This document shows, one piece after another, positions 1 to 64,000 of a stretch of DNA of 64,000 nucleotides. Under the pieces are notes generated by a model, which was not told where the DNA came from, made no database searches, and saw only the letters and a list, made by a program, of their open reading frames with translations. Source of the DNA: Syntrophales bacterium (GTDB taxonomy: Bacteria > Desulfobacterota > Syntrophia > Syntrophales > UBA2210); the NCBI GenBank assembly GCA_963666365.2, contig CAXXNF010000001.1, positions 224,001 to 288,000 of the forward strand, written 5' to 3'. Every line of letters starts with the position of its first letter. The first letter of the stretch is position 1. Both the position numbers and the translations under genes were made by a program.

Positions 1-342
1 TAATCTATACGTCTATCACCCGACATGTAAATATTTCCCTTGCTCTGGTTCTTTCCGCATTTCCTCTTGCGCAGGCTTCATTAATGATTCTGCTCATTGT
101 CATAGCCTATATTATGCAAGTGCCAAGCATGGCGTTTTATGCACAGCACTATGGCAAGAAATTTGTCGCCGCAGGACCTGGTTAGCCTGTTCAGTATGAT
201 GCGTGCAACTGTTTTGTTTTGCAGCGCCTTCTCACAAATGGGAATATCTGCCCAGGAAATACCTGGCCTATCATGGACTGCATCTTAGAAGTATTTGCTC
301 TTTGGCTTCTCGAACTCATGTATCCGATTGGAACAATGTACA

Positions 343-1119
343 CTATAAGACGTTACCCCTTAACCAGCCGGGACGGTTTGTGGTCAAGGAATCGACACCG
401 AGACTGCAGAAACGCTTTGCTTTCGCCACTGTGTTGACAGTCCACAGATGAAGCTCCTTACCGGCCCCATGGACTGCATCGACAAGAAAACGATCGATGG
501 CGGCGCAGGCCTTGCCGTCGACGCCGTCGGCGCCCGTCAGTTCCAGCAGTGTCAGCATATCGCCCACAGGGGGATTCCAGGTTTCTGTTGCGCGGTCTCG
601 TTTAAAATCAACGATCAAGAATGCTTTCAAAAGGGGAAGCATGCGCTTCGCTTTCATGACGATCCCGGTGTCGAAAGAAATAATCGCCATTTGTGTGGCG
701 GCAAGTCCTGAAGATTCAACAATCTTTTTGAGGGATGCCATGATTTCAGGTCCGCTTTTGAGTTCCATGAATATTTTTTTTCCCTCGGGAACCGTGGCAA
801 GCACCTCAGAGAGGGTCGGTATCCGTTCTCCTTTCCATTGGCAGCCTTTCCATAATCCAGCGTCCAGTCTCCGAAGCTCCCGAAGGCTCGTTGCAGCTAC
901 ACTCAGTCGTACGCCGCAGGTACGCCTGGTGGTGGCATCATGGATGCACACTATTTCTCCGTCTCCTGTCAGGCGGAAATCACCTTCAATGCCGTCGGCG
1001 CCTTCCTTCCAGGCACGATTGAAGGCTGAGATGGTGTTCTCCGGGGCACCATGGGAAGCGCCGCGATGGGCGATCAGTGCAGGCATGACCATTTGAGTCT
1101 GCAGGGGCACCCTATCCAC
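343..1119 (-). CDS. Glycerophosphodiester phosphodiesterase (GDPD/UgpQ family)
   Basis: Motifs IAHRGAS..APENTISAF, GADGIEGD, CIHD, ELKS, LWTVN and GVDSLTTNRP; the start could be a few codons downstream. Confidence 0.93.
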   Translation of the reverse strand: MDRVPLQTQMVMPALIAHRGASHGAPENTISAFNRAWKEGADGIEGDFRLTGDGEIVCIHDATTRRTCGVRLSVAATSLRELRRLDAGLWKGCQWKGERIPTLSEVLATVPEGKKIFMELKSGPEIMASLKKIVESSGLAATQMAIISFDTGIVMKAKRMLPLLKAFLIVDFKRDRATETWNPPVGDMLTLLELTGADGVDGKACAAIDRFLVDAVHGAGKELHLWTVNTVAKAKRFCSLGVDSLTTNRPGWLRGNVL

Positions 1120-1121
1120 CG

Positions 1122-1625
1122 TCAGTCTTTTCTCCGCTGTTGCATCTGTAGTCTTTGAACGGCAATGCCGGCAACGGTTATAAGCACAAAGATGAGTGCG
1201 CCGATCGCCTCTTCAAGGCCCAGGGCAACCACTATTGCCCCGGCACCAGCCAGTGATGAAAGCATGATAAGCGCCCAGTCCATAATGAGTGCCGCAACTA
1301 CCGCGCCGATTACTCCCCCTATAACGGGACCGACGACGCTGACGCTTCCTATATCGTAGAACCGGCACACTGAAAAAAGGAGATAGGCACCGGCATAGAA
1401 GCCCGCCAAGGCAAAACCCACACGCTGCGCAAGAATGGCGACCACAATGCCCGCCAGTCCGAGCCCGGCGCCGGCCAGGAACTGCACCCATAGCGGCTGA
1501 TCGGGCAGAAGAAAGGCGGTAAATTCCAGGCCGGCAAGAAACCCTGCAATGCCTACAAAACACCAGAAGAGCTCACGCCCCAAAGTAAGAAGAACGACCC
1601 CCAAAATTATAAGCAGAATGTGCAC
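1122..1625 (-). CDS. Small multi-pass membrane protein (DUF4203/TMEM198-like)
   Basis: About 6 Gly-rich hydrophobic segments (GRELFWCFVGIAGFLAG; IMLSSLAGAGAI); its stop lies 2 nt from the GDPD start. Confidence 0.7.
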   Translation of the reverse strand: MHILLIILGVVLLTLGRELFWCFVGIAGFLAGLEFTAFLLPDQPLWVQFLAGAGLGLAGIVVAILAQRVGFALAGFYAGAYLLFSVCRFYDIGSVSVVGPVIGGVIGAVVAALIMDWALIMLSSLAGAGAIVVALGLEEAIGALIFVLITVAGIAVQRLQMQQRRKD

Positions 1626-1656
1626 GCCTTGCCACCTAAGAGAAAAGTGTTCCCCT

Positions 1657-1851
1657 TCACTGTAATATTTCTTTTACGCGGCCCACCTGGCCGGATACAA
1701 GGCGGACCTTGATACCGTGGGGATGAAACGCCGACTTTGTCAGTATGTCCCGCACAATTCCCTCGGTCGTCCTCCCCGATCGTTGATCCTCTTTAAGAAC
1801 AATGGCTACAGCCATCCCCGGTTTTATTTCTTCACGCTTTGTTCCATTCAT
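1657..1851 (-). CDS. YwbE family protein (DUF2196)
   Basis: IKPGMAVAIVLKEDQRSG..TEGIVRDILTKSAFHPHGIKVRL..GQVGRVK signature; start moved to MNGTKR (1851). Confidence 0.9.
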   Translation of the reverse strand: MNGTKREEIKPGMAVAIVLKEDQRSGRTTEGIVRDILTKSAFHPHGIKVRLVSGQVGRVKEILQ

Positions 1852-2019
1852 GAAATTCGCACTTTTTAAACGCTTTTCAATATAGTGATCAGATATAATA
1901 CAATCCGAAGGAAGCATTTACCACCTCTTTCTCCTTTTAAACGCTGCTTTCTTACATAAAAATATCCCCCCTATGTCTAAAAAACATTTGTTGTAGTCTC
2001 TATCACTTTGGAGATGAAC

Positions 2020-2108
2020 GGGGACACTTCCCTATTTTTGTACGGCAACTTGCTTATTTTCATTTTTATATCATGCACTTACAGACAAAAAAATAGGGAA
2101 GTGTCCCC
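2020..2108. repeat. REP/BIME-like element with 20-bp terminal inverted repeats and an internal IHF-like site (copy 1)
   Basis: GGGGACACTTCCCTATTTTT...AAAAATAGGGAAGTGTCCCC; internal TATCATGCACTTA; related copy at 40153-40238. Confidence 0.8.
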
Positions 2109-2110
2109 TT

Positions 2111-3742
2111 TTATTTGCCGAAATGACAGAGGGGATAGACGCAGGTTTCGCAGTTGAGGCAAAAGCCGCCGTGCCCCAGGCGGGCAAGATCCTGCCGTGT
2201 GATGTCTAGTCCCGCCAGAATACGAGGGACAAGCACATCGAAACTGGTCGTCTTGAAGTAGAGCGCGGCGGCGGGGACGCCAATCAATTGTACGTTTCCT
2301 ATCCGGCCCGTCAGGGTCATGGCGCCAGGCAGAATCGGAGCACCGTAAACACTATCGACGGCGCCGGCATCGAGAAGTCCCAGACGGGTAACATCGTCAG
2401 GATCGACGGAAAGCCCTCCTGTCGTAACCAGAAGGTCGATTCCTTCACCGATCAGCTCGGCCACCCCTTCGGCAATGGCCTTTCGGTCGTCGGGAACGAT
2501 GCGGCTGTGAAAGGTTTCACAGCCCAGCTTCGTCAGTTTGGCCCGAATAAGCGGCTCAAAGCGGTCTTTCACAAGCCCCTTCGCCACTTCAGTTCCCGTC
2601 ACCAGTATGCCCACAACAGCCTTTCGAAGCGGCAGCACTTTAAACAGAGGAGCGCCGGCAAGCACCTGCATGGCCCTGTTAAAATTATTTTTCGATATAT
2701 ACAGTGGAATTGCCCGAGTTGCACCGATGCCGGAATCCGCCGACACGTACGTCCCGCTTCTGCGGCTTGCGCACATGACATCGGGAAGCAGGTTAAAAGA
2801 GGCAAGGCGTTCGACGTCTATGCTCAAGTAACCGTCTCTTTCTGCGTAAAAGGTTATTTTCCCTTCGCTCGGTGTCTCATTATGGCTTATCCCCTCCCCT
2901 GCCATGGCAGCGGCAAAGGCGCGGGCCGCGTCGTCTTCGTGAACCCAGTTTGCATCCGGCTCGCCCATTTCTTTGACATAGACACGTTCCCTCCCCATTG
3001 TGCGGAGCATGTCTATATCCTCGGACCTGACCACCTGATTATGCCTGAAGGCAGGGCCTTTTGCCTCGAAGGGAACAACCCGCGTCATATCGTGAAGACC
3101 GGTTTTCCCCAGAGCGTCCTCCACGGCAAGGGCTTTCAGCTCGGGGCCGGCCTCTCCCCCGGAGGGATCCTGCACCTGATAAGGGATTGCATCGCGGCAC
3201 CCCTTGCACAGGTCGCCGTCCCTGCCCGGGTAGGCCTCGCCACAGAGAGGACAGATGACGATTGTTTTGCCCTTGCTTCTTTTTTCCATAAATTTCGACT
3301 GTATTGCAACCCGCTGCGAGCCGAACATTTGATAGCCTGCATCTTTTATCTGATCGAGCAGCACCTCCAGATCCTGTTCTCTTTTCGGTTTGAGTTTCAG
3401 GAACCAGTTTTTGATTTCCGGCCAGTTGTCCAGTTTGGCCGCGTCGAGAAAGACTCGCACTCCGTTGCCCCCATATTTATCATAGAGGGTAACGGCATAG
3501 CGGCCGAGATCGACGATCTTCAACCAGCCGTTGCCGATGGTGCAGGGCGTGAGAAGCTGGACGGCATCGGGAAGGCAGCTGGGTGTTTCGCAGATCGCGT
3601 CACAGAGCGCCTCTTCCGGCATCTGGCTTCGCGCATATTGCACCATAAAACCACCGATGACTATGCCGGGAGCAACACTCCCGTGAAAGGATTTCGCCAG
3701 TTGGATATATTCTTCAAAGGAATAAATTCCTACATTCGCCAT
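2111..3742 (-). CDS. FmdE (FwdE)-domain / molybdopterin-binding (MoeA/MogA-like) fusion protein
   Basis: N-terminal FHGSVAPG..CETPSCLPDAVQLLTPCTIGNG, CPLCGE..CKGC zinc finger, C-terminal TTGGLSVDPDDVT and YGAPILPG, terminal CLNCETCVYPLCHFGK; overlaps the modC stop. Confidence 0.85.
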   Translation of the reverse strand: MANVGIYSFEEYIQLAKSFHGSVAPGIVIGGFMVQYARSQMPEEALCDAICETPSCLPDAVQLLTPCTIGNGWLKIVDLGRYAVTLYDKYGGNGVRVFLDAAKLDNWPEIKNWFLKLKPKREQDLEVLLDQIKDAGYQMFGSQRVAIQSKFMEKRSKGKTIVICPLCGEAYPGRDGDLCKGCRDAIPYQVQDPSGGEAGPELKALAVEDALGKTGLHDMTRVVPFEAKGPAFRHNQVVRSEDIDMLRTMGRERVYVKEMGEPDANWVHEDDAARAFAAAMAGEGISHNETPSEGKITFYAERDGYLSIDVERLASFNLLPDVMCASRRSGTYVSADSGIGATRAIPLYISKNNFNRAMQVLAGAPLFKVLPLRKAVVGILVTGTEVAKGLVKDRFEPLIRAKLTKLGCETFHSRIVPDDRKAIAEGVAELIGEGIDLLVTTGGLSVDPDDVTRLGLLDAGAVDSVYGAPILPGAMTLTGRIGNVQLIGVPAAALYFKTTSFDVLVPRILAGLDITRQDLARLGHGGFCLNCETCVYPLCHFGK

Positions 3743-4497
3743 TTCTCAACCTCCAGTGAATCGTAGAGGACCGATCGATCGAACTCGTGATAGCGGTTGA
3801 ATCCGTATTTATAATCGTCTTCGGACCTTTTCTTCGCATTTCGTTCTTTTAATATGAATTGAAGCATCCATTTTCTTACGATCTTTCCATTCAGAATGGG
3901 GAGCACGTCGTCGGCGAGAAACAGCGCTTCGTCGATATCGTGCGTTACATGTATGATGGGCACGGAAAGTTGATTTCTCAGCGTTTTCAGCTCGTCCCTC
4001 AAATTCCTTCTCGTATTGGCGTCAAGAGCCGAAAAAGGTTCGTCCAGCAGCAGCACACGGGGCTTTCGCGCCAGGGCCTGGCAGATGGCGCATCGCTGGC
4101 GCTCGCCGCCGGAGATCTCGTGCTGCTTGCGATCCTTGAGATGCCAGATATCGAAGAGTTTGAGAAGTCGTACCACTTCATCCTTCGACTCGGCGGCGAA
4201 GGCCACATTTTTAAACACATTGAGGTGAGGAAAAAGCGTGTAATCCTGAAAGACAAACCCTAAAGACCGTTCCTGCGGAGGGCGTACTATGCCTTTTTCC
4301 CCATCGAACCACACTTTGTCATTGTAGGAGATTATACCGCTGTCGGGTCGCGTCAATCCGGCGATCATCCGTATGATCGTCGTTTTACCCGCGCCTGAAG
4401 GACCGACCAGGGCCAGCACATTTTTCTCGTCGCAGGAAAAGGCGACGTCCAGTTCGAAGTGGGGAAGTTTTTTTGTGATTTTCACTCTAAGACCCAT
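3730..4497 (-). CDS. modC: Molybdate ABC transporter ATP-binding protein
   Basis: Walker A GPSGAGKTT, signature ISGGERQR, Walker B LLLDEPF; in an operon with modB and modA. Confidence 0.9.
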   Translation of the reverse strand: MGLRVKITKKLPHFELDVAFSCDEKNVLALVGPSGAGKTTIIRMIAGLTRPDSGIISYNDKVWFDGEKGIVRPPQERSLGFVFQDYTLFPHLNVFKNVAFAAESKDEVVRLLKLFDIWHLKDRKQHEISGGERQRCAICQALARKPRVLLLDEPFSALDANTRRNLRDELKTLRNQLSVPIIHVTHDIDEALFLADDVLPILNGKIVRKWMLQFILKERNAKKRSEDDYKYGFNRYHEFDRSVLYDSLEVEKWRM

Positions 4498-5152
4498 AGA
4501 TCTTACTCCTGGTGAGTCGATTAATAATTAAAAGAAAAAAATAACTGATCGGCACCAGTATCAGGCACATAATGCCCGCCTCCCGATAATTGAGCGCTTC
4601 CACCGCCTCGTATATGGCGATGGACGCTACCCTGGTCTCGCCGGGAATGCTGCCGCCGATCATGAGAATGACGCCGAATTCCCCCATGGTATGGACGAAA
4701 ACAAGTATGGCCGATGCGGCAACGCCCCCCAGCGCGTTCGGCACAATAACCTTGAAGAAGGTTGCCAGCGGGGAAAGGCCGAGCACATAGGCCGATTCAA
4801 GAAGCCGCCGATCGATCTTTTCAAAGGCCGTCTTCATCGGTTGTATGGCGAAGGGAAAACTGTAGACGATCGAGGCAATGACAATCCCCGTAAAGGTGAA
4901 TACGAGCGGCGACGACGTGACTGTTTCCCATATCCGTCCCAGGGCGCCCTTCGGTCCCATGACGACAAGGAGATAAAAACCCAGCACGGTCGGCGGCAGC
5001 ACCATGGGAAGATTGAGCAGGGCCTCAAGAAAGGACTTTCCGCGAAAGCGGAAATAGACCAGCAGATAGGCCAGGGGCGCCGATAGGATTATCAATATGA
5101 CTGTCGAAAAGATCGCCAGCTTTATCGAAAGATAAAGGGGAACAAGATCCAT
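4487..5152 (-). CDS. modB: Molybdate ABC transporter permease
   Basis: LPMVLPPTVLGFYLL and HTMGEFGVILMIGGSIPGETRVASIAIY motifs. Confidence 0.95.
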   Translation of the reverse strand: MDLVPLYLSIKLAIFSTVILIILSAPLAYLLVYFRFRGKSFLEALLNLPMVLPPTVLGFYLLVVMGPKGALGRIWETVTSSPLVFTFTGIVIASIVYSFPFAIQPMKTAFEKIDRRLLESAYVLGLSPLATFFKVIVPNALGGVAASAILVFVHTMGEFGVILMIGGSIPGETRVASIAIYEAVEALNYREAGIMCLILVPISYFFLLIINRLTRSKIYGS

Positions 5153-5926
5153 TTATTTATACCCGTAACGCTCCTTCACCTTAACGGCCGCGGGAGAGAG
5201 CAGAAATGCGGCATACTGCTCCGCCGCCTTCCGGTTGGCGGTATTCGAAAGTACGCAGGCGGCCTGCATGATGGGCGGCGCCTGCGGGATCCTGTAGACG
5301 CAGCCCTTTCTGCCGTCATCGGACAGCGCCGAAGAATAGGCGCAGAACCCCAGATCGGCAGACTCCGTGACCGCATACTGGAAGGCCTGGGCAACCGTCT
5401 GGGGAAAGACAAACTTCCCCTCAAGGGCATCCCAGAGCCCCTCTTCTTTGAGCGCGTTCATGGCAACCGTTCCATAGGGGGCGGTCACTGTATTGGCGAT
5501 GGCAATTTTATGAATTTCTTTTCGCTGGATCACCTCCCGCCAGTCGGCAGTACCGCAGAACTCTTTTTTCGCCGTCCAGAGGACAACCTGCCCCTGAGCA
5601 TAGACAAAGGGTTTATCCGACAGCCCCTTTTCGAAAAGGAGACCGGGGCGTTTCTCGTCCGCGGCGAGGAAAATATCGTAGGGCGCCCCTTTTACGATCT
5701 GGCTGTAGAGCTTTCCTGTGGAAGTGTAGGTTGCCTCGGCTACTATGCCGGTTTTCTCCCGAAACATTTTCACAAGCTCCTGGGAGGGCAGAATAAAATT
5801 GGCCGCCACGGCCACAATGAGCTTGTCCCCCGCCCAGGCCGAAGAAAAAGATGCGAAAAAGACTGTTGCTATGACGGTTATGGCTGTAAATATATTTTTC
5901 AGACCTCTATTCCACGTAAGTTTCAT
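5153..5926 (-). CDS. modA: Molybdate ABC transporter substrate-binding protein
   Basis: Signal peptide, VAVAANF, STGKLYSQI..GAPYDIFLAAD, IAIAN..TAPYG. Confidence 0.93.
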   Translation of the reverse strand: MKLTWNRGLKNIFTAITVIATVFFASFSSAWAGDKLIVAVAANFILPSQELVKMFREKTGIVAEATYTSTGKLYSQIVKGAPYDIFLAADEKRPGLLFEKGLSDKPFVYAQGQVVLWTAKKEFCGTADWREVIQRKEIHKIAIANTVTAPYGTVAMNALKEEGLWDALEGKFVFPQTVAQAFQYAVTESADLGFCAYSSALSDDGRKGCVYRIPQAPPIMQAACVLSNTANRKAAEQYAAFLLSPAAVKVKERYGYK

Positions 5927-6159
5927 CTCTGTATCCCTTTGTAAGTAGCAGCCGATTTACGGCTTCGAGTCTTGATATGCTACAATTAACATATAATGTG
6001 CATACCGTAAAATGATGGACCTGTCAAAGAAAATATGTTTATTTTAGCATAGATAACGGTGATACACCCTGTCTTGCACCGGGTTACTCGCCCAGCGCCT
6101 GTGACGTCTCATCGAGCTGCGGGGCTGAATTCGTTGCCTAGGACCGTGGTGACACCACG

Positions 6160-6190
6160 AAAGCGGGCGCCTCGGGGGCGCCCGCTTTTT
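6160..6190. terminator. GC-rich hairpin, probable intrinsic terminator after the formate dehydrogenase gene
   Basis: AAAGCGGGCGCC-tcggg-GGCGCCCGCTTT immediately downstream of the stop at 6195. Confidence 0.75.
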
Positions 6191-6194
6191 CGTT

Positions 6195-8888
6195 CTAGAG
6201 CTTTTCCACAGATACGGCGCAGGCCTTGTACTCGGCGGTCAGTGTTGCCGGATCGAACACAGGATTGGTCAACCAGTTTGCACAGGCGTCCCGGAAATGA
6301 AAGGCCATCCACACCATGCCGGGCGGCACCTGCTCCGTTACGTTCGCCTTGACTTTCACATCGCCGCGTCTCGATCTGACCCGGATTATCTCGTCATGGA
6401 CGATGCCGAGCCGTTCGGCATCGGCAGGCGATATATCGGCGGTTTCCTCGGGCAGGAGAAAGTCCATATCGGCGCGGCCGGTCTGCGTCCTGGTGTGATA
6501 CTGATAGAGACGTCTCCCCGTACTGAGTACGAAGGGATAATCCTCGTCGGCCACTTCAGCCGGCGGCGTCCAATCCACCGCATTGAACAGGCCGAGTCCA
6601 CAGGTAAATTTACCCTCTTTGTGAAGGAAGCTGGTGCCCGGATGATTTTCGTCCGGGCAGGGCCACTGCAGACCGTCCTGCTCTATTCTCCGATACTTGA
6701 TTCCGCAAAGGGCGGGCGCCAACACAGAGATTTCGTTGTCCCATATTTCCTGAGAACTTTCGGACTTCCACTCGTGACCCATCCTTCGGGCCAACTCCCT
6801 GAAGATCCACCAGTTCGGACGGGCAATGCCCGGTGGTTCGCTTACCTTGCGCACACGGCTGACGCGGCGCTCACTGTTTGTGAACGTACCGTCATCTTCG
6901 CACCAGGCGGCGGCCGGGAACACAACATCGGCAAAACGGGTCGTTTCCGTGGGGAAAATATCCTGACAGACGACAAACTCGGCCGCCGCAAGTTCTTCTT
7001 CCACCTTTGCGATATCGGGTTCACTGTTGGCCAGATTCTCGCCGAAGATATAAAATGCCTTTACGGCCCCGCTTTTCAGGCCTTCCATCATCTGGGGAAT
7101 CATAAGGCCGTTTGTGTCGGGCAGATCCGTGACGCCCCAGGCCTTCTCGAACTTGGCGCGGGATTCAGGATCGATCACTGCCTGATATCCGGGAAACACA
7201 TTGGGAAGTGCGCCCATATCACAGGCACCCTGCACATTGTTCTGGCCTCGCAGCGGATTGACGCCGCCGCACTCTTTCCCCATATTCCCCAGAAGCATCT
7301 GGAGGTTCGCCGTGGACATGACGTTGTTCTTTCCGCAGGTATGCTCGGTAATGCCCAGCGTGTAGCAGAGCATGCAGGAATCGGCGGCTGCCAGCCTGTG
7401 TGCCACATCCCGAATCATATCTTCTGAAATGCCGGTGATTTCCGCCGCTCTCTCCAGAGGATATTCCAGGATCTTCACTTTCAACTCATCAAAACCGATA
7501 CAGCATGAAGAGACAAATTCCTTGTCATAAAGATTTTCTGTTATAAGCACATGCATAACGCCGTTCAGAAAGGCGATATCGGATCCCACGTTAATGGGCA
7601 CATGGAGCGAGGCAAATTCGACCAGGGGTTGTTTCCTTGGATCGACCACGATCAGTTCTGCACCGTTCGTCACGGCGTTTTTAAGGAACGTGGCCGCAAC
7701 CGGATGGGCCTCGATCATATTGGTGCCGATGCAGAGGAACATCTTTGCCCTGCTGAATTCTTCGAAGGAATTGGTCATCGCGCCCGAACCGAAAGATGCC
7801 GCCAGACCGGCGACAGTGGGGGCGTGTCAGGTACGGGCACAGTGATCGATGTTGTTCGTCCCGATCACCGATCGAAAGAGTTTCTGCATCTGGTAGGAAT
7901 CTTCGTTGATGCTTCGGGCGCAGCTCACACCGGCAATGGCGTCAGGCCCGTATATTTCTTTTATCTCAGTGAACTTATCGGCAACAAGACCGAGGGCCTC
8001 ATCCCAGGAGGCCTCACGGAATTTACCATGCTCCTTGATGAGCGGGGTGGTAAGTCGGTCTTCGGAATAGATGAAATCGTAGGCAAAGCGGCCTTTCACA
8101 CAGAGACGTCCCTTGTTCGGCGCGCCGTCCTCGACGCCGGTCACTTTGGCAATGCGTCCCTCCCTGTTCATGTGCAACCAGAGCTGGCAGCCTACACCGC
8201 AATAGGGACAGGTGGTGCGCACCTTTGTAAGTTCCCAGGGGCGTCCCCTGTACCTCGATTTCTTTTCAATGAGGGCCCCCACGGGACAGACTTGGACACA
8301 GTGGCCGCAGAACACGCAGTCGCTCTCGAAATAGGGCTGGTCGGTTCCTGCAACGATCTTGGAGTCGGAACCCCGGTAGCCGTAACTGATCGCCCGGTTC
8401 ACCACTACTTCATTGCAGGCCTGGACGCAACGGCCGCAGAGAATACAGCGGGAGAAATCGCGAATGATAAAGGGATTGTCTTCTTCTTTCGGAAATGGTT
8501 GGGGAGTGAGGGGAAAATGAACTTGTGTGATTCCGTACTTGTATGCCAGATCCTGGAGACGGCAGTCGCCGTTTGCCTCGCAGGTAAGGCAGTCATGGGT
8601 GCCGCTGGCAAGAAGAAGTTCCACATTCAATTTTCTTGCCCGGTTAACCCGTTCCGAGTCGGTCCATATTTCCATCCCCTCAGAGGCCGGAGTGCTGCAG
8701 GCTGCGACAAGCGACCGCGCCCCCGCCACTTCAACCATACACATGCGGCACGCACCCGTCGGGGTTGTGCCCTTTAAATAACAGAGCGTCGGTATCTCAA
8801 TCCCCGACTCTGTTGCGACGTCGAGAATCGACTGACCGGGCTCAAATTCAACACGTCTCCCGTTCAATTGCAACGTTGCTTTCGCCAT
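6195..8888 (-). CDS. fdhF: Selenocysteine-containing formate dehydrogenase alpha subunit (NuoG-like Fe-S N-terminus, Mo/W-bisPGD), about 897 aa
   Basis: ORFs 7827-8888 and 6195-7778 are in frame and joined through TGA at 7827-7829: [29 protein letters not shown]. Also 2Fe-2S, HDCLTC, two CxxCxxCxxxC, CPYCGVGC and LRGQNNVQG motifs; no Tat signal. Confidence 0.95.
7797..7815 (-). promoter_or_regulatory. Bacterial SECIS element of fdhF
   Basis: Hairpin UGUCGCC-GGUCU-GGCGGCA starting 11 nt after the UGA, with a GGUCU apex like the E. coli fdhF SECIS. Confidence 0.85.
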
Positions 8889-9187
8889 GGTTTCACCTCA
8901 ATGTGGAAGTTATCGGTCTCACTGAACCTCGAAACAGAATCGTTTAGAATTCTCCAAGGATAGTGAACAATGACACAGCATACGCGGAGGGATTGCCTCA
9001 CGTGCTCGCCCTCTCATCTCTCCATGCACCCTATGTCGTTGCAGACATATGTCATTAATGTCACGTTGTCAAGCTTTTATAAGAGAAGTTTTTGCGAGAC
9101 CGTCATGTTTTGTCCTTGAAAAAAGGAAGTAACATCTGTTTAATGATTCCCCTGAAAAATAATGCAGGAAAGACAGGTAACTGATGT

Positions 9188-10156
9188 ATGGATTTTCGTG
9201 TCGTGCTGAATGGGTTGGGGCATGCCTTTCTCAGGGAATTCGGATGCCTCTGTGCGCGCTGCCACAGGAGTGAGCATGCGGCAAATACCTCCGCATCAAT
9301 TGTCGGCAGAGACAGTGAAACCGGCATGGCGGCATGGCACTGCCTTGTCGATGCAGGACTTGGAGTAAACGACAGCCTCTGCAACTATTTCACGCCGGCC
9401 GATGCACGGCTCGACTGGCTTCTTTTTTCTCATTGGCATCCCGATCACACACTCGAACTGAACAGGCTCGGCGAAACGGCCCGGCGCAGGGCACGCAATC
9501 GGGGAGTAAAATTCGTGCGAATCCCCACGTGGTGCCGTACCGGAACGGCCCGATGGATTCAGAAAAATCACTCCTACGAGTGGTATCGGCATCTTCGTCC
9601 CCATACCAGCGAAGAGGTCTCAGCCCCGGGCGCCCTGTTGGAACCTGTTCCTACGGGAATAGACGGACTGACCATTACACCGGTGACCGTATCCCATTAC
9701 ACCGCCGACATCGATCCGGCTTCTTTCAAAGACAAGCTCTACTCAAGCGCCGTTTTCGTCATTGAAACAGACTCGAAAAAAGCGGTGCTTCTTTGGGATC
9801 TTGACAACAGGAACAACTGGATTTTACATCCCGAAACCGAAGAGCACAGACAGGCACAAAAATTGGTATCGGAGGCCGACTATCTTTTCGTCGACTCTTT
9901 CACCTGGTCGATTGAGGAAGTAAACGGATTCAACACGGGACACCTGTCGTTTGCAACGATCAAAAAATATGCCGCCCTTCTGCGTCCCCGCCAGACGCTT
10001 CTCGTTCATATGAGCGGCCATGAAGACGGTGAAGGAAACTGCGGCTACGGCTGGTCCGACGACAAGTGGGAGAGAGAAGCGCAAAAGGCCTGGAAGAGTG
10101 CCGGCCTGGCGGGCGCCGTCCGGGTTCCCACGATTGGAGAGGAATTTCCTCTGTAA
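9188..10156 (+). CDS. Metallo-beta-lactamase-fold hydrolase (PhnP-like)
   Basis: LVDAG, SHWHPDH (HxHxDH), N-terminal GCLCARC, GHLS, LVHMSGH. Confidence 0.8.
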   Translation: MDFRVVLNGLGHAFLREFGCLCARCHRSEHAANTSASIVGRDSETGMAAWHCLVDAGLGVNDSLCNYFTPADARLDWLLFSHWHPDHTLELNRLGETARRRARNRGVKFVRIPTWCRTGTARWIQKNHSYEWYRHLRPHTSEEVSAPGALLEPVPTGIDGLTITPVTVSHYTADIDPASFKDKLYSSAVFVIETDSKKAVLLWDLDNRNNWILHPETEEHRQAQKLVSEADYLFVDSFTWSIEEVNGFNTGHLSFATIKKYAALLRPRQTLLVHMSGHEDGEGNCGYGWSDDKWEREAQKAWKSAGLAGAVRVPTIGEEFPL

Positions 10157-10162
10157 AAGATT

Positions 10163-11263
10163 ATGATTCGTACAGCCACATACGAAGATCTGGACGACCT
10201 CCTTGAAATCGAAAATCGCTGTTTCGTGCTCGATAGATTTTCGCGGCGGACTTTCCGCTACCTGCTGACCAAGGCAAATGCCGAAACAATTATAGACGAA
10301 GGAAAAGAAGCCGTTCGCGGGTATGCGACGGTTCTCTTTCACGCGGGAATTTCACTGGCCCGGCTCTACTCTATCGCCGTCGATCCGGTCTTTCAGGGAC
10401 AATCCATTGGGAAAACACTGATAAACAAGGCCGAGGAGAAGGCCCTGGCACAGGACTGCGTGGCAATGCGCATCGAAGTGCGGAGGGACAATACACAGGC
10501 CCTTTCTCTTTATGAAGCACTGGGATACAGGCGGTTCGACATCGTCGATGATTACTACGAAGACCACATGGAGGCGATTCGGCTTGAAAAATCGCTGGCG
10601 CCTCACTTAAAGCCCGACATGGTGAGAATTCCCTTCTACGAGCAAACCCTGGAATTTACCTGCGGTCCCTCGGCGCTTATTATGGCGATGAAAACGCTGG
10701 ACCCCTCCATTGCACCGAACCGGACCCTGGAACTGAGACTCTGGAGAGAGTCCACATCCATCTTTATGACCTCCGGCCATGGCGGATGCGGGCCCTACGG
10801 GATGACTCTATCAGCCTATCACAGAGGCTTTGACGTAGAGGTATACGTAAGCGAAGACAACCCTCTCTTCATTGATTCGGTAAGAAGCCCCGAAAAAAAA
10901 GAGGTTATTCGAATAGTCCAGAAGGATTTTATGGATGAGATCAATGAACTTCCCATAAAGCTAACGCAGGAGAGTCTTACCATAGCCGAGATTCAGCAGA
11001 AATTCGAGGAGGGGGGAATCCCTCTGGTGCTCATCAGCTCATACAGGATCTACCACGAGAAATCGCCCCACTGGGTCGTCGTCACCGGGTTCGACGAAAA
11101 ATACATCTATGTCCACGACCCCTACGTGGATAAGGACATGGGCAAGACGGCCACCGATTGTATCAACATGCCTATTTTAAGGCGGGATTTCGAGCGCATG
11201 GCACGCTATGGAAAGGCAGGACTGAAGGCAATACTGATCATAAAAAAAATGAGTCAAAAATAG
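10163..11263 (+). CDS. GNAT (RimI-like) acetyltransferase fused to a papain-like peptidase C39-like domain (DUF3335)
   Basis: RLYSIAVDP.FQGQSIG GNAT motif; YEQTLEFTCGPSAL, TSGHGGCGP and PHWVVVTGFDEKYIYVHDP (Cys/His/Asp). Confidence 0.88.
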   Translation: MIRTATYEDLDDLLEIENRCFVLDRFSRRTFRYLLTKANAETIIDEGKEAVRGYATVLFHAGISLARLYSIAVDPVFQGQSIGKTLINKAEEKALAQDCVAMRIEVRRDNTQALSLYEALGYRRFDIVDDYYEDHMEAIRLEKSLAPHLKPDMVRIPFYEQTLEFTCGPSALIMAMKTLDPSIAPNRTLELRLWRESTSIFMTSGHGGCGPYGMTLSAYHRGFDVEVYVSEDNPLFIDSVRSPEKKEVIRIVQKDFMDEINELPIKLTQESLTIAEIQQKFEEGGIPLVLISSYRIYHEKSPHWVVVTGFDEKYIYVHDPYVDKDMGKTATDCINMPILRRDFERMARYGKAGLKAILIIKKMSQK

Positions 11264-11279
11264 GGAAGTGTCCCTATTT
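11256..11279. repeat. Single arm of the REP-like repeat; it forms a hairpin and contains the stop codon of the GNAT gene
   Basis: AAAAATAGGGAAGTGTCCCTATTT matches the right arm of 2020-2108. Confidence 0.7.
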
Positions 11280-11289
11280 CGGAGTTTTT

Positions 11290-12771
11290 ATGACAAAGCA
11301 TATAGTTCTGGTGGAAAACAAGCGAGACTGGAAGACGCACTTCCCCGACACTTTCGTTGTTTCAGCAAAGGATTATCTGGGACGTACGGAATATCACCAA
11401 CTGCGTGACATCCGGGTTATTAATCTATGTCGCAACTATCGTTATCTGAGCATGGGCTATTACTGTTCGCTTCTCGCCACCGCACGTCGGCACAAGATAA
11501 TCCCTTCGGTACGAACGATCACCGACCTCAGCAGCCGTGCCATTTACAGCCTCAATACAGAAGATCTTGACCCGCTGGTACAAAGGAGTCTGAAAAAGCG
11601 TAAAAACGATACACAGGAGGGACGTTACGAAATCGATATATTTTTCGGGCTCTGTCGCGACAAGGGGCTTCAGGAACTCGCCCGTCACATATTCGACCTC
11701 TTCCGCGCACCGCTTCTCAGGGTCGTGTTTCATCTGAACGGTACCTGGCACATCGAAGCAATCCGTCCGGTTCCCTTTCAAAATCTTACAGAGGAGCAGG
11801 AATCGCTCTTTTTCGATGCGTTCAGTGCCTATACCACCAGACGCTGGACCATTCCCAGGGAAGAAAAACCCGCCCGTTATGATCTGGCAATTCTTTTCGA
11901 CCCCACCGCACCGCTCCCCCCTTCCAACAAGCGGGCGATAAGAAAATTCGCCCGTGCAGGAGAAAAGCTGGGCATTGACGTTGATATAATCGGAAAAAAG
12001 GACTTCCCCCGCCTTGCCGAATATGATGCGCTGTTCATTCGCGAAACAACCAACATCGATCACTATACCTACCGTTTTTCAAAAAAAGCCGAGGCGGAAG
12101 GCATGGTGGTTATTGATGATCCCGATTCCATTGTGAAGTGCACCAACAAGGTCTACCTCACAGAATTACTCTCGGCAAACCGCATACCGACGCCGAAAAC
12201 CGCCGTGCTTCAAAAGCTGCGGGGAGGGCGTATCGGCGGCCTGCCTCCTTCAGTTTCATACCCGCTGGTGTTGAAAATTCCGGACGGCTCATTTTCCAGA
12301 GGCATTCATAAAGTGAGAAATTCGGACGAGCTGGGAAACATCGCATCACTCCTCTTCAAAGAATCGGACCTGATCCTGGCACAGGAATTTCTCTACACGG
12401 CCTTCGACTGGCGTATCGGCATCCTCAACCGCACCCCTATTTACGCATGCCAGTATTTTATGTCGAAGCGGCATTGGCAGATCGTAAAACACGAACCGTC
12501 AGGGCGATTCACCGAAGGAGATTCCATAGCGCTCCCCATTGAAAAAGCGCCGGAAAAAGTAGTCAAGACGGCGCTCAAGGCGGCAAACCTGATAGGGAAC
12601 GGTCTTTACGGCGTTGATGTGAAGGAGACCGGTTCAAATGTCTTCATTATGGAAATCAACGACAACCCCAGTATCGACGCCGGCGTGGAGGACGAAGCAC
12701 TGGGAAACCGGCTCTACGAAATCGTTATGGCCGAGTTTGTACGCCGTCTCGAGTCGCGACGGGCTCCTTGA
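11290..12771 (+). CDS. RimK-family ATP-grasp ligase with an N-terminal RLAN domain
   Basis: Start MTKHIVLV after a GGAG RBS; VINLCRNYRYLSMGYYCSLLA, DALFIRETT, VLKIPDGSFSRG, FDWRIG, GLYGVD, EINDNPSID. Confidence 0.9.
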   Translation: MTKHIVLVENKRDWKTHFPDTFVVSAKDYLGRTEYHQLRDIRVINLCRNYRYLSMGYYCSLLATARRHKIIPSVRTITDLSSRAIYSLNTEDLDPLVQRSLKKRKNDTQEGRYEIDIFFGLCRDKGLQELARHIFDLFRAPLLRVVFHLNGTWHIEAIRPVPFQNLTEEQESLFFDAFSAYTTRRWTIPREEKPARYDLAILFDPTAPLPPSNKRAIRKFARAGEKLGIDVDIIGKKDFPRLAEYDALFIRETTNIDHYTYRFSKKAEAEGMVVIDDPDSIVKCTNKVYLTELLSANRIPTPKTAVLQKLRGGRIGGLPPSVSYPLVLKIPDGSFSRGIHKVRNSDELGNIASLLFKESDLILAQEFLYTAFDWRIGILNRTPIYACQYFMSKRHWQIVKHEPSGRFTEGDSIALPIEKAPEKVVKTALKAANLIGNGLYGVDVKETGSNVFIMEINDNPSIDAGVEDEALGNRLYEIVMAEFVRRLESRRAP

Positions 12772-12926
12772 ATTCAGCCCGTGGAATGTTTTGCTGTTGC
12801 AACATTACCGGCGCTTTGATATGAAGCAGACGTATAGCGTGGTAAACCTTTCCCTCTTCAGGGAACGCACCACTCGCAATCAATTGTGAGCGGGCATGCC
12901 GATCCGTGACGCCTTATAACAGGACC

Positions 12927-12942
12927 TGTGACGCAGTTCACA
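12927..12942. promoter_or_regulatory. CRP/FNR-family (HcpR-like) operator candidate
   Basis: Perfect TGTGA-N6-TCACA upstream of the DUF898 gene. Confidence 0.45.
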
Positions 12943-13078
12943 GCCGTTCCCGCCGACACCACCTTCGAGACAACCAGACGCTTAATCAGAACATTGATTC
13001 TACGGTCAGCAGATCCATGTCTCACAGTGATTGTGAGCAACAAGGACTTCGAGCAATGCGATCGCAAGGAGATGTGAA

Positions 13079-14227
13079 ATGCACTATGTAAACTGGGTTG
13101 ATCCCGATATTGACGGCAACAAGGGAGCGCAGACAGCGGAACCGGATTCTCATGAAGGAATGCCTTCCACAAAACCGGCGGTTCGTTCTTTCAGACTGTC
13201 GTTTTACGGCGCCGGGGGCGAGTATTTCAAAATATGGATACTGAATCTGCTTTTAACCGTTCTCACGCTGGGAATATACGCCGCCTGGGCAAAGGTACGA
13301 AGCCGCCGATATTTTTATGCACAGACCCGTCTTATGGGACACCCCTTCGAATACCTGGCAAATCCGATAGCCATCCTGAAAGGGAATCTGATTATCGGCG
13401 GCAGTGCCGTCTGCTACGTGCTTGCGGGCCACTTTCTGCCCTGGGCGGGCTTTGCCGTAATGGGTATCTTTTACCTGATCATCCCCTTCCTTATCTATAA
13501 ATCGCTCAGATTCTATGCCCACAATTCTTCTTATCGGAATATAAGATTTCATTTCAGGGGCACATTACCACGAGCCTACGTCGTCTACCTTCTCTACCCG
13601 ATTCTTATACCTCTCACACTGGGACTCATAGTTCCTTATTGGTCTCTGCAGCAAAAACGATACGTTATGAACAACATCGCCTACGGAACGACAAAGGCGG
13701 CGCTCAGTGCAAAAGCAGGATTTTTTTACAGAACCTATCTTAAGGTATTCTTCACTTCTTGCGCATTGGCCCTGGTAGGTATCGCACTCATAGTCCTGTC
13801 GTTCCATCAATTTGCAGGAACACTGCACACAGCCTCTCCCAAAGCGGAACCGTTCCCAATGATGACTGCAGTAACGATACTGTCCAATGTGATAACCTTT
13901 TTTTACATTATTCTGCTGCAGCAGTTTCTCTATGCCAGATTGACAAACTATACCTGGAGCGTTACAAAACTCGGTACAGTGCGTTTCGAATGCGGCCTCA
14001 AGGCCCGGGAGCTGATGTGGATACAGATCACCAATCTCCTGGCCATGATTGTCTCACTGGGGCTTCTCGTCCCTTGGGCCAAAATTCGTAAAACAAGGTA
14101 TATTCTTGAAAATATCACGGTAAAAACCGACGGCGATCTGGCAGGATTCATGGCCTCTTCTGAAGAAAGCATAAGCGCCGTAGGCGACGCGGCAACCGAC
14201 ATTTTTGATGTGGATATCGGACTATGA
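13079..14227 (+). CDS. YjgN/DUF898 family inner-membrane protein
   Basis: FYGAGGEYFKIWILNLLLTVLTLGIYAAWAKVR and SLGLLVPWAKIR motifs. Confidence 0.92.
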   Translation: MHYVNWVDPDIDGNKGAQTAEPDSHEGMPSTKPAVRSFRLSFYGAGGEYFKIWILNLLLTVLTLGIYAAWAKVRSRRYFYAQTRLMGHPFEYLANPIAILKGNLIIGGSAVCYVLAGHFLPWAGFAVMGIFYLIIPFLIYKSLRFYAHNSSYRNIRFHFRGTLPRAYVVYLLYPILIPLTLGLIVPYWSLQQKRYVMNNIAYGTTKAALSAKAGFFYRTYLKVFFTSCALALVGIALIVLSFHQFAGTLHTASPKAEPFPMMTAVTILSNVITFFYIILLQQFLYARLTNYTWSVTKLGTVRFECGLKARELMWIQITNLLAMIVSLGLLVPWAKIRKTRYILENITVKTDGDLAGFMASSEESISAVGDAATDIFDVDIGL

Positions 14228-15261
14228 TCGAATTTCGCGGTACCTATTTCGATGGAAAAATGTCCATGGGACATAGCGTAGCCGTCCGTGTCACTGAAGG
14301 GGTTCTTTCGGTATACGACATAGAAAATCGAAAGATCGTGGAACTACCCGTCCATTGGACAACATTTGATCCCCCACTCGGTCGGACTCACCGAACAATA
14401 ACCTTTCCTGGCGGTGGAAAGATCCTAACCTACAATTTTGATGCCTTCGACCGTCTTCAACACACACTCGGAAAAAATTCGTGGACCTTTCTCCTCTGTC
14501 GGTTGGAATCACATTGGACATCCGTGTTGATTGGCCTGACTGTACTCATTGTCTGTGTTTTTTTCTTTACGTTCTGCGGAATTCCCTGGGGTGCAAAAAT
14601 AGCGGCATCATTCATCCCTTTTCAACTGAAGGAATCAATCAGTACCCAAACGCTGAATCTGCTTGATAAACAATTTCTTTCTCCCTCGACACTTGAACGG
14701 GAAAAAGCCGAATGTATTCAGAGATGCTTCACTGCAGTCATTGAAGATATGGCCTTATCGGGCGCCTATCGTCTTGAACTTCGCAAAGGAAATCGTCTGT
14801 CCGCCAATGCCTTCGCGCTTCCTTCGGGCATCATTGTTTTCACCGACGAACTGGCGGGGTTGGTCGAATCAGACGAAGAAGCTGCAGGCATATTCGCCCA
14901 CGAGATATGCCACGTGGAGCATCATCACGGCGTGCGCAGCGTTATTCAAAATACGGGCATCTTTTTGTTACTAGCCATTCTCGCAGGCGATGTGGCGTCG
15001 ATTACGTCAGTCTCCGCATCGCTTCCTACAATTTTTATCGAAGCGGGATATTCGCGCCGATTTGAAAACGAAGCCGATGAGGCGGCCGCTCGCTACCTTC
15101 TTCGAAAAGGATACGGCATAGGACCGTACAGAGACATTCTGATGCGGATCCGCGAGCAGTCGCCTCATAAAGCACGCATTTCCTGGCTCTCTTCACATCC
15201 GGCGTTGGCGGACCGTCTCTCCCGTATAGACGCCATCGGGAACGATCCGGACGTTCAGTAA
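14224..15261 (+). CDS. M48 family metallopeptidase (usual YjgN partner)
   Basis: ANAFALPSG, AHEICH (HExxH), YSRRFENEAD, LSSHP; ATGA overlap with DUF898. Confidence 0.92.
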   Translation: MIEFRGTYFDGKMSMGHSVAVRVTEGVLSVYDIENRKIVELPVHWTTFDPPLGRTHRTITFPGGGKILTYNFDAFDRLQHTLGKNSWTFLLCRLESHWTSVLIGLTVLIVCVFFFTFCGIPWGAKIAASFIPFQLKESISTQTLNLLDKQFLSPSTLEREKAECIQRCFTAVIEDMALSGAYRLELRKGNRLSANAFALPSGIIVFTDELAGLVESDEEAAGIFAHEICHVEHHHGVRSVIQNTGIFLLLAILAGDVASITSVSASLPTIFIEAGYSRRFENEADEAAARYLLRKGYGIGPYRDILMRIREQSPHKARISWLSSHPALADRLSRIDAIGNDPDVQ

Positions 15262-15305
15262 GGAACCCCTTCGCCACCTGCATAACGCAGAGCGTCTCAC
15301 ATCGA

Positions 15306-16442
15306 TTATTTTCTGAGCAGCGTTCTGCCGATGATCAGTCTCTGGATTTCACTGGTCCCTTCATACACCCGGAGCGGACGTATCTCCCGGTAGAGCCTCT
15401 CCACCACGGATCCTCGCAGAACGCCGATGCCGCCGTGGATCTGAACGGCCTCGTCAACGGCCCGCCACCCCGCTTCGGTGGCGTACAGCTTGGCCATGGA
15501 CGAAGCGAGGCTTACATCGGGGGCGTTCGTATCTTTCTTTATGGCGGCCCGGTAGACGAGCAGTCTCGCCGCCATAAGTTCCGTGGCCATATCGGCCAGT
15601 TTGAACATGATCCCCTGCTGGCCGGCAATAGGCGACCCGAACTGCACCCGCTGGGGCGCATAGGCAAGGGCCTCGTCCAGGGCCCTTTGTCCCATCCCGA
15701 GTGCTGCGGCGCCGACGGTCACCCGCATGAGATCAAGGGTCTGCATTGCCAGTTTAAAGCCGTCGCCCGGATTACCGACAAGATTTTCCGTCGGTACAAA
15801 CACCTTGTCCATACTGAGGCTGACAATATCGTGGGCAGCCATGATAGTGAGACGATTGTCCACCTCGAAGCCCGGCATCCCCTTTTTGAAGATAAAGGCA
15901 GAGATGGAACGGGGATTCTCATCGGTAGCGGTCTTGGCAAAGACGACCCCCATGTGGGCCGAGTAGCCGTTCGAGATAAACCGTTTTCTTCCGGAAATGG
16001 AGTACCCGCCTTCGACGGGGGTGGCCGCGGTTTCCAGACTCGACACATCCGATCCCGCCGCCGGCTCGGTCAGTGCAAAGGTGGACAGTATCTCGCCGGT
16101 TGCAATCCCCGGCAGATAGGCCTTCTTCTGGTTCTCCGTCCCGGCCAGCACGATCGGGTGAGATCCCAGCCCCTGGAGCGCCAGGGTCACATCGGCCGGC
16201 CCGTAGGTCCCCGCCAGAACCTCCCTGGCAAGACAGACGCGAAGGGCGCTGACGCCATACCCGCCGTATGTCTCGGGAATAAGATACTTGAAGAATCCTT
16301 CATCTGCCAGGCTTTGCCGCAGCTCGTCGGGCACCTCGTAAATCTCCCCGTACTTCTTCGCCAGGTTCGCCAGCGCACCAGCAGCATACTCCCGGCATCG
16401 GACCTGGTAGACCCGATCTTCCGCACTCAATATGGACTCCAT
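15306..16442 (-). CDS. Acyl-CoA dehydrogenase
   Basis: FALTEPAAGSD, GRKRFISNG, RVQFG, AVQIHGG, YEGTSEIQR. Confidence 0.95.
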   Translation of the reverse strand: MESILSAEDRVYQVRCREYAAGALANLAKKYGEIYEVPDELRQSLADEGFFKYLIPETYGGYGVSALRVCLAREVLAGTYGPADVTLALQGLGSHPIVLAGTENQKKAYLPGIATGEILSTFALTEPAAGSDVSSLETAATPVEGGYSISGRKRFISNGYSAHMGVVFAKTATDENPRSISAFIFKKGMPGFEVDNRLTIMAAHDIVSLSMDKVFVPTENLVGNPGDGFKLAMQTLDLMRVTVGAAALGMGQRALDEALAYAPQRVQFGSPIAGQQGIMFKLADMATELMAARLLVYRAAIKKDTNAPDVSLASSMAKLYATEAGWRAVDEAVQIHGGIGVLRGSVVERLYREIRPLRVYEGTSEIQRLIIGRTLLRK

Positions 16443-16533
16443 ACACGCTCCCTCACTTTCTATGACCTCTTACGGTTTCATCATATTCAGACATTAAAGA
16501 TTTAAAATTGATACACGCCCTTGAACCACTTTT

Positions 16534-17763
16534 TTAGGGCACCCCCTTGGACTTAATGGCAAAAACAGCGCGATTGACCGTTTCCAAGGCCTCGGGGCGC
16601 CCGTTTTTAAGGGTTTCCCGGGCCTCTTCGACAAGCTGTCGCAGCCCGTCGTCATATTTTCCCCACCGTTTCACAAAGGAAAGATAGCCGCCTTCGGTAT
16701 AGCGTTCGAAAATAACACGGGCCCTGTCAAATTCCGACATCTCCTGGTATGCATCAATCGCGGCGCACATGTTCCCTTTTATTTTTGAAAAGGTCCCCTT
16801 GACGGTAAAAAGCGGGTTGGTCATCTGGAGCGTTTCGAAAGTGCAGTCGAATGTCAGACCTTCGATAAGCGCCCGGAGCTCATCGATCATCAGGTCGTCG
16901 CCGGGCGGAACGAATTCGCCGGCACGCCACCGTTCATAAAGCAGTGAGTTCTCCTGTACCGCAAGGCTGCGCACCCGCACTTCCGACGGCTTTATTTCAT
17001 TAAGAACGGAAAGCGTATCCACAATATGACACCGTGAACGATCCTCAACGCCCCCCGCAAGGCCGGGCATGACAAAGGCGGCCATGGAAATTCCCGATCT
17101 CATAACCGCTCGTCCTCCTTCGATGTGCTCCTTGTGCGTGACCCCCTTTTTCATGAAGGAAAGCACGTCGTCGCAACCCGACTCCAGGCCCACATAGCAC
17201 CAGGTCAACCCGGCATCATGCAACTCCGCCAGTTCCTCCGGGTGCTTGTGCTGACAGGTTTTCGCTCTCCCATAGGAAGAGACCGTCGTTACGGAAGGAA
17301 AGGTTTTTTTCAGATGCCGGATCGTCTCAACAAGTTCCGGTGTTTTCATTATGAGGGCATCGGCATCCTGGAGAAAGACCCGTTTTGCACCGCAAAGAAT
17401 CCAGTTGACCACGGCACCCAGGGTATCGGCGGCCCGGGCCTGTGCAAAGGTCATGTCGACCGGGTAGGTTCCGTAGGCGGCAGGGTAGCGGCGCAGCATC
17501 TCTCTGACCGTTTCGCCGCTGATTCTGCCGCTGGTCCCCATCTCCAGCGATATCGATTCGAGTTCGTCACGAAGGCGGGCCACGATATCGATATCGCCCT
17601 TGATTTCATCCAGGCTTCGCAGACTGAATCGTCTGTTTTTGTACACGGAACAGAAGAGACATCGATTCCAGGGGCAGTGGCGGTTCACACGAAATATCAG
17701 CGCTTCCTTCTCGCCGATGGGTCCCATGGGACCCAGTTCGATTGTCGCGTCCTTCGGCTCCAT
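16534..17763 (-). CDS. Radical SAM protein of unknown function
   Basis: CPWNRCLFC cluster motif, FLQDAD, YVGLESG, KKG. Confidence 0.88.
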   Translation of the reverse strand: MEPKDATIELGPMGPIGEKEALIFRVNRHCPWNRCLFCSVYKNRRFSLRSLDEIKGDIDIVARLRDELESISLEMGTSGRISGETVREMLRRYPAAYGTYPVDMTFAQARAADTLGAVVNWILCGAKRVFLQDADALIMKTPELVETIRHLKKTFPSVTTVSSYGRAKTCQHKHPEELAELHDAGLTWCYVGLESGCDDVLSFMKKGVTHKEHIEGGRAVMRSGISMAAFVMPGLAGGVEDRSRCHIVDTLSVLNEIKPSEVRVRSLAVQENSLLYERWRAGEFVPPGDDLMIDELRALIEGLTFDCTFETLQMTNPLFTVKGTFSKIKGNMCAAIDAYQEMSEFDRARVIFERYTEGGYLSFVKRWGKYDDGLRQLVEEARETLKNGRPEALETVNRAVFAIKSKGVP

Positions 17764-17799
17764 TTATTTTATTTTCTAAGCAACTGATTCATTTTTCCC

Positions 17800-17868
17800 C
17801 GCAGAGACGCCAAGACACAGAGAAAAAAATTATATTCCCCTTTGTCCTCAGCGTCTCTGCGCCTCTGC
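17800..17868. repeat. Intergenic inverted repeat CGCAGAGACGC / GCGTCTCTGCG (second REP-like family)
   Basis: Perfect 11-bp inverted repeat at 17800-17810 and 17851-17861, with extra degenerate CAGAG/CTCTG units. Confidence 0.6.
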
Positions 17869-17980
17869 ACGAAATTTTGCTTTTCCGGTATGCTGCCCGA
17901 AAAACTTTGAGTTATTTTCCATTATAATGCTGATGTGTCGGCATAGTTGAGCTTTTTAAAAACCTTTCCGGCTCGGGACC

Positions 17981-19684
17981 TTATTTGTCCCACTTCCCTT
18001 CGGAACGCAGACGCTCCACAATTGCCTTCGCCTGTTCCTTGAGGGTCACGTAATCGGTCTTCGCCACCCGGTTGAGGGGGATCTCCCCCACCTTGACGAC
18101 CTCTATGTGAGAAGGCCGTGAATAGGCCGAAATCTGCTTGCAGGCTTCATTGATGTCGTCGGCTGTAATGTTCTCGCCGTCGGGCACCTCGACAAAGGCT
18201 ATAATGCCCTCCGTAAAGACATCGTGCTCTGCGCCGACCACGGCGACGGTTCCCAGTCTCCCCTTGAAGCTGTGCTCGATGTGATTTTCCACATCCCCGG
18301 GAAAAACCTGATATCCTTTCGGTTTGATGACCATTTTACCCCTGCCGGCGAAATGAAGCCCCTCATCGTCGTAGTAACCCAAATCTCCCGTATATACGAT
18401 CCCGTCCGACGAGATCGTCTTTGCCGTGTTTTCGGGATCTCCCAAATAGCCCAGAAACACCTGCGGCCCCTGGAAGCAGATTTCGCCTACCTCTCCGGCC
18501 GGCTTTTCATCACCGGCGGATCCGTCCTTTTTCATCATGCCGCGGATGCTGATGGGAAAGAAGGGCATCGCATAGCCGATCCCTTTCATGATGTCGTCCA
18601 CTGTGGAAGGTATGTCAGTATAGGTGCAGAATCCCCCCGTCTCCGTCAGCCCCAGACCGGTGGCGATTTCCGGGGCCATGGTCTGCATCTTCTCAAGAAA
18701 CTGCCGTGAGACCGCCTGGCCGCCGTAGATGGCCATCTTGATACTGGAGAGATCGTAGCTGTCGTAATCGGGAAGTCGCCATTCCATGTTGAAAAGCGCC
18801 GGGATCTGGCCCAGATGGGTGATCTTGTGTTCCTGCACGGCTTCGAGACTCAGCTTTGGATCGAAGATGTGAAGAATCACCGGCGTGGCCCCCATGAAAA
18901 GGGGAGTCTGCAGCAGCTCGGTGGTGCATCCCACATGCGAAGGGGGCAGATTGACCAGCATTCTGCTGGATTCATCCATTTCAAAGGCCACACCGAGCGC
19001 CACATTCTGCACGAGAATGTTCTCATGGCAGAGCAGGGCAGGTTTCGGTGAACCGGTGGAACCGGTGGTAAAAATGATGAGACAGGGATCACGCCTGTCC
19101 ACGAGTTCCCGGGCCTTTTGCACCACCCCCGTTTCCAGGCTCTTCATAAATATCTCAGGGATGTCCTTTGCGAATTCAGCGAGACCGACTGCCCCTTCCA
19201 TGACAAGATCCGCTTCCTTCTGTACCTGGACCCAGGTTGTGATCGAAGGAGTTGTTTTCATCACTTCTTCCACCATGGGACGGAAATCGGCCATGAGCGT
19301 CTTTCCCAGAAAGAAATAGGCCTTGGGCTCTATCTTGCCCATTGCGTACTGGATCTCGGCAACCTTGAGACGCAGGTCCAGAGGAGCAAGAATAACGCCT
19401 ATCCGGTAGCAGGCGTACATCAGGTACACATGCTCCTTTAACAGAGGAAGTGACGTCGCAATAATGTCCCCTTTCTTCAGTCCCATCGAGAGCAGTTTTG
19501 CGGCAAAGGCGGACACGGCCATGTCGAAGGCCTGCCAGGTGATTTTTTCGCCTGTATTGTGTTCGATGAGCGCGGTTGCGTTCGGTTTTTCCTGTGCATA
19601 TTTGGCCACACAGTCGGCAATGTTCGGTACGATGTCCTGCAGCAGCTTCTCGGCACGTGCTATCTTCTCCTGACTAATCGGCAT
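17981..19684 (-). CDS. Acyl-CoA synthetase / class I adenylate-forming enzyme
   Basis: IIFTTGSTGSPK, GLGLTET, YTGDLG, PLNRVAK; strong GGGGAGG RBS. Confidence 0.92.
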   Translation of the reverse strand: MPISQEKIARAEKLLQDIVPNIADCVAKYAQEKPNATALIEHNTGEKITWQAFDMAVSAFAAKLLSMGLKKGDIIATSLPLLKEHVYLMYACYRIGVILAPLDLRLKVAEIQYAMGKIEPKAYFFLGKTLMADFRPMVEEVMKTTPSITTWVQVQKEADLVMEGAVGLAEFAKDIPEIFMKSLETGVVQKARELVDRRDPCLIIFTTGSTGSPKPALLCHENILVQNVALGVAFEMDESSRMLVNLPPSHVGCTTELLQTPLFMGATPVILHIFDPKLSLEAVQEHKITHLGQIPALFNMEWRLPDYDSYDLSSIKMAIYGGQAVSRQFLEKMQTMAPEIATGLGLTETGGFCTYTDIPSTVDDIMKGIGYAMPFFPISIRGMMKKDGSAGDEKPAGEVGEICFQGPQVFLGYLGDPENTAKTISSDGIVYTGDLGYYDDEGLHFAGRGKMVIKPKGYQVFPGDVENHIEHSFKGRLGTVAVVGAEHDVFTEGIIAFVEVPDGENITADDINEACKQISAYSRPSHIEVVKVGEIPLNRVAKTDYVTLKEQAKAIVERLRSEGKWDK

Positions 19685-20130
19685 ATCCCTGACCTCCCCT
19701 TTTTATTGTACACACCCCTACTATGCCTGATTTGCTATCACATTGTCACATTCGCTGCAACCATAGAACTCTTTAGAACGGCAATTTGCAGATAAATAGT
19801 ATTTTCCATCTATTGCGACAGCGTCCGTTTTCATTAATCGTACAAATTCGTCCAGCACAACCCGGCTATCTCCGGAGCAGCAATTCCTTGAACCCACGAG
19901 CACCACTATGGTCCCGAATAAACCTCTCTTATCTTGCCGTCCGTAATGAAATGAATCAGTGACGGGATTAATCTGTGCACCCGTTCAAGGAATCTTGCAG
20001 TGAATCCGGGTGTGATGAGATATCGGTTTTTTTGAACATAGAATCACCCCCTATGGATGCCTCCCGCCCAAACTACGGAATTATGATCCGTGACCAGGGC
20101 AGAATGTGCCCCGGTCACGCGAACACGGCT

Positions 20131-22712
20131 TTAGTAGACCTGCCTATAAAGTGCCAGCACGTCACCCGGATCGGTCACAGGACGGGGATTGAAAAGAACG
20201 GTGGCATCCCCTAATGCGTGGAATGCAGCTATTTCAAGCCCATCCTCGGTAACCCCTACATCACGCAGACGAAGCGGGTGTTTGACCGAGTTAATAAGTT
20301 TTTCTATATCATCCGCCGCCGCCAGAGCTGCATCACGATTACTCATGCCCGGTTCTCTGATGCCCAGGGCCTCTGCCACCATGGCCAGTTTGTCCGTGGC
20401 ATGGTCCACATTGAAGCGCATCACTTTGGGAAGCATGATGCCACAGGCCATACCATGAGGAATGTCATACAGCGCTCCGAGTGTGTGAGCCGTGGCGTGC
20501 GCAAGCGCGGTCTGAGTCATGTTGATTGCCCAACCCGCCATTGTGGCCGCAGTCTGAAGATTGCCTCTTGCTTCCTCGTCCTGACCGTTGGCCATTACCT
20601 TTGGAAGATTTTCCTTGATCAACCGTATGGCATGCATGGCATTCCCGTCGCTGAACGCATGCGGCATGGCTCCGGTAAGCGATTCTATGGCGTGCGTCAT
20701 GGCATCCATGGCAGTCTGCGCCGTTAGCGAAGGCGGAAGGGTAACGGTGAAACAGGGATCGAGAATCGCGACATCGGGCACAATATAGGGGTCCAAAATG
20801 AACACCTTCCGGCCTGCCACTTTACTCTTGATCACGCATGCATTGGTCACTTCGCTTCCTGTCCCGGAAGTCGTCGGAATCACGATGTGGGGGGTCTGGC
20901 GCTCGGTGAGGCGCATGAGAGTGATGTGATCGTCCGCTTTTCCCCCGTTTTTCAATGTCACACATGCCGCCTTGCCCGTATCGATGACGCTGCCTCCTCC
21001 CACACTGACGATGCAGTCGGCATTCAGTGCACGGGCCAGTTCGGTGGCCTCATCGACTGTGTCAAGATCGCTGTCATGCCCGATTTTATCGAAAACACCC
21101 ACACAAAAATCTCCCAGGGCATTCTGGACCATCTGAGCAAGCCCTGCATCACGGACCCCCTTATCGGTCAGAACAAGTGCCCGGGTACATTTCAAACTGG
21201 CAACCTCCTTGGCAATCGAAGCGAGACATCCCTTTCCCGAAATAACGTTTGTGTGGGAGTGAAACGGCAGGAAATTGCCCACCTTCGGGTTGTCGCTGAC
21301 TAAATGCCACATGGTGAAATTAGTATCCGGATTGGCATAGGAGCTCACATGCACCCTCTTGACCTGTGTATATTCCCGCAATCCGATCTCGCCCAGTTCG
21401 CGGCCGACGCCGGATTGCTTGTACCCGCCGAAAGGCGCAAAATCACCGAAGGCATGGTAACTGTTGATCCACACCGTGCCCGTGCGGATCCTGTGGGCAA
21501 TCTTTTGTGCCCGTTCGCTGTTCCTGGAAAATACCCCTCCGGCCAACCCGTAGGGGGAATCATTGGCGATGGAGACGGCCTCGTCCTCATCATCGTACTT
21601 TATCACACACACAACCGGTCCGAAAATTTCTTCCTGAGCGATTTTCATCGAGTTCTTTACATCCGTGAAGATGGTAGGCGCGAAGTAGTACCCGCCCATA
21701 CCGGTGATCTCGACCCTTTTGCCGCCCGCGGCGATACGGGCCCCCTCTTTCTGCCCCAATTCCACGTAACTCTCAACCTTTGCCAGCTGAACGTCATTGA
21801 CAAGGGGTCCGAGATGGGATTCCGGAAGGAGTTGATATCCTATCTTCATGGCATCGGCCCGTTTTTTCAGCTTTTCTACAAATTCATCGTGCATCGTTGC
21901 CGGAACGAGAATACGCGTCCCCGATTCGCACACCTGCCCCTGATGCCAGAATGTTCCGAATGCCGCAGTAGCAGTTGCCAGTTTCATATCGGCGTCGTCG
22001 AGTATTATGTTAGCCGATTTGCCGCCCAACTCCAAAGTCACCTTCTTGACCGTTTCCGAGGCCAATCTCATAATTGTGCGGCCCACCTCAGTGCTGCCGT
22101 TGAGGGATATCTTGTCCACAGCAGGATGTGTAGAGAGCACGTCCCCGAGTTCTGCACCGGGCCCGGGAAGAATATTGACGACACCCGCCGGAATACCCGC
22201 CGCCTGGGCGGCCTCGCCTATGATACATGCACTCAGCAGCGTTGAGGAGGCCGGTTTCACCACGATGGTGTTGCCCATGACAATGGCGTGGGCAATCTTC
22301 CATACCGCCTGAAGCGATGGGAAGTTCCACGGAACGATGCCCACGCATACTCCAATCGGTTCGCGCCGTATATAATCGCGCCCCGGGGCGAACACATTAC
22401 CGGAACTCAATATTTCCTCTTCCCAGGGAAACTTGTGGACCGCGTAATAGGCGAAGTTACGAAGGGCCCCCTGGCACATCATTCCCCATAATGAACTGAG
22501 TCTTATGCACTGTCCCGAATCCATCGCTTCGACCATGGCGATGCGCAACGACTGCCTGGCTATCTCATCGGCAAAGAGGTACACGATATCAGCACGTGCC
22601 CGCGGGCTCAGTCCGCTCCACTCCCCCCTGTCAAAGGCCTTCCTGGCCGCCATGACAACTTTTTCCGCATCGGCCTGGGTGGCTTTCGCCACAGTAGCAA
22701 AGGGCTGTCCCG
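20131..22712 (-). pseudogene. Non-acylating aldehyde dehydrogenase fused to an iron-containing alcohol dehydrogenase; 5' end apparently deleted
   Basis: ALDH motifs IVPWNFP, LELGGKSA, GQVCESG, EEIFGPV, PFGGYKQSG; Fe-ADH motifs GGGSVID, PTTSGTGSE, DAMTHAIE, HATAH, PHG. Residues upstream of GQPFATVAKA are antisense to the regulator fragment, not ALDH. Confidence 0.7.
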
Positions 22713-23990
22713 GATATTCCGCAGCGAGGATTTGGAGACGTCCGTCAGTCTGATATACGACTATTTCAAGAAATATATACCGCTCGACTTCATTACCATC
22801 GTTGTCTACGATGCAACGCAGCATGCCGTACAACACCGGATTCACTCCACCGATGCCGGCATAATCCTTGTGGAAGAACTTATAAAATTTTCTGAGGATA
22901 CGAAAAAAGAAGCTCAAGATCTCTTTCACGGAAATACCAACATACGCTACATCCCGAATTGGTCATTGCCCATCTGAGAGAACGTATTATTTCCCATAAT
23001 CGGGAACTCCGGAAAAGACGGGGGCAGAACGCCGCAGAGGGAACAACCGGCCTGCAGGATGTCATGTCACAGGTCGAACAGGTGGCAAAGCTCCACACCC
23101 CGGTACTGCTCATCGGCGAAACCGGCGCCGGCAAGGAGCTGCTGGCCACTACAATCCATCACCTGTCAAAACGCTCCTATGGCCCGCTTGTCAGCATAAA
23201 CTGCGGAACGCTCGCGGAAACATTGCTCGACAGCGAATTGTTCGGCCAAGAGAAAGGGGCCTTTACCGGCGCCAGCTCTCTAAAAAAGGGGATTTTCGAA
23301 CAGGCGGATGGGGGCTCGATTTTCCTCGATGAGATCAGCGAATTATCAAAACAGGCCCAAGTGAAGTTGCTCAGAGTACTTCAAACCATGGACTTTCGCC
23401 GTGTCGGGGGGCCGAGGCCTATCTCCGTCGATGTGCGGGTAATTGCAGCGACGAATCGGGATATTGCCGGGATGGTGCAACATCAGGAATTCAGAAAGGA
23501 CTTATGGTTTCGGCTTAACACATTTCCCATTAAAATCCACCCTTTGAGGAATCGCAAAGAAGACATCCCTATTCTTGCGGAATATTTTGCCAACCGTCTT
23601 TCAGTAGAAATGAATCTTCCCTATCAGTATCGTTTTGCACCGCATGCCATGGCGCAACTCCAAGAATACGGCTGGCCGGGAAACGTCAGGGAACTGGAGA
23701 ATGCCATTGAAAAGTCACTGATTGTCAGCAGGGGAGCCCAATTGTCATTTCCCTATCTCAATGCGGCACTCCCCAAAGATTTTCCCCTCTATCCCGACGA
23801 TGACGAAGGCACACCTCCAACCATGAATGAAGTGATGACGCGTCATATCATGCGTGTCCTTCAACTCACCAGTGGCCGGATCGAAGGGAAAAGAGGAGCA
23901 GCCGAGATCCTCGGCATGAAACCATCGACGCTGAGAGCAAGAATAAAAAAGCTTGGAATTAGGATATCAAAATCTCCGTATTTCACGTGA
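22711..23990 (+). pseudogene. GAF-sigma54-dependent Fis-family activator, 5'-truncated and internally deleted/frameshifted
   Basis: GAF-like fragment RIFRSEDLETSVSLIYDYFKKYIPLD..YIPN (22711-22977) is out of frame with the AAA+/HTH part (22959-23990: GETGAGKE, GAFTGA, FLDEI, WPGNVRELEN, AAEILGMKPSTL). Confidence 0.75.
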
Positions 23991-24036
23991 AGAAAACGGG
24001 GCCGGACCTACCTGACGGCATTTCCCATAGGAGAGA

Positions 24037-24426
24037 CTACTGATCAAGCGGGCGACAATAATTATCTACTACTACTCCCCCGGGGAAAGTCACACATATG
24101 TGGTTAATAACGCGAATGTCTGGCATGCGTATTGGAGGATATCTTCGGAGGCATTCATCCATCCAGTAGTCAGGAGTGGTATAGTTGTTTGCACAATGCC
24201 ACGGTCTGCATCCAAGTCCGAATCTCCAACAGGTGGGAGTCTCAATTACTCCCAGTTCTATCGAATTCTGTGGAGCAAACGTATTATAATTTTTATGATT
24301 ATCCATTAAATCGAAAACATGCGTCTGTAATTGCCAACATCTCGCTACATTAGGACAGTCAGCACCCGCTATCGCAGGAACGATGAGAAGTGCGAGCGCC
24401 ATGCATTCAACCGCGATTCTTTTCAT
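24037..24426 (-). CDS. Small secreted 8-Cys protein, paralog A
   Basis: AAGGAGG RBS, signal peptide ending AIAGA, 8 Cys conserved with paralog B. Confidence 0.85.
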   Translation of the reverse strand: MKRIAVECMALALLIVPAIAGADCPNVARCWQLQTHVFDLMDNHKNYNTFAPQNSIELGVIETPTCWRFGLGCRPWHCANNYTTPDYWMDECLRRYPPIRMPDIRVINHICVTFPGGVVVDNYCRPLDQ

Positions 24427-24492
24427 TATGTGCCTCCTTGTCGCATTCCCGTAATATTGTTTCCTTACCGCTTCCTCACTGCCGATGGTTAT

Positions 24493-24521
24493 AAATTACG
24501 CTCGGGTAAGCGAGTTGTCAA
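24493..24521 (-). promoter_or_regulatory. Sigma70-type promoter of paralog A
   Basis: TTGACA-17 nt-TAATTT, conserved upstream of both paralogs. Confidence 0.65.
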
Positions 24522-24598
24522 GATCCCTTTACTACGGGCTGCTGTCGGAGGTAAATGGGGGTTTTTTTGAGGAGACCTTCATTGTCCCGTAGATAAGA

Positions 24599-24970
24599 CT
24601 ACTGATTAAGCGGGCGGCAGTAATCATTGACCACTATTCCACCGGGAAAGGTCACACATATCTTGGGATCAAGGTTAAATTGCCTGTTAAGTGCGATAGG
24701 AAACCTTCTGATACATTCGTCTATCCAGTAGTCAGGAGTGGTATAGTTGTTTGCACAATGCCATGGTCTGCATCCAAGTCCGAATCTCCAACAGGTGGGG
24801 GTCTCAATTGTTCCTATTTCGACTGATTGCTGAACAATAGTTGTCGACGGACTAAGACCAAATCCCCATTGGAGTACCCAACATCTTGCTGTATCAGGAC
24901 AGTCAGCACCCGCTATCGCAGGAACGATGAAAAGAACGAGCACCATGCATGCAACCGCGATCCATTTCAT
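24599..24970 (-). CDS. Small secreted 8-Cys protein, paralog B
   Basis: Start MKWIAV at 24970 after AAGGAGG; same framework as paralog A. Confidence 0.85.
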   Translation of the reverse strand: MKWIAVACMVLVLFIVPAIAGADCPDTARCWVLQWGFGLSPSTTIVQQSVEIGTIETPTCWRFGLGCRPWHCANNYTTPDYWIDECIRRFPIALNRQFNLDPKICVTFPGGIVVNDYCRPLNQ

Positions 24971-25026
24971 TGTGTGCCTCCTTGTCATGCTCCCGTAGTC
25001 TTGCTTCCTTATCGCCGTCGGGTGTG

Positions 25027-25055
25027 AATTTACGCTCGGTTACGCGAGTTGTCAA
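25027..25055 (-). promoter_or_regulatory. Sigma70-type promoter of paralog B
   Basis: TTGACA-17 nt-TAAATT. Confidence 0.65.
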
Positions 25056-25134
25056 GCCGCTTTTAATAAGAAGCCCCCTTTAATATGCATGTTCTTATGA
25101 CGTAAGACATTTACCTTGGTCCGTCTCCAAGATA

Positions 25135-25533
25135 TCACCGCTCGCTGATGCACTGAAGTACGTAGATCGCTTCCGTCAAATCAATGCGGTCGTCGGCATT
25201 CACGTCGCCCCCGATAAAAGTCAACCCCGTATCCATACTGCAGGCGAGTTTGGCCGCCACGATCGCGTCCTCAAGTCCGATAACACTATCGGCGTTCACG
25301 TCTCCGGGTATAGATCCCTCCACAAGGCGGAGGATATTCCCCATGGCGTCGTAGGTATAGCGGATGATCTTGCCGTTGTCGTAATTGACCCCCGTGAGCC
25401 TTCCCGCCTGGTCGTAGGTATAGGTAACGGTTCCGGCCCCGGCAGCAAGGGGCGCCCCGATACACAGAATCAAAAGAACAGCCACCCAGGTTTTTCCCGA
25501 CCTGCTTGCATTCCTCGCTTCACTCCTGAACAT
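25135..25533 (-). CDS. Secreted YD-hairpin + dockerin-like protein (partner of RHS-1)
   Basis: Signal peptide; YTYDQAGRLTGV..YTYDAMGNI; GDVNADSVIGLEDAI..GDVNADDRIDLTEAIYVLQ; start after a GAGGTG RBS. Confidence 0.85.
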   Translation of the reverse strand: MFRSEARNASRSGKTWVAVLLILCIGAPLAAGAGTVTYTYDQAGRLTGVNYDNGKIIRYTYDAMGNILRLVEGSIPGDVNADSVIGLEDAIVAAKLACSMDTGLTFIGGDVNADDRIDLTEAIYVLQCISER

Positions 25534-25612
25534 ATGCACACCTCACAATTCCCGAGAATATAAAAATGAGTCGAACGTAGACTTGCCCCTATCTCCCGGA
25601 AAATCCGTTTTG

Positions 25613-28600
25613 CTATTCGGGGGAAAAGCCCATCCTTTTGAGTTCTTTTTCGGCTGCGTCCACACTTTGCCTGAAGGATTCAGCCTGCTCCATGCGCTCC
25701 CGTGCACTATATATCTCTGCCTCACAGTCCTGGATGAGACCGGCGATTGAGGGAGAGTCATAGTGACCAGCTGCCTCATCTAAAATTTTATCCAGCAGTG
25801 CGTATTCCTTATGAATTATCTCTTTGTTTTTCGGCTGTTCGAGTTCACGGATTTTCGCCCTCCCCTCGGAGACCCTCTTCAACAATGCGTTGACCTTCTT
25901 CTCGATCCGGACCGCTTTTTGCTGCATTTCCCTTCTTCCCATAAAGGACAACTTCTTGATAATCTTAATGCTATGGGCAAGAAAACAACGAACCATGTGA
26001 AGATCAAAATCTTCGCAGTCTTCATACAGGTCCGCATGATCAATGCAGCTCTGGTAAACCAATGCTTCAGTCTTTGCACGTTCATACTCCCGATGCAGAT
26101 CGAGGAACTCTGAGGGAGTCATCGTTGCAGTCGGCGCAAAGCCCGTTACGTCCACCGTGGAAACAGGATTGGCGTAGGCGTAGAGGTAGGGATTGAGCAT
26201 ATGCAGATCCGGCTCCTGGGGCCGGAGGGGTTCCGGCGACAGAAATCGACCGTTCCCTGCATCGTAGTAACGGGCACGTATGTGGAAGAGATCTCCGCCC
26301 TCGCCTTCCTGGCGCACCCCCCACTTGCCCGCATAGGTAAAGAACTGGAGGCTTTCGCCCTGGTGCCCCAGGACCCGGCCGTAGGGAGTATAGGCGTAGG
26401 CGTCCGTCACCAGCCCGTTTTCATCCGTGAGGGCCAGTGTCGAACCGGTCAGATTGAAATGGTAGAACCTGACCGAGGGCTCCGCCGTCGCCATGCCTAT
26501 GCTGTAGAGGAGCTCTCCCTCTGGACTCCATACGTAATAACGGGTCACCGTGCCGGTCGCTCCCACCTCCTCCGCCACGACGGGATGGAGACCGATGCCG
26601 TAGTTGTAGTGGTAGCGGGTGGTGCTGTCGTCTTCGGTCCGGGTCAGGAGATCCCCCATTCCGTTGTAGGACAGGTCTGTGTCGTCCACCCTCGCAAGCA
26701 GGGATTCCGCGTTCCACTGGAAACGGTGCGAGGGCGATGAGGTGGTGTTGCCCGCATTGTCCGAGGAATGACCGGGGGATTGCGGGCTGCAGGCGCTGTC
26801 GTATGCGTAGTGGCGTGTGCGAAAGCCCAGCGCTTCGGCAGGATCCAGGGGCACGGTCATGTCCGCGGAGACGACCTGGCCTGCATTGTCCAGGGTGTAG
26901 GCGCAATCGACGATGCTGCCTTCCTGTATGCGTACAAGTTCGCCCGCACCGTTGTAGGTGTAGGTCCCGTTGACGCCGTTTGAACGGGTGATCCCGGTGA
27001 GACGCCGGTCCCGGTCGTATGAAAGGGTCATCCACGTGCCGGTCAGGGTATCACCCAGGCCGGTGAGCAGTCCCGTGTCCCCGTCATAGGAATAATCCAC
27101 ATTGAAGTCGTTCCCGTAGGATGCCGTTACCAGCCGCCCTGCCCCGTCATAGACGGCGCCGAAAGTCTTTCCCCCTGTGGAGGTGGTTTCAACCAGTCCT
27201 TCGGCATCCCTTGTCAAAATGAGACCTTCGGTGGAGGTGAGACGGCCGAGTTCGTCGTATTCATAGGTGAAAACGGTCCCGTCTGAGCAGGTCTTCCCGG
27301 TGACGTTTCCTGCGGCATCCCTGATGAGAGACACGCTACGCCCGTCGGATCCGGTCTCGGAGGAGACCCTTCCCTGATTGTCGTATTCATAGGTTATTTT
27401 ATACCCGGAAGGAGTGGCGGCCGATTCCATGCGGCCGGATTCGGAACGGGTAAAAGGCCAGGAATTGCCCCTTCTGTCCGTAATACCGGTGAGCGCACCC
27501 ATGGCATCGTACTGAAGGGTCATGGTACCGGTTTCCGGAAGGGTGATCGACGAGAGGTTGCCGCCGGGTCCATATGCAAGACCGCCGGTCCTGCCCAGGC
27601 CGTCGGTGACCGAGATGATCCTGTTCATGGCATCCCACTCAAAATAAATGCTGCGGCCGCAGGCATCGGTCATCCGGGTCACCTGCCCCAAAGCGTCCGT
27701 CACGTATCCGGTGGTATACCCCAGGGGTGTGGTGCGGGAACTCACCACGCCTTCCGCGTCGTAGGCGGTCTGCCACGTGTCTCCGCCCCGGGTCATACCG
27801 ACCAGACGGCCAAGGGAATCGTAATGAAAAACGCTTGCCACACTCGCAGGGTCGGTCATGGAGGAAATCCGCCCCATGGTATCGTAACCGGTTGTGGTTA
27901 CCGCCCCGGTCCTGTCGGTGGCGCTTACCGTCCTGTCCATATCGTCAAAAACCAGGGATGCGGCATTTCCCGTGGGATCGGTAATCGAGGTCAGGTTTCC
28001 GTTCGTATCGTAGGTGAATTGATAGGTGCTGCCGGTGGGATGGGTGATTCCGGTTATACGGTCGTTCCCGTCGTAGTCCATGGTGGTGGTGGAAGTTCCC
28101 GCCACGGTAATACCGGTTCGCCTGCGCATGGCATCGTAGGTGAATGCGGCGGTCACGCCGTCGGGATCGGTTGCGGATGCGGCGGTCCCGTCGGTATTGT
28201 AGGTATAGGTAGTAGTGCCTCCCACAGGATTGGTGCTCGAGGTCATGCGGCCCTGTTCGTCGTAAACAAATGTCCATGTCTCGCCGGAGGGGTCCGTCAT
28301 GGAGGTAATATTCCCTCTTTCATCGTAGGCCAGGCCAAGGGATGTCCCGTCAGGGTAATCTTCCTTTGTCGGGTCGTGAAACGTGAAGTTCACTGACTCT
28401 TCGTCTTCCGGGTGGCTGAATGTCTGCTCCTGTGAGGTATAGGTATAAGAAATCCTGTTTCCGAGTGCATTGGTCACCGAAGTCGTAAAACCGGTGTCGG
28501 GGTCCGACGTCAAGGTCGCCACCCCGCCGAGCCGGTCGGTGACGCCTGTGATTTCGTCCCGGACGGAGTCGGATGAAAATTGCGCCGTATTGCCGGCAGG

Positions 28601-30925
28601 ATCGGTCAAGGATTTTGCCACCCGGCCCTGGTGATCGTGCCGGTATGTGTAGGAAGTGCCGTCGGGCCTGGTCTCGGTCAGGGAGCTTTCCTCACTTATA
28701 TAAGGCACAAACTCCTCCCCTTCCGAATCCTGAAGGGAAAGTGTCGTCACGTTTTCATCGGCATCCTGCTGAGTCGCCGCTACGCCGCCGCCCTCCCGAT
28801 AGGTCTGCCTGTAGGGGGTGTTTCCCTCGGGATAGGTCACGCCGGTAATGGCGCCGTAACCGGCATAGGCAAAAGTGGTTGATGCGGCCATGGGATCAAT
28901 TACGGACCGCAGGACCAGTTCCTGAGGGTTGTCCGTTGGATTTTCCTCGTAGGCAAGGTCGAAGGTACGGCCCTGGTCGTCGGTAACCGACACCAGATAC
29001 TTGTTCGTATCCTGCGTTCCGACCTGGGCGTAGGCAAAGGAGAGGGATCGGCCCAGGCCGTCTTCCACCGATTCGGGCATGTGGGAGAAATCCCCTTCAC
29101 CGTAGCGGTACGTGAGGACGTTGCCGTTGCGGTCCTCGATGCGGACCAGACGTGCCCGGGAGGCCTGGGTCACCGCCGCCAGATAGACGTCTTCCTGTGA
29201 TTCGTTGACCACACCGTCGACCAATGTCGTTGCCCCGGTGTAAAAAACTACGAAACCTCCATCCGCTGAGATGGAGGACCGAAAACAGCCATCATCCGCC
29301 TCGACGCCTGCGCTGCTGACGCTCGCCCGCGTGGTGGCGCTTCCCTCCATGTCCCGAACGAACACGTCGTAGGACCAGTTCATGTCGTCCGCTACGAGAT
29401 TTGAAGCCCAGGACTCGAAAGCCACAAAGCGGCCGTCCGCCGAAATGGACGGATAACGCGAGCTGTTGTCGGATGCGGCGCCTTCCATACCCACGCTTAC
29501 CAGAACGGTGGCTGTTTCTTGACTGTCGTACAGGAAGACATCCGAACGCCCGTTTGTATCACCTGCAACGAGATTGGTAGCAGACGAGTAAAAGGTCACG
29601 TACCGGCCGTCAGCGGACAGGGATGGCCATTCCGAACTGCTGTCGCCTTCCGTTCCCTCCGAGTCTACGCTCACCCGTGTGGTCGTACCCGTCTCCCGAT
29701 CATGGACGAAAACGTCCCTGGCACTGTTGGCATCGTCCGAAACCAGGGTGCTCGCTTCTGAGGTAAAGGCCACATAGCGGCCGTCTGCCGAAATCGCGGT
29801 GTAAAAAGAATTGCCATTACCCTGGGTCCCGTCCGAATGGATACTTACCAGCGTGGTTTCTCCGGTCTGCCTGTCATGGATAAAAACATCCTTCATCTCG
29901 TTTACATCGTTCTCTACCAGATTTGAGGCAGAGGAGGCAAAGGCCACATAGCGGCCGTCTGCCGATATGGCAGCATAGGAGGAATGACCGTTTCCCTGCG
30001 TTCCGTCGGAGGACACGCTCACAAGACAGGTCTCGCCCTGTTCCCGATCGCAAACGAATATATCCTCATACCCGTTCACGTCGCCTTCAACCAGATCGGA
30101 TGCGTAGGATTCAAAGACTACATACCGGCCGTCCGGGGTAATGGCGGGATTACGCGAAATATTGTTTCCCGACGTCCCTACAGGCGTCACGCTGACCAGA
30201 GAGACCTGTCCCGATGCTCTGTCGCGTACAAAAACGTCCATTTTCCCATTGGTGTCGGGGGTCACAAGGTTGGAAGCCACCGATCCAAAGGCCACGACAC
30301 GTCCTCCTTCGGAAACGCATGCGACGGTTGACCAATTATCCGCCTCCGCTCCTTCGGAGGTCTCGCTTATACGCTCTGAGATCGCCATGGACCAGGGAAT
30401 CGCCTCTTTCTTATAGGAGTATACCAGCTCTTCTTCGGGCTGGAGAAGATAGAAAAACCCGTCCGTTTCCTTAAGACTGCACCGCACACCCTCGAGGGAA
30501 AAGGGCTCCCAGGCAGCGCCGTTTTTGCGGAACCCGTATTCCTTTCCCGCGCCGATGTCCGCATAGACCTCTTCCGGCGTTGTATCGGCATAGCGCGTCA
30601 CACCGCCCGTGTGGGTCCCGGCGAATACCGATGGCAGGCCGTCGGAAAAACGCTTGGCATCCATTTGTGAACCGTAGAAAAGAGAAAAGGAAACCGGCAA
30701 CGGCCCGCCCAGATCGAAGGGATTCATGGTGAAGAAATACTCGCCTGTGGCGGCATTAATCGGATCGCCCACTTTCAACACCGTCGTTTCTGTTTTGGAG
30801 ATCCCTATCTTCGAATATTCTGTCGGTTCCTCGCCATTGGCAGCACAGGTGACACCCAGAAGCAGCACGACAACAAGCAAGAGTATCATCCCCCGCATAC
30901 CGAGTGGGTTCATCTCATTTCGCAT
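25613..30925 (-). CDS. RHS-1: signal peptide, DUF6531-like start, inserted 7-blade TolB/PD40-like beta-propeller, YD shell, RHS core, helical C-terminal domain
   Basis: GDPINAATGE; 7 repeats of the type ISADGRYVAF.S.ASNLV..D.N...DVF; many YD repeats; RARYYDAGNGRFLS and NPYLYAYANPVSTVDVTGF. Confidence 0.92.
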   Translation of the reverse strand: MRNEMNPLGMRGMILLLVVVLLLGVTCAANGEEPTEYSKIGISKTETTVLKVGDPINAATGEYFFTMNPFDLGGPLPVSFSLFYGSQMDAKRFSDGLPSVFAGTHTGGVTRYADTTPEEVYADIGAGKEYGFRKNGAAWEPFSLEGVRCSLKETDGFFYLLQPEEELVYSYKKEAIPWSMAISERISETSEGAEADNWSTVACVSEGGRVVAFGSVASNLVTPDTNGKMDVFVRDRASGQVSLVSVTPVGTSGNNISRNPAITPDGRYVVFESYASDLVEGDVNGYEDIFVCDREQGETCLVSVSSDGTQGNGHSSYAAISADGRYVAFASSASNLVENDVNEMKDVFIHDRQTGETTLVSIHSDGTQGNGNSFYTAISADGRYVAFTSEASTLVSDDANSARDVFVHDRETGTTTRVSVDSEGTEGDSSSEWPSLSADGRYVTFYSSATNLVAGDTNGRSDVFLYDSQETATVLVSVGMEGAASDNSSRYPSISADGRFVAFESWASNLVADDMNWSYDVFVRDMEGSATTRASVSSAGVEADDGCFRSSISADGGFVVFYTGATTLVDGVVNESQEDVYLAAVTQASRARLVRIEDRNGNVLTYRYGEGDFSHMPESVEDGLGRSLSFAYAQVGTQDTNKYLVSVTDDQGRTFDLAYEENPTDNPQELVLRSVIDPMAASTTFAYAGYGAITGVTYPEGNTPYRQTYREGGGVAATQQDADENVTTLSLQDSEGEEFVPYISEESSLTETRPDGTSYTYRHDHQGRVAKSLTDPAGNTAQFSSDSVRDEITGVTDRLGGVATLTSDPDTGFTTSVTNALGNRISYTYTSQEQTFSHPEDEESVNFTFHDPTKEDYPDGTSLGLAYDERGNITSMTDPSGETWTFVYDEQGRMTSSTNPVGGTTTYTYNTDGTAASATDPDGVTAAFTYDAMRRRTGITVAGTSTTTMDYDGNDRITGITHPTGSTYQFTYDTNGNLTSITDPTGNAASLVFDDMDRTVSATDRTGAVTTTGYDTMGRISSMTDPASVASVFHYDSLGRLVGMTRGGDTWQTAYDAEGVVSSRTTPLGYTTGYVTDALGQVTRMTDACGRSIYFEWDAMNRIISVTDGLGRTGGLAYGPGGNLSSITLPETGTMTLQYDAMGALTGITDRRGNSWPFTRSESGRMESAATPSGYKITYEYDNQGRVSSETGSDGRSVSLIRDAAGNVTGKTCSDGTVFTYEYDELGRLTSTEGLILTRDAEGLVETTSTGGKTFGAVYDGAGRLVTASYGNDFNVDYSYDGDTGLLTGLGDTLTGTWMTLSYDRDRRLTGITRSNGVNGTYTYNGAGELVRIQEGSIVDCAYTLDNAGQVVSADMTVPLDPAEALGFRTRHYAYDSACSPQSPGHSSDNAGNTTSSPSHRFQWNAESLLARVDDTDLSYNGMGDLLTRTEDDSTTRYHYNYGIGLHPVVAEEVGATGTVTRYYVWSPEGELLYSIGMATAEPSVRFYHFNLTGSTLALTDENGLVTDAYAYTPYGRVLGHQGESLQFFTYAGKWGVRQEGEGGDLFHIRARYYDAGNGRFLSPEPLRPQEPDLHMLNPYLYAYANPVSTVDVTGFAPTATMTPSEFLDLHREYERAKTEALVYQSCIDHADLYEDCEDFDLHMVRCFLAHSIKIIKKLSFMGRREMQQKAVRIEKKVNALLKRVSEGRAKIRELEQPKNKEIIHKEYALLDKILDEAAGHYDSPSIAGLIQDCEAEIYSARERMEQAESFRQSVDAAEKELKRMGFSPE

Positions 30926-30985
30926 CGCAACCTCCCGCGTAACAGTAAGGATAAAAAAAGATCCAAATTTTTATCATGAAAGGGA

Positions 30986-31014
30986 AATATAAGAAAAACG
31001 GCATTGCGAGTCAA
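30986..31014 (-). promoter_or_regulatory. Sigma70-type promoter of RHS-1
   Basis: TTGACT-17 nt-TATATT, 60 nt upstream of the start codon. Confidence 0.6.
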
Positions 31015-31112
31015 TGAATAATACCCGTCATACAGGCAATGCAAAATATATCAAATTGATTTCACAATATATTTACCGCGTCTTTTTTATTAAGGTGGAA
31101 TTTTTTCAGTGC

Positions 31113-34100
31113 TCAGGGCAACCCGGCGGATTTTCGAAGGGTATAGATAAGATCTTCCACGCCTGCCTTCCCGTCGCCGTTTACGTCGCCGGTAACGAAA
31201 CAGTCGTCCGGAACGGTACCGGCGATCACCTGTAACAGTATAACGGAGTCTGCCAGACCGACCTCCCCGTCATTGTTGAAATCGCCCCTTATATACTCAG
31301 AGGAGAAGACGGCTTCGATCACATGATCGGCAATTACGTCGCTGAGGGTATAGTGAGCCGGCATACCGTACAACGGATCGGCGGGGATCACCGCCGCCAG
31401 TACCGACATACCGTCCACGGCGACGTCGATGAGCGACGCGCCAGGATCGGGAACGAACATCCACATATATGATTCGTGATCTTCGAGATACACCGGTTCG
31501 GAAGGCAGGATTTTACCCCTTCCCGAACTGACCGGTGTGATCTCGTGTTCGTTCAGAGCAAATCGCGCCTCTATCGCATGCCCCTCGTTTACGTTGCTGA
31601 AAACGTATGTCTCGACGGGACCGACGGACAGGCCGTCCACAAGAACATCTTCGAGATGATAATTCGCCCCGGCACCCATGTAATAAGTGATTTCGCCGCC
31701 GTGGGTTACGGTGGAATCGCCTGCGGGGTCGATGTACCCCCCGGCGCCCGCCGTTGCGGATATAATATAACGGTTTGCCTCGAACCAGGCCGCGATGGAA
31801 TGGTAATCGTTCGTAACCTCTATAAACGTGTAGGTATCGACCGGTTCGGGAAGCACAAGCCCGTCCACAATTACGGATGATACATGAAACCCCTCGTCGG
31901 CACCGATGGTAAAGGTGAGGTCGCCGCCGTGGTATACGGGCGCTTCTCCCGAAGGATCGATCCAGCCTCCGCTGCCCGCGTCGGCGCTGATCGTGTACTG
32001 CACCGTTCCGAAGGTCGCCTCGACGGTATGGTCGGAAGCGATGTCGTCAAAGGTGTAACTGTCGATCGGTCCCTGCGAAACGCCGTCGACGTGCACATCC
32101 TCGATATAATGACCCCAATCGGCATCGATCGTGTAGACGACGCCGGACGTGCCGTGGTCGTATTCACTCGCGCCGGGAGGCCAAATCGTGCCTCCTGCGC
32201 CTGCAATTGCCGTCACGGTATATCGCTTCAGGGTAAAGACAGCCCCGATCTCCCTGTCCCGATCCACCGAAATCGTGCATGTCGTTCCGCTCCAGGATTC
32301 GACCCCCGTAAATCCTCCGAAGTTGGAGGTTTCATCGGGTGTTGCCAGAAGCGTCACTTCTGTTCCCGCGAGGAATTCGGCACTGCACAGGTCGCCGCAC
32401 TCGATGCCGCCCGGTATCGAGAGGACGACTCCTCCTCCGTTTCCTTCCCGGACAAGGGTGAAGGTATAGATTCTCGTGACTTCCGTGTCCATATGAACGG
32501 CATTGTTCGATTCATCGGGATCGATATTCGGGCCTTTCACGGTTGCATCGTTCATAAGCGAATCCGCCCCTCGGGGTGCCTTGAGCGTCAAGGTTACCGT
32601 GGCGGAGGCGCCGGCGGCCAGGCCGCTCAGGACGAACTGCGCCTCCCCGTCGGACGTATTGACAGTCCCCTCGCCGGCGTCGGCGGAAATAAAGAGGGCA
32701 TCCTGCGGAAAGGTATCGACGATACGCACCGACTGCGCATCGTCGGGGCCACGGTTGGTCACGGTAATGGTGTAGGTCAGCGCCTCGCCCGCCAGCACAG
32801 GATCGGCATCGGCACTCAGCGAAACTTCCATGTCCGACAGGCCAACGGTTCGCACCGGCCAGACGTTGGCCCCGTTCATATCGGCTTCCTTGCTCATCGC
32901 GTCGATGCGCATCTCCCAGAAATTGCCCACCCAGGCGACCGTCGCCGGATCGGCAGGCCGACTGGTGGAAGACCAGTACATGCTCCTGACATCCTCAAAG
33001 GGCATGCCGGGGATGGTTCCTCCCTCGCTATATATCTTCGACACATCGAAAAGGCTTGCCAGTTCGTATATTGCGGGCATACGCCAATCTGTGCAAGGAC
33101 TTTCGCTTACCCGATAGGTCCCGTCGTTGATACCGGCGATAAAATCAAGGGCCATCTGCCAGGAGACGCGTCCTTCATTCCGACAATTCCCGAAGGTGTC
33201 GTAGGAGGGATATAATACCCCGACGGGATCGGCCTTCTTCAGCCACTGAAGCCCCGTCATGCTATCGGTGACGGTGCCGTCGCCGTTCTCCTTGAACCGC
33301 ACCGCCGGCGCCGCAAGCCCCCGTTGGAGATCGCCGTCGTCGCCCGTTGCATAGCTTTCGGTCTGTCCCGTTTTCGGGATCTTTGCGGACCCGCTACCTC
33401 TTCCCCGCACGGGAAGGAAAAAATAGTGATTTGTCTTCGCGATTGTCGACAGAGCAGCCGAAGCGCCCAGGGAACAGCGATAGGCGGACGCGGACGAGCT
33501 GTGAAAACTGGTCGAGGTCCAGAAGGCCATGGAATACAGTGAAAAGCCGAATGAATTGAGCCACTCGACAACATTCGACTCTCGGCCGTTCATCACAAGG
33601 CTTGTCATCTCAAAAACATTGGGCACCCGCCAGTCGTTATAGGATGCGGAGTAGCCATAGTTCACGTAATTTTGGGAAGATACATTCAGGGACTGCACGA
33701 GCGCAAACGTGTCCTGCCAGGTCGGCGCCAAATCGCCAAAAAGATCAATGCGGCCTATCCACATGAGTCCCGTGTAGTGATCGGTAATTGTGCCGTCCCC
33801 GTTGTCGGTGAAGCGCGGTTCCGGCCATGGAGGACCAACGTGCAGATCGCCGTCGTCTCCCTGCGCATAGCTCGTCCGTTGTCCTGAAAAGGCCGGGGTG
33901 ATGGGATAGGATATCTCATGAAAGACCACTTCGACAACATGATCGGCTTCAATGTATGACAGCAGCAGTGACCCGGCGACGGGGCCCCTGTCCGTACCAT
34001 CGACGACCACCTGCGCCGTTTCAAACCCTTCGTCCGGGGTGATGGCGATCACCAGCGAATCGCCGTACTCAATCACGCGGCTGCCTGCGGGAATCACCGC

Positions 34101-37100
34101 GCCGCCTGCCCCTGCCGCTATATCGACGGTAAAGGTCCTGATGCGGAAGGAGACGTCGATCGTATGATCGGCATGGATATCGCTGAAGGTGTAGCTGTCG
34201 ACGGCGCCAATCGAAACACCGTCGATGCGCACGTCGTCGATCTCGTAGCCGACATCCGGGGTAATCACAAACGTGGCGTCGCTGCCTGCCGGAAAAGAAC
34301 TCACCCCCGCCGGGGCAATAGCACCTTGATAGCCCGCCGTTGCAGTGATCCTGTGTACCTCCACCGCGACAGCGCAGATCGTCTGGTCGGAGGTGACGGC
34401 ATCGAAGGTCCATGCATCGACGGCCCCTATCGAGACGCCGTTGACACAGACGTCGGCAATCGCATAGCCCGTCTCGGCGTCAACGGAGAAGGAGCAGCTT
34501 CCTCCATGGGGAACCGTCTGCGTTTCCGAGGGAGTAAAGACCACATGGGGAGCGGCACAAGGCGTCACACTGTAGGTAGTGACGGCGAAGGTCGCCTCTA
34601 CGATGTGATCCTCTTCCACTATTCCGATTTCGTAGGACGACACCGCCCCCACCGAAAGGCCGTTATCGGTGACATCCGCCACATGGTATCCCTCGTCCGG
34701 TGTGATGTCGAAGGTGATGCCGTAGGTGGCGTCGACCACCTGGGGCCCCGACGGGGAGATGGTCCCGTGCGCGCCGGCCGTTCCCGTCACGATGAATTTC
34801 TGAAGCTCGAAAACGGCTTCGATCGTATGATCTTCTGTGACCCCCGTGAAGATATAGGAATCGGAGACGCCCGCCGACAGGCCGTCTACCCTCAGATCGG
34901 CAATATTGTAATAGGTATCGGGCGTTATCCTGTAGGTACTATCGCCCCCGTAGTTGACGGTGGTCGTTCCCGCCGGGTCGATACGGCCTCCCGCGACATG
35001 GTACTCCGTATCACGTATCGATGAAACGATCTCTAAAGTACGAAGCGTAAAGGTGATCACCGCCTGTGTATCGCCGTCCATGGTAAGGGTGGCAGAGCCC
35101 GTACCGGTGCAGGCACCGCTCCACTGCCCCGCAGCGGTCCCTTCATCGGCCAGCGGATACAATCTGACAAGGGTGCCGGGATTCAGGACCAGTTCCGTAT
35201 CTTCCCTCGCACGGATCGTATCGTACCCCTCGGCGGAGATCTCCACCTCGCCGCTGCCGTTGCCGCTGAAATCGACGGTAAGGGTATGGGCGATTCCCGT
35301 TCCCGTCAGGGGAACCGTTACCGACGGATAGTGCGGATCATCAGAAGTGATAATAAGAAAGGTCTTTTTCACCCCCCTTGACAGGGGGGCAAAGCCCACG
35401 GAACATTGTATCTGCTGCGACGGCATGATGACCGCATTCGAGGGAGGGCTGTGGTAGAGAAAATAGAAATCGTCCCTGTCGCCGCCGAAAAGATAGACCG
35501 GCCCCAGGGTCAGGTCGCCGGCACCCGAGTTTCCTATGGTCACTTCGAGCACATGATCGTATGAAGGATCCGCCCCCACGTCTACACTCCCGAAATCACG
35601 GACCGATCGGTTTACCCCTATAACGGGGTCGTTCCCCTTTTCCACCCGCCCTCCCCGCACCGGCCAGAGGGCGTATTCGTTTGCTTTTTCGCTTCTGCCG
35701 AAACGTCCTTTCGAAAAACTCACGTAATAGGCCATCGAGGGATCGAGGAGCACATTCGTCGAAGACCAGCAGGAACCCGCCACATTGATGAAGGGGTGTC
35801 CTTCGGCAAGAGACGGATCGTAGCGCGAAAAGTCCACAAGGCTTTCCAGTTCCTTGAAGTTGGGCAGGCGCCAGTCGGCATACCCCGCGTTCAGATTCGG
35901 ATAGATTTCGTGATTATAGTAGGTTTCGTCGTTGAGGGCGGCGACGAAATCGAGGGCCTGCCGCCAGGTGAGGGTACCACCGCTATAGCCCGCAGTGGCG
36001 GCGGGGGAGGCGTTTTTCATCCACACCAGTCCCGTAAGGGCATCCGTGACGGTGCCGTCGCCGTTGTCCACAAAGCGGGGGTCAGGCCAGGCCACTCCCC
36101 GGCGTGTGTCGCCGTCGTCACCTGAGGCCGCCGAATGCGACGCACCCTGACCGGTCTTGGCCACATTGGCCGGGTACAGAGGATCGCGGTCGTTCTCCTG
36201 CCCCCCCCTGACAAGCAGCACGTGGAGCGTATCGGGAGACGACACGCCGATTTCGTCACGGAAAAAGCGATCGATCCTCCGGGTTTCGCCGAAATCGGCC
36301 CCCCAGGCGTAGACAAAGTCGGCATTGTTGTCGCAGGTGGAGGACCAGTAGAGGGCATCGGCGGGCACATTATTAAATCCCCGCGGACCGATGAACTGGG
36401 CCGTGGTAAATTCGTCATTTTCCATGAGGCTGATCAGTTCGTTGACGTTGGGAAGCCGCCAGTCGTTGTACCCCGCGGCGCAGTCTCCGAATGTTCCGTC
36501 GTTGACACCGGCCACAAAGGCAAGGGCATGATGCCAGGTAACCCGGCCGTCGGCGTTCCCGTCGCCATCGAAGGCAGGATAGTGGGACCCGACGGGATTT
36601 CCGTCGCCGTACCACACAAGCCCCGTCAGATTGTCCCGCACCGTTCCGTCGCCCAATTCCGTAAAACGTTCTTCGGGCCAGGCGACACCGGCCCTTGCGT
36701 CGCCGTCCTGGCCGGACCCCGCGCAATCGATCGAATAGCCGTCATCGTCATAACAGGAGTAATGATCAGCCAGTCCGTCCCAATATGCCGTCTGGGGAAT
36801 CTCTACAACGCCCGCGGGCGCCCCTTTGCCCGTCAGAGGATATTCGTCGGAGACACCGTTGTCGTTGCCGTAGGCATCGAGACATACGCCGGGATGAACC
36901 GGATCGGGATTCGAACAGACGTGATCGTACCAGTAATTGCCCCATCCCTCGAAGGACCACTGATTGCCGCCGTCGTCAATGGCGCTGCAATAGATGAAAC
37001 TGTTGTGCCAGGAAACCACCGAATTGCATCCGATAAGGGACATTCCGCAGTCAAGGTCGTCGAAAACGTTATCGTGTACCTTTGCGCCGGCGACATTTTG

Positions 37101-40100
37101 AAGCCGCAGGCCCGTGACTGAAGAGGCATCGGAAAAAATATTTTTGCCGATCACCAGATCCGCCGCGTTCAGGAGGGAAGTCCCCGCAACGGCAATCCCG
37201 TAGAAGGAAGAATTCCACAGGCCATCGAAGGAGTTCGACGACACATCGATATGAGACGACCCGTTGTCGATGGAGAATTCGATCCCCCCTTCGCAACCCG
37301 CAAAGACATTCTCCCGTATCACGATATTTTTCAGGAGCCCTTCCCCGGCAATTGCATTCGCCGACGTCCTGTTAAAGGTGCACGCCTCTACGGTAATATT
37401 TTCGCAGTCGCTAAGGAACAACGGCGTCTCCGTTCCAGAAAAATCCATGTTCTCTATGTCGAAATTGTTGCAACCGGAAAGGGAAATTTTTTCGATTGCC
37501 GAATCGCGCAGCCTTCCGGAGACAGTTGCCGAAAAATCCATATTCGAAAGCGTCAGCTCCCTACAGGTTACCCCCTCAAGAGAAACGCCCGAGGCACCGG
37601 AGATTGACAGGCCGTAATCCGGAAACGCGCAGTCTGTCAGCAAAAGCGGCCCGGCCTTTACCAGGGTGATCGATTGGCCGTCCAGATCGACGGCAAAATC
37701 GCTTGCGGGCGGAGAATAATTCGGAATCAGCGGTGTCGTTCCGTAGACAAGGCTGACCTTCGCCCCCATCTGCGTTCCGGCAAGCGAGAGTGTGCCTCCT
37801 TCGGCAACCCTTATGGGCAGGCTGTCGGTATTGCTGAAAACCGCATCGCCGACACTCAGCGCTCCTCCCGACGCCACTTCGACGGCGGGCGATGTATAGG
37901 GGGACGGAACCCAGACGATATCGCCCCCGTTAACGGTCAGCAAATCGCCCGCTTGAATATCCCTGAGATCGGCGGCATATACGGGACCGGTCGCGTCAAA
38001 GGTTCCCCGTGGCCGCAGGATCACTTTTTCGGATACCTTGTTGCCCCCGTCGACAAGGAGCGTCGCATATATATCCTGCGGCCCGAAATAGCCGGAAGTG
38101 TCCCAGGTCATACGGGCGATACCCCGGCTTCCCCACCGGCTGACGTCAAGGGGCGCATCGTTGATGCACTGTCCCCCGTTCGCGGGATCGCCGAAATAGA
38201 TGTCAACGGTATAGTCGTCATTGCCGAAAAGGCCTTCGATAAAGATCTTCAGTTCAAGCGCCGTTCCCGCCGGGACGTCAGCCGCCCCGTAGACGCGATC
38301 GTCCTTCTCCTTTCCCGCCGCAATGCAATAGGATCCCGTCCCCGAATAATCGCTCCAGGCGTTGCCTGTGGAGTTCCCGTCATCCCACGCATTCGCGCCG
38401 CCGTCGTAGGCCGCCGCTCCTCCCTCCACACCGTTCTTCAGGAACAAAGCGTTTGAAAAGATGCGGTTTCCGTATCCGCGCTCCACCCGCAGGGCGTTGG
38501 CAAGTGTCTCGTATATGCGGTTCCCCTCTATAACATTATTGTTGCCGTTATTTATCGCAATGCCGCAGCAGCTCCACTGAATGTGGTTTCCCCCGATGGT
38601 GCAGTTGTCCGCGCCGTCGAGGATAATGCCCGTAACGGTGCGCAGAATCCGCATATTATAGAGTCTGACGCCCGATGCGGCGATTCGGAAGCCGTAGTCG
38701 AGATAGTGTTCTCCCTCCGGCCTCGCCGCGACGGCAGGATTTTCCCGGTCCCGGCAGAACAGGGTAAGATTCGGGGTGGCGATCCGCACCGGTTCCTCAT
38801 AATATTCCCCGTCGCCTTTCGGAAAGATTTCAATGGAATCCCCCGGCGTCGAGGCATCGACGGCCGCCTGGATCGTGGCGTATTGACGGCCGGGTCCGAC
38901 AGTATGTGTGGCCGTTTCCGGCAGATCGTCAGCGACATAGGCGGAGAGATCCCCGATGGACGGGACAGGATACCTGTCGACTCCAGCCGTCTCATCACTC
39001 TCCGAAGGGGCCGTAAATACCAAGGTTTGCACTCGCGGGCGGGTATACTCGGTGACCGTATCGGCATGAAGGGCGGCAAGTCCTTCCAGTCCGCGCAGTT
39101 CACCCATCCAGGCCAGCAAGATGGCTTCGTAGAGCATGTCGTTCGTGCCGTTTCCATCGACATCGCCGACATCGGCCAGGGGGTCCATTCCCGCCGTGGA
39201 CAAGGCACTCAGGATCCACTGCTGTATCCATCCATAGCCGAGGCGGGTCTTTGTCGTGGACGCCTTGACGTGCACCGCTCCGGCGACGGCTTTCCCCGCG
39301 GAAAGGGAGGCTCTGAGCGCATCCACGGCTGCCATATTGGCTTCCGCCGTTGCCCCGTAGGAAAACCCAGCATCAATGAGGGCAACGGCATCGGACAGGT
39401 TTTTGATCGCCGCGCCGGTCTGATCTGCCGGTTCGACAAGATTTGACCCGACCTCGTAGAGTTCATCCCCCCATGAATCCTGCCAGGCCCGATAGAGGTA
39501 GAGTTCCGCGGCGCCTCGGTAAAAATTGTCCATCATGCCCGAAAGACCCGCAAGCGTTGATGTGGCGAGGAAGGCCGCATTATTTTTAAAGGTCTGAAGC
39601 GGCATCAGCAGCGGAGGAACTCCCAGGTATTCCATGGCATATTCGACCAGTGCGCCCGCTCCCTCTTTTGCAAGATTATCAAAGCTTACCTTTTCCTTCG
39701 CCTCCTTCATGAGAAAGACCGCCCCGTCATCCGCGTTCCTGATCGCTTCAATCTCCTTTATTTTCTGAAAATCTTCCGCATAGAGGGGACCCAGGGTCTT
39801 CATATCGACATGGTCGGAATAGGGCGTCATGTTTTGAAACATTTCGAAATGGTGATACATGGCGCTCCGGTACTGCTGATAGGCAAAAAGAAAATAGGAG
39901 AGTTTGTGCCGCAAAACGAAAAGATCGGCCTGAGATAATTGGAGTCCCGGATATGGATCAGCACAGGCATCTTCGCAAACCGTATTACCTGCGGAGGAGG
40001 TGCTGTAAGGGATATCAGCGGCGCAGTTCGCGCAGCCGCTATGACATGCTGCAGGAACGTACCGAGGCAGCCAGAGGATTAGGCACAGGAAAAGGATAAG

Positions 40101-40136
40101 ACGTACCCTGGGAAGAGAATGGCCGGGTATTCTCAT
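31113..40136 (-). CDS. Giant secreted multidomain surface protein: beta-helix (NosD-like), 4x DUF1566/Lcl, choice-of-anchor-D-like, about 10 Ig-like repeats, DUF11, C-terminal dockerin
   Basis: YATIQAAVD; four RF.DNGDGTV.D..TGL.W..DWR.P...EL..L..WSST domains; A.AG.GG.I.P.G repeats; LTYTITVTNRGPDDA; GDFNNDGEVGLAD..GDVNGDGKAGVEDLIY. Confidence 0.9.
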   Translation of the reverse strand: MRIPGHSLPRVRLILFLCLILWLPRYVPAACHSGCANCAADIPYSTSSAGNTVCEDACADPYPGLQLSQADLFVLRHKLSYFLFAYQQYRSAMYHHFEMFQNMTPYSDHVDMKTLGPLYAEDFQKIKEIEAIRNADDGAVFLMKEAKEKVSFDNLAKEGAGALVEYAMEYLGVPPLLMPLQTFKNNAAFLATSTLAGLSGMMDNFYRGAAELYLYRAWQDSWGDELYEVGSNLVEPADQTGAAIKNLSDAVALIDAGFSYGATAEANMAAVDALRASLSAGKAVAGAVHVKASTTKTRLGYGWIQQWILSALSTAGMDPLADVGDVDGNGTNDMLYEAILLAWMGELRGLEGLAALHADTVTEYTRPRVQTLVFTAPSESDETAGVDRYPVPSIGDLSAYVADDLPETATHTVGPGRQYATIQAAVDASTPGDSIEIFPKGDGEYYEEPVRIATPNLTLFCRDRENPAVAARPEGEHYLDYGFRIAASGVRLYNMRILRTVTGIILDGADNCTIGGNHIQWSCCGIAINNGNNNVIEGNRIYETLANALRVERGYGNRIFSNALFLKNGVEGGAAAYDGGANAWDDGNSTGNAWSDYSGTGSYCIAAGKEKDDRVYGAADVPAGTALELKIFIEGLFGNDDYTVDIYFGDPANGGQCINDAPLDVSRWGSRGIARMTWDTSGYFGPQDIYATLLVDGGNKVSEKVILRPRGTFDATGPVYAADLRDIQAGDLLTVNGGDIVWVPSPYTSPAVEVASGGALSVGDAVFSNTDSLPIRVAEGGTLSLAGTQMGAKVSLVYGTTPLIPNYSPPASDFAVDLDGQSITLVKAGPLLLTDCAFPDYGLSISGASGVSLEGVTCRELTLSNMDFSATVSGRLRDSAIEKISLSGCNNFDIENMDFSGTETPLFLSDCENITVEACTFNRTSANAIAGEGLLKNIVIRENVFAGCEGGIEFSIDNGSSHIDVSSNSFDGLWNSSFYGIAVAGTSLLNAADLVIGKNIFSDASSVTGLRLQNVAGAKVHDNVFDDLDCGMSLIGCNSVVSWHNSFIYCSAIDDGGNQWSFEGWGNYWYDHVCSNPDPVHPGVCLDAYGNDNGVSDEYPLTGKGAPAGVVEIPQTAYWDGLADHYSCYDDDGYSIDCAGSGQDGDARAGVAWPEERFTELGDGTVRDNLTGLVWYGDGNPVGSHYPAFDGDGNADGRVTWHHALAFVAGVNDGTFGDCAAGYNDWRLPNVNELISLMENDEFTTAQFIGPRGFNNVPADALYWSSTCDNNADFVYAWGADFGETRRIDRFFRDEIGVSSPDTLHVLLVRGGQENDRDPLYPANVAKTGQGASHSAASGDDGDTRRGVAWPDPRFVDNGDGTVTDALTGLVWMKNASPAATAGYSGGTLTWRQALDFVAALNDETYYNHEIYPNLNAGYADWRLPNFKELESLVDFSRYDPSLAEGHPFINVAGSCWSSTNVLLDPSMAYYVSFSKGRFGRSEKANEYALWPVRGGRVEKGNDPVIGVNRSVRDFGSVDVGADPSYDHVLEVTIGNSGAGDLTLGPVYLFGGDRDDFYFLYHSPPSNAVIMPSQQIQCSVGFAPLSRGVKKTFLIITSDDPHYPSVTVPLTGTGIAHTLTVDFSGNGSGEVEISAEGYDTIRAREDTELVLNPGTLVRLYPLADEGTAAGQWSGACTGTGSATLTMDGDTQAVITFTLRTLEIVSSIRDTEYHVAGGRIDPAGTTTVNYGGDSTYRITPDTYYNIADLRVDGLSAGVSDSYIFTGVTEDHTIEAVFELQKFIVTGTAGAHGTISPSGPQVVDATYGITFDITPDEGYHVADVTDNGLSVGAVSSYEIGIVEEDHIVEATFAVTTYSVTPCAAPHVVFTPSETQTVPHGGSCSFSVDAETGYAIADVCVNGVSIGAVDAWTFDAVTSDQTICAVAVEVHRITATAGYQGAIAPAGVSSFPAGSDATFVITPDVGYEIDDVRIDGVSIGAVDSYTFSDIHADHTIDVSFRIRTFTVDIAAGAGGAVIPAGSRVIEYGDSLVIAITPDEGFETAQVVVDGTDRGPVAGSLLLSYIEADHVVEVVFHEISYPITPAFSGQRTSYAQGDDGDLHVGPPWPEPRFTDNGDGTITDHYTGLMWIGRIDLFGDLAPTWQDTFALVQSLNVSSQNYVNYGYSASYNDWRVPNVFEMTSLVMNGRESNVVEWLNSFGFSLYSMAFWTSTSFHSSSASAYRCSLGASAALSTIAKTNHYFFLPVRGRGSGSAKIPKTGQTESYATGDDGDLQRGLAAPAVRFKENGDGTVTDSMTGLQWLKKADPVGVLYPSYDTFGNCRNEGRVSWQMALDFIAGINDGTYRVSESPCTDWRMPAIYELASLFDVSKIYSEGGTIPGMPFEDVRSMYWSSTSRPADPATVAWVGNFWEMRIDAMSKEADMNGANVWPVRTVGLSDMEVSLSADADPVLAGEALTYTITVTNRGPDDAQSVRIVDTFPQDALFISADAGEGTVNTSDGEAQFVLSGLAAGASATVTLTLKAPRGADSLMNDATVKGPNIDPDESNNAVHMDTEVTRIYTFTLVREGNGGGVVLSIPGGIECGDLCSAEFLAGTEVTLLATPDETSNFGGFTGVESWSGTTCTISVDRDREIGAVFTLKRYTVTAIAGAGGTIWPPGASEYDHGTSGVVYTIDADWGHYIEDVHVDGVSQGPIDSYTFDDIASDHTVEATFGTVQYTISADAGSGGWIDPSGEAPVYHGGDLTFTIGADEGFHVSSVIVDGLVLPEPVDTYTFIEVTNDYHSIAAWFEANRYIISATAGAGGYIDPAGDSTVTHGGEITYYMGAGANYHLEDVLVDGLSVGPVETYVFSNVNEGHAIEARFALNEHEITPVSSGRGKILPSEPVYLEDHESYMWMFVPDPGASLIDVAVDGMSVLAAVIPADPLYGMPAHYTLSDVIADHVIEAVFSSEYIRGDFNNDGEVGLADSVILLQVIAGTVPDDCFVTGDVNGDGKAGVEDLIYTLRKSAGLP

Positions 40137-40152
40137 TACAACTTACCTCATA

Positions 40153-40238
40153 GGGACACTTCCCTATTTTTGTGCGTGAGATCCACGTATCCGCATTTAT
40201 ATCAGTGCCTTACACACCATAAATTGGGAAGTGTCCCC
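40153..40238. repeat. REP/BIME-like element (copy 2)
   Basis: GGGACACTTCCCTATTTTT...AAATTGGGAAGTGTCCCC; internal TATCAGTGCCTTA. Confidence 0.8.
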
Positions 40239-40297
40239 TTTTGTTACCTTTTGTTATTTTTTTATGCGGTATGAATGGTTTTGAGTCAAGATAAAAG

Positions 40298-43200
40298 TCA
40301 TGACCTTTTCCTTCCGTTCACAATGCTGATGAGAACGGGAACTACATTCAGTGTGAGAAGGGTGGCGAAGGCCAGGCCGAAGATCACGGCCACGGCCATG
40401 GGCCCCCACCACTGGGACGACTCGCCGCCGATATTCCACTCCATTTTGCTGAAATCGAAGCTGATGCCCGTCGCCATGGGAAGAAGCCCCAGTATGGTGG
40501 TGACGGCCGTCAGCATGACCGGCCGGAAACGGACAAGGCCTGCCTGGATGACGGCCTCTGTCAATTCCAGACCGCGGTCCCGTAATTTATTATAATAGTC
40601 GATGAGTACGATGGTGTTGTTGACAACCACCCCGGCGAGACTGATGACACCAACGCCCGTCATGATAATTCCGAAGGCCGTGCCGGTTACGAGAAGACCG
40701 ATAAACACACCGATCAGCGAAAGCAGGACCGAGGTGAGAATGATCAGCGGTGTTGCAAAGGAGTTGAATTGCGTGATCAGTATCAAAAATATAATAAAGA
40801 GGGCGGCCACGAATGCCTTTTTGAGAAAGGTCGACGCCTTCTCCTGTTCCTGCTGCTCGCCGGTGAAGTTGAGCATATATCCCCGGGGCCAGTCGAAATC
40901 AGCCAGGCGCTCCTTTATATCGGCAATGACATCATTAGCAAGGCGCCCCGACACATCACCGGAGATGGTGACGATCCGTTTCTGATTGAGCCGGTTGACG
41001 GCCCCGACGCCACTGCCCAGGCTTACCGACGCCACCGATGTCAGGGGAATCGGTTCACCCTGCGGTCCCGATACGGTAATTCGCTTAACGCTTTCCACGC
41101 TTCGACGGTCGCGCTCGGGAAGCCGCGCAATGATGTCGTACTCATCCTTCCCCAGTCTGAAGACGCCTGCCTTGACGCCGTTGATGGCGGCCTTGACGGT
41201 ATAGGCGATGGTAAAGGTATCGAGGCCCACCAGCGCCGCCTTTTCCCTGTCCACCCGCACCACGATCTCCGGTTTGCCCTTCACGAAGTTGTCCTTCAGA
41301 TCGACAAGCCCCGGAACATCGCTAATCCGATTCCGTATGCGGTGGGCCAGGTCGCCAAGCACCAGGATATCATCGCCGGTAATTTCCATGTTGACCGGCG
41401 CGCCCGTGGGCGGTCCCTCTTCTTCTTTTTCCACCTGCACCTCGGCGCCTGTAATGACGGCCAGAATCCTCTCTCGTAACTCCTTAATTATTTCCGAGGA
41501 GGGGCGGGAGCGGTCATGGAAGTCTTTGAAGTCGATGGCGACCCGGTTGATATGGGTCCCCGTTCCCCCCTGCGAGAAAGGATCGCCGCCGACGGAGCCC
41601 ACGTTGGCGATGACATACTGGAGGTCTTCGTATTCGGCCGCGATCGCCTCGACCTGGCGCACCAGCCGGTCCGAGGCATCCAGATTGGTGCCTTCAGGCG
41701 CCTTCAGGAACACATAGGCCCTGCGAGGCTCCGTCTCGGGAAAAAATTCCACGCCCCTGCCGAAGAGAGAGAAGCTGCCGATCGACCCGATCAAAAGCAC
41801 AAAGGCCATGGTCATCACCGCACACCGGTGGCCCAGCGACCATTCAAGGATGCGCAAGTAGATCCGCTTGACCAGCGGAAGATGGTCTTCGTCCTCCTTG
41901 CCGAAAACGCCGCCTTTAACCGACTGGTACCGGGCCGAAAGGACGGGATTGATCACAAGGGCCACAAAAAGGGAAGAACTGAGGGCAAAGATCAGCGTCA
42001 GGGGCAGAAATCCCATGAACTCGCCCATGATGCCCGGCCAGAAAAGCATGGGGACAAAGGCGCCCAGGGTGGTCAAGGTCGAGGTAATGACAGGCCAGGC
42101 CACTTCATCCGTGCCGTTTTGTGCGGCCTCGACCCTCGACTCCCCTTCCTGCATGTGCCGGTAGATATTTTCCACGATCACGATGCCGTTGTCGACGAGC
42201 ATCCCCAGGGCGAGTATGAGGGAAAAAAGCACTACCATATTGAGCGTGATGCCACCGGCGGTGAGCATGAGGAAGGTCATCAGCATGGAATAGGGGATGG
42301 CAAGCGCCACAAAGAGCGCCGACCGCCCGCCGATAAAAATAAAAATTACCGCCAGCACCAGGATCAGACCCGAAAGGATGTTGTTTTCCAGATCCGCCAC
42401 CATCAGATTCACATCTTTCGACATATCCGAGGTGAGATCTATCTTCAGGGCGGGCGGAAGCAGCGGGCGAAGTTCGTCAACCACCTTTTTCACCTCGTCG
42501 GTCACGGTGACAATATTCTCACCGCTTCGTTTCAGCACGGCAAGGGTGACACTCTGCTCGCCGTTTATCCTGCTTCGGGTCAAGGGGTCTTTGTAGCTGT
42601 CGCTGATGACCGCCAGATCTCTAAGATAGACGGGCTTCCCGTCCCTGACAAAGGCAACGAGCGAGAATATCTCGGCGGGGGTTTTATAATCCTCCGGCAC
42701 GCGGACTAGGTACTTGATGGGACCGATATCCATACTCCCGCTGGGCATGTTTACATTGCCCCGCTCCACCGCGGCAATCAACGTGGAAAAGGGCACGTTA
42801 TAGGCGGCCACTCGATCCAGGTCAAATTCGACATGGATCTCCCGTTCGAGACCGCCCGTCAGGCGCGCCTCCAGCACTCCCGGCACCGCTTCAATCCTGT
42901 CCTCGAATTCATCGGCAAACGTCTTGAGGCGGCGCAGGCTGAAGGGTCCCGAAAGCACCACGCGAATGACGGGATAATCGGACAAGTTGAACTCCTGAAT
43001 CACCGGATCATCGGGAAGCTCTGCGGGAAGATCCGATTTGGCCAGATCGACTTTGTCCCGCACCTTCTGAAGGGCGTCGTCGATATCGACCTTTGGCAGA
43101 AACTCGATCGCCACCGTGGAAATGCCTTCAGCCGAAGTGGAACGAATTTCTTCCACATCGGCAAGGCCTTTCAGCTTCCGCTCGATGGGCATAGTGATGA

Positions 43201-43384
43201 GCTTTTCCATATCCTCGGGCGCCACCCCCTCATAGGTGGTGGTGACAAAAATATAGGGAATAGTGATGTCGGGGAAGGACTCGCGGGGAAGCGCGACATA
43301 GGCGTAGAGACCGGCAATGAGAATAACTGCCAGAAGCGCCAGGACCGTTGCCTGCCGTGTGAGCGCAGCCCGATTGACGATCAT
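40298..43384 (-). CDS. RND efflux transporter permease (AcrB/AcrD/AcrF family)
   Basis: LPRESFPDI, LGMLVDNGIVIVENI, GVVVNN, RFRPVMLT; 1028 aa with the two-repeat TM topology. Confidence 0.95.
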   Translation of the reverse strand: MIVNRAALTRQATVLALLAVILIAGLYAYVALPRESFPDITIPYIFVTTTYEGVAPEDMEKLITMPIERKLKGLADVEEIRSTSAEGISTVAIEFLPKVDIDDALQKVRDKVDLAKSDLPAELPDDPVIQEFNLSDYPVIRVVLSGPFSLRRLKTFADEFEDRIEAVPGVLEARLTGGLEREIHVEFDLDRVAAYNVPFSTLIAAVERGNVNMPSGSMDIGPIKYLVRVPEDYKTPAEIFSLVAFVRDGKPVYLRDLAVISDSYKDPLTRSRINGEQSVTLAVLKRSGENIVTVTDEVKKVVDELRPLLPPALKIDLTSDMSKDVNLMVADLENNILSGLILVLAVIFIFIGGRSALFVALAIPYSMLMTFLMLTAGGITLNMVVLFSLILALGMLVDNGIVIVENIYRHMQEGESRVEAAQNGTDEVAWPVITSTLTTLGAFVPMLFWPGIMGEFMGFLPLTLIFALSSSLFVALVINPVLSARYQSVKGGVFGKEDEDHLPLVKRIYLRILEWSLGHRCAVMTMAFVLLIGSIGSFSLFGRGVEFFPETEPRRAYVFLKAPEGTNLDASDRLVRQVEAIAAEYEDLQYVIANVGSVGGDPFSQGGTGTHINRVAIDFKDFHDRSRPSSEIIKELRERILAVITGAEVQVEKEEEGPPTGAPVNMEITGDDILVLGDLAHRIRNRISDVPGLVDLKDNFVKGKPEIVVRVDREKAALVGLDTFTIAYTVKAAINGVKAGVFRLGKDEYDIIARLPERDRRSVESVKRITVSGPQGEPIPLTSVASVSLGSGVGAVNRLNQKRIVTISGDVSGRLANDVIADIKERLADFDWPRGYMLNFTGEQQEQEKASTFLKKAFVAALFIIFLILITQFNSFATPLIILTSVLLSLIGVFIGLLVTGTAFGIIMTGVGVISLAGVVVNNTIVLIDYYNKLRDRGLELTEAVIQAGLVRFRPVMLTAVTTILGLLPMATGISFDFSKMEWNIGGESSQWWGPMAVAVIFGLAFATLLTLNVVPVLISIVNGRKRS

Positions 43385-44439
43385 TGCACCTGGACCCGCA
43401 TCCCTTCTTCGATCTCGGTCTGTCCGGAAATCACGACATCATCCCCTGCCTCCAGGCCTTCGGCAATCTGAATGCGTTCCCCATTGATGACGCCGATTGA
43501 TACGGTCCTGGCATGGGCGATGCCATCTTTCACCACAAAGAGCACCCGCTCACCCCCTTTATCGACCAGCGCTTCAAGGGGAACCGCCAGCGCGTTCTGA
43601 ATGTGACGGCGCACAAAGGTCGCTCTCGCAATCATGCCGGGACGGATTACATGATCTCTGTTTTCAAGAATAATTCTGGTTTGAAAGGTTTTGGTGACCG
43701 GATCCGCCTTGTAGGCAACAAAATCGATAGGCTCCTCAAAGGTCATTTCGGGAAGGGCATCGACAGTGACTATTGCCTGGCGGCCCACCTTTATGTAGGG
43801 AACATCGATTTCGGGTACACTCACGTTAACCTTGACTTTATCGATATCCACCAGATCGATGACCGGGGCGCCCCGTCCGACATACTCGCCCACATCGACA
43901 TAGACCCTGTTTACGAGGCCCGCACAGGGGGACACCAGAAAGCCCCTTTTATACTCCACGCGAGCCCTACGGAGCGTACTTTCAGCCAGATCGCACTCCG
44001 TCTTGCTGCGATCGAATTCCTCCTGAGACGCCACTTTCCGTTCCAGGAGCTCTTTCCGGCGCTGGAATTGACTTTCGGCCAAGCGAAAGGATGCCTCGGC
44101 GCTGTCAAGGGCGGCCTTCAGGGCCGACACCTCAATCTTTGCGATGAGTTCCCCTGCCTTGATCCTGTCCCCTTCAGTGGGACCGACCCACTCCACCAGC
44201 CCATCCAGATCGGCGGCCAGACGGACATCCTCGTAGGGTTCCGTTTCTCCCGGCAGCAAAAGCAGATCCCTGATCGTTCCCGGCGTCACGTTCATAACCG
44301 ACACCTTGACCGCCAGCCGCTCGGCAGCGGTCGACGCCGTATCCACCCTGTTATCGGAACATCCCATAAAGATCAGTGCAATGATCAACGCGCATATCAC
44401 TCGAATTATTATCGGGGGTACGGTAACGTTCATGACCAT
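43381..44439 (-). CDS. RND periplasmic adaptor (membrane fusion protein), probable lipoprotein
   Basis: IFMGC lipobox, lipoyl/hairpin motifs, IRPGMIAR, GLEAGDDVVISGQ; ATGA overlap with the permease. Confidence 0.93.
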   Translation of the reverse strand: MVMNVTVPPIIIRVICALIIALIFMGCSDNRVDTASTAAERLAVKVSVMNVTPGTIRDLLLLPGETEPYEDVRLAADLDGLVEWVGPTEGDRIKAGELIAKIEVSALKAALDSAEASFRLAESQFQRRKELLERKVASQEEFDRSKTECDLAESTLRRARVEYKRGFLVSPCAGLVNRVYVDVGEYVGRGAPVIDLVDIDKVKVNVSVPEIDVPYIKVGRQAIVTVDALPEMTFEEPIDFVAYKADPVTKTFQTRIILENRDHVIRPGMIARATFVRRHIQNALAVPLEALVDKGGERVLFVVKDGIAHARTVSIGVINGERIQIAEGLEAGDDVVISGQTEIEEGMRVQVQ

Positions 44440-44793
44440 CTCGCTCTCATATGCGTTCCTTGAAATGTGCTACTATAGGGCATTGTTCATTGTTTTCAAA
44501 GCATTTTATTCTCACTTTTTTCAAGGAATAGAAAACGTATAGACAGGGCATCACAATAATGTTATGTAGGAAATAATATTTTTTCAAAAGCACGTTAACA
44601 ATTGAGCATGGCAATTGCAACGATGGTCTGAGTCATTCATATCACGCATACAGGACCGATCTCAGGCATGTTACCTGCGCTGCTCTTCTGAAGGGAAGTT
44701 TTCATACTTCATATCGACTTAAAATAAAATCTGTTTAGTACCATATAGTAACTATCGATGGCCTGAATCACGCCATCCTGAGGAGTGTATGAT

Positions 44794-47700
44794 ATGAACA
44801 GGCCTCTCAGCATAGTTCTTTCTTGTTTGATTCTTGTAATTTGCGTACTTGCAGCACCCTCTGCACCTCTGTTCGCCGAGCCCGGCTCGCTGCTCTGGAG
44901 ATCGCCCCTGTCGAGCGGCGGTCCGTGCACCTGGTCCACACCCGTGGTAACAGGAAGCCGGTGCTATGTACAGGATCAGGAGGGCGGCATATACTGCTTT
45001 AACACGGCCGACGGTGAACAGCTCTGGTACAAGAAATTATCGGGCGGCTGGCCGACCGCGTCGCCTGTGTATAAAAACGGCAAGTTGTTCGTGTTTGCCG
45101 GAAGCGGCATCGATTTCGACGTTGTCGATACCGTCTACCGTCTCGATCCCCTCTCTTGCGGGGCTGTCGAAACGCAATTTACGCCGGCGCCGGGCGTCGC
45201 CATCAGCGCAATGTCTCCTGCCGTTTCGGATACGATGGTCTACGTTCCCACATCATCGACCCTTTATGCCATCGATGCGGGCACCTTTGAAAAAGCATGG
45301 GAGATGTCAGTTCCGGGGGCAAGCGTCATTATCGGGGGAGAAATCCTCTATGTCCTCGCCGACAAGCTCTACGGCGTTGATGCGCAAACCGGGAAAGAAT
45401 ACTGGCGCATGGACCCGCCCCACAGCACGGGATTCGATATGGGAGCCCTGTCGGGGGATATTTTGGTGGCGTATACAAAATATTCGGGTTCGCCCGACTA
45501 CGTATCCAAACTCCACGCCTTTCGACTGAGTCCGGAAAATATGGGTGCCTCCTTGCTGGCCACCTCCGTTGATCCTCCCTCATTGCTCTGGTCTTTCACG
45601 CCCACCGACCACGCATATTCGGATTGGTCCCCACCGGCCATAGACGCCAGCATATCGAGGGTGTATGCAGTAAACAGAGCCGGATATTTGTGGGCCTTCG
45701 ATCTTGAAGGCGACGGGACTCTTCTCTGGAACAGGCCTGTCAGGGGAAGCGGAATGGCATCGGCAAAACCGGTCGCTCTTGACGGCAAGGTCTATATACA
45801 AGCGGCGGGAACTTCCGGAGAATACGGCACTCCTCACTGGCTTGTCTGTTATGATGTAAATGAACTGGAGAAGTTCTTGGAATATGATGATCCAAATGAC
45901 CCGGATACGTTCTGGCAATCGGAATCGTTGGTGGATCTATGGAATGCAAACGCGACCCCGGAGGATATAGAACGACGGGCCCAATGGGAGGCGGACGGGT
46001 TCACCATCGGTGAGATGAAAACCGCCTGGGGCTCCCCGGCGGTCGTGAACGGCAAAGTTTATATAGCCACGGACCACGGCGGCGGAGTACTCGCCTTCGA
46101 AGGCGAACCGTCGGAGCACAGCTGGTACATGATCAGCCAGAATCCGCACCTTACCGGGTCAGTTGACGGGTCTCAGAAAGACTTTTACAATTCCCCCTCC
46201 ACTCTCGGCCTGTCCGTAGACAACGCCACCACCGCCTTCGGCTTCAGCGATCAGCCCCCCATGAGGATCGGGCTGCCCGATTACCAGGTCAACACGGCAA
46301 CGCTCAACCTTGTGTTGCAGGGAACCCTGTTCTGGATGAAAACCAGAGGCCCCTCCGTTGCCGCCGCACTGGTGTACAACGCAGACCATACACTGCATTC
46401 CGGCCTGTTCGGTCACGGATGGCGCTTCGCCTATGAATCCACCGCAACCATCGGCTGCTCCAGCCACGCCATAGATATCCGCAAGGGAAGCGGGCAGGTC
46501 CTCACCTTCACATCGACCGAAGACCTGACCGCCGATCCCGACACCCTTGACTACCCTCTGGAACTTACCCCCCCCACGGGTAATTTCGACCGCGTCACCG
46601 TGTATGAAGGGTACTGCGAATGGTTTGAAAAATCCTCCCGGTTTACCTACCGGTATGACAAATCCACCCTGGAGGGATCGCAAATCTATTACCTCACCTC
46701 CATCACCGACCGGAACGGAAACCGCATTGACGTGGAGGTGGACCGGACAAACGGACACATCACCTCCGTCACCGGGCCGGCGGACCGCCAACTGACGATG
46801 ACCTATGATGCCGACAGCCGCTGTACTCAGATTGCGACCCCGGCTTTCGATTCCCGATCCCTTGCCTTCGAATATGACGAAGAGGGGTTTCTCACGGCGG
46901 TTACCGACATGGCGGGCTACCGCAGCACCTACGAATACGATGACGACGGATACATGACCAGGATGACCCGGGACAGCCACTGGGCGACCTTCGAATACGC
47001 ATCCCGGGGATCGGGCCTGGGGAAATACGTGACGAAGGTCACGGACAGCGATGTCGGGTGGACCCTCTATGAACTCCTGAAGCAGGACCCGGTGGAGGTG
47101 CGGCGTACCAGCCGGCAGGGCAAGGCGAGGATTTTCAAAAGCAACGACGGCCTGACCGGGTCGGTAACGGACCCCCTGGGCAACGTCAGCACCATCGGAT
47201 ACGAGAACAAGCTGCCCGTCAGCTTCAAGGACAGAAACGGGCACATAGAGCGTCTGGTATACGACAACCGGGGAAATGTCACCACACAGATAGACGCCCT
47301 GAACCGTTGGACCCGGTTTTCGTACAACAGCGATGACACGCTTCACTCCATGACCAACCCGCTTTCCGAAACCTGGTACTACGCATACGACTCGCATCAG
47401 AACCTGACACGAGTCACCTCGCCCGAAGGCAACATCACACAGATCAGCTACGACAGTTACGGTCAGGTCAATAAAATTACCGATCCCAACGGCCATGTCA
47501 CCGATTATTATTACGACATCTGGGGCAATCTGAAAACCGTGGAAGATCCCCTGGGCAATGTCACCCGGTTCGGCTATGACGGATCCCATCTCCATTGCAT
47601 ATACATCACCGATGCACGGGATAATGAAAAACAGATACTCTACGACGACAACGACCGCCTGAGCCGCGTCTATTATGGGCCGGACTACGAAGGACCCAGC

Positions 47701-49722
47701 GTACGCAACGAGTTTGACGCCTTCTGGCAAATCAGGGCGACCGACGAAAACGGCAACCAGACACGGGTCGAGCGAAACCGCTTCGGCTACATCACCATGT
47801 TGAGACCGCCCCTGTGGAACGACAGTTTCTACGAATACGACAGGGACAACAATCTGATCAAAGCCACCGATCCGTTGAGAAGAGCCACCTACAACGGCTA
47901 CGACAAGAACGGACGGCTTTATATGACAAGAGACGCCCGGAATAACACCGTATACCGCTACTACGACAAGGAAGGAAACCTGGTCCGGCTCAGAGACCAG
48001 CGTGCCAACGAAACCCGGTTCGATTATGACTCGAACGACCGGTTGACGGACACTACCGACCCGCTGGCACGAACCATCACCTACACCCGTGACGCTCTGG
48101 GCCGCATTGCGGAACAGACAAACAAACGGGGGCAGAAGGTGGCGTTCTCCTACGACGGAGAAGGCCGCATGACATCAAAACGATATGACGGCACGGAGGA
48201 AGCGGCATACACCTACGATGCCGCCGGTAACCTTACCCAAATGATCGATGACTGGGGAACCACCACATATGACTACGATGAGCGAAACCGGGTAACCGCA
48301 ATCACCTATCCGGACACTATGACCCTTTCTTTTACCTACGACGAACTGGGCAACTGCAGTTCCCTCACCTACCCCGACGGCCAGACGGTACGCTACACCT
48401 ACGACGATGTGAACCGGATCACGATACCGCGGGGCCTGAGAAACGGCGCCAATATCGAAATACGGCCGAACAGGGAAAAGCCGAACCGGATCACCGCCAT
48501 GAACTGGGGGGAGACTCACTCCGTCACAGGCGACTATGACCCCGCCGCCCGTTTGATCACACAGACCCGCTCAAACGGCGCCGTGACCGAGTTTTCCTAC
48601 GACGCCAACGACCGGGTAACGGGGATCAATCACAAAAAAGGGGACACCCCCCTTCTCGAACTGAATTATACCTATGACGACGCGGACAACCTGCTTTCCG
48701 AACTTTCCTCAGATCCCGTCACACCGGCCGTGAGCGATGCCTCCCTGGCAGCGACTGTCGACGCCGCCAACCAAATCAGCCGGCTGGGAAGCGACACGTA
48801 CACCTTCGACAGCGACGGCAATCGAATCGGAGTAAGCAGTGGTCAATTCGCCGCCGTCTACGACCCGGAAAACCATGCCACGCAGATCACCCGCAACGGG
48901 GTCGCCGCCGCCTGCACCTACGACGGACAGGGCATGATGGTGCAGCGCACAGTGGACGGCGAGACCACCACCTACCACTACGACGATGCGGGACGCCTCC
49001 TTTTTGAAACGGATAGTTCGGGCGCCGTGAGCAACACCTATATATACATGGGCAGAAAACCGGTTGCCATGGGAACAAAGGACAGCGGATACAGGTTCTT
49101 TCATTTCAACAACCTCGGAAACACGCTCGCCCTGACCGACGCGACCGGTTCGGTCATCAAACGGTACGCCTACCAGCCTTACGGGGCCGCGACCGGCAGT
49201 GGGTCAGAGATTTCGAACCTCTTCACCTTTGTGGGCGCTCACGGCGTCATGGATCTGGGCGACGGCCTGTTTCTGATGAAACGCAGGCTCTACGACGCCC
49301 GGAGCGGCAGGTTCCTGCAGACCGACCCCATCGGCATCGCCGGCGGGATCAATCTTTACACCTATGCCGAGAACAATCCCCTGCGCTACATCGATCCCGA
49401 AGGCACCTCAATCCTCCTTGCTTACGCGGCAGGTGCAGCTATAGTCGCTCTCGCAGTGGTCATTTTGACACCAGCCGACGACACAAAAGATGCCGACCAG
49501 ACGACAGATGCCGGCTTTCACGAACATGCCGAGCAGGCAGCTGAAAATAGGGTGAAGGGTGCACAAAAAGTGAAAGAAGCCAAAGGTACGGGAAACAAGT
49601 TCAGAGCCTTTACGGACGCGTACTATGAATCCAAAGAAGATACTCGTAAATTGGCTCCAAAGGCGGGTGAGGAGGCAGTAGAGAAAGTCGGAAAGGGGTA
49701 CTTACGGGTACTAAGGCGTTAG
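44794..49722 (+). CDS. RHS-2: signal peptide, PQQ-like beta-propeller, DUF6531-like region, YD shell, RHS core, short C-terminal domain
   Basis: GAGGAG RBS then MNRPLSIV; STPVV, G.QLW, SPAV repeats; VNTATLNL..FGHGWRF; RRLYDARSGRFLQTDPIG..NLYTYAENNPLRYIDPEG. Confidence 0.92.
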   Translation: MNRPLSIVLSCLILVICVLAAPSAPLFAEPGSLLWRSPLSSGGPCTWSTPVVTGSRCYVQDQEGGIYCFNTADGEQLWYKKLSGGWPTASPVYKNGKLFVFAGSGIDFDVVDTVYRLDPLSCGAVETQFTPAPGVAISAMSPAVSDTMVYVPTSSTLYAIDAGTFEKAWEMSVPGASVIIGGEILYVLADKLYGVDAQTGKEYWRMDPPHSTGFDMGALSGDILVAYTKYSGSPDYVSKLHAFRLSPENMGASLLATSVDPPSLLWSFTPTDHAYSDWSPPAIDASISRVYAVNRAGYLWAFDLEGDGTLLWNRPVRGSGMASAKPVALDGKVYIQAAGTSGEYGTPHWLVCYDVNELEKFLEYDDPNDPDTFWQSESLVDLWNANATPEDIERRAQWEADGFTIGEMKTAWGSPAVVNGKVYIATDHGGGVLAFEGEPSEHSWYMISQNPHLTGSVDGSQKDFYNSPSTLGLSVDNATTAFGFSDQPPMRIGLPDYQVNTATLNLVLQGTLFWMKTRGPSVAAALVYNADHTLHSGLFGHGWRFAYESTATIGCSSHAIDIRKGSGQVLTFTSTEDLTADPDTLDYPLELTPPTGNFDRVTVYEGYCEWFEKSSRFTYRYDKSTLEGSQIYYLTSITDRNGNRIDVEVDRTNGHITSVTGPADRQLTMTYDADSRCTQIATPAFDSRSLAFEYDEEGFLTAVTDMAGYRSTYEYDDDGYMTRMTRDSHWATFEYASRGSGLGKYVTKVTDSDVGWTLYELLKQDPVEVRRTSRQGKARIFKSNDGLTGSVTDPLGNVSTIGYENKLPVSFKDRNGHIERLVYDNRGNVTTQIDALNRWTRFSYNSDDTLHSMTNPLSETWYYAYDSHQNLTRVTSPEGNITQISYDSYGQVNKITDPNGHVTDYYYDIWGNLKTVEDPLGNVTRFGYDGSHLHCIYITDARDNEKQILYDDNDRLSRVYYGPDYEGPSVRNEFDAFWQIRATDENGNQTRVERNRFGYITMLRPPLWNDSFYEYDRDNNLIKATDPLRRATYNGYDKNGRLYMTRDARNNTVYRYYDKEGNLVRLRDQRANETRFDYDSNDRLTDTTDPLARTITYTRDALGRIAEQTNKRGQKVAFSYDGEGRMTSKRYDGTEEAAYTYDAAGNLTQMIDDWGTTTYDYDERNRVTAITYPDTMTLSFTYDELGNCSSLTYPDGQTVRYTYDDVNRITIPRGLRNGANIEIRPNREKPNRITAMNWGETHSVTGDYDPAARLITQTRSNGAVTEFSYDANDRVTGINHKKGDTPLLELNYTYDDADNLLSELSSDPVTPAVSDASLAATVDAANQISRLGSDTYTFDSDGNRIGVSSGQFAAVYDPENHATQITRNGVAAACTYDGQGMMVQRTVDGETTTYHYDDAGRLLFETDSSGAVSNTYIYMGRKPVAMGTKDSGYRFFHFNNLGNTLALTDATGSVIKRYAYQPYGAATGSGSEISNLFTFVGAHGVMDLGDGLFLMKRRLYDARSGRFLQTDPIGIAGGINLYTYAENNPLRYIDPEGTSILLAYAAGAAIVALAVVILTPADDTKDADQTTDAGFHEHAEQAAENRVKGAQKVKEAKGTGNKFRAFTDAYYESKEDTRKLAPKAGEEAVEKVGKGYLRVLRR

Positions 49723-49856
49723 TAAAGGATGTCATAGCGGGAGCATCAGCTGTGACAGGGGTCTCGGGATTACACCTAATCCGTAAAGCTCCGGAAAAAT
49801 AATGCATCGCATCGCATTGCATTGCATACATGCTTCATCACACAGGGAGTGATATT

Positions 49857-50240
49857 ATGAAGAGACGCATCCACTCAGTTTTACTCATAGCGGCCATGTG
49901 TTTCATCTGCACTGCCGCAGCGGCTGCCACCTACACCTATGACGAGCTGAACCGTCTCACGAAAGTCGTCTACGGCTCCGGCAGCGACGGGACCTTGTCG
50001 TACATCGAATACACCTACGATACGGCCGGCAACATCACCCTCATCAGTTCCCTCGGGAATATATTATATGGCGATGTCGACAACAACCGGACAGTCGATC
50101 TGGCCGATGCCATCATGTCGCTTCGGATCGTAACCGGCCAGAGCGTCTCTCCTCCCAACGTCCGGAAAGCGGCGATCAACAACGACCAACGGATCGGCCC
50201 TGAAGAGACGATATACATTATGAAGAAAATATCCGAGTGA
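49857..50240 (+). CDS. Secreted YD-hairpin + dockerin-like protein (partner of RHS-2)
   Basis: Signal MKRRIH..TAAAAA; YTYDELNRLTKV..YTYDTAGNI; YGDVDNNRTVDLADAI..INNDQRIGPEETIY. Confidence 0.88.
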   Translation: MKRRIHSVLLIAAMCFICTAAAAATYTYDELNRLTKVVYGSGSDGTLSYIEYTYDTAGNITLISSLGNILYGDVDNNRTVDLADAIMSLRIVTGQSVSPPNVRKAAINNDQRIGPEETIYIMKKISE

Positions 50241-50533
50241 CTCCTGTAGCTGCCATCCTTCAAAAATTAATTAATCCGGTTCATCATTTCCAACCTTTCA
50301 AAGCCAATAAGTACGCAAGAACCGGATGAACCTGTTTTTTTCTGCCTTTCGGCGTCTTGCGGGAACAAATAAATCAGTTACTTAGAAGTAGACAGGACAT
50401 CACAATAATGTTAGGTTGAAAGCAGTTTTTTTTCAAAGCTACCTCACATCGCGCGAATATAAAAACTGTTTTTTTCGGTAGCATACAGCAACTATCGATG
50501 GCCTGAATCACGCCATCCTGAGGAGTGTGTGAC

Positions 50534-53500
50534 ATGAACAGGCCTTTCGCTGTAATTCTCTCTTGTGTGACTCTTGTAATTTGTGTACTTGCAGCAACCT
50601 CTGCCCCTCTCCTGGCCGAACCCGGCACGCTGCTCTGGAGATCGCCCCTGTCGAGCGGTGAACCAAGCACCTGGTCCACTCCAGTGGTGATAGGCGACAG
50701 GTGCTATGTGCAGGATCAGGCTGGCGGCATCTACGGTTTTCGAACAACCGACGGGGAGCAGCTCTGGTATAAAAAGGTTTCCGGAGGCTGGCCGGTTTCG
50801 TCGCCCGTCTACAGAAACGGCAAATTGTTCATGATGGCCAGCAGCAACAATGAAATTGACAGCAAGGATCCTTATGTTGTCGATACTGTCTACCGGCTCC
50901 ACCCCGACTGCGGGCGTATTGAAAAGCAGTTTACCCCTGAGGTCGGCGTCTCCATCAATGCAATGTCTCCGGCCGTATCCGATTCCCTGGTGTACATACC
51001 CACCTTTTCAAAACTCTACGCCATCGATGTCAATACCTTCGAACCGGTCTGGGAGATGGCCGTCACCGGGGCAAGCGTCATCATCGGCGGCGACATCCTC
51101 TATGTGCTTGCCGATAAACTCTATGGCGTGAATGCCGAAACCGGAGAAGAATACTGGCACATGGATGCCCCCCACAGTACCGGATTCGACATGGGGGCGC
51201 TCTCCGGGGATATTCTGGTGGCCTTTACAAAGTATTGTTGGACGGACTATTTCTCAACGCTGCATGCCTTCAGGCTGCATCCCGAAAATATGGAGATTCC
51301 CCCTCCCACAGAGACTCCGCCCTACCGGATCGACCCTCCGGAAGTTATCTGGTCTTATGCCTATCGCACCGGGCTTCTGGAGACCGCAGGGTCGTCCGAC
51401 TTCTCTCCCCCCGCAATCGACAGCAGCACGGCAACCGTGTATGGGATTAACAGATCCGGGGTTCTGAAAGCATTCGCCCTCGAAGGCAATGGAGAACCGC
51501 TCTTCATGATGGGTGTCAGGGATAATGGCCTGGCTTCGGCCAAGCCGGTGGCCCTTGACGGAAAGATTTACATACAGGTAGGATCCGGCACCTCCTATTA
51601 TCTTCGCTGTTTTGATGCACGTAATCTCCCTGGCGTCCCTCCCGTACTATGGGCGTCAGAATCGCTGGGGAGTGGCGGCGAGATGCAGGTTGCCTGGGGA
51701 TCACCTGCTGTAGTGGATGGCAGAATTTATATCGCCACCGACCATGGCGGCGGCCTGCTGTGTTTTGAAAGCGATCCTTCGGAACACAGCTGGTACATGC
51801 TCACCCAGAACCCCAATCTGACAGGGTCTGCGGGCGGCTGGAAAAAGGATTTCGGCAATTACCCTGCCACCCTCGGTCTGGCCACAGACAACGAAAATAC
51901 CGCCTTCGGCTTCAGCGATGAGCCGCCCATGAGAATCGGGCTGCCCGATTACCAGGTGAACACGGCTACGCTCAACCTTGTATTGCAGGGAACCCTGTTC
52001 TGGATGAAAACCCGCGGCCCTTCAGTTGCCGCCGCCCTGGTGTACAACGCCGACCACACCGCACCATCGGGCCCTTTCGGTAACGGCTGGCGATTTGCCT
52101 ATGAATCCACCGTGGAAATCGACTGCAGCGGTAAAAACGCGGAATTACGAAAAGGCTCCGGCCAGGTCATTACTTTTTCATCCAGGAAAGATCTTTTATC
52201 TGATACGCTTTCCTACCCCCAGAATCTGTCGCCCCCCACAGGCAATTTCGACGGTTTTATCGCCTATAACGGCTACTATGAATGGTTCGAGAAATCCTCC
52301 CGCTTTACTTACCGGTACGATTTTTCAACCATTCACGGACCGGCGCTTGCCTACCTGACCGCCATTACCGATCAGAACGGCAACCGTGTGACGCTGGATG
52401 TGGACCTCGCCACTGGAAAGATCAGCAGGATCACCGGGCCGGCAGAGCGCCAATTGACGCTGACCTATGACGATAACAGCCGCTGCATTCAGATCACAAC
52501 CCCCGCCTTTGATTCCCGGACGATACGATTCGAATATGACGAAGAGGGGTTTCTCACGGCAATCAACGACATGGCCGGTTACCGAAGCATCTACGAATAC
52601 GATGACGACGGCTACATGACCAAGATGACCCGGGACAGCCACTGGGCATCCTTCGAATACGCATCCCGGGGATCGGGCCTTGGGAAATACGTGACGAAGG
52701 TCACGGACAGCGATGTCGGGTGGACCCTCTATGAACTTTTGAAGCAGGACCCGGTGGAGGTACGGCGCACCAGCCGGCAGGGCAAAGCGAGAGTTTTTAA
52801 AAGCAACGACGGCCTGACCGGGTCGGTGACAGACCCCCTGGGCAACGTCAGCACCATCGGCTACGAGAACAAGCTGCCCGTCAGTTTCAAAGACAGAAAC
52901 GGGCACATAGAGCGGATGGTATACGACAACCGGGGAAATATCATCACACAGATAGACGCCCTGAACCGTTGGACCCGGTTTTCGTACAACAGCGATGACA
53001 CGCTTCACTCCATGACCAACCCGCTTTCCGAAACCTGGTACTACGCATACGATTCGCATCAGAACCTGATACGAGTCACCTCGCCCGAAGGCAACATCAC
53101 ACAGATCAGCTACGACGAATACGGTCAGGTCAACACAATCATCGACCCCAACGGCCATGTCACCAATTATTATTACGACAGCTACGGCAATCTGAAAACC
53201 GTGGAAGATCCCCTGGGCAATGTCACCCGGTTCGGCTATGACGGATCCAAGCTCCACTGCATATTTATCACCGATGCACGGGGGAACGAAAAACAGATAC
53301 TCTACGACGACAACGACCGCCTGAGCCGCGTCTATTATGGGCCGGACTACGAAGGACCCAGCGTACGCAACGAGTTTGACGCCTTCTGGCAAATCAGGGC
53401 GACCGACGAAAACGGCAACCGGACACGGGTCGAGCGGAACCGCTTCGGCTACATCACCAGGCTGAGTCCGCCCCTGTCGAACGACAGTTTCTACGAATAC

Positions 53501-55375
53501 GACAGGGACAACAATCTGGTCAAGACCACCGATCCGTTGAAAAGAACCACCTACAACGGCTACGATAAGAACGGACGGCTTTATATGACAAGAGACGCCG
53601 GGGGACACACCGTATACCGCTATTACGACAAGGAAGGCAACCTGGTCCGACTCAAAGACCAGCGTGAAAACGAAACCCTCTTCGATTACGACTCGAACGA
53701 CCGGTTGACGGAAAACACCGACCCGCTGGAACGAACCATCACCTACACCCGTGACGCTCTGGGCCGCATTGCGGAACAGACAAACAAACGGGGGCAGAAG
53801 GTGGCGTTCTCCTACGACGGAGAAGGCCGCATGACATCAAAACGATATGACGGCACGGAGGAAGCGGCATACACCTACGATGCCGCCGGTAACCTTACCC
53901 AAATGATCGATGACTGGGGAACCACCACATATGACTACGATGAGCGAAACCGGGTAACCGCAATCACCTATCCGGACACTATGACCCTTTCTTTTACCTA
54001 CGACGAACTGGGCAACTGCAGTTCCCTCACCTACCCCGACGGCCAGACGGTACGCTACACCTACGACGATGTGAACCGGATCACGATACCGCGGGGCCTG
54101 AGAAACGGCGCCAATATCGAAATACGGCCGAACAGGGAAAAGCCGAACCGGATCACCGCCATGAACTGGGGGGAGACTCACTCCGTCACAGGCGACTATG
54201 ACCCCGCCGCCCGTTTGATCACACAGACCCGCTCAAACGGCGCCGTGACCGAGTTTTCCTACGACGCCAACGACCGGGTAACGGGGATCAATCACAAAAA
54301 AGGGGACACCCCCCTTCTCGAACTGAATTATACCTATGACGACGCGGACAACCTGCTTTCCGAACTTTCCTCAGATCCCGTCACACCGGCCGTGAGCGAT
54401 GCCTCCCTGGCAGCGACTGTCGACGCCGCCAACCAAATCAGCCGGCTGGGAAGCGACACGTACACCTTCGACAGCGACGGCAATCGAATCGGAGTAAGCA
54501 GTGGTCAATTCGCCGCCGTCTACGACCCGGAAAACCATGCCACGCAGATCACCCGCAACGGGGTCGCCGCCGCCTGCACCTACGACGGACAGGGCATGAT
54601 GGTGCAGCGCACAGTGGACGGCGAGACCACCACCTACCACTACGACGATGCGGGACGCCTCCTTTTTGAAACGGATAGTTCGGGCGCCGTGAGCAACACC
54701 TATATATACATGGGCAGAAAACCGGTTGCCATGGGAACAAAGGACAGCGGATACAGGTTCTTTCATTTCAACAACCTCGGAAACACGCTCGCCCTGACCG
54801 ACGCGACCGGTTCGGTCATCAAACGGTACGCCTACCAGCCTTACGGGGCCGCGACCGGCAGTGGGTCAGAGATTTCGAACCTCTTCACCTTTGTGGGCGC
54901 TCACGGCGTCATGGATCTGGGCGACGGCCTGTTTCTGATGAAACGCAGGCTCTACGACGCCCGGAGCGGCAGGTTCCTGCAGACCGACCCCATCGGCATC
55001 GCCGGCGGGATCAATCTTTACACCTATGCCGAGAACAATCCGATAAAAAATATCGACCCAGAAGGCACCTCAATCCTCCTTGCTTACGCGGCAGGTGCAG
55101 CTATAGTCGCTCTCGCAGCGGTCATTTTGACACCAGCCGACGACACAAAAGATGCCGGCGATACGTCATTTTTGGATGATGCCAGCCAGACATTTGAGAA
55201 AAATCAGCGGAATGAACAAAAAGTGAGAGAAGCCGCAAATACGGGAGACCGGTACCGTGTCGTGGCGGAAAGTTTACATGAGCAAAAAGAAGATATTCGC
55301 AGATTGGCTCCAAAGGCGGGTGAGGAGGCAGTAGAGAAAGTCGTAAAGGGAACATTTCGGGCACTAAGGCAGTAA
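50534..55375 (+). CDS. RHS-3: tandem paralog of RHS-2
   Basis: Same architecture; NLYTYAENNPIKNIDPEG; propeller loops and C-terminal tip diverged. Confidence 0.92.
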   Translation: MNRPFAVILSCVTLVICVLAATSAPLLAEPGTLLWRSPLSSGEPSTWSTPVVIGDRCYVQDQAGGIYGFRTTDGEQLWYKKVSGGWPVSSPVYRNGKLFMMASSNNEIDSKDPYVVDTVYRLHPDCGRIEKQFTPEVGVSINAMSPAVSDSLVYIPTFSKLYAIDVNTFEPVWEMAVTGASVIIGGDILYVLADKLYGVNAETGEEYWHMDAPHSTGFDMGALSGDILVAFTKYCWTDYFSTLHAFRLHPENMEIPPPTETPPYRIDPPEVIWSYAYRTGLLETAGSSDFSPPAIDSSTATVYGINRSGVLKAFALEGNGEPLFMMGVRDNGLASAKPVALDGKIYIQVGSGTSYYLRCFDARNLPGVPPVLWASESLGSGGEMQVAWGSPAVVDGRIYIATDHGGGLLCFESDPSEHSWYMLTQNPNLTGSAGGWKKDFGNYPATLGLATDNENTAFGFSDEPPMRIGLPDYQVNTATLNLVLQGTLFWMKTRGPSVAAALVYNADHTAPSGPFGNGWRFAYESTVEIDCSGKNAELRKGSGQVITFSSRKDLLSDTLSYPQNLSPPTGNFDGFIAYNGYYEWFEKSSRFTYRYDFSTIHGPALAYLTAITDQNGNRVTLDVDLATGKISRITGPAERQLTLTYDDNSRCIQITTPAFDSRTIRFEYDEEGFLTAINDMAGYRSIYEYDDDGYMTKMTRDSHWASFEYASRGSGLGKYVTKVTDSDVGWTLYELLKQDPVEVRRTSRQGKARVFKSNDGLTGSVTDPLGNVSTIGYENKLPVSFKDRNGHIERMVYDNRGNIITQIDALNRWTRFSYNSDDTLHSMTNPLSETWYYAYDSHQNLIRVTSPEGNITQISYDEYGQVNTIIDPNGHVTNYYYDSYGNLKTVEDPLGNVTRFGYDGSKLHCIFITDARGNEKQILYDDNDRLSRVYYGPDYEGPSVRNEFDAFWQIRATDENGNRTRVERNRFGYITRLSPPLSNDSFYEYDRDNNLVKTTDPLKRTTYNGYDKNGRLYMTRDAGGHTVYRYYDKEGNLVRLKDQRENETLFDYDSNDRLTENTDPLERTITYTRDALGRIAEQTNKRGQKVAFSYDGEGRMTSKRYDGTEEAAYTYDAAGNLTQMIDDWGTTTYDYDERNRVTAITYPDTMTLSFTYDELGNCSSLTYPDGQTVRYTYDDVNRITIPRGLRNGANIEIRPNREKPNRITAMNWGETHSVTGDYDPAARLITQTRSNGAVTEFSYDANDRVTGINHKKGDTPLLELNYTYDDADNLLSELSSDPVTPAVSDASLAATVDAANQISRLGSDTYTFDSDGNRIGVSSGQFAAVYDPENHATQITRNGVAAACTYDGQGMMVQRTVDGETTTYHYDDAGRLLFETDSSGAVSNTYIYMGRKPVAMGTKDSGYRFFHFNNLGNTLALTDATGSVIKRYAYQPYGAATGSGSEISNLFTFVGAHGVMDLGDGLFLMKRRLYDARSGRFLQTDPIGIAGGINLYTYAENNPIKNIDPEGTSILLAYAAGAAIVALAAVILTPADDTKDAGDTSFLDDASQTFEKNQRNEQKVREAANTGDRYRVVAESLHEQKEDIRRLAPKAGEEAVEKVVKGTFRALRQ

Positions 55376-55496
55376 AGGGTGTCATATCGGAAACTTAAGC
55401 TGCGACAGGGGCCCCGGGACTAAACCTAATCCGGGAAGCTCTGGGAGAATAATGCATCGCATTGCAAACATGCTTCATTACACACGGGGAAATATT

Positions 55497-55880
55497 ATGA
55501 ATAGACGAATCCAATTAGTTCTACTTATAGTGGCCATGTGTTTTACCTGCACTGCCGCAGCGGCAGCAACCTATACCTACGATAAGCTGAACCGGTTGAC
55601 TAAGGTCGTCTACGGCTCCGGCAGCGACGGGACCTTGTCGTACATCGAATACACCTACGACGCGGCCGGAAACATCACCCTCATCAGTTCCCTCGGGAAC
55701 GTATTGTATGGCGATGTCGACAACAACCGGAAAGTCGATCTGGCCGATGCAATTATGTCTTTCCAGATCGTAACCGGCCAGAGCATCTCTCCCCCGGAAG
55801 TACGGAAAGCGGCGATCAACGATGACCGGCAGATAGGCCCGGAAGAGGCGATCTACATTCTGCGCAAAATATCTGAGTGA
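55497..55880 (+). CDS. Secreted YD-hairpin + dockerin-like protein (partner of RHS-3)
   Basis: Close paralog of 49857-50240. Confidence 0.88.
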   Translation: MNRRIQLVLLIVAMCFTCTAAAAATYTYDKLNRLTKVVYGSGSDGTLSYIEYTYDAAGNITLISSLGNVLYGDVDNNRKVDLADAIMSFQIVTGQSISPPEVRKAAINDDRQIGPEEAIYILRKISE

Positions 55881-56063
55881 TCTTCTTCTCTACCATCCTT
55901 CAAAAATTAATTACTCCGGCTCACCATTTTTTTATTATATTTTTAGTATTACTATTTCTTTTCTCCTATGTTTTGCTACTAAAGTGGTGTAGAAGAACAG
56001 GTGCGCAACGCCTTGAAATTATCTATGACAGTCGGAAAAAGAAATACTAAAACAGGAGGAAAC

Positions 56064-57782
56064 ATGATGAATTTTTTTCTGCAGCCCCGTAAATACCAAA
56101 GTCTCATGACCGATGAGGGATCACGAGCCATTATGGAAAAAACCATCCGGTTTTTTGAAGACATGGGCAAAACAAAGCTCACAGAGGATTTTTACAAACG
56201 AGTTTGGTACAAGGAATTTATTGATTTTATCGCCAAAGAGCAGATCTTCGCCAAGCTCCTTACCCCTCAGGCTTACGGCGGCGGCGATCCCGACTGCCGC
56301 TGGGACACGGCGCGCAACAGCGAGTACAGCGAGCTCCTCGCCTTCTACGGTCTCGGATACTGGTACTGTTTCCAGGTATCCATCCTGGGACTGGGCCCCA
56401 TCTGGATGAGCCCGAATGAAAAAGCAAAACAGAAGGCGGCAAAACTGCTCAAAGAAGGAGCAATCTTCGCCTTCGGCCTCTCGGAACAGACCCACGGCGC
56501 CGACATATACGCCACGGAAACCGCCCTGACCCCCACAGAGGACGGCGCCTGGGCAGCAAACGGCGAGAAATACTACATCGGCAACGGCAACGAAGCCCCC
56601 ATGGTTTCCACCTTGGGCAAGGTGAAGGACGGCACCGATGACTACGTCTTCTTCGCGACCAATTTCAGTCACAAGGCCTACGAACTGAAAAAAAACGTCG
56701 TGTCCCATCAGCAGTATGTCTCAAACTTCGCCCTTCACGACTACCCCATTACCGCCGATGACATTCTGTGCAGGGGATCCCACGCCTGGGACTCGGCTTT
56801 GAACACTGTAAATATAGGTAAATTCAATATCGGCCCCGCCTCCATTGCACTGGCGGAGCACTGCTTTTACGAGTCCATTACCCATGCCGCAAACCGAATA
56901 CTGTACGGCGTCCCCGTTACCGACATGCCCCATGTGAGGAAGAATTTTATGGATGCCTGGCTCCGCCTGGTAGGCATGAAACTGTATCAGCGACGGGCTA
57001 CCGATTATTTCCGTAACGCATCGGAAAATGACCGCCGCTATCTGCTCTACAATCCCACGAGCAAAATGAAGGTCACCCTTCAGGCGGAGGACGTGATAAA
57101 TCTGCTCTGGGATGTCATCGCCGCCAAAGGCTTCGAAAAGGACACCTATTTCTCCATGGCGGCCGCAGACATCCGCGGGCCCTCCAAGCTGGAGGGAACG
57201 GTACATGTCAACGTTCAACTCATTCGCAAGTTCATGCAAAATTATTTTTTCAACCCTGCGACATACGCCCCGGTGGCGCCGGACTTCTCCACTAAAGACG
57301 ACCTCTTTCTCTTCAATCAGGGACCCACCAAGGGACTGGGAAAGGTTCAGTTTCACGATTACCGGGACACCTTCGAGGCCTACCGCGATCTGCCCAATGT
57401 GGCGACGTTTATCAGCCAGATCGAACTTTTCAAGGAAATGCTGAAAAATGCGGGCCCCGATAAATCCCAGGATATGGACCCCTCGTTTTCACTTCCGCTA
57501 GGAGAAATGTTTTCCATCGTGGTCTATGGGCAGCTCATACTCGAGCAGGCAAACTTTGAAAGTCTGGACAGAGACATTATCAATCAGATATTCGATTTCA
57601 TGGTCCGTGACTTTGCGAAATTCGCACTCCAGATCTACGGCATGCACGCTGCCAGAGACGAACAGCGCGCCTACTGCCAGAAAATCATGCTGATAAAATC
57701 GGCAGAGGATAACGACCAGTACAACCGGCTCTGGAGCACCTATGTATACCCCTTGAATGGCGAGTACCAGATGAACAGCTGA
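56064..57782 (+). CDS. Acyl-CoA dehydrogenase (long type)
   Basis: AGGAGG RBS; FGLSEQTHGAD, NGEKYYIGN, KLEGTVHVN. Confidence 0.92.
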   Translation: MMNFFLQPRKYQSLMTDEGSRAIMEKTIRFFEDMGKTKLTEDFYKRVWYKEFIDFIAKEQIFAKLLTPQAYGGGDPDCRWDTARNSEYSELLAFYGLGYWYCFQVSILGLGPIWMSPNEKAKQKAAKLLKEGAIFAFGLSEQTHGADIYATETALTPTEDGAWAANGEKYYIGNGNEAPMVSTLGKVKDGTDDYVFFATNFSHKAYELKKNVVSHQQYVSNFALHDYPITADDILCRGSHAWDSALNTVNIGKFNIGPASIALAEHCFYESITHAANRILYGVPVTDMPHVRKNFMDAWLRLVGMKLYQRRATDYFRNASENDRRYLLYNPTSKMKVTLQAEDVINLLWDVIAAKGFEKDTYFSMAAADIRGPSKLEGTVHVNVQLIRKFMQNYFFNPATYAPVAPDFSTKDDLFLFNQGPTKGLGKVQFHDYRDTFEAYRDLPNVATFISQIELFKEMLKNAGPDKSQDMDPSFSLPLGEMFSIVVYGQLILEQANFESLDRDIINQIFDFMVRDFAKFALQIYGMHAARDEQRAYCQKIMLIKSAEDNDQYNRLWSTYVYPLNGEYQMNS

Positions 57783-57834
57783 CCCTTACACTTAGTATCG
57801 AGACAGCAACAGGATATGGATCACCGCAGTGTCA

Positions 57835-57863
57835 AGGTCGGGCGTCCGAGGGACGCCCGACCT
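57835..57863. repeat. Perfect 13-bp GC hairpin (REP-like or terminator)
   Basis: AGGTCGGGCGTCC-gag-GGACGCCCGACCT; no U-tract. Confidence 0.55.
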
Positions 57864-57948
57864 CTGAAGCGCCGCAGCCGTCATCCCTTGACCCGGCGGG
57901 CAGAGTGCATTATATCAAGTGACAAAAAACGTGTCCGGTTACACCATC

Positions 57949-58872
57949 ATGGCCCTCTCCCACAAAACGAAAAAGGAATTATCGGAAGAAATCTTAACAC
58001 TGCAAAAGCGGATAGTTGAACTGGAGGCACAGGTCCGGGAGAAAATTCAAACCGAGAAGGTCTTTCAGGATCCCATGGAAGTGACACGGATTATGCTGGA
58101 ATATGCCACCGACGCCATTTATGTGATCCAGGACGGATTTTTAAAGTTCGTTAATTCCAAGGTTACTGAGATCTCGGGCTACTCGCGGGAAGAACTGATG
58201 ACAAAACCCCGGATGGAGTTTGTTCATCCCGACGACCGGCCGATGATTTACGAACGCGCGTTGAAGCGGATGCGGGGAGAAAAGGTGCCCAATCTGTATC
58301 CGCACAGGACATTGGACAAATGGGGCAACATCAAGTGGATCGAGGTGAACAGCGTCATGATCACCTGGGAAGGACGACCGGCATAACTGTGTTTTCAGAA
58401 AGATATCACCGCGAGAAAGGCGGCCGAAGAAGAGCTGAAGGCACAAACCGAAAATCTTACGGAAATGAATGCCGCACTCAAGGTGCTTCTCAAACATCGC
58501 GAAAATGACAGAAAGGAAATAGAAGAACGGTTATCGCTCAACATAAAGGAGCTGGTGCTCCCCTATGTGGAGAAACTGAAGACAGCGAAATTAGATGCGA
58601 CACACACTGCGTACATCCATATTATAGACGATCATTTAAGGGAAATCCTCTCCCCCTTTCTCATAAAACTGACATCGAAGCACTCCCATTTTACCCCTCG
58701 TGAAATCCAGGTAGCCGGGTTTATCAAGGACGGCATGACTACCAAGGATATCGCGAATATCCTCAACGTATCGACGAATTCCGTCGATGTGTACCGGCAA
58801 AACATCAGAAAAAAACTGGGGGTCAGCAACAAGAAAGTCAACCTCAGATCACTCTTCATCTCCCTCGAATAA
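57949..58872 (+). pseudogene. PAS-LuxR(HTH) transcriptional regulator interrupted by an in-frame TAA
   Basis: WEGRPA-TAA(58384-58386)-LCFQKDITARKAAEEELK..MNAALKVLL..FTPREIQVA..TTKDIA..RQNIRKKLG is one continuous frame. Confidence 0.88.
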
Positions 58873-58981
58873 CGACGAATTTCATTCATCATTATTTCAT
58901 CATATTTCCATTATTCACCTTTCCTTTTTCTTATGATTTTCTGTGATCATCGAATGTCGCCCCGACAGGAAGGATTATTGA

Positions 58982-60688
58982 ATGGAAACAATATCTTGGC
59001 ACACACATTACGACTACTGCGTCCCATCGTCAATCCGATACCCCCGGCTGCCCGTGCACGAACTGCTGCAGGTACCGGCAAACGCATACCCCGATAAAGC
59101 GGCAATTCATTTTATGGGAAGGGAACTCACCTTTTGGGAATTACGCCAGCATGTAATCAGGATCGCCTACTCCCTTGGCGCCATGGGTATTAAAAAAGGA
59201 GACCGCGTCGGCATTCACCTTCCCACCTGTCCCCAGTACATCATTTCCTATTATGCGGTGCTCTCGCTGGGGGCAATTGTGGTCAACCTCAATCCGCTCT
59301 ATACCATCGATGAATTGACCGGAACGGCGCAAAACACCGGCATGACGACACTTATCACATCGGACATGTCCCTTCATTCGGCTCGCGAGCTTTGCCGGAC
59401 AGTTCCCATTCGCCATGCAATCGTCACACGCGTGGATGACTACGCCGCAGACAATACACGGGGGAACGATACCCCGCTCGGCCTTGAAAAGGGCTGGTAC
59501 AGGTTCCTCTCGCTTCTCGAAGGCGCCTCTGGCGCACGCACGATTAGAGCAGATGTGCGGCCGGAAGACATCGCGGTGATCCAATTCACCGGGGGCACCA
59601 CGGGCATCCCCAAAGGCGCCATGCTTACCCATGCAAACATAGTCGCCGCAGCGTTTCAGTATACCCTCTGGATGACTCCCCTTCTCTCCCTTATCCCACC
59701 GGAACGACGTTCCATACTCATTGCAATTCCCCTCTATCACGTATATGGGAACCTGGCCATGAACTGGTCCATACTGAACTGTGTGCTGCAGATCCATATG
59801 CCGAGGTTCCACATCGATGAGATGGTCCATGTCATGGAAAGCTATAAGGAAATAACCTTCTTCCCGACCGTGGCGACCGTGGTAAGCGCCCTGCTTAATC
59901 ATCCCCGGACCGGCGATCTCAATCTGGGGAAAAAGCTCACCCAGCTCAACTCGGGTGGCGGACCGACAGCGCCGCACCTGATCGAACAGTTGAATGACAT
60001 GGGCATCTATTTCAGCCAGGCCTGGGGCATGAGCGAAACGTCGGGCCTCGGCACCAGCACTCCCGTCTTCGGCGCAAAAAAGATCAACAGCATAGGGATT
60101 CCCTATCCCGATACGGACATCCGCGTGGTCGATCTCTCGGAAGGCATACAAGATGTCCCCCGTGGCGAGCCGGGAGAAATCATCATCAGGGGCGCCACCC
60201 TGATGAAAGGCTACTGGGAAAATCCCGAGGAGACGGCGGGGCAAATAAAGAATGGCTGGCTCCATACGGGCGACATCGCCGTGAAGGACGAAGACGATTT
60301 TCTCTACATCGTTGACAGAAAAAAGGACATGATCATCGCCGGGGGATTCAACATATACCCAAGTGAAATCGACGAAGTTCTTTTCACACACCCGAAGGTC
60401 CAATTTGCCGTTGCCGCAGGCATACCCGACGCCTATCGGGGAGAAACCGTAAAGGCCTATATTGTCCTGAAACAGGGGATGAGCGCAACAGCCGAGGAAA
60501 TAATCGCCTTTTGCAGGGAAAAGCTCGCGCCCTATAAAGTGCCTCGCATCATCGAATTCAGAGATGCACTCCCTCAATCGTCGGTAGGAAAGATACTGCG
60601 GAAGGAACTGCGGGCCGAGGAAGAAGCAAAAGTAAAAAATAATCATTCAGGGAAAATCTCAAAAAATACCGGCCGGAGGCCGAGATAG
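58982..60688 (+). CDS. Long-chain fatty acid-CoA ligase (FadD-like); C-terminal tail probably derived from a deletion junction
   Basis: QFTGGTTGIPKG, WGMSET, WLHTGD, DRKKDMII, VGKILR. Confidence 0.92.
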   Translation: METISWHTHYDYCVPSSIRYPRLPVHELLQVPANAYPDKAAIHFMGRELTFWELRQHVIRIAYSLGAMGIKKGDRVGIHLPTCPQYIISYYAVLSLGAIVVNLNPLYTIDELTGTAQNTGMTTLITSDMSLHSARELCRTVPIRHAIVTRVDDYAADNTRGNDTPLGLEKGWYRFLSLLEGASGARTIRADVRPEDIAVIQFTGGTTGIPKGAMLTHANIVAAAFQYTLWMTPLLSLIPPERRSILIAIPLYHVYGNLAMNWSILNCVLQIHMPRFHIDEMVHVMESYKEITFFPTVATVVSALLNHPRTGDLNLGKKLTQLNSGGGPTAPHLIEQLNDMGIYFSQAWGMSETSGLGTSTPVFGAKKINSIGIPYPDTDIRVVDLSEGIQDVPRGEPGEIIIRGATLMKGYWENPEETAGQIKNGWLHTGDIAVKDEDDFLYIVDRKKDMIIAGGFNIYPSEIDEVLFTHPKVQFAVAAGIPDAYRGETVKAYIVLKQGMSATAEEIIAFCREKLAPYKVPRIIEFRDALPQSSVGKILRKELRAEEEAKVKNNHSGKISKNTGRRPR

Positions 60689-61347
60689 TCGGCGATACCT
60701 TTCACCCCCTTTATCTCAAAGATTTCGCCCCCTATTTGACCAAATTCAGCGGTACCGATGCCGAGGTGCTCGTCACCGCCGACTGGCCGCCCGATTCAGT
60801 CAATCTCGTCAAGCAGATGCGCGCCCTTGGAAATATGAAACCGGTCGCTGGCATATATGTTGACTACATCGCCGGCATCGCCGCGGTGGGCGGTGAGGGA
60901 GGCAAGGGAATCGTCAATGCATTTCACCATATCCCCTGTTTTAAGAACCCTTCAAACGACAGATTCAACACCCTCTGGAACGGACAGTCGAAAAAGTGGA
61001 AGGCCCCCTACGACAACCCCACCTATACGTGGCCTATCGCCGGTGTAGGCGGCTCGGCGATTCAGTTCTACTGGCTCTTCGACGTGGTACAGCGTGCGGG
61101 CAGCACCGATCCCGAAAAGATCATCGCCACCTGGGAAGGAGACACCTACACCACCGTAACCGGGCAGGTTCGCCACATGCGCGCCTGTGATCACCAGGCG
61201 ATTATGGATTTATACGTCACACAGCTCGACTACCCCTCGGGCTGGTATGACGACATTAACGCAGCCGGTTTCACACAGGCCTTTGTAGTCCCGGCGCGTT
61301 TCTGTACGCCCCCGATTCCGGAAGGTCTTGACCGATGTAAGAAATAG
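60643..61347 (+). pseudogene. C-terminal half of a branched-chain/LivJ-type ABC substrate-binding protein
   Basis: The frame opens at 60643: SFRENLKKYRPEAEIVGDTFHPLYLKDFAPYLTK..DW..LVKQ..AGSTDPEKII..WEGD..MRACDHQ. No start codon or signal peptide; overlaps the ligase 3' end. Confidence 0.8.
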
Positions 61348-61377
61348 ATGAACATCACTATAGAGCTGCAGTAAAAC

Positions 61378-61423
61378 AAACACACCCGGCATACTTCGAT
61401 CATGTATGTCGGGTGTGTTTTTT
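61378..61423 (+). terminator. Intrinsic terminator
   Basis: AAACACACCCGGCATAC-loop-GTATGTCGGGTGTGTTT followed by further Ts. Confidence 0.7.
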
Positions 61424-61574
61424 AAGAAATATACGAAAAAGCCGATTACTACCTTAAAAGTCATCCGGAAAAACTCATCTTGTATTTACCTCACAGGATG
61501 ATATATGGTTTTTGTCGAAAATAATGTTTCCACAAGCCTTGTTCGTTCTCGAATAAAATCCATAGGAATCAGTC

Positions 61575-64000
61575 ATGTCAACAGTTGAGCAAGACCGAAT
61601 ACAGAAAATCATAGACGCCCTTTCGAGGGCGACAGAGGGAGAGTACTCGGCACGGCTAGATTTTGCATCGGAAGATGACGATATCGGTTCTTTGGCAAAC
61701 GCCGTCAATACACTACTGGAAAAAACCGGTAAAAAAATATCCGGAATACACACACTGTCTCAAAATTCGGCATTGGACGCCGGTCGCTACCACCATATTC
61801 TCAACACCATCCAAGAATCCTATTTTGAAGCCGATCTCAAGGGACATCTGCTTTTTTTCAATGATACGGCGCTGCGGGATTTGGGGTATGATGAAAAAGA
61901 ACTGGAAGGGATACACTTTCACCGTCTCGTAAACGCGATCAATGCACAAAAAGTATACGACGCCTTTCACCAGGTATTTCTGACAGGCCTACCGAACAAG
62001 GGCTTCGAGTGGGAAATACTAAAGAAAAACAATGAAATAATAGAGGTCGAATCGTCGGTTGCCCTTCTGTGCGACGAAGGGGGGAAGCCGGTAGGATTCC
62101 GGGGGGTAGTGCGCGACATTTCCCTGCGCAAAAAAACCGAGCGGGACTTGCGCATACAACAGGAGAAGTACCGCACCGTCCTGGAAAACATGGAGGACAC
62201 CTACCTGGAAAACGACCTGAAGGGCAATTATACCTTTTTTAACGATTCGCTGTGCCGGCTGCTCGGCTATGCCCGCGAAGAGCTTCAAGGCAAAAATTAC
62301 CGGCTCATCGCCCCGCCTGAACAGCATGAGGAACTGTACCGGGCCTACAATGAAATTTACACCACCGGTGAACCGAAAATATTCCGGGAACAGAAGATGA
62401 TTGCCCGGGATGGTGCACCTCTATATTTTGATTATTCCATGTCCCTCATGCGGTCTCCCACGGGAGAACCGATCGGCTTCTGTGGTTTCGGCCGCAACGT
62501 AACTGCACAGGTCATGGCCAGAAAAAAGCTTGAAGAAAGCGAACGAAAACTGCGCCTCATCACCGCAAACATCAGCGATATCATCTGGACGATGGACTTC
62601 GATATGCGCCTCACCTATGTCAGCCCCTCGGTAGTTCCCCTTACGGGATTTACCCCTGAAGAGGTCATGCGCATCCCCGTCAGTATGATGGTGTCGCCGG
62701 AAACGTTCGCACAATATCAGCAACTGCTTGCCGATGAATTAGCCGGGGAACAGGCTGGAACGCCACCCGATAGAGAACGGCCCGTCAGCACGGTGCTCCC
62801 CCTCCTGCGTAAGGACGGAACTACCTATTGGGCTGAAATTAACATTAGTTTCAACCGCGACGAACATGGAAGGGCCTTTGAAATCATCGGCGTGACCCGC
62901 GATGTCACCGACCGCAAGCGTATTGAGGATGCCCTGAAGGATACGAAGGCATTGTATCAAATGCTCTTCGAGAACGCTCCTTACGGCATGGTGGTTCTGG
63001 ACCCTGAGACGGCGCGGATCATGGAATTCAACGATACAGCCTGCCGTCAGTTGGGGTATTCGCGCGAGGAATTTGCACAATTGGATGTTTCCGACCTTGA
63101 CATATACGAATCACCGCAGGAAATCAGGTCGAAGATTTCGGCGGTCATGCGGCAGGGAAGGACTGATTTCGAAACGCGACACCGAACGAAGCTGGGCAAG
63201 ATCAGAGATGTATATGTAACGGCCCAGTACACTGAAGTAATGGGGAAGCCTCTGTACCACTGCGTCTGGCAGGACATTACCGACCTCAAGAGCACCGAGG
63301 AGGCCCTCAGGAACAGCGAACGGCGCTACCGCCTCATTGTTGAAAATATCCATGATATTGTATGGATCATAGGACTGGATCTGAAATTTAACTACGTCAG
63401 CCCATCGAATATCCGCGTATCGGGATTCACCAGAGAAGAGGTGATGACCAAGTCATTGCAGGATTTTCTCACTCCTGAATCTCTTGCGCGCGCCACACAG
63501 ATTTTATCGGAAGAACTTGCCCGTGAAGCCGGGGGATATCCCGTTGATCCCACACGTTCCCGAATCTTTGAACTGGAGGTGTACACCAAGAGCGGCGGCG
63601 CCGTCTGGGTGGAGGTAAGCGCCGCCTTTAATCGCGACGAGTATGGAAATGCGGTGGAAATTCTTGCGGTTGGAAGGAATATCACCGAGCGGAAACAGGC
63701 GGAAGAGGCGCTGCGGAGGAGCGAGGAAAAATATCGCACCATCCTCGAGAGCATGGAAGACGGCTACTGGGAAGTGGATCTCGAAGGCAGATTCACGTTC
63801 TTTAACGACGCCATGTGCAGAATGTCGCAATGCACAAGGGAAGAACTCCTGGGGCTGAAGGTATCCGACTATGTGACGCCGGAGACAAAAGAGCGGATGC
63901 TCGAGATCTTCACCGAGGTATTCCGCACAGGCCTTTCCGCCGAGTATATGGATTACGAAGTTTTAAAAAGGGACGGCACCACAGGGATCTACGAGCTCAG
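61575..64000 (+). CDS. Multi-PAS/PAC sensor protein with a HAMP-like N-terminus; runs off the window
   Basis: Frame from MSTVEQDRIQ, with no stop seen; six PAS/PAC units (YFEADLKG..FFND, RDIS.RK, RDVTDRK, RNITERKQAEEALRRSEEKYRTIL). Missing from the ORF track because it has no stop in the window. Confidence 0.9.
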   Translation, partial: MSTVEQDRIQKIIDALSRATEGEYSARLDFASEDDDIGSLANAVNTLLEKTGKKISGIHTLSQNSALDAGRYHHILNTIQESYFEADLKGHLLFFNDTALRDLGYDEKELEGIHFHRLVNAINAQKVYDAFHQVFLTGLPNKGFEWEILKKNNEIIEVESSVALLCDEGGKPVGFRGVVRDISLRKKTERDLRIQQEKYRTVLENMEDTYLENDLKGNYTFFNDSLCRLLGYAREELQGKNYRLIAPPEQHEELYRAYNEIYTTGEPKIFREQKMIARDGAPLYFDYSMSLMRSPTGEPIGFCGFGRNVTAQVMARKKLEESERKLRLITANISDIIWTMDFDMRLTYVSPSVVPLTGFTPEEVMRIPVSMMVSPETFAQYQQLLADELAGEQAGTPPDRERPVSTVLPLLRKDGTTYWAEINISFNRDEHGRAFEIIGVTRDVTDRKRIEDALKDTKALYQMLFENAPYGMVVLDPETARIMEFNDTACRQLGYSREEFAQLDVSDLDIYESPQEIRSKISAVMRQGRTDFETRHRTKLGKIRDVYVTAQYTEVMGKPLYHCVWQDITDLKSTEEALRNSERRYRLIVENIHDIVWIIGLDLKFNYVSPSNIRVSGFTREEVMTKSLQDFLTPESLARATQILSEELAREAGGYPVDPTRSRIFELEVYTKSGGAVWVEVSAAFNRDEYGNAVEILAVGRNITERKQAEEALRRSEEKYRTILESMEDGYWEVDLEGRFTFFNDAMCRMSQCTREELLGLKVSDYVTPETKERMLEIFTEVFRTGLSAEYMDYEVLKRDGTTGIYEL

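Follow-up and report, generated by a model that had tools for sequence, protein, structure and literature searches.

RHS genes followed by a secreted YD-repeat protein with a dockerin-like tail: a candidate decoration or tether subunit of RHS capsules in a Syntrophales bacterium

The 64,000-nucleotide stretch of DNA analysed here (the window; Syntrophales bacterium, assembly GCA_963666365.2, contig CAXXNF010000001.1, positions 224,001 to 288,000) contains three genes for large proteins that carry the YD repeats of RHS/YD-repeat polymorphic toxins and an N terminus read by eye as a Sec-type signal peptide. RHS-1 (25613-30925, minus strand; 1770 aa) matches the Pfam families RHS_repeat (6.9e-70), PD40 (7.3e-16) and DUF6531, and consists of a signal peptide, a split DUF6531, a PD40 propeller, a YD shell, the core and a C-terminal domain. 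RHS-2 (44785-49722, plus strand; 1645 aa; RHS_repeat 3.1e-70, PQQ_2 1.3e-20) has a PQQ propeller after its signal peptide, followed by DUF6531 (residues 501-575), the YD shell and a core that ends in ...IDPEG at residue 1540. Its paralogue RHS-3 (50525-55375, plus strand; 1616 aa; RHS_repeat 2.3e-70, PQQ_2 1.5e-14) has DUF6531 at residues 477-551 and its core end at residue 1514. These core ends can be set beside PxxxxDPxG(L), which we take to be the consensus of the RHS autoproteolysis motif that ends the conserved core: RHS-2 and RHS-3 show ...NNP(L/I)..IDPEG, and RHS-1, whose core ends in ...VDVTG at residue 1595, shows the variant ...NPVSTVDVTG with the proline lost.

Beyond the core lie the C-terminal domains, namely a 175-aa helical domain in RHS-1 (about 25616-26140), 105 aa with one hydrophobic helix and a charged, helical remainder in RHS-2 (49405-49719), and a domain in RHS-3 (55067-55372) that likewise contains a hydrophobic helix. 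None of them matched Pfam, NCBIfam or PDB sequences or a known toxin family, and 12 such domains fall into 8 groups unrelated by BLAST. The C-terminal domains of RHS-2 and RHS-3 have a dN/dS of 2.05 over 102 codons. Upstream of these domains, positions 48139-49338 (plus strand, in RHS-2) are 100% identical to 53801-55000 in RHS-3, a pattern that points to gene conversion. The identical stretch spans the last third of the shell, including the docking site predicted below, and stops about 20 codons before the core end (49404); identity is 90% in the next interval (49339-49438) and drops after the core end.

Each RHS gene is followed on the same strand by a gene of 127-134 aa that encodes a signal peptide, two YD repeats (hereafter YD2) and a dockerin-like tail, and no further open reading frame (ORF) lies between or after the pairs. 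A first-pass annotation, made from the letters and ORFs of the window, had described this arrangement, and the ORFs and their Pfam matches bear it out. Partner 1 (25135-25539, minus strand; 134 aa; RHS_repeat 2.1e-9) follows RHS-1, partner 2 (49830-50240, plus strand; 136-aa ORF; RHS_repeat 4e-7) follows RHS-2, and partner 3 (55452-55880, plus strand; 142-aa ORF; RHS_repeat 8e-8) follows RHS-3. Since partners 2 and 3 are listed with 127 aa in a public protein collection, their real starts are probably the internal Met codons at about 49857 and 55497. The N termini of the partners, in which basic residues precede a hydrophobic run and small residues, were read by eye as Sec signals. In partner 1 the YD strands are at residues 38-42, 48-53, 58-63 and 69-75 and the tail helices at 89-99 and 121-133, and in partner 3 the YD2 unit covers residues 38-84 (55563-55703) and the tail 55704-55877. 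YD2 is the best-kept part: by hand count, partners 2 and 3 differ at 2 of 47 YD2 residues versus 12 of 56 tail residues. The 12 partners that were compared are all homologous to one another, and the partners are under purifying selection (dN/dS 0.22, 0.17 and 0.15). In the three spacers between RHS gene and partner, promoter and terminator scans gave counts at shuffle level, with nothing on the coding strand.

The weakest part of this description is the label "dockerin-like". The tails consist of D-x-N-x-D-type loops and helices, and their only Pfam match is Dockerin_1 (PF00404), at 17.1 and 17.2 bits, below the cut-off of 22.9; many family members in the public collection carry a precomputed PF00404, and one tail in a related genome scores 24.8. 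An AlphaFold model of partner 1 (pLDDT 83.4) has two helices after D-x-N-x-D loops, and Foldseek overlays it on solved dockerins with a target-normalised TM of 0.70-0.75 and an rmsd of about 2.3 Å, all at E > 0.001. The second calcium loop is degenerate in partners 2 and 3, and the copy on contig 2 is without the first half.

The same tail is used in cis by a secreted protein of 3007 aa (31113-40136, minus strand), which is not an RHS protein and contains four Lcl_C domains, NosD/beta-helix, DUF11 and InlB B-repeat regions before its dockerin-like C terminus (Dockerin_1 20.8 bits; tail profile at residues 2947-3003, about 31128-31298). Across the genome, the tail profile matched 37 further ORFs, 32 of which have at least 500 aa; the module lies at most 10 residues from the C terminus in 29 of them, 26 of these having at least 500 aa. 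None of the 11 RHS ORFs of the genome matched, in keeping with the earlier claim that an RHS protein, unlike the 3007-aa neighbour, cannot carry an exposed C-terminal dockerin. Some other tail-bearing frames were set aside. The small dockerin ORFs C1:122029 and C1:1228769, considered as adaptors, look like 3' pieces of broken larger genes; fused giant frames matched over YD and tail (G087, G036, G041:C51 and two in G030) are BACON, TIG, reprolysin or NosD proteins with a dockerin and not RHS proteins; and a 574-aa frame in G190 (profile positions 11-133) was not counted, its match in a rescan being by the tail alone.

A search of the genome for cohesins, which the first-pass annotation had suggested, returned two proteins above the Pfam cut-off, of 1002 aa (45.3 bits; C1:806714-809722) and 203 aa (32.7 bits; C1:826658-827269). 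Genes that look pseudopilin-like, from N termini read by eye, adjoin the gene for the smaller one. Within a sample of 301 genomes of the class, 20 are cohesin-positive, and 17 of these are among the 41 genomes with profile matches. Cohesins occur in 5 of the 7 partner-bearing genomes of this sample, and none was seen in the other two, G128 (100% complete) and G287.

All five full-length YD2-dockerin genes of this genome lie directly after an RHS ORF. The same is true of 7 of 7 such genes in the class sample, found in six related genomes, and of the two in Desulfatibacillum, one in D. alkenivorans DSM 16219 and one in a metagenome-assembled genome; the genome studied here and Desulfatibacillum belong to one phylum-level group. 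Hence, every placed full-length YD2-dockerin gene (14/14) directly follows an RHS gene, and this adjacency holds over separate families, two RHS core types, different N-terminal domains and different flanks, the latter being unrelated housekeeping genes. Since it recurs in otherwise unrelated neighbourhoods, the pairing is not chance, and the recurrent two-gene module first proposed from three loci stands. Where RHS loci of this genome lack a partner, the ORFs downstream encode membrane proteins, and in genome G141 a partner is kept beside a 3' RHS fragment. The genome of D. alkenivorans DSM 16219, a cultured and non-pathogenic sulfate reducer, also encodes cohesins and 18 other tail-bearing proteins.

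In other genomes, a signal peptide and YD2 unit carries PKD, FN3, FG-GAP or TSP3 tails, or no tail. Of 17 informative loci with such YD2-X genes, 10 have the gene immediately downstream of an RHS gene and 6 have no RHS gene nearby; a Caulobacter copy is upstream of its RHS gene, and the copy at locus L217 is divergent. A metagenome scan gave 79 loci, of which only L068, with a TSP3-like tail, covered the whole partner, the remainder having a signal peptide and YD2 with other tails; these loci were used solely as a lead to the wider class. Because the dockerin is one of many YD2 tails, the general principle would be decoration of the capsule in trans and not dockerin supply as such. In this respect the first-pass proposal of a dockerin supplied in trans is too narrow.

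To model the pair, RHS-3 residues 552-1502 were combined with partner-3 residues 38-84, with the N-terminal plug, propeller and toxin domain left out. The predicted complex scores 0.81, and the best of three controls, which were unrelated proteins and none of the YD type, scores 0.00; of 157 solved complexes 116 attain this mark, as do 2 of 215 mismatched pairs, a scale that is rough here, with our own alignments in use. At least 97% of contacts are shared between runs, and the partner has a pLDDT of at least 81. In the model, the four strands of the partner are inserted into the RHS-3 wall, with partner strand 39-43 paired with RHS-3 1276-1280 and strand 76-79 with 1295-1297. The contacts lie away from the N-terminal cut (552). 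A few of them (1496-1500) belong to the C-terminal plug, shortly ahead of the cut at 1502. Taken together, the contacts fit a place in the wall of the last ring, beside a neighbouring ring (1007-1047) and the C-terminal plug (1438-1500). The predicted docking site (54338-54448, plus strand; RHS-3 1272-1308) comprises two consecutive YD repeats linked by a 14-residue, proline-containing strap (1281-1294). The beta-augmentation of the shell suggested by the first-pass annotation thus acquires a predicted geometry, in which the edge strands of the partner pair with two strands of the RHS wall in this truncated construct.

Other features of RHS-3 bear on how this model is read. RHS-3 477-1616 modelled alone (pLDDT 86.6, pTM 0.80) consists of nearly all beta-hairpins, with the strap as coil and a mildly uncertain block of pLDDT 73 (model 811-820, RHS-3 1287-1296). 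Since the protein folds alone into a confident shell in which the strap is only mildly uncertain, the model offers no obvious hole awaiting a partner; solved Rhs shells are described as a continuous strip in the accessible parts of two reports (PMC8636562; bioRxiv 10.1101/2024.02.26.582050). Moreover, a high score might be obtained with any YD hairpin and any YD shell, and the solved TcB-TcC complexes, in which two YD proteins share a sheet, may prime the prediction. The spacing of YD motifs at the docking site is 28-32 residues in 14 of 14 partner-linked RHS proteins and 20-23 in the 6 of 6 partner-less RHS ORFs of this genome. A spacing of 27-34 residues is kept by 101 of the 101 closest RHS-3 homologues, whose partner status is unrecorded, and RhsP, a T6SS effector of solved structure, aligns there with a stretch of the same length. 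The strap as a partner-specific adaptation was therefore not upheld.

Several known systems share parts of this architecture. Classical Rhs toxin-immunity loci (T6SS Rhs1/Tre23 of Photorhabdus laumondii, PMC8636562 in its accessible part; RhsP, PDB 8h8a) have in common with it the YD shell, a core that closes with a DPxG-type motif (IDPEG in RHS-2 and RHS-3) and a variable C-terminal domain expected inside the shell, and RhsP aligns to RHS-3 1237-1514 at E 3.6e-32. In contrast, the RHS proteins described here have Sec-type N termini instead of PAAR/VgrG linkage, and the gene downstream encodes a member of a single conserved family of secreted YD2-dockerin proteins rather than an immunity protein specific to the toxin. 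The first-pass annotation had found no T6SS or PAAR gene in the window; this now extends to the whole genome (94% complete), where neither VipB/TssC nor PAAR was found, so that a T6SS is apparently lacking. In the ABC (Tc) toxins, TcB and TcC form a YD shell from two polypeptides that continue one beta-sheet, and another protein extends and closes the barrel (PMC8636562, accessible part). Strands supplied in trans are predicted here as well, but the second protein would give only four strands inside the last ring, not half a shell, together with an outward handle; TcdB_toxin_midN occurs in the genome only in two partner-less RHS genes.

The ScaO/ScaP scaffoldins of Acetivibrio cellulolyticus and Clostridium alkalicellulosi combine Rhs modules, cohesin and dockerin in secreted proteins, as far as the available text of PMC6780208 and PMC3413522 goes, but these Gram-positive cellulolytic Clostridia have all modules in one chain with the dockerin N-terminal to Rhs, whereas here a separate small protein, encoded beside the RHS gene, bears the dockerin-like module. 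Teneurins and bacterial teneurin-like proteins (PDB 9ifo and 7bam, both among the sequence and fold matches) resemble the RHS proteins in joining propeller, YD shell and C-terminal domain in one secreted or surface protein; their C-terminal domain is exposed, according to the accessible part of PMC8636562, and no small YD2 partner of teneurins was among the matches. Finally, many secreted proteins with a dockerin-like end and few cohesins, in a non-cellulolytic organism, are features of non-cellulosomal cohesin-dockerin systems too. Peer et al. are said to have reported in 2009 that such systems are widespread. In the portion of the literature retrieved that joins "dockerin" and "Rhs", we found neither a small adaptor linking an RHS capsule to a cohesin-dockerin system nor any description of the module, in line with the earlier impression that the arrangement is undescribed.

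In our proposal, each RHS gene and its small neighbour make up a two-gene unit that is complete in itself and whose products would both leave the cytoplasm via Sec. The RHS protein would fold as the usual YD capsule around its variable C-terminal domain, and since that domain would be enclosed, the RHS C terminus would be unavailable for an external module. The small protein would be an accessory subunit: two YD hairpins from its mature N terminus would join the beta-sheet of the capsule in the last ring, between two consecutive strap-bridged repeats and next to the C-terminal plug, and its dockerin-like calcium-binding module would point outward. Because the tail ends dozens of mostly giant ORFs and cohesins are present, the partner would offer the capsule the same cohesin-based attachment as these proteins, namely a tether to a scaffold or to the cell surface. 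In our estimate, there is a probability of about 45% that the partner acts in trans as a subunit that decorates or tethers Sec-secreted RHS capsules. Physical binding between RHS protein and partner is suggested by the complex model, and we further infer that the tail may bind cohesin and that the complex may come to rest on such a scaffold or on the cell surface.

Of the alternatives, the least unlikely is that the partner helps in export or folding: YD2 would hold or seed the last ring in the periplasm, and the tail would route the RHS protein outward as with the large secreted proteins of this lineage, tethering being secondary or absent. The Sec signals on both proteins and the position of the tail at the extreme C terminus of 29 mostly large ORFs, like a sorting tag, would fit such a role, as would three secretins in a genome where a T6SS sheath and PAAR were not found and the pseudopilin-like genes beside the small cohesin gene; tail-less YD2 proteins fit a shell-directed role better than a tether. 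However, the genome does contain real cohesin domains, which co-occur with the tail, the alternative PKD, FN3, FG-GAP and TSP3 tails are binding modules rather than sorting tags, and we know of no secretion signal that resembles a dockerin.

It is improbable, though next in order, that the two proteins have no physical link and that the small gene encodes an independent secreted adhesin, whose YD hairpins came from RHS 3' sequence and whose adjacency reflects descent and co-transfer. The YD2-X genes without an RHS neighbour, the Caulobacter and L217 copies and a possible artefact of a generic YD hairpin joining a YD sheet would all agree with this, but it leaves the 14/14 adjacency across families, core types, N-terminal domains and flanks, the purifying selection on the partner and the strong conservation of YD2 in particular to be accounted for. 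More doubtful is a non-classical protective role, in which the secreted partner would cap or neutralise the producer's own or sibling RHS capsules at the cell surface in place of a toxin-specific immunity protein. The partner does occupy the immunity-gene position with no other candidate ORF present, stays with the 3' RHS fragment in G141 as immunity genes do, and is secreted as would suit a toxin acting from outside, such as the C-terminal domains of RHS-2 and RHS-3 with their hydrophobic helix; against this, the partners form one conserved family although the C-terminal domains fall into 8 groups, the partner does not diversify where the C-terminal domain diversifies, and its predicted contact is the shell wall, not the toxin. 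A classical immunity protein can be rejected, since no co-varying cognate immunity gene is found and the sole downstream gene is one conserved partner family set against 8 unrelated C-terminal domain groups.

An extension of the decoration or tether reading, which we regard as speculative and of lower probability than any of the surviving alternatives, is that the partner is a removable wall segment, or "pin", of the last ring, kept in place by the strap beside the C-terminal plug. The capsule would hang from the producer's cohesin scaffold while its N-terminal propeller or lectin domain binds a target, and pulling or calcium loss would draw out the four strands, leaving a side exit for the enclosed C-terminal domain. 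If true, Sec-secreted RHS capsules would have a release trigger that works without a T6SS or TcA, and the YD2-X proteins with PKD, FN3, FG-GAP and TSP3 tails would be variants of the same device. Toxin release from RHS capsules is called unresolved in the accessible parts of PMC8636562 and bioRxiv 10.1101/2024.02.26.582050.

The deployment of RHS capsules in the absence of a T6SS or a TcA injector is poorly understood, as is the way in which their cargo exits. Since the module occurs together with cohesins in the cultured D. alkenivorans DSM 16219, the decoration or tether reading is testable at the bench. A conserved subunit of this kind, secreted, built into the shell and bearing a binding module on the outside, would provide RHS capsules with an attachment point and would explain how a protein with a buried C terminus can use an anchoring module of the C-terminal type. 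The YD2-X proteins would then constitute a family of RHS accessory proteins spread across a bacterial phylum.

The three large RHS genes that the first-pass annotation had located in the window (contig 1, 224001-288000, of its own genome, G000) were recovered by ORF calls and Pfam at the same coordinates. RHS-1 (25613-30925, minus strand, 1770 aa) combines PD40 repeats with RHS repeats, and RHS-2 (44785-49722, plus strand, 1645 aa) and RHS-3 (50525-55375, plus strand, 1616 aa) share one architecture, a PQQ-type propeller with RHS repeats. Their N-termini, basic and then hydrophobic, are putative Sec signals. Each gene is followed on its own strand, after a gap of 73-107 bases, by a small partner ORF: partner 1 at 25135-25539 (minus), partner 2 at 49830-50240 (plus) and partner 3 at 55452-55880 (plus). 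As had been claimed, and as the ORFs and Pfam RHS_repeat confirm, the partners open with a signal-peptide-like segment and continue with two YD repeats, which exceed the RHS_repeat cut-off; in their tail, two helices accompany loops rich in aspartate. Partner 1 is closely followed downstream by two paralogous cysteine-rich 129-aa proteins (24037-24426 and 24599-24988, both minus) with signal-peptide-like starts and no Pfam or NCBIfam match. The gap between partner 1 and the first of this pair contains a promoter-like site (10/12) at 25055-25027 (minus).

Queried with partner 1, the 4.0-Mb genome yielded five small copies at full length, namely the three in the window and two more at contig 1, 32599-33024 and contig 2, 1673936-1674310, and all five directly follow an RHS ORF. 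A scan of 301 same-class genomes with a profile of these five copies (A1), counting only matches that begin no later than position 15, reach 134 and lie in a frame of at most 194 aa, gave seven further whole-profile matches. They come from six genomes, and every one immediately follows an RHS ORF in the same orientation. Left uncounted were a match in a 574-aa frame (G190), of which a rescan matched the tail only, and five matches inside giant non-RHS proteins. The named database relative of the partner is Dalk_4503 ("YD repeat protein") of Desulfatibacillum aliphaticivorans. Two further genomes of that genus, D. alkenivorans DSM 16219 and a Desulfatibacillum MAG, have the small gene right beside an RHS gene encoding about 1440 aa. 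The genome survey of co-occurrence proposed in the first-pass annotation therefore came out in its favor, with 14 of 14 placed small genes adjoining an RHS gene. Since the flanking genes are unrelated housekeeping genes across loci (glutamine synthetase, nitroreductase, threonine synthase, solute-binding proteins and others), the unit consists of the two genes alone. In one genome (G141), the RHS ORF is merely a 770-aa 3' piece and the partner is retained. One partner-linked RHS gene of G000 (locus L001, 1886-6532; contig 1, 27885-32531) has its called start inside an Lcl_C domain and no signal peptide; its relative in G016 has the full Lcl_C domain and a signal peptide, and the 5' end of the L001 gene may be truncated or frameshifted. 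G016 also holds a decayed second tail copy with one TGA and one TAA (contig 1, 1244690-1244905, minus) just downstream of the partner gene.

Our preferred reading, with a probability of roughly 45%, is that the partner is an accessory subunit: its YD hairpins would insert into the wall of the RHS capsule, and its dockerin-like handle would be displayed on the capsule for cohesin-based attachment. A wider class of genes bears on how far the dockerin itself matters. In a phylum sample of 401 genomes, the full form, two YD repeats (the YD2 unit) plus a dockerin-like tail, turned up only in G000 and D. alkenivorans, and 31 other matches have a signal peptide and a YD2 unit with different tails. 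Among 20 of these taken for neighborhood reading, ten come right behind a same-strand RHS ORF, one is adjacent but divergent, three are too near a contig end to place, and in six the upstream 2.6 kb or more is free of RHS ORFs. The tails of the RHS-linked members are PKD (three cases), FN3/Ig-like, InlB B-repeat, FG-GAP, TSP3 or none, and a metagenome scan gave the same picture. Because the YD2 unit is shared and the tails vary, the unit looks RHS-directed and the tail looks like an exchangeable outward module, a pattern that fits decoration in trans better than a dockerin-bound role. Thus, of the original proposal that the partner supplies a dockerin in trans, the recurring RHS-linked YD2 unit stands, but the tail is often PKD, FN3, FG-GAP, TSP3 or absent. 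Tail-less members indicate that the YD2 unit may also be functional by itself; an export or folding helper, with which a secreted YD2 unit without a tail would be compatible, is nevertheless unlikely in our judgment, given the binding modules that the other members carry as tails. In Caulobacter sp. KR2-114 (L132), a tail-less 119-aa ORF, in which two YD repeats follow a signal-peptide-like start, lies directly upstream, not downstream, of a 1504-aa RHS ORF.

The complex prediction suggested at the outset was made for the RHS-3 shell (residues 552-1502, from the DUF6531 end to just before the core motif; alignment of 101 rows) and the YD2 unit of partner 3 (residues 38-84; 61 rows), leaving out the N-terminal plug, propeller and C-terminal domain. 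An interface was predicted, with a score of 0.81 in three runs against 0.00 for the best of three controls, but from truncated chains and with unrelated proteins as controls, so that it may reflect a general tendency of YD hairpins to join YD sheets. Among solved complexes, 116 of 157 reach the score mark, as do 2 of 215 mismatched pairs, which is only a rough guide here because our own alignments were supplied. Run-to-run agreement in contacts is 97% or better, with a partner pLDDT of 81 or more. In the model, partner strand 39-43 runs antiparallel to RHS-3 1276-1280 and the last strand, 76-79, pairs with 1295-1297, placing the four partner strands between two consecutive YD repeats; a strap of 14 residues with two prolines (1281-1294) passes over them. 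Other contacts are with the neighboring ring (1007-1047) and the C-terminal plug (1438-1500), a few of them (1496-1500) inside the plug just before the C-terminal cut. Together these contacts describe a coherent place in the wall of the last ring, away from the N-terminal cut. In RHS-3 477-1616 modeled alone (pLDDT 86.6, pTM 0.80), the strap is coil in a block with a pLDDT of just 73. YD-motif spacing at the docking site is 28-32 residues in all 14 partner-linked RHS proteins and 20-23 in six partner-less RHS ORFs of G000 (three paralogue pairs). The strap stretch is 27-34 residues long in all 101 of the nearest RHS-3 homologues, and a stretch of equal length aligns at this place in RhsP, a T6SS effector of solved structure that is not known to have such a partner gene. 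Solved Rhs shells are described, in the available text of two sources, as a continuous strip closed by two plugs (PMC8636562; bioRxiv 10.1101/2024.02.26.582050). The model, which solved TcB-TcC complexes may bias, supports binding of the partner to RHS-3, short of a demonstration. That the two proteins have no physical link, for which that general tendency would leave room, is rated a shade below the helper.

The tail is best called dockerin-like. Its sole Pfam match is Dockerin_1, but at 17 bits it falls below the curated cut-off of 22.9, and in the AlphaFold model of partner 1 (mean pLDDT 83.4) the tail overlays solved dockerins (6kgf, TM 0.70-0.75 on target) and the four strands superimpose on Rhs cores (8qjd_B, rmsd 0.8 Å over 41 columns), both with Foldseek E above 0.001; the label "dockerin-like" is therefore justified and "dockerin" unproven. 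A profile of the five G000 tails (E of 0.01 or better) matches 37 further ORFs of the genome, with the module at most 10 residues from the C-terminus in 29; 32 are at least 500 aa long (maximum 3855 aa), and the 3007-aa neighbor in the window, already credited with such a module, is among them. None of the 11 G000 RHS ORFs is matched by this profile. The cohesin search proposed alongside found Pfam Cohesin above the cut-off in two G000 proteins: one of 1002 aa with an N-terminal cohesin (45.3 bits) and then eight CarboxypepD_reg domains, and a 203-aa ORF with little besides a signal peptide and a cohesin domain (32.7 bits). Cohesins occur in 20 of the 301 class genomes, 17 of which fall among the 41 with A1 matches, an overlap that is description and not a test because related genomes lack independence. 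Five of the seven partner-bearing genomes have a cohesin, and G128 and G287 gave no cohesin match in the class-sample search. The 1002-aa protein lies in a cluster at about 800-830 kb of contig 1 (L003, L004), together with a pair of giants carrying dockerin-like modules internally, a half-dockerin ORF of 133 aa and an STN-domain protein; the small cohesin gene adjoins genes with prepilin-type N-termini. In D. alkenivorans (G301 and G341, presumably the same genome given identical match places), a 241-aa frame (contig 56, 29577-30164) unites a cohesin (37.5 bits) with a dockerin-like tail and is a possible small adaptor scaffoldin.

In their repeats, shell and core motif the window RHS genes match RHS toxins, but they lack the immunity-gene and T6SS features of that group; the G000 genome has no match to T6SS sheath or PAAR families and encodes three secretins. 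A toxin-specific immunity role for the partner was rejected: 12 RHS C-terminal domains, the variable stretch after the core motif, form 8 groups with no BLAST similarity between them, whereas all 12 partners are mutually homologous, one family that does not change alongside the toxin. RHS-2 48139-49338 and RHS-3 53801-55000 are 100% identical over 1.2 kb, which points to recent gene conversion; the stretch stops about 20 codons short of the core end (49404), and identity is still 90% in the interval across the core end and 61-77% in the C-terminal domain. The dN/dS of these two C-terminal domains (49405-49719 and 55067-55372; 102 codons) is 2.05 as a point estimate, which suggests diversifying selection. 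Partners 2 and 3 are 80-90% identical, like the remainder of the duplicated region, and partner dN/dS is 0.15-0.22 in three pairs. The classical pattern occurs elsewhere in G000, in which six partner-less RHS ORFs have glycine-rich, hydrophobic C-terminal domains and small membrane-protein ORFs after them; these multi-pass ORFs are likely immunity genes. Such loci (contig 2, 1174-1187 kb; contig 1, 727-747 kb) also hold orphan 3' RHS fragments, along with an ORF of roughly 219 aa in several copies, which we tentatively take to be a REP-associated tyrosine transposase. Two near-duplicate partner-less RHS genes (contig 1, 381955-387723, minus, and 864741-870434, plus) have a TcdB_toxin_midN domain (68.9 bits) and hence resemble TcB-TcC fusions. 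Non-classical protection by the partner, which its place behind the RHS gene would suit, is the least likely of the alternatives beside this selection pattern.

Close parallels are TcB-TcC, in which the shell is composed of two chains, and teneurin-like proteins, which join a propeller to a shell; the cellulosomal scaffoldins ScaO and ScaP carry Rhs, cohesin and dockerin modules on a single polypeptide, according to the available parts of their reports (PMC6780208; PMC3413522). In the accessible text of the literature combining dockerin and Rhs, supplementary files aside, we found no description of an RHS gene with a YD2-dockerin module, and no NCBIfam model covers the whole partner. The gene architecture, the synteny, the pattern of selection, the distribution of the tail, the presence of cohesins and the lack of T6SS markers are established; for the accessory-subunit reading, we infer that the partner binds, that its tail recognizes cohesins, where the complex resides and whatever part it has in release, and we file the pair as a variant on known RHS systems, one with a conserved secreted accessory subunit.
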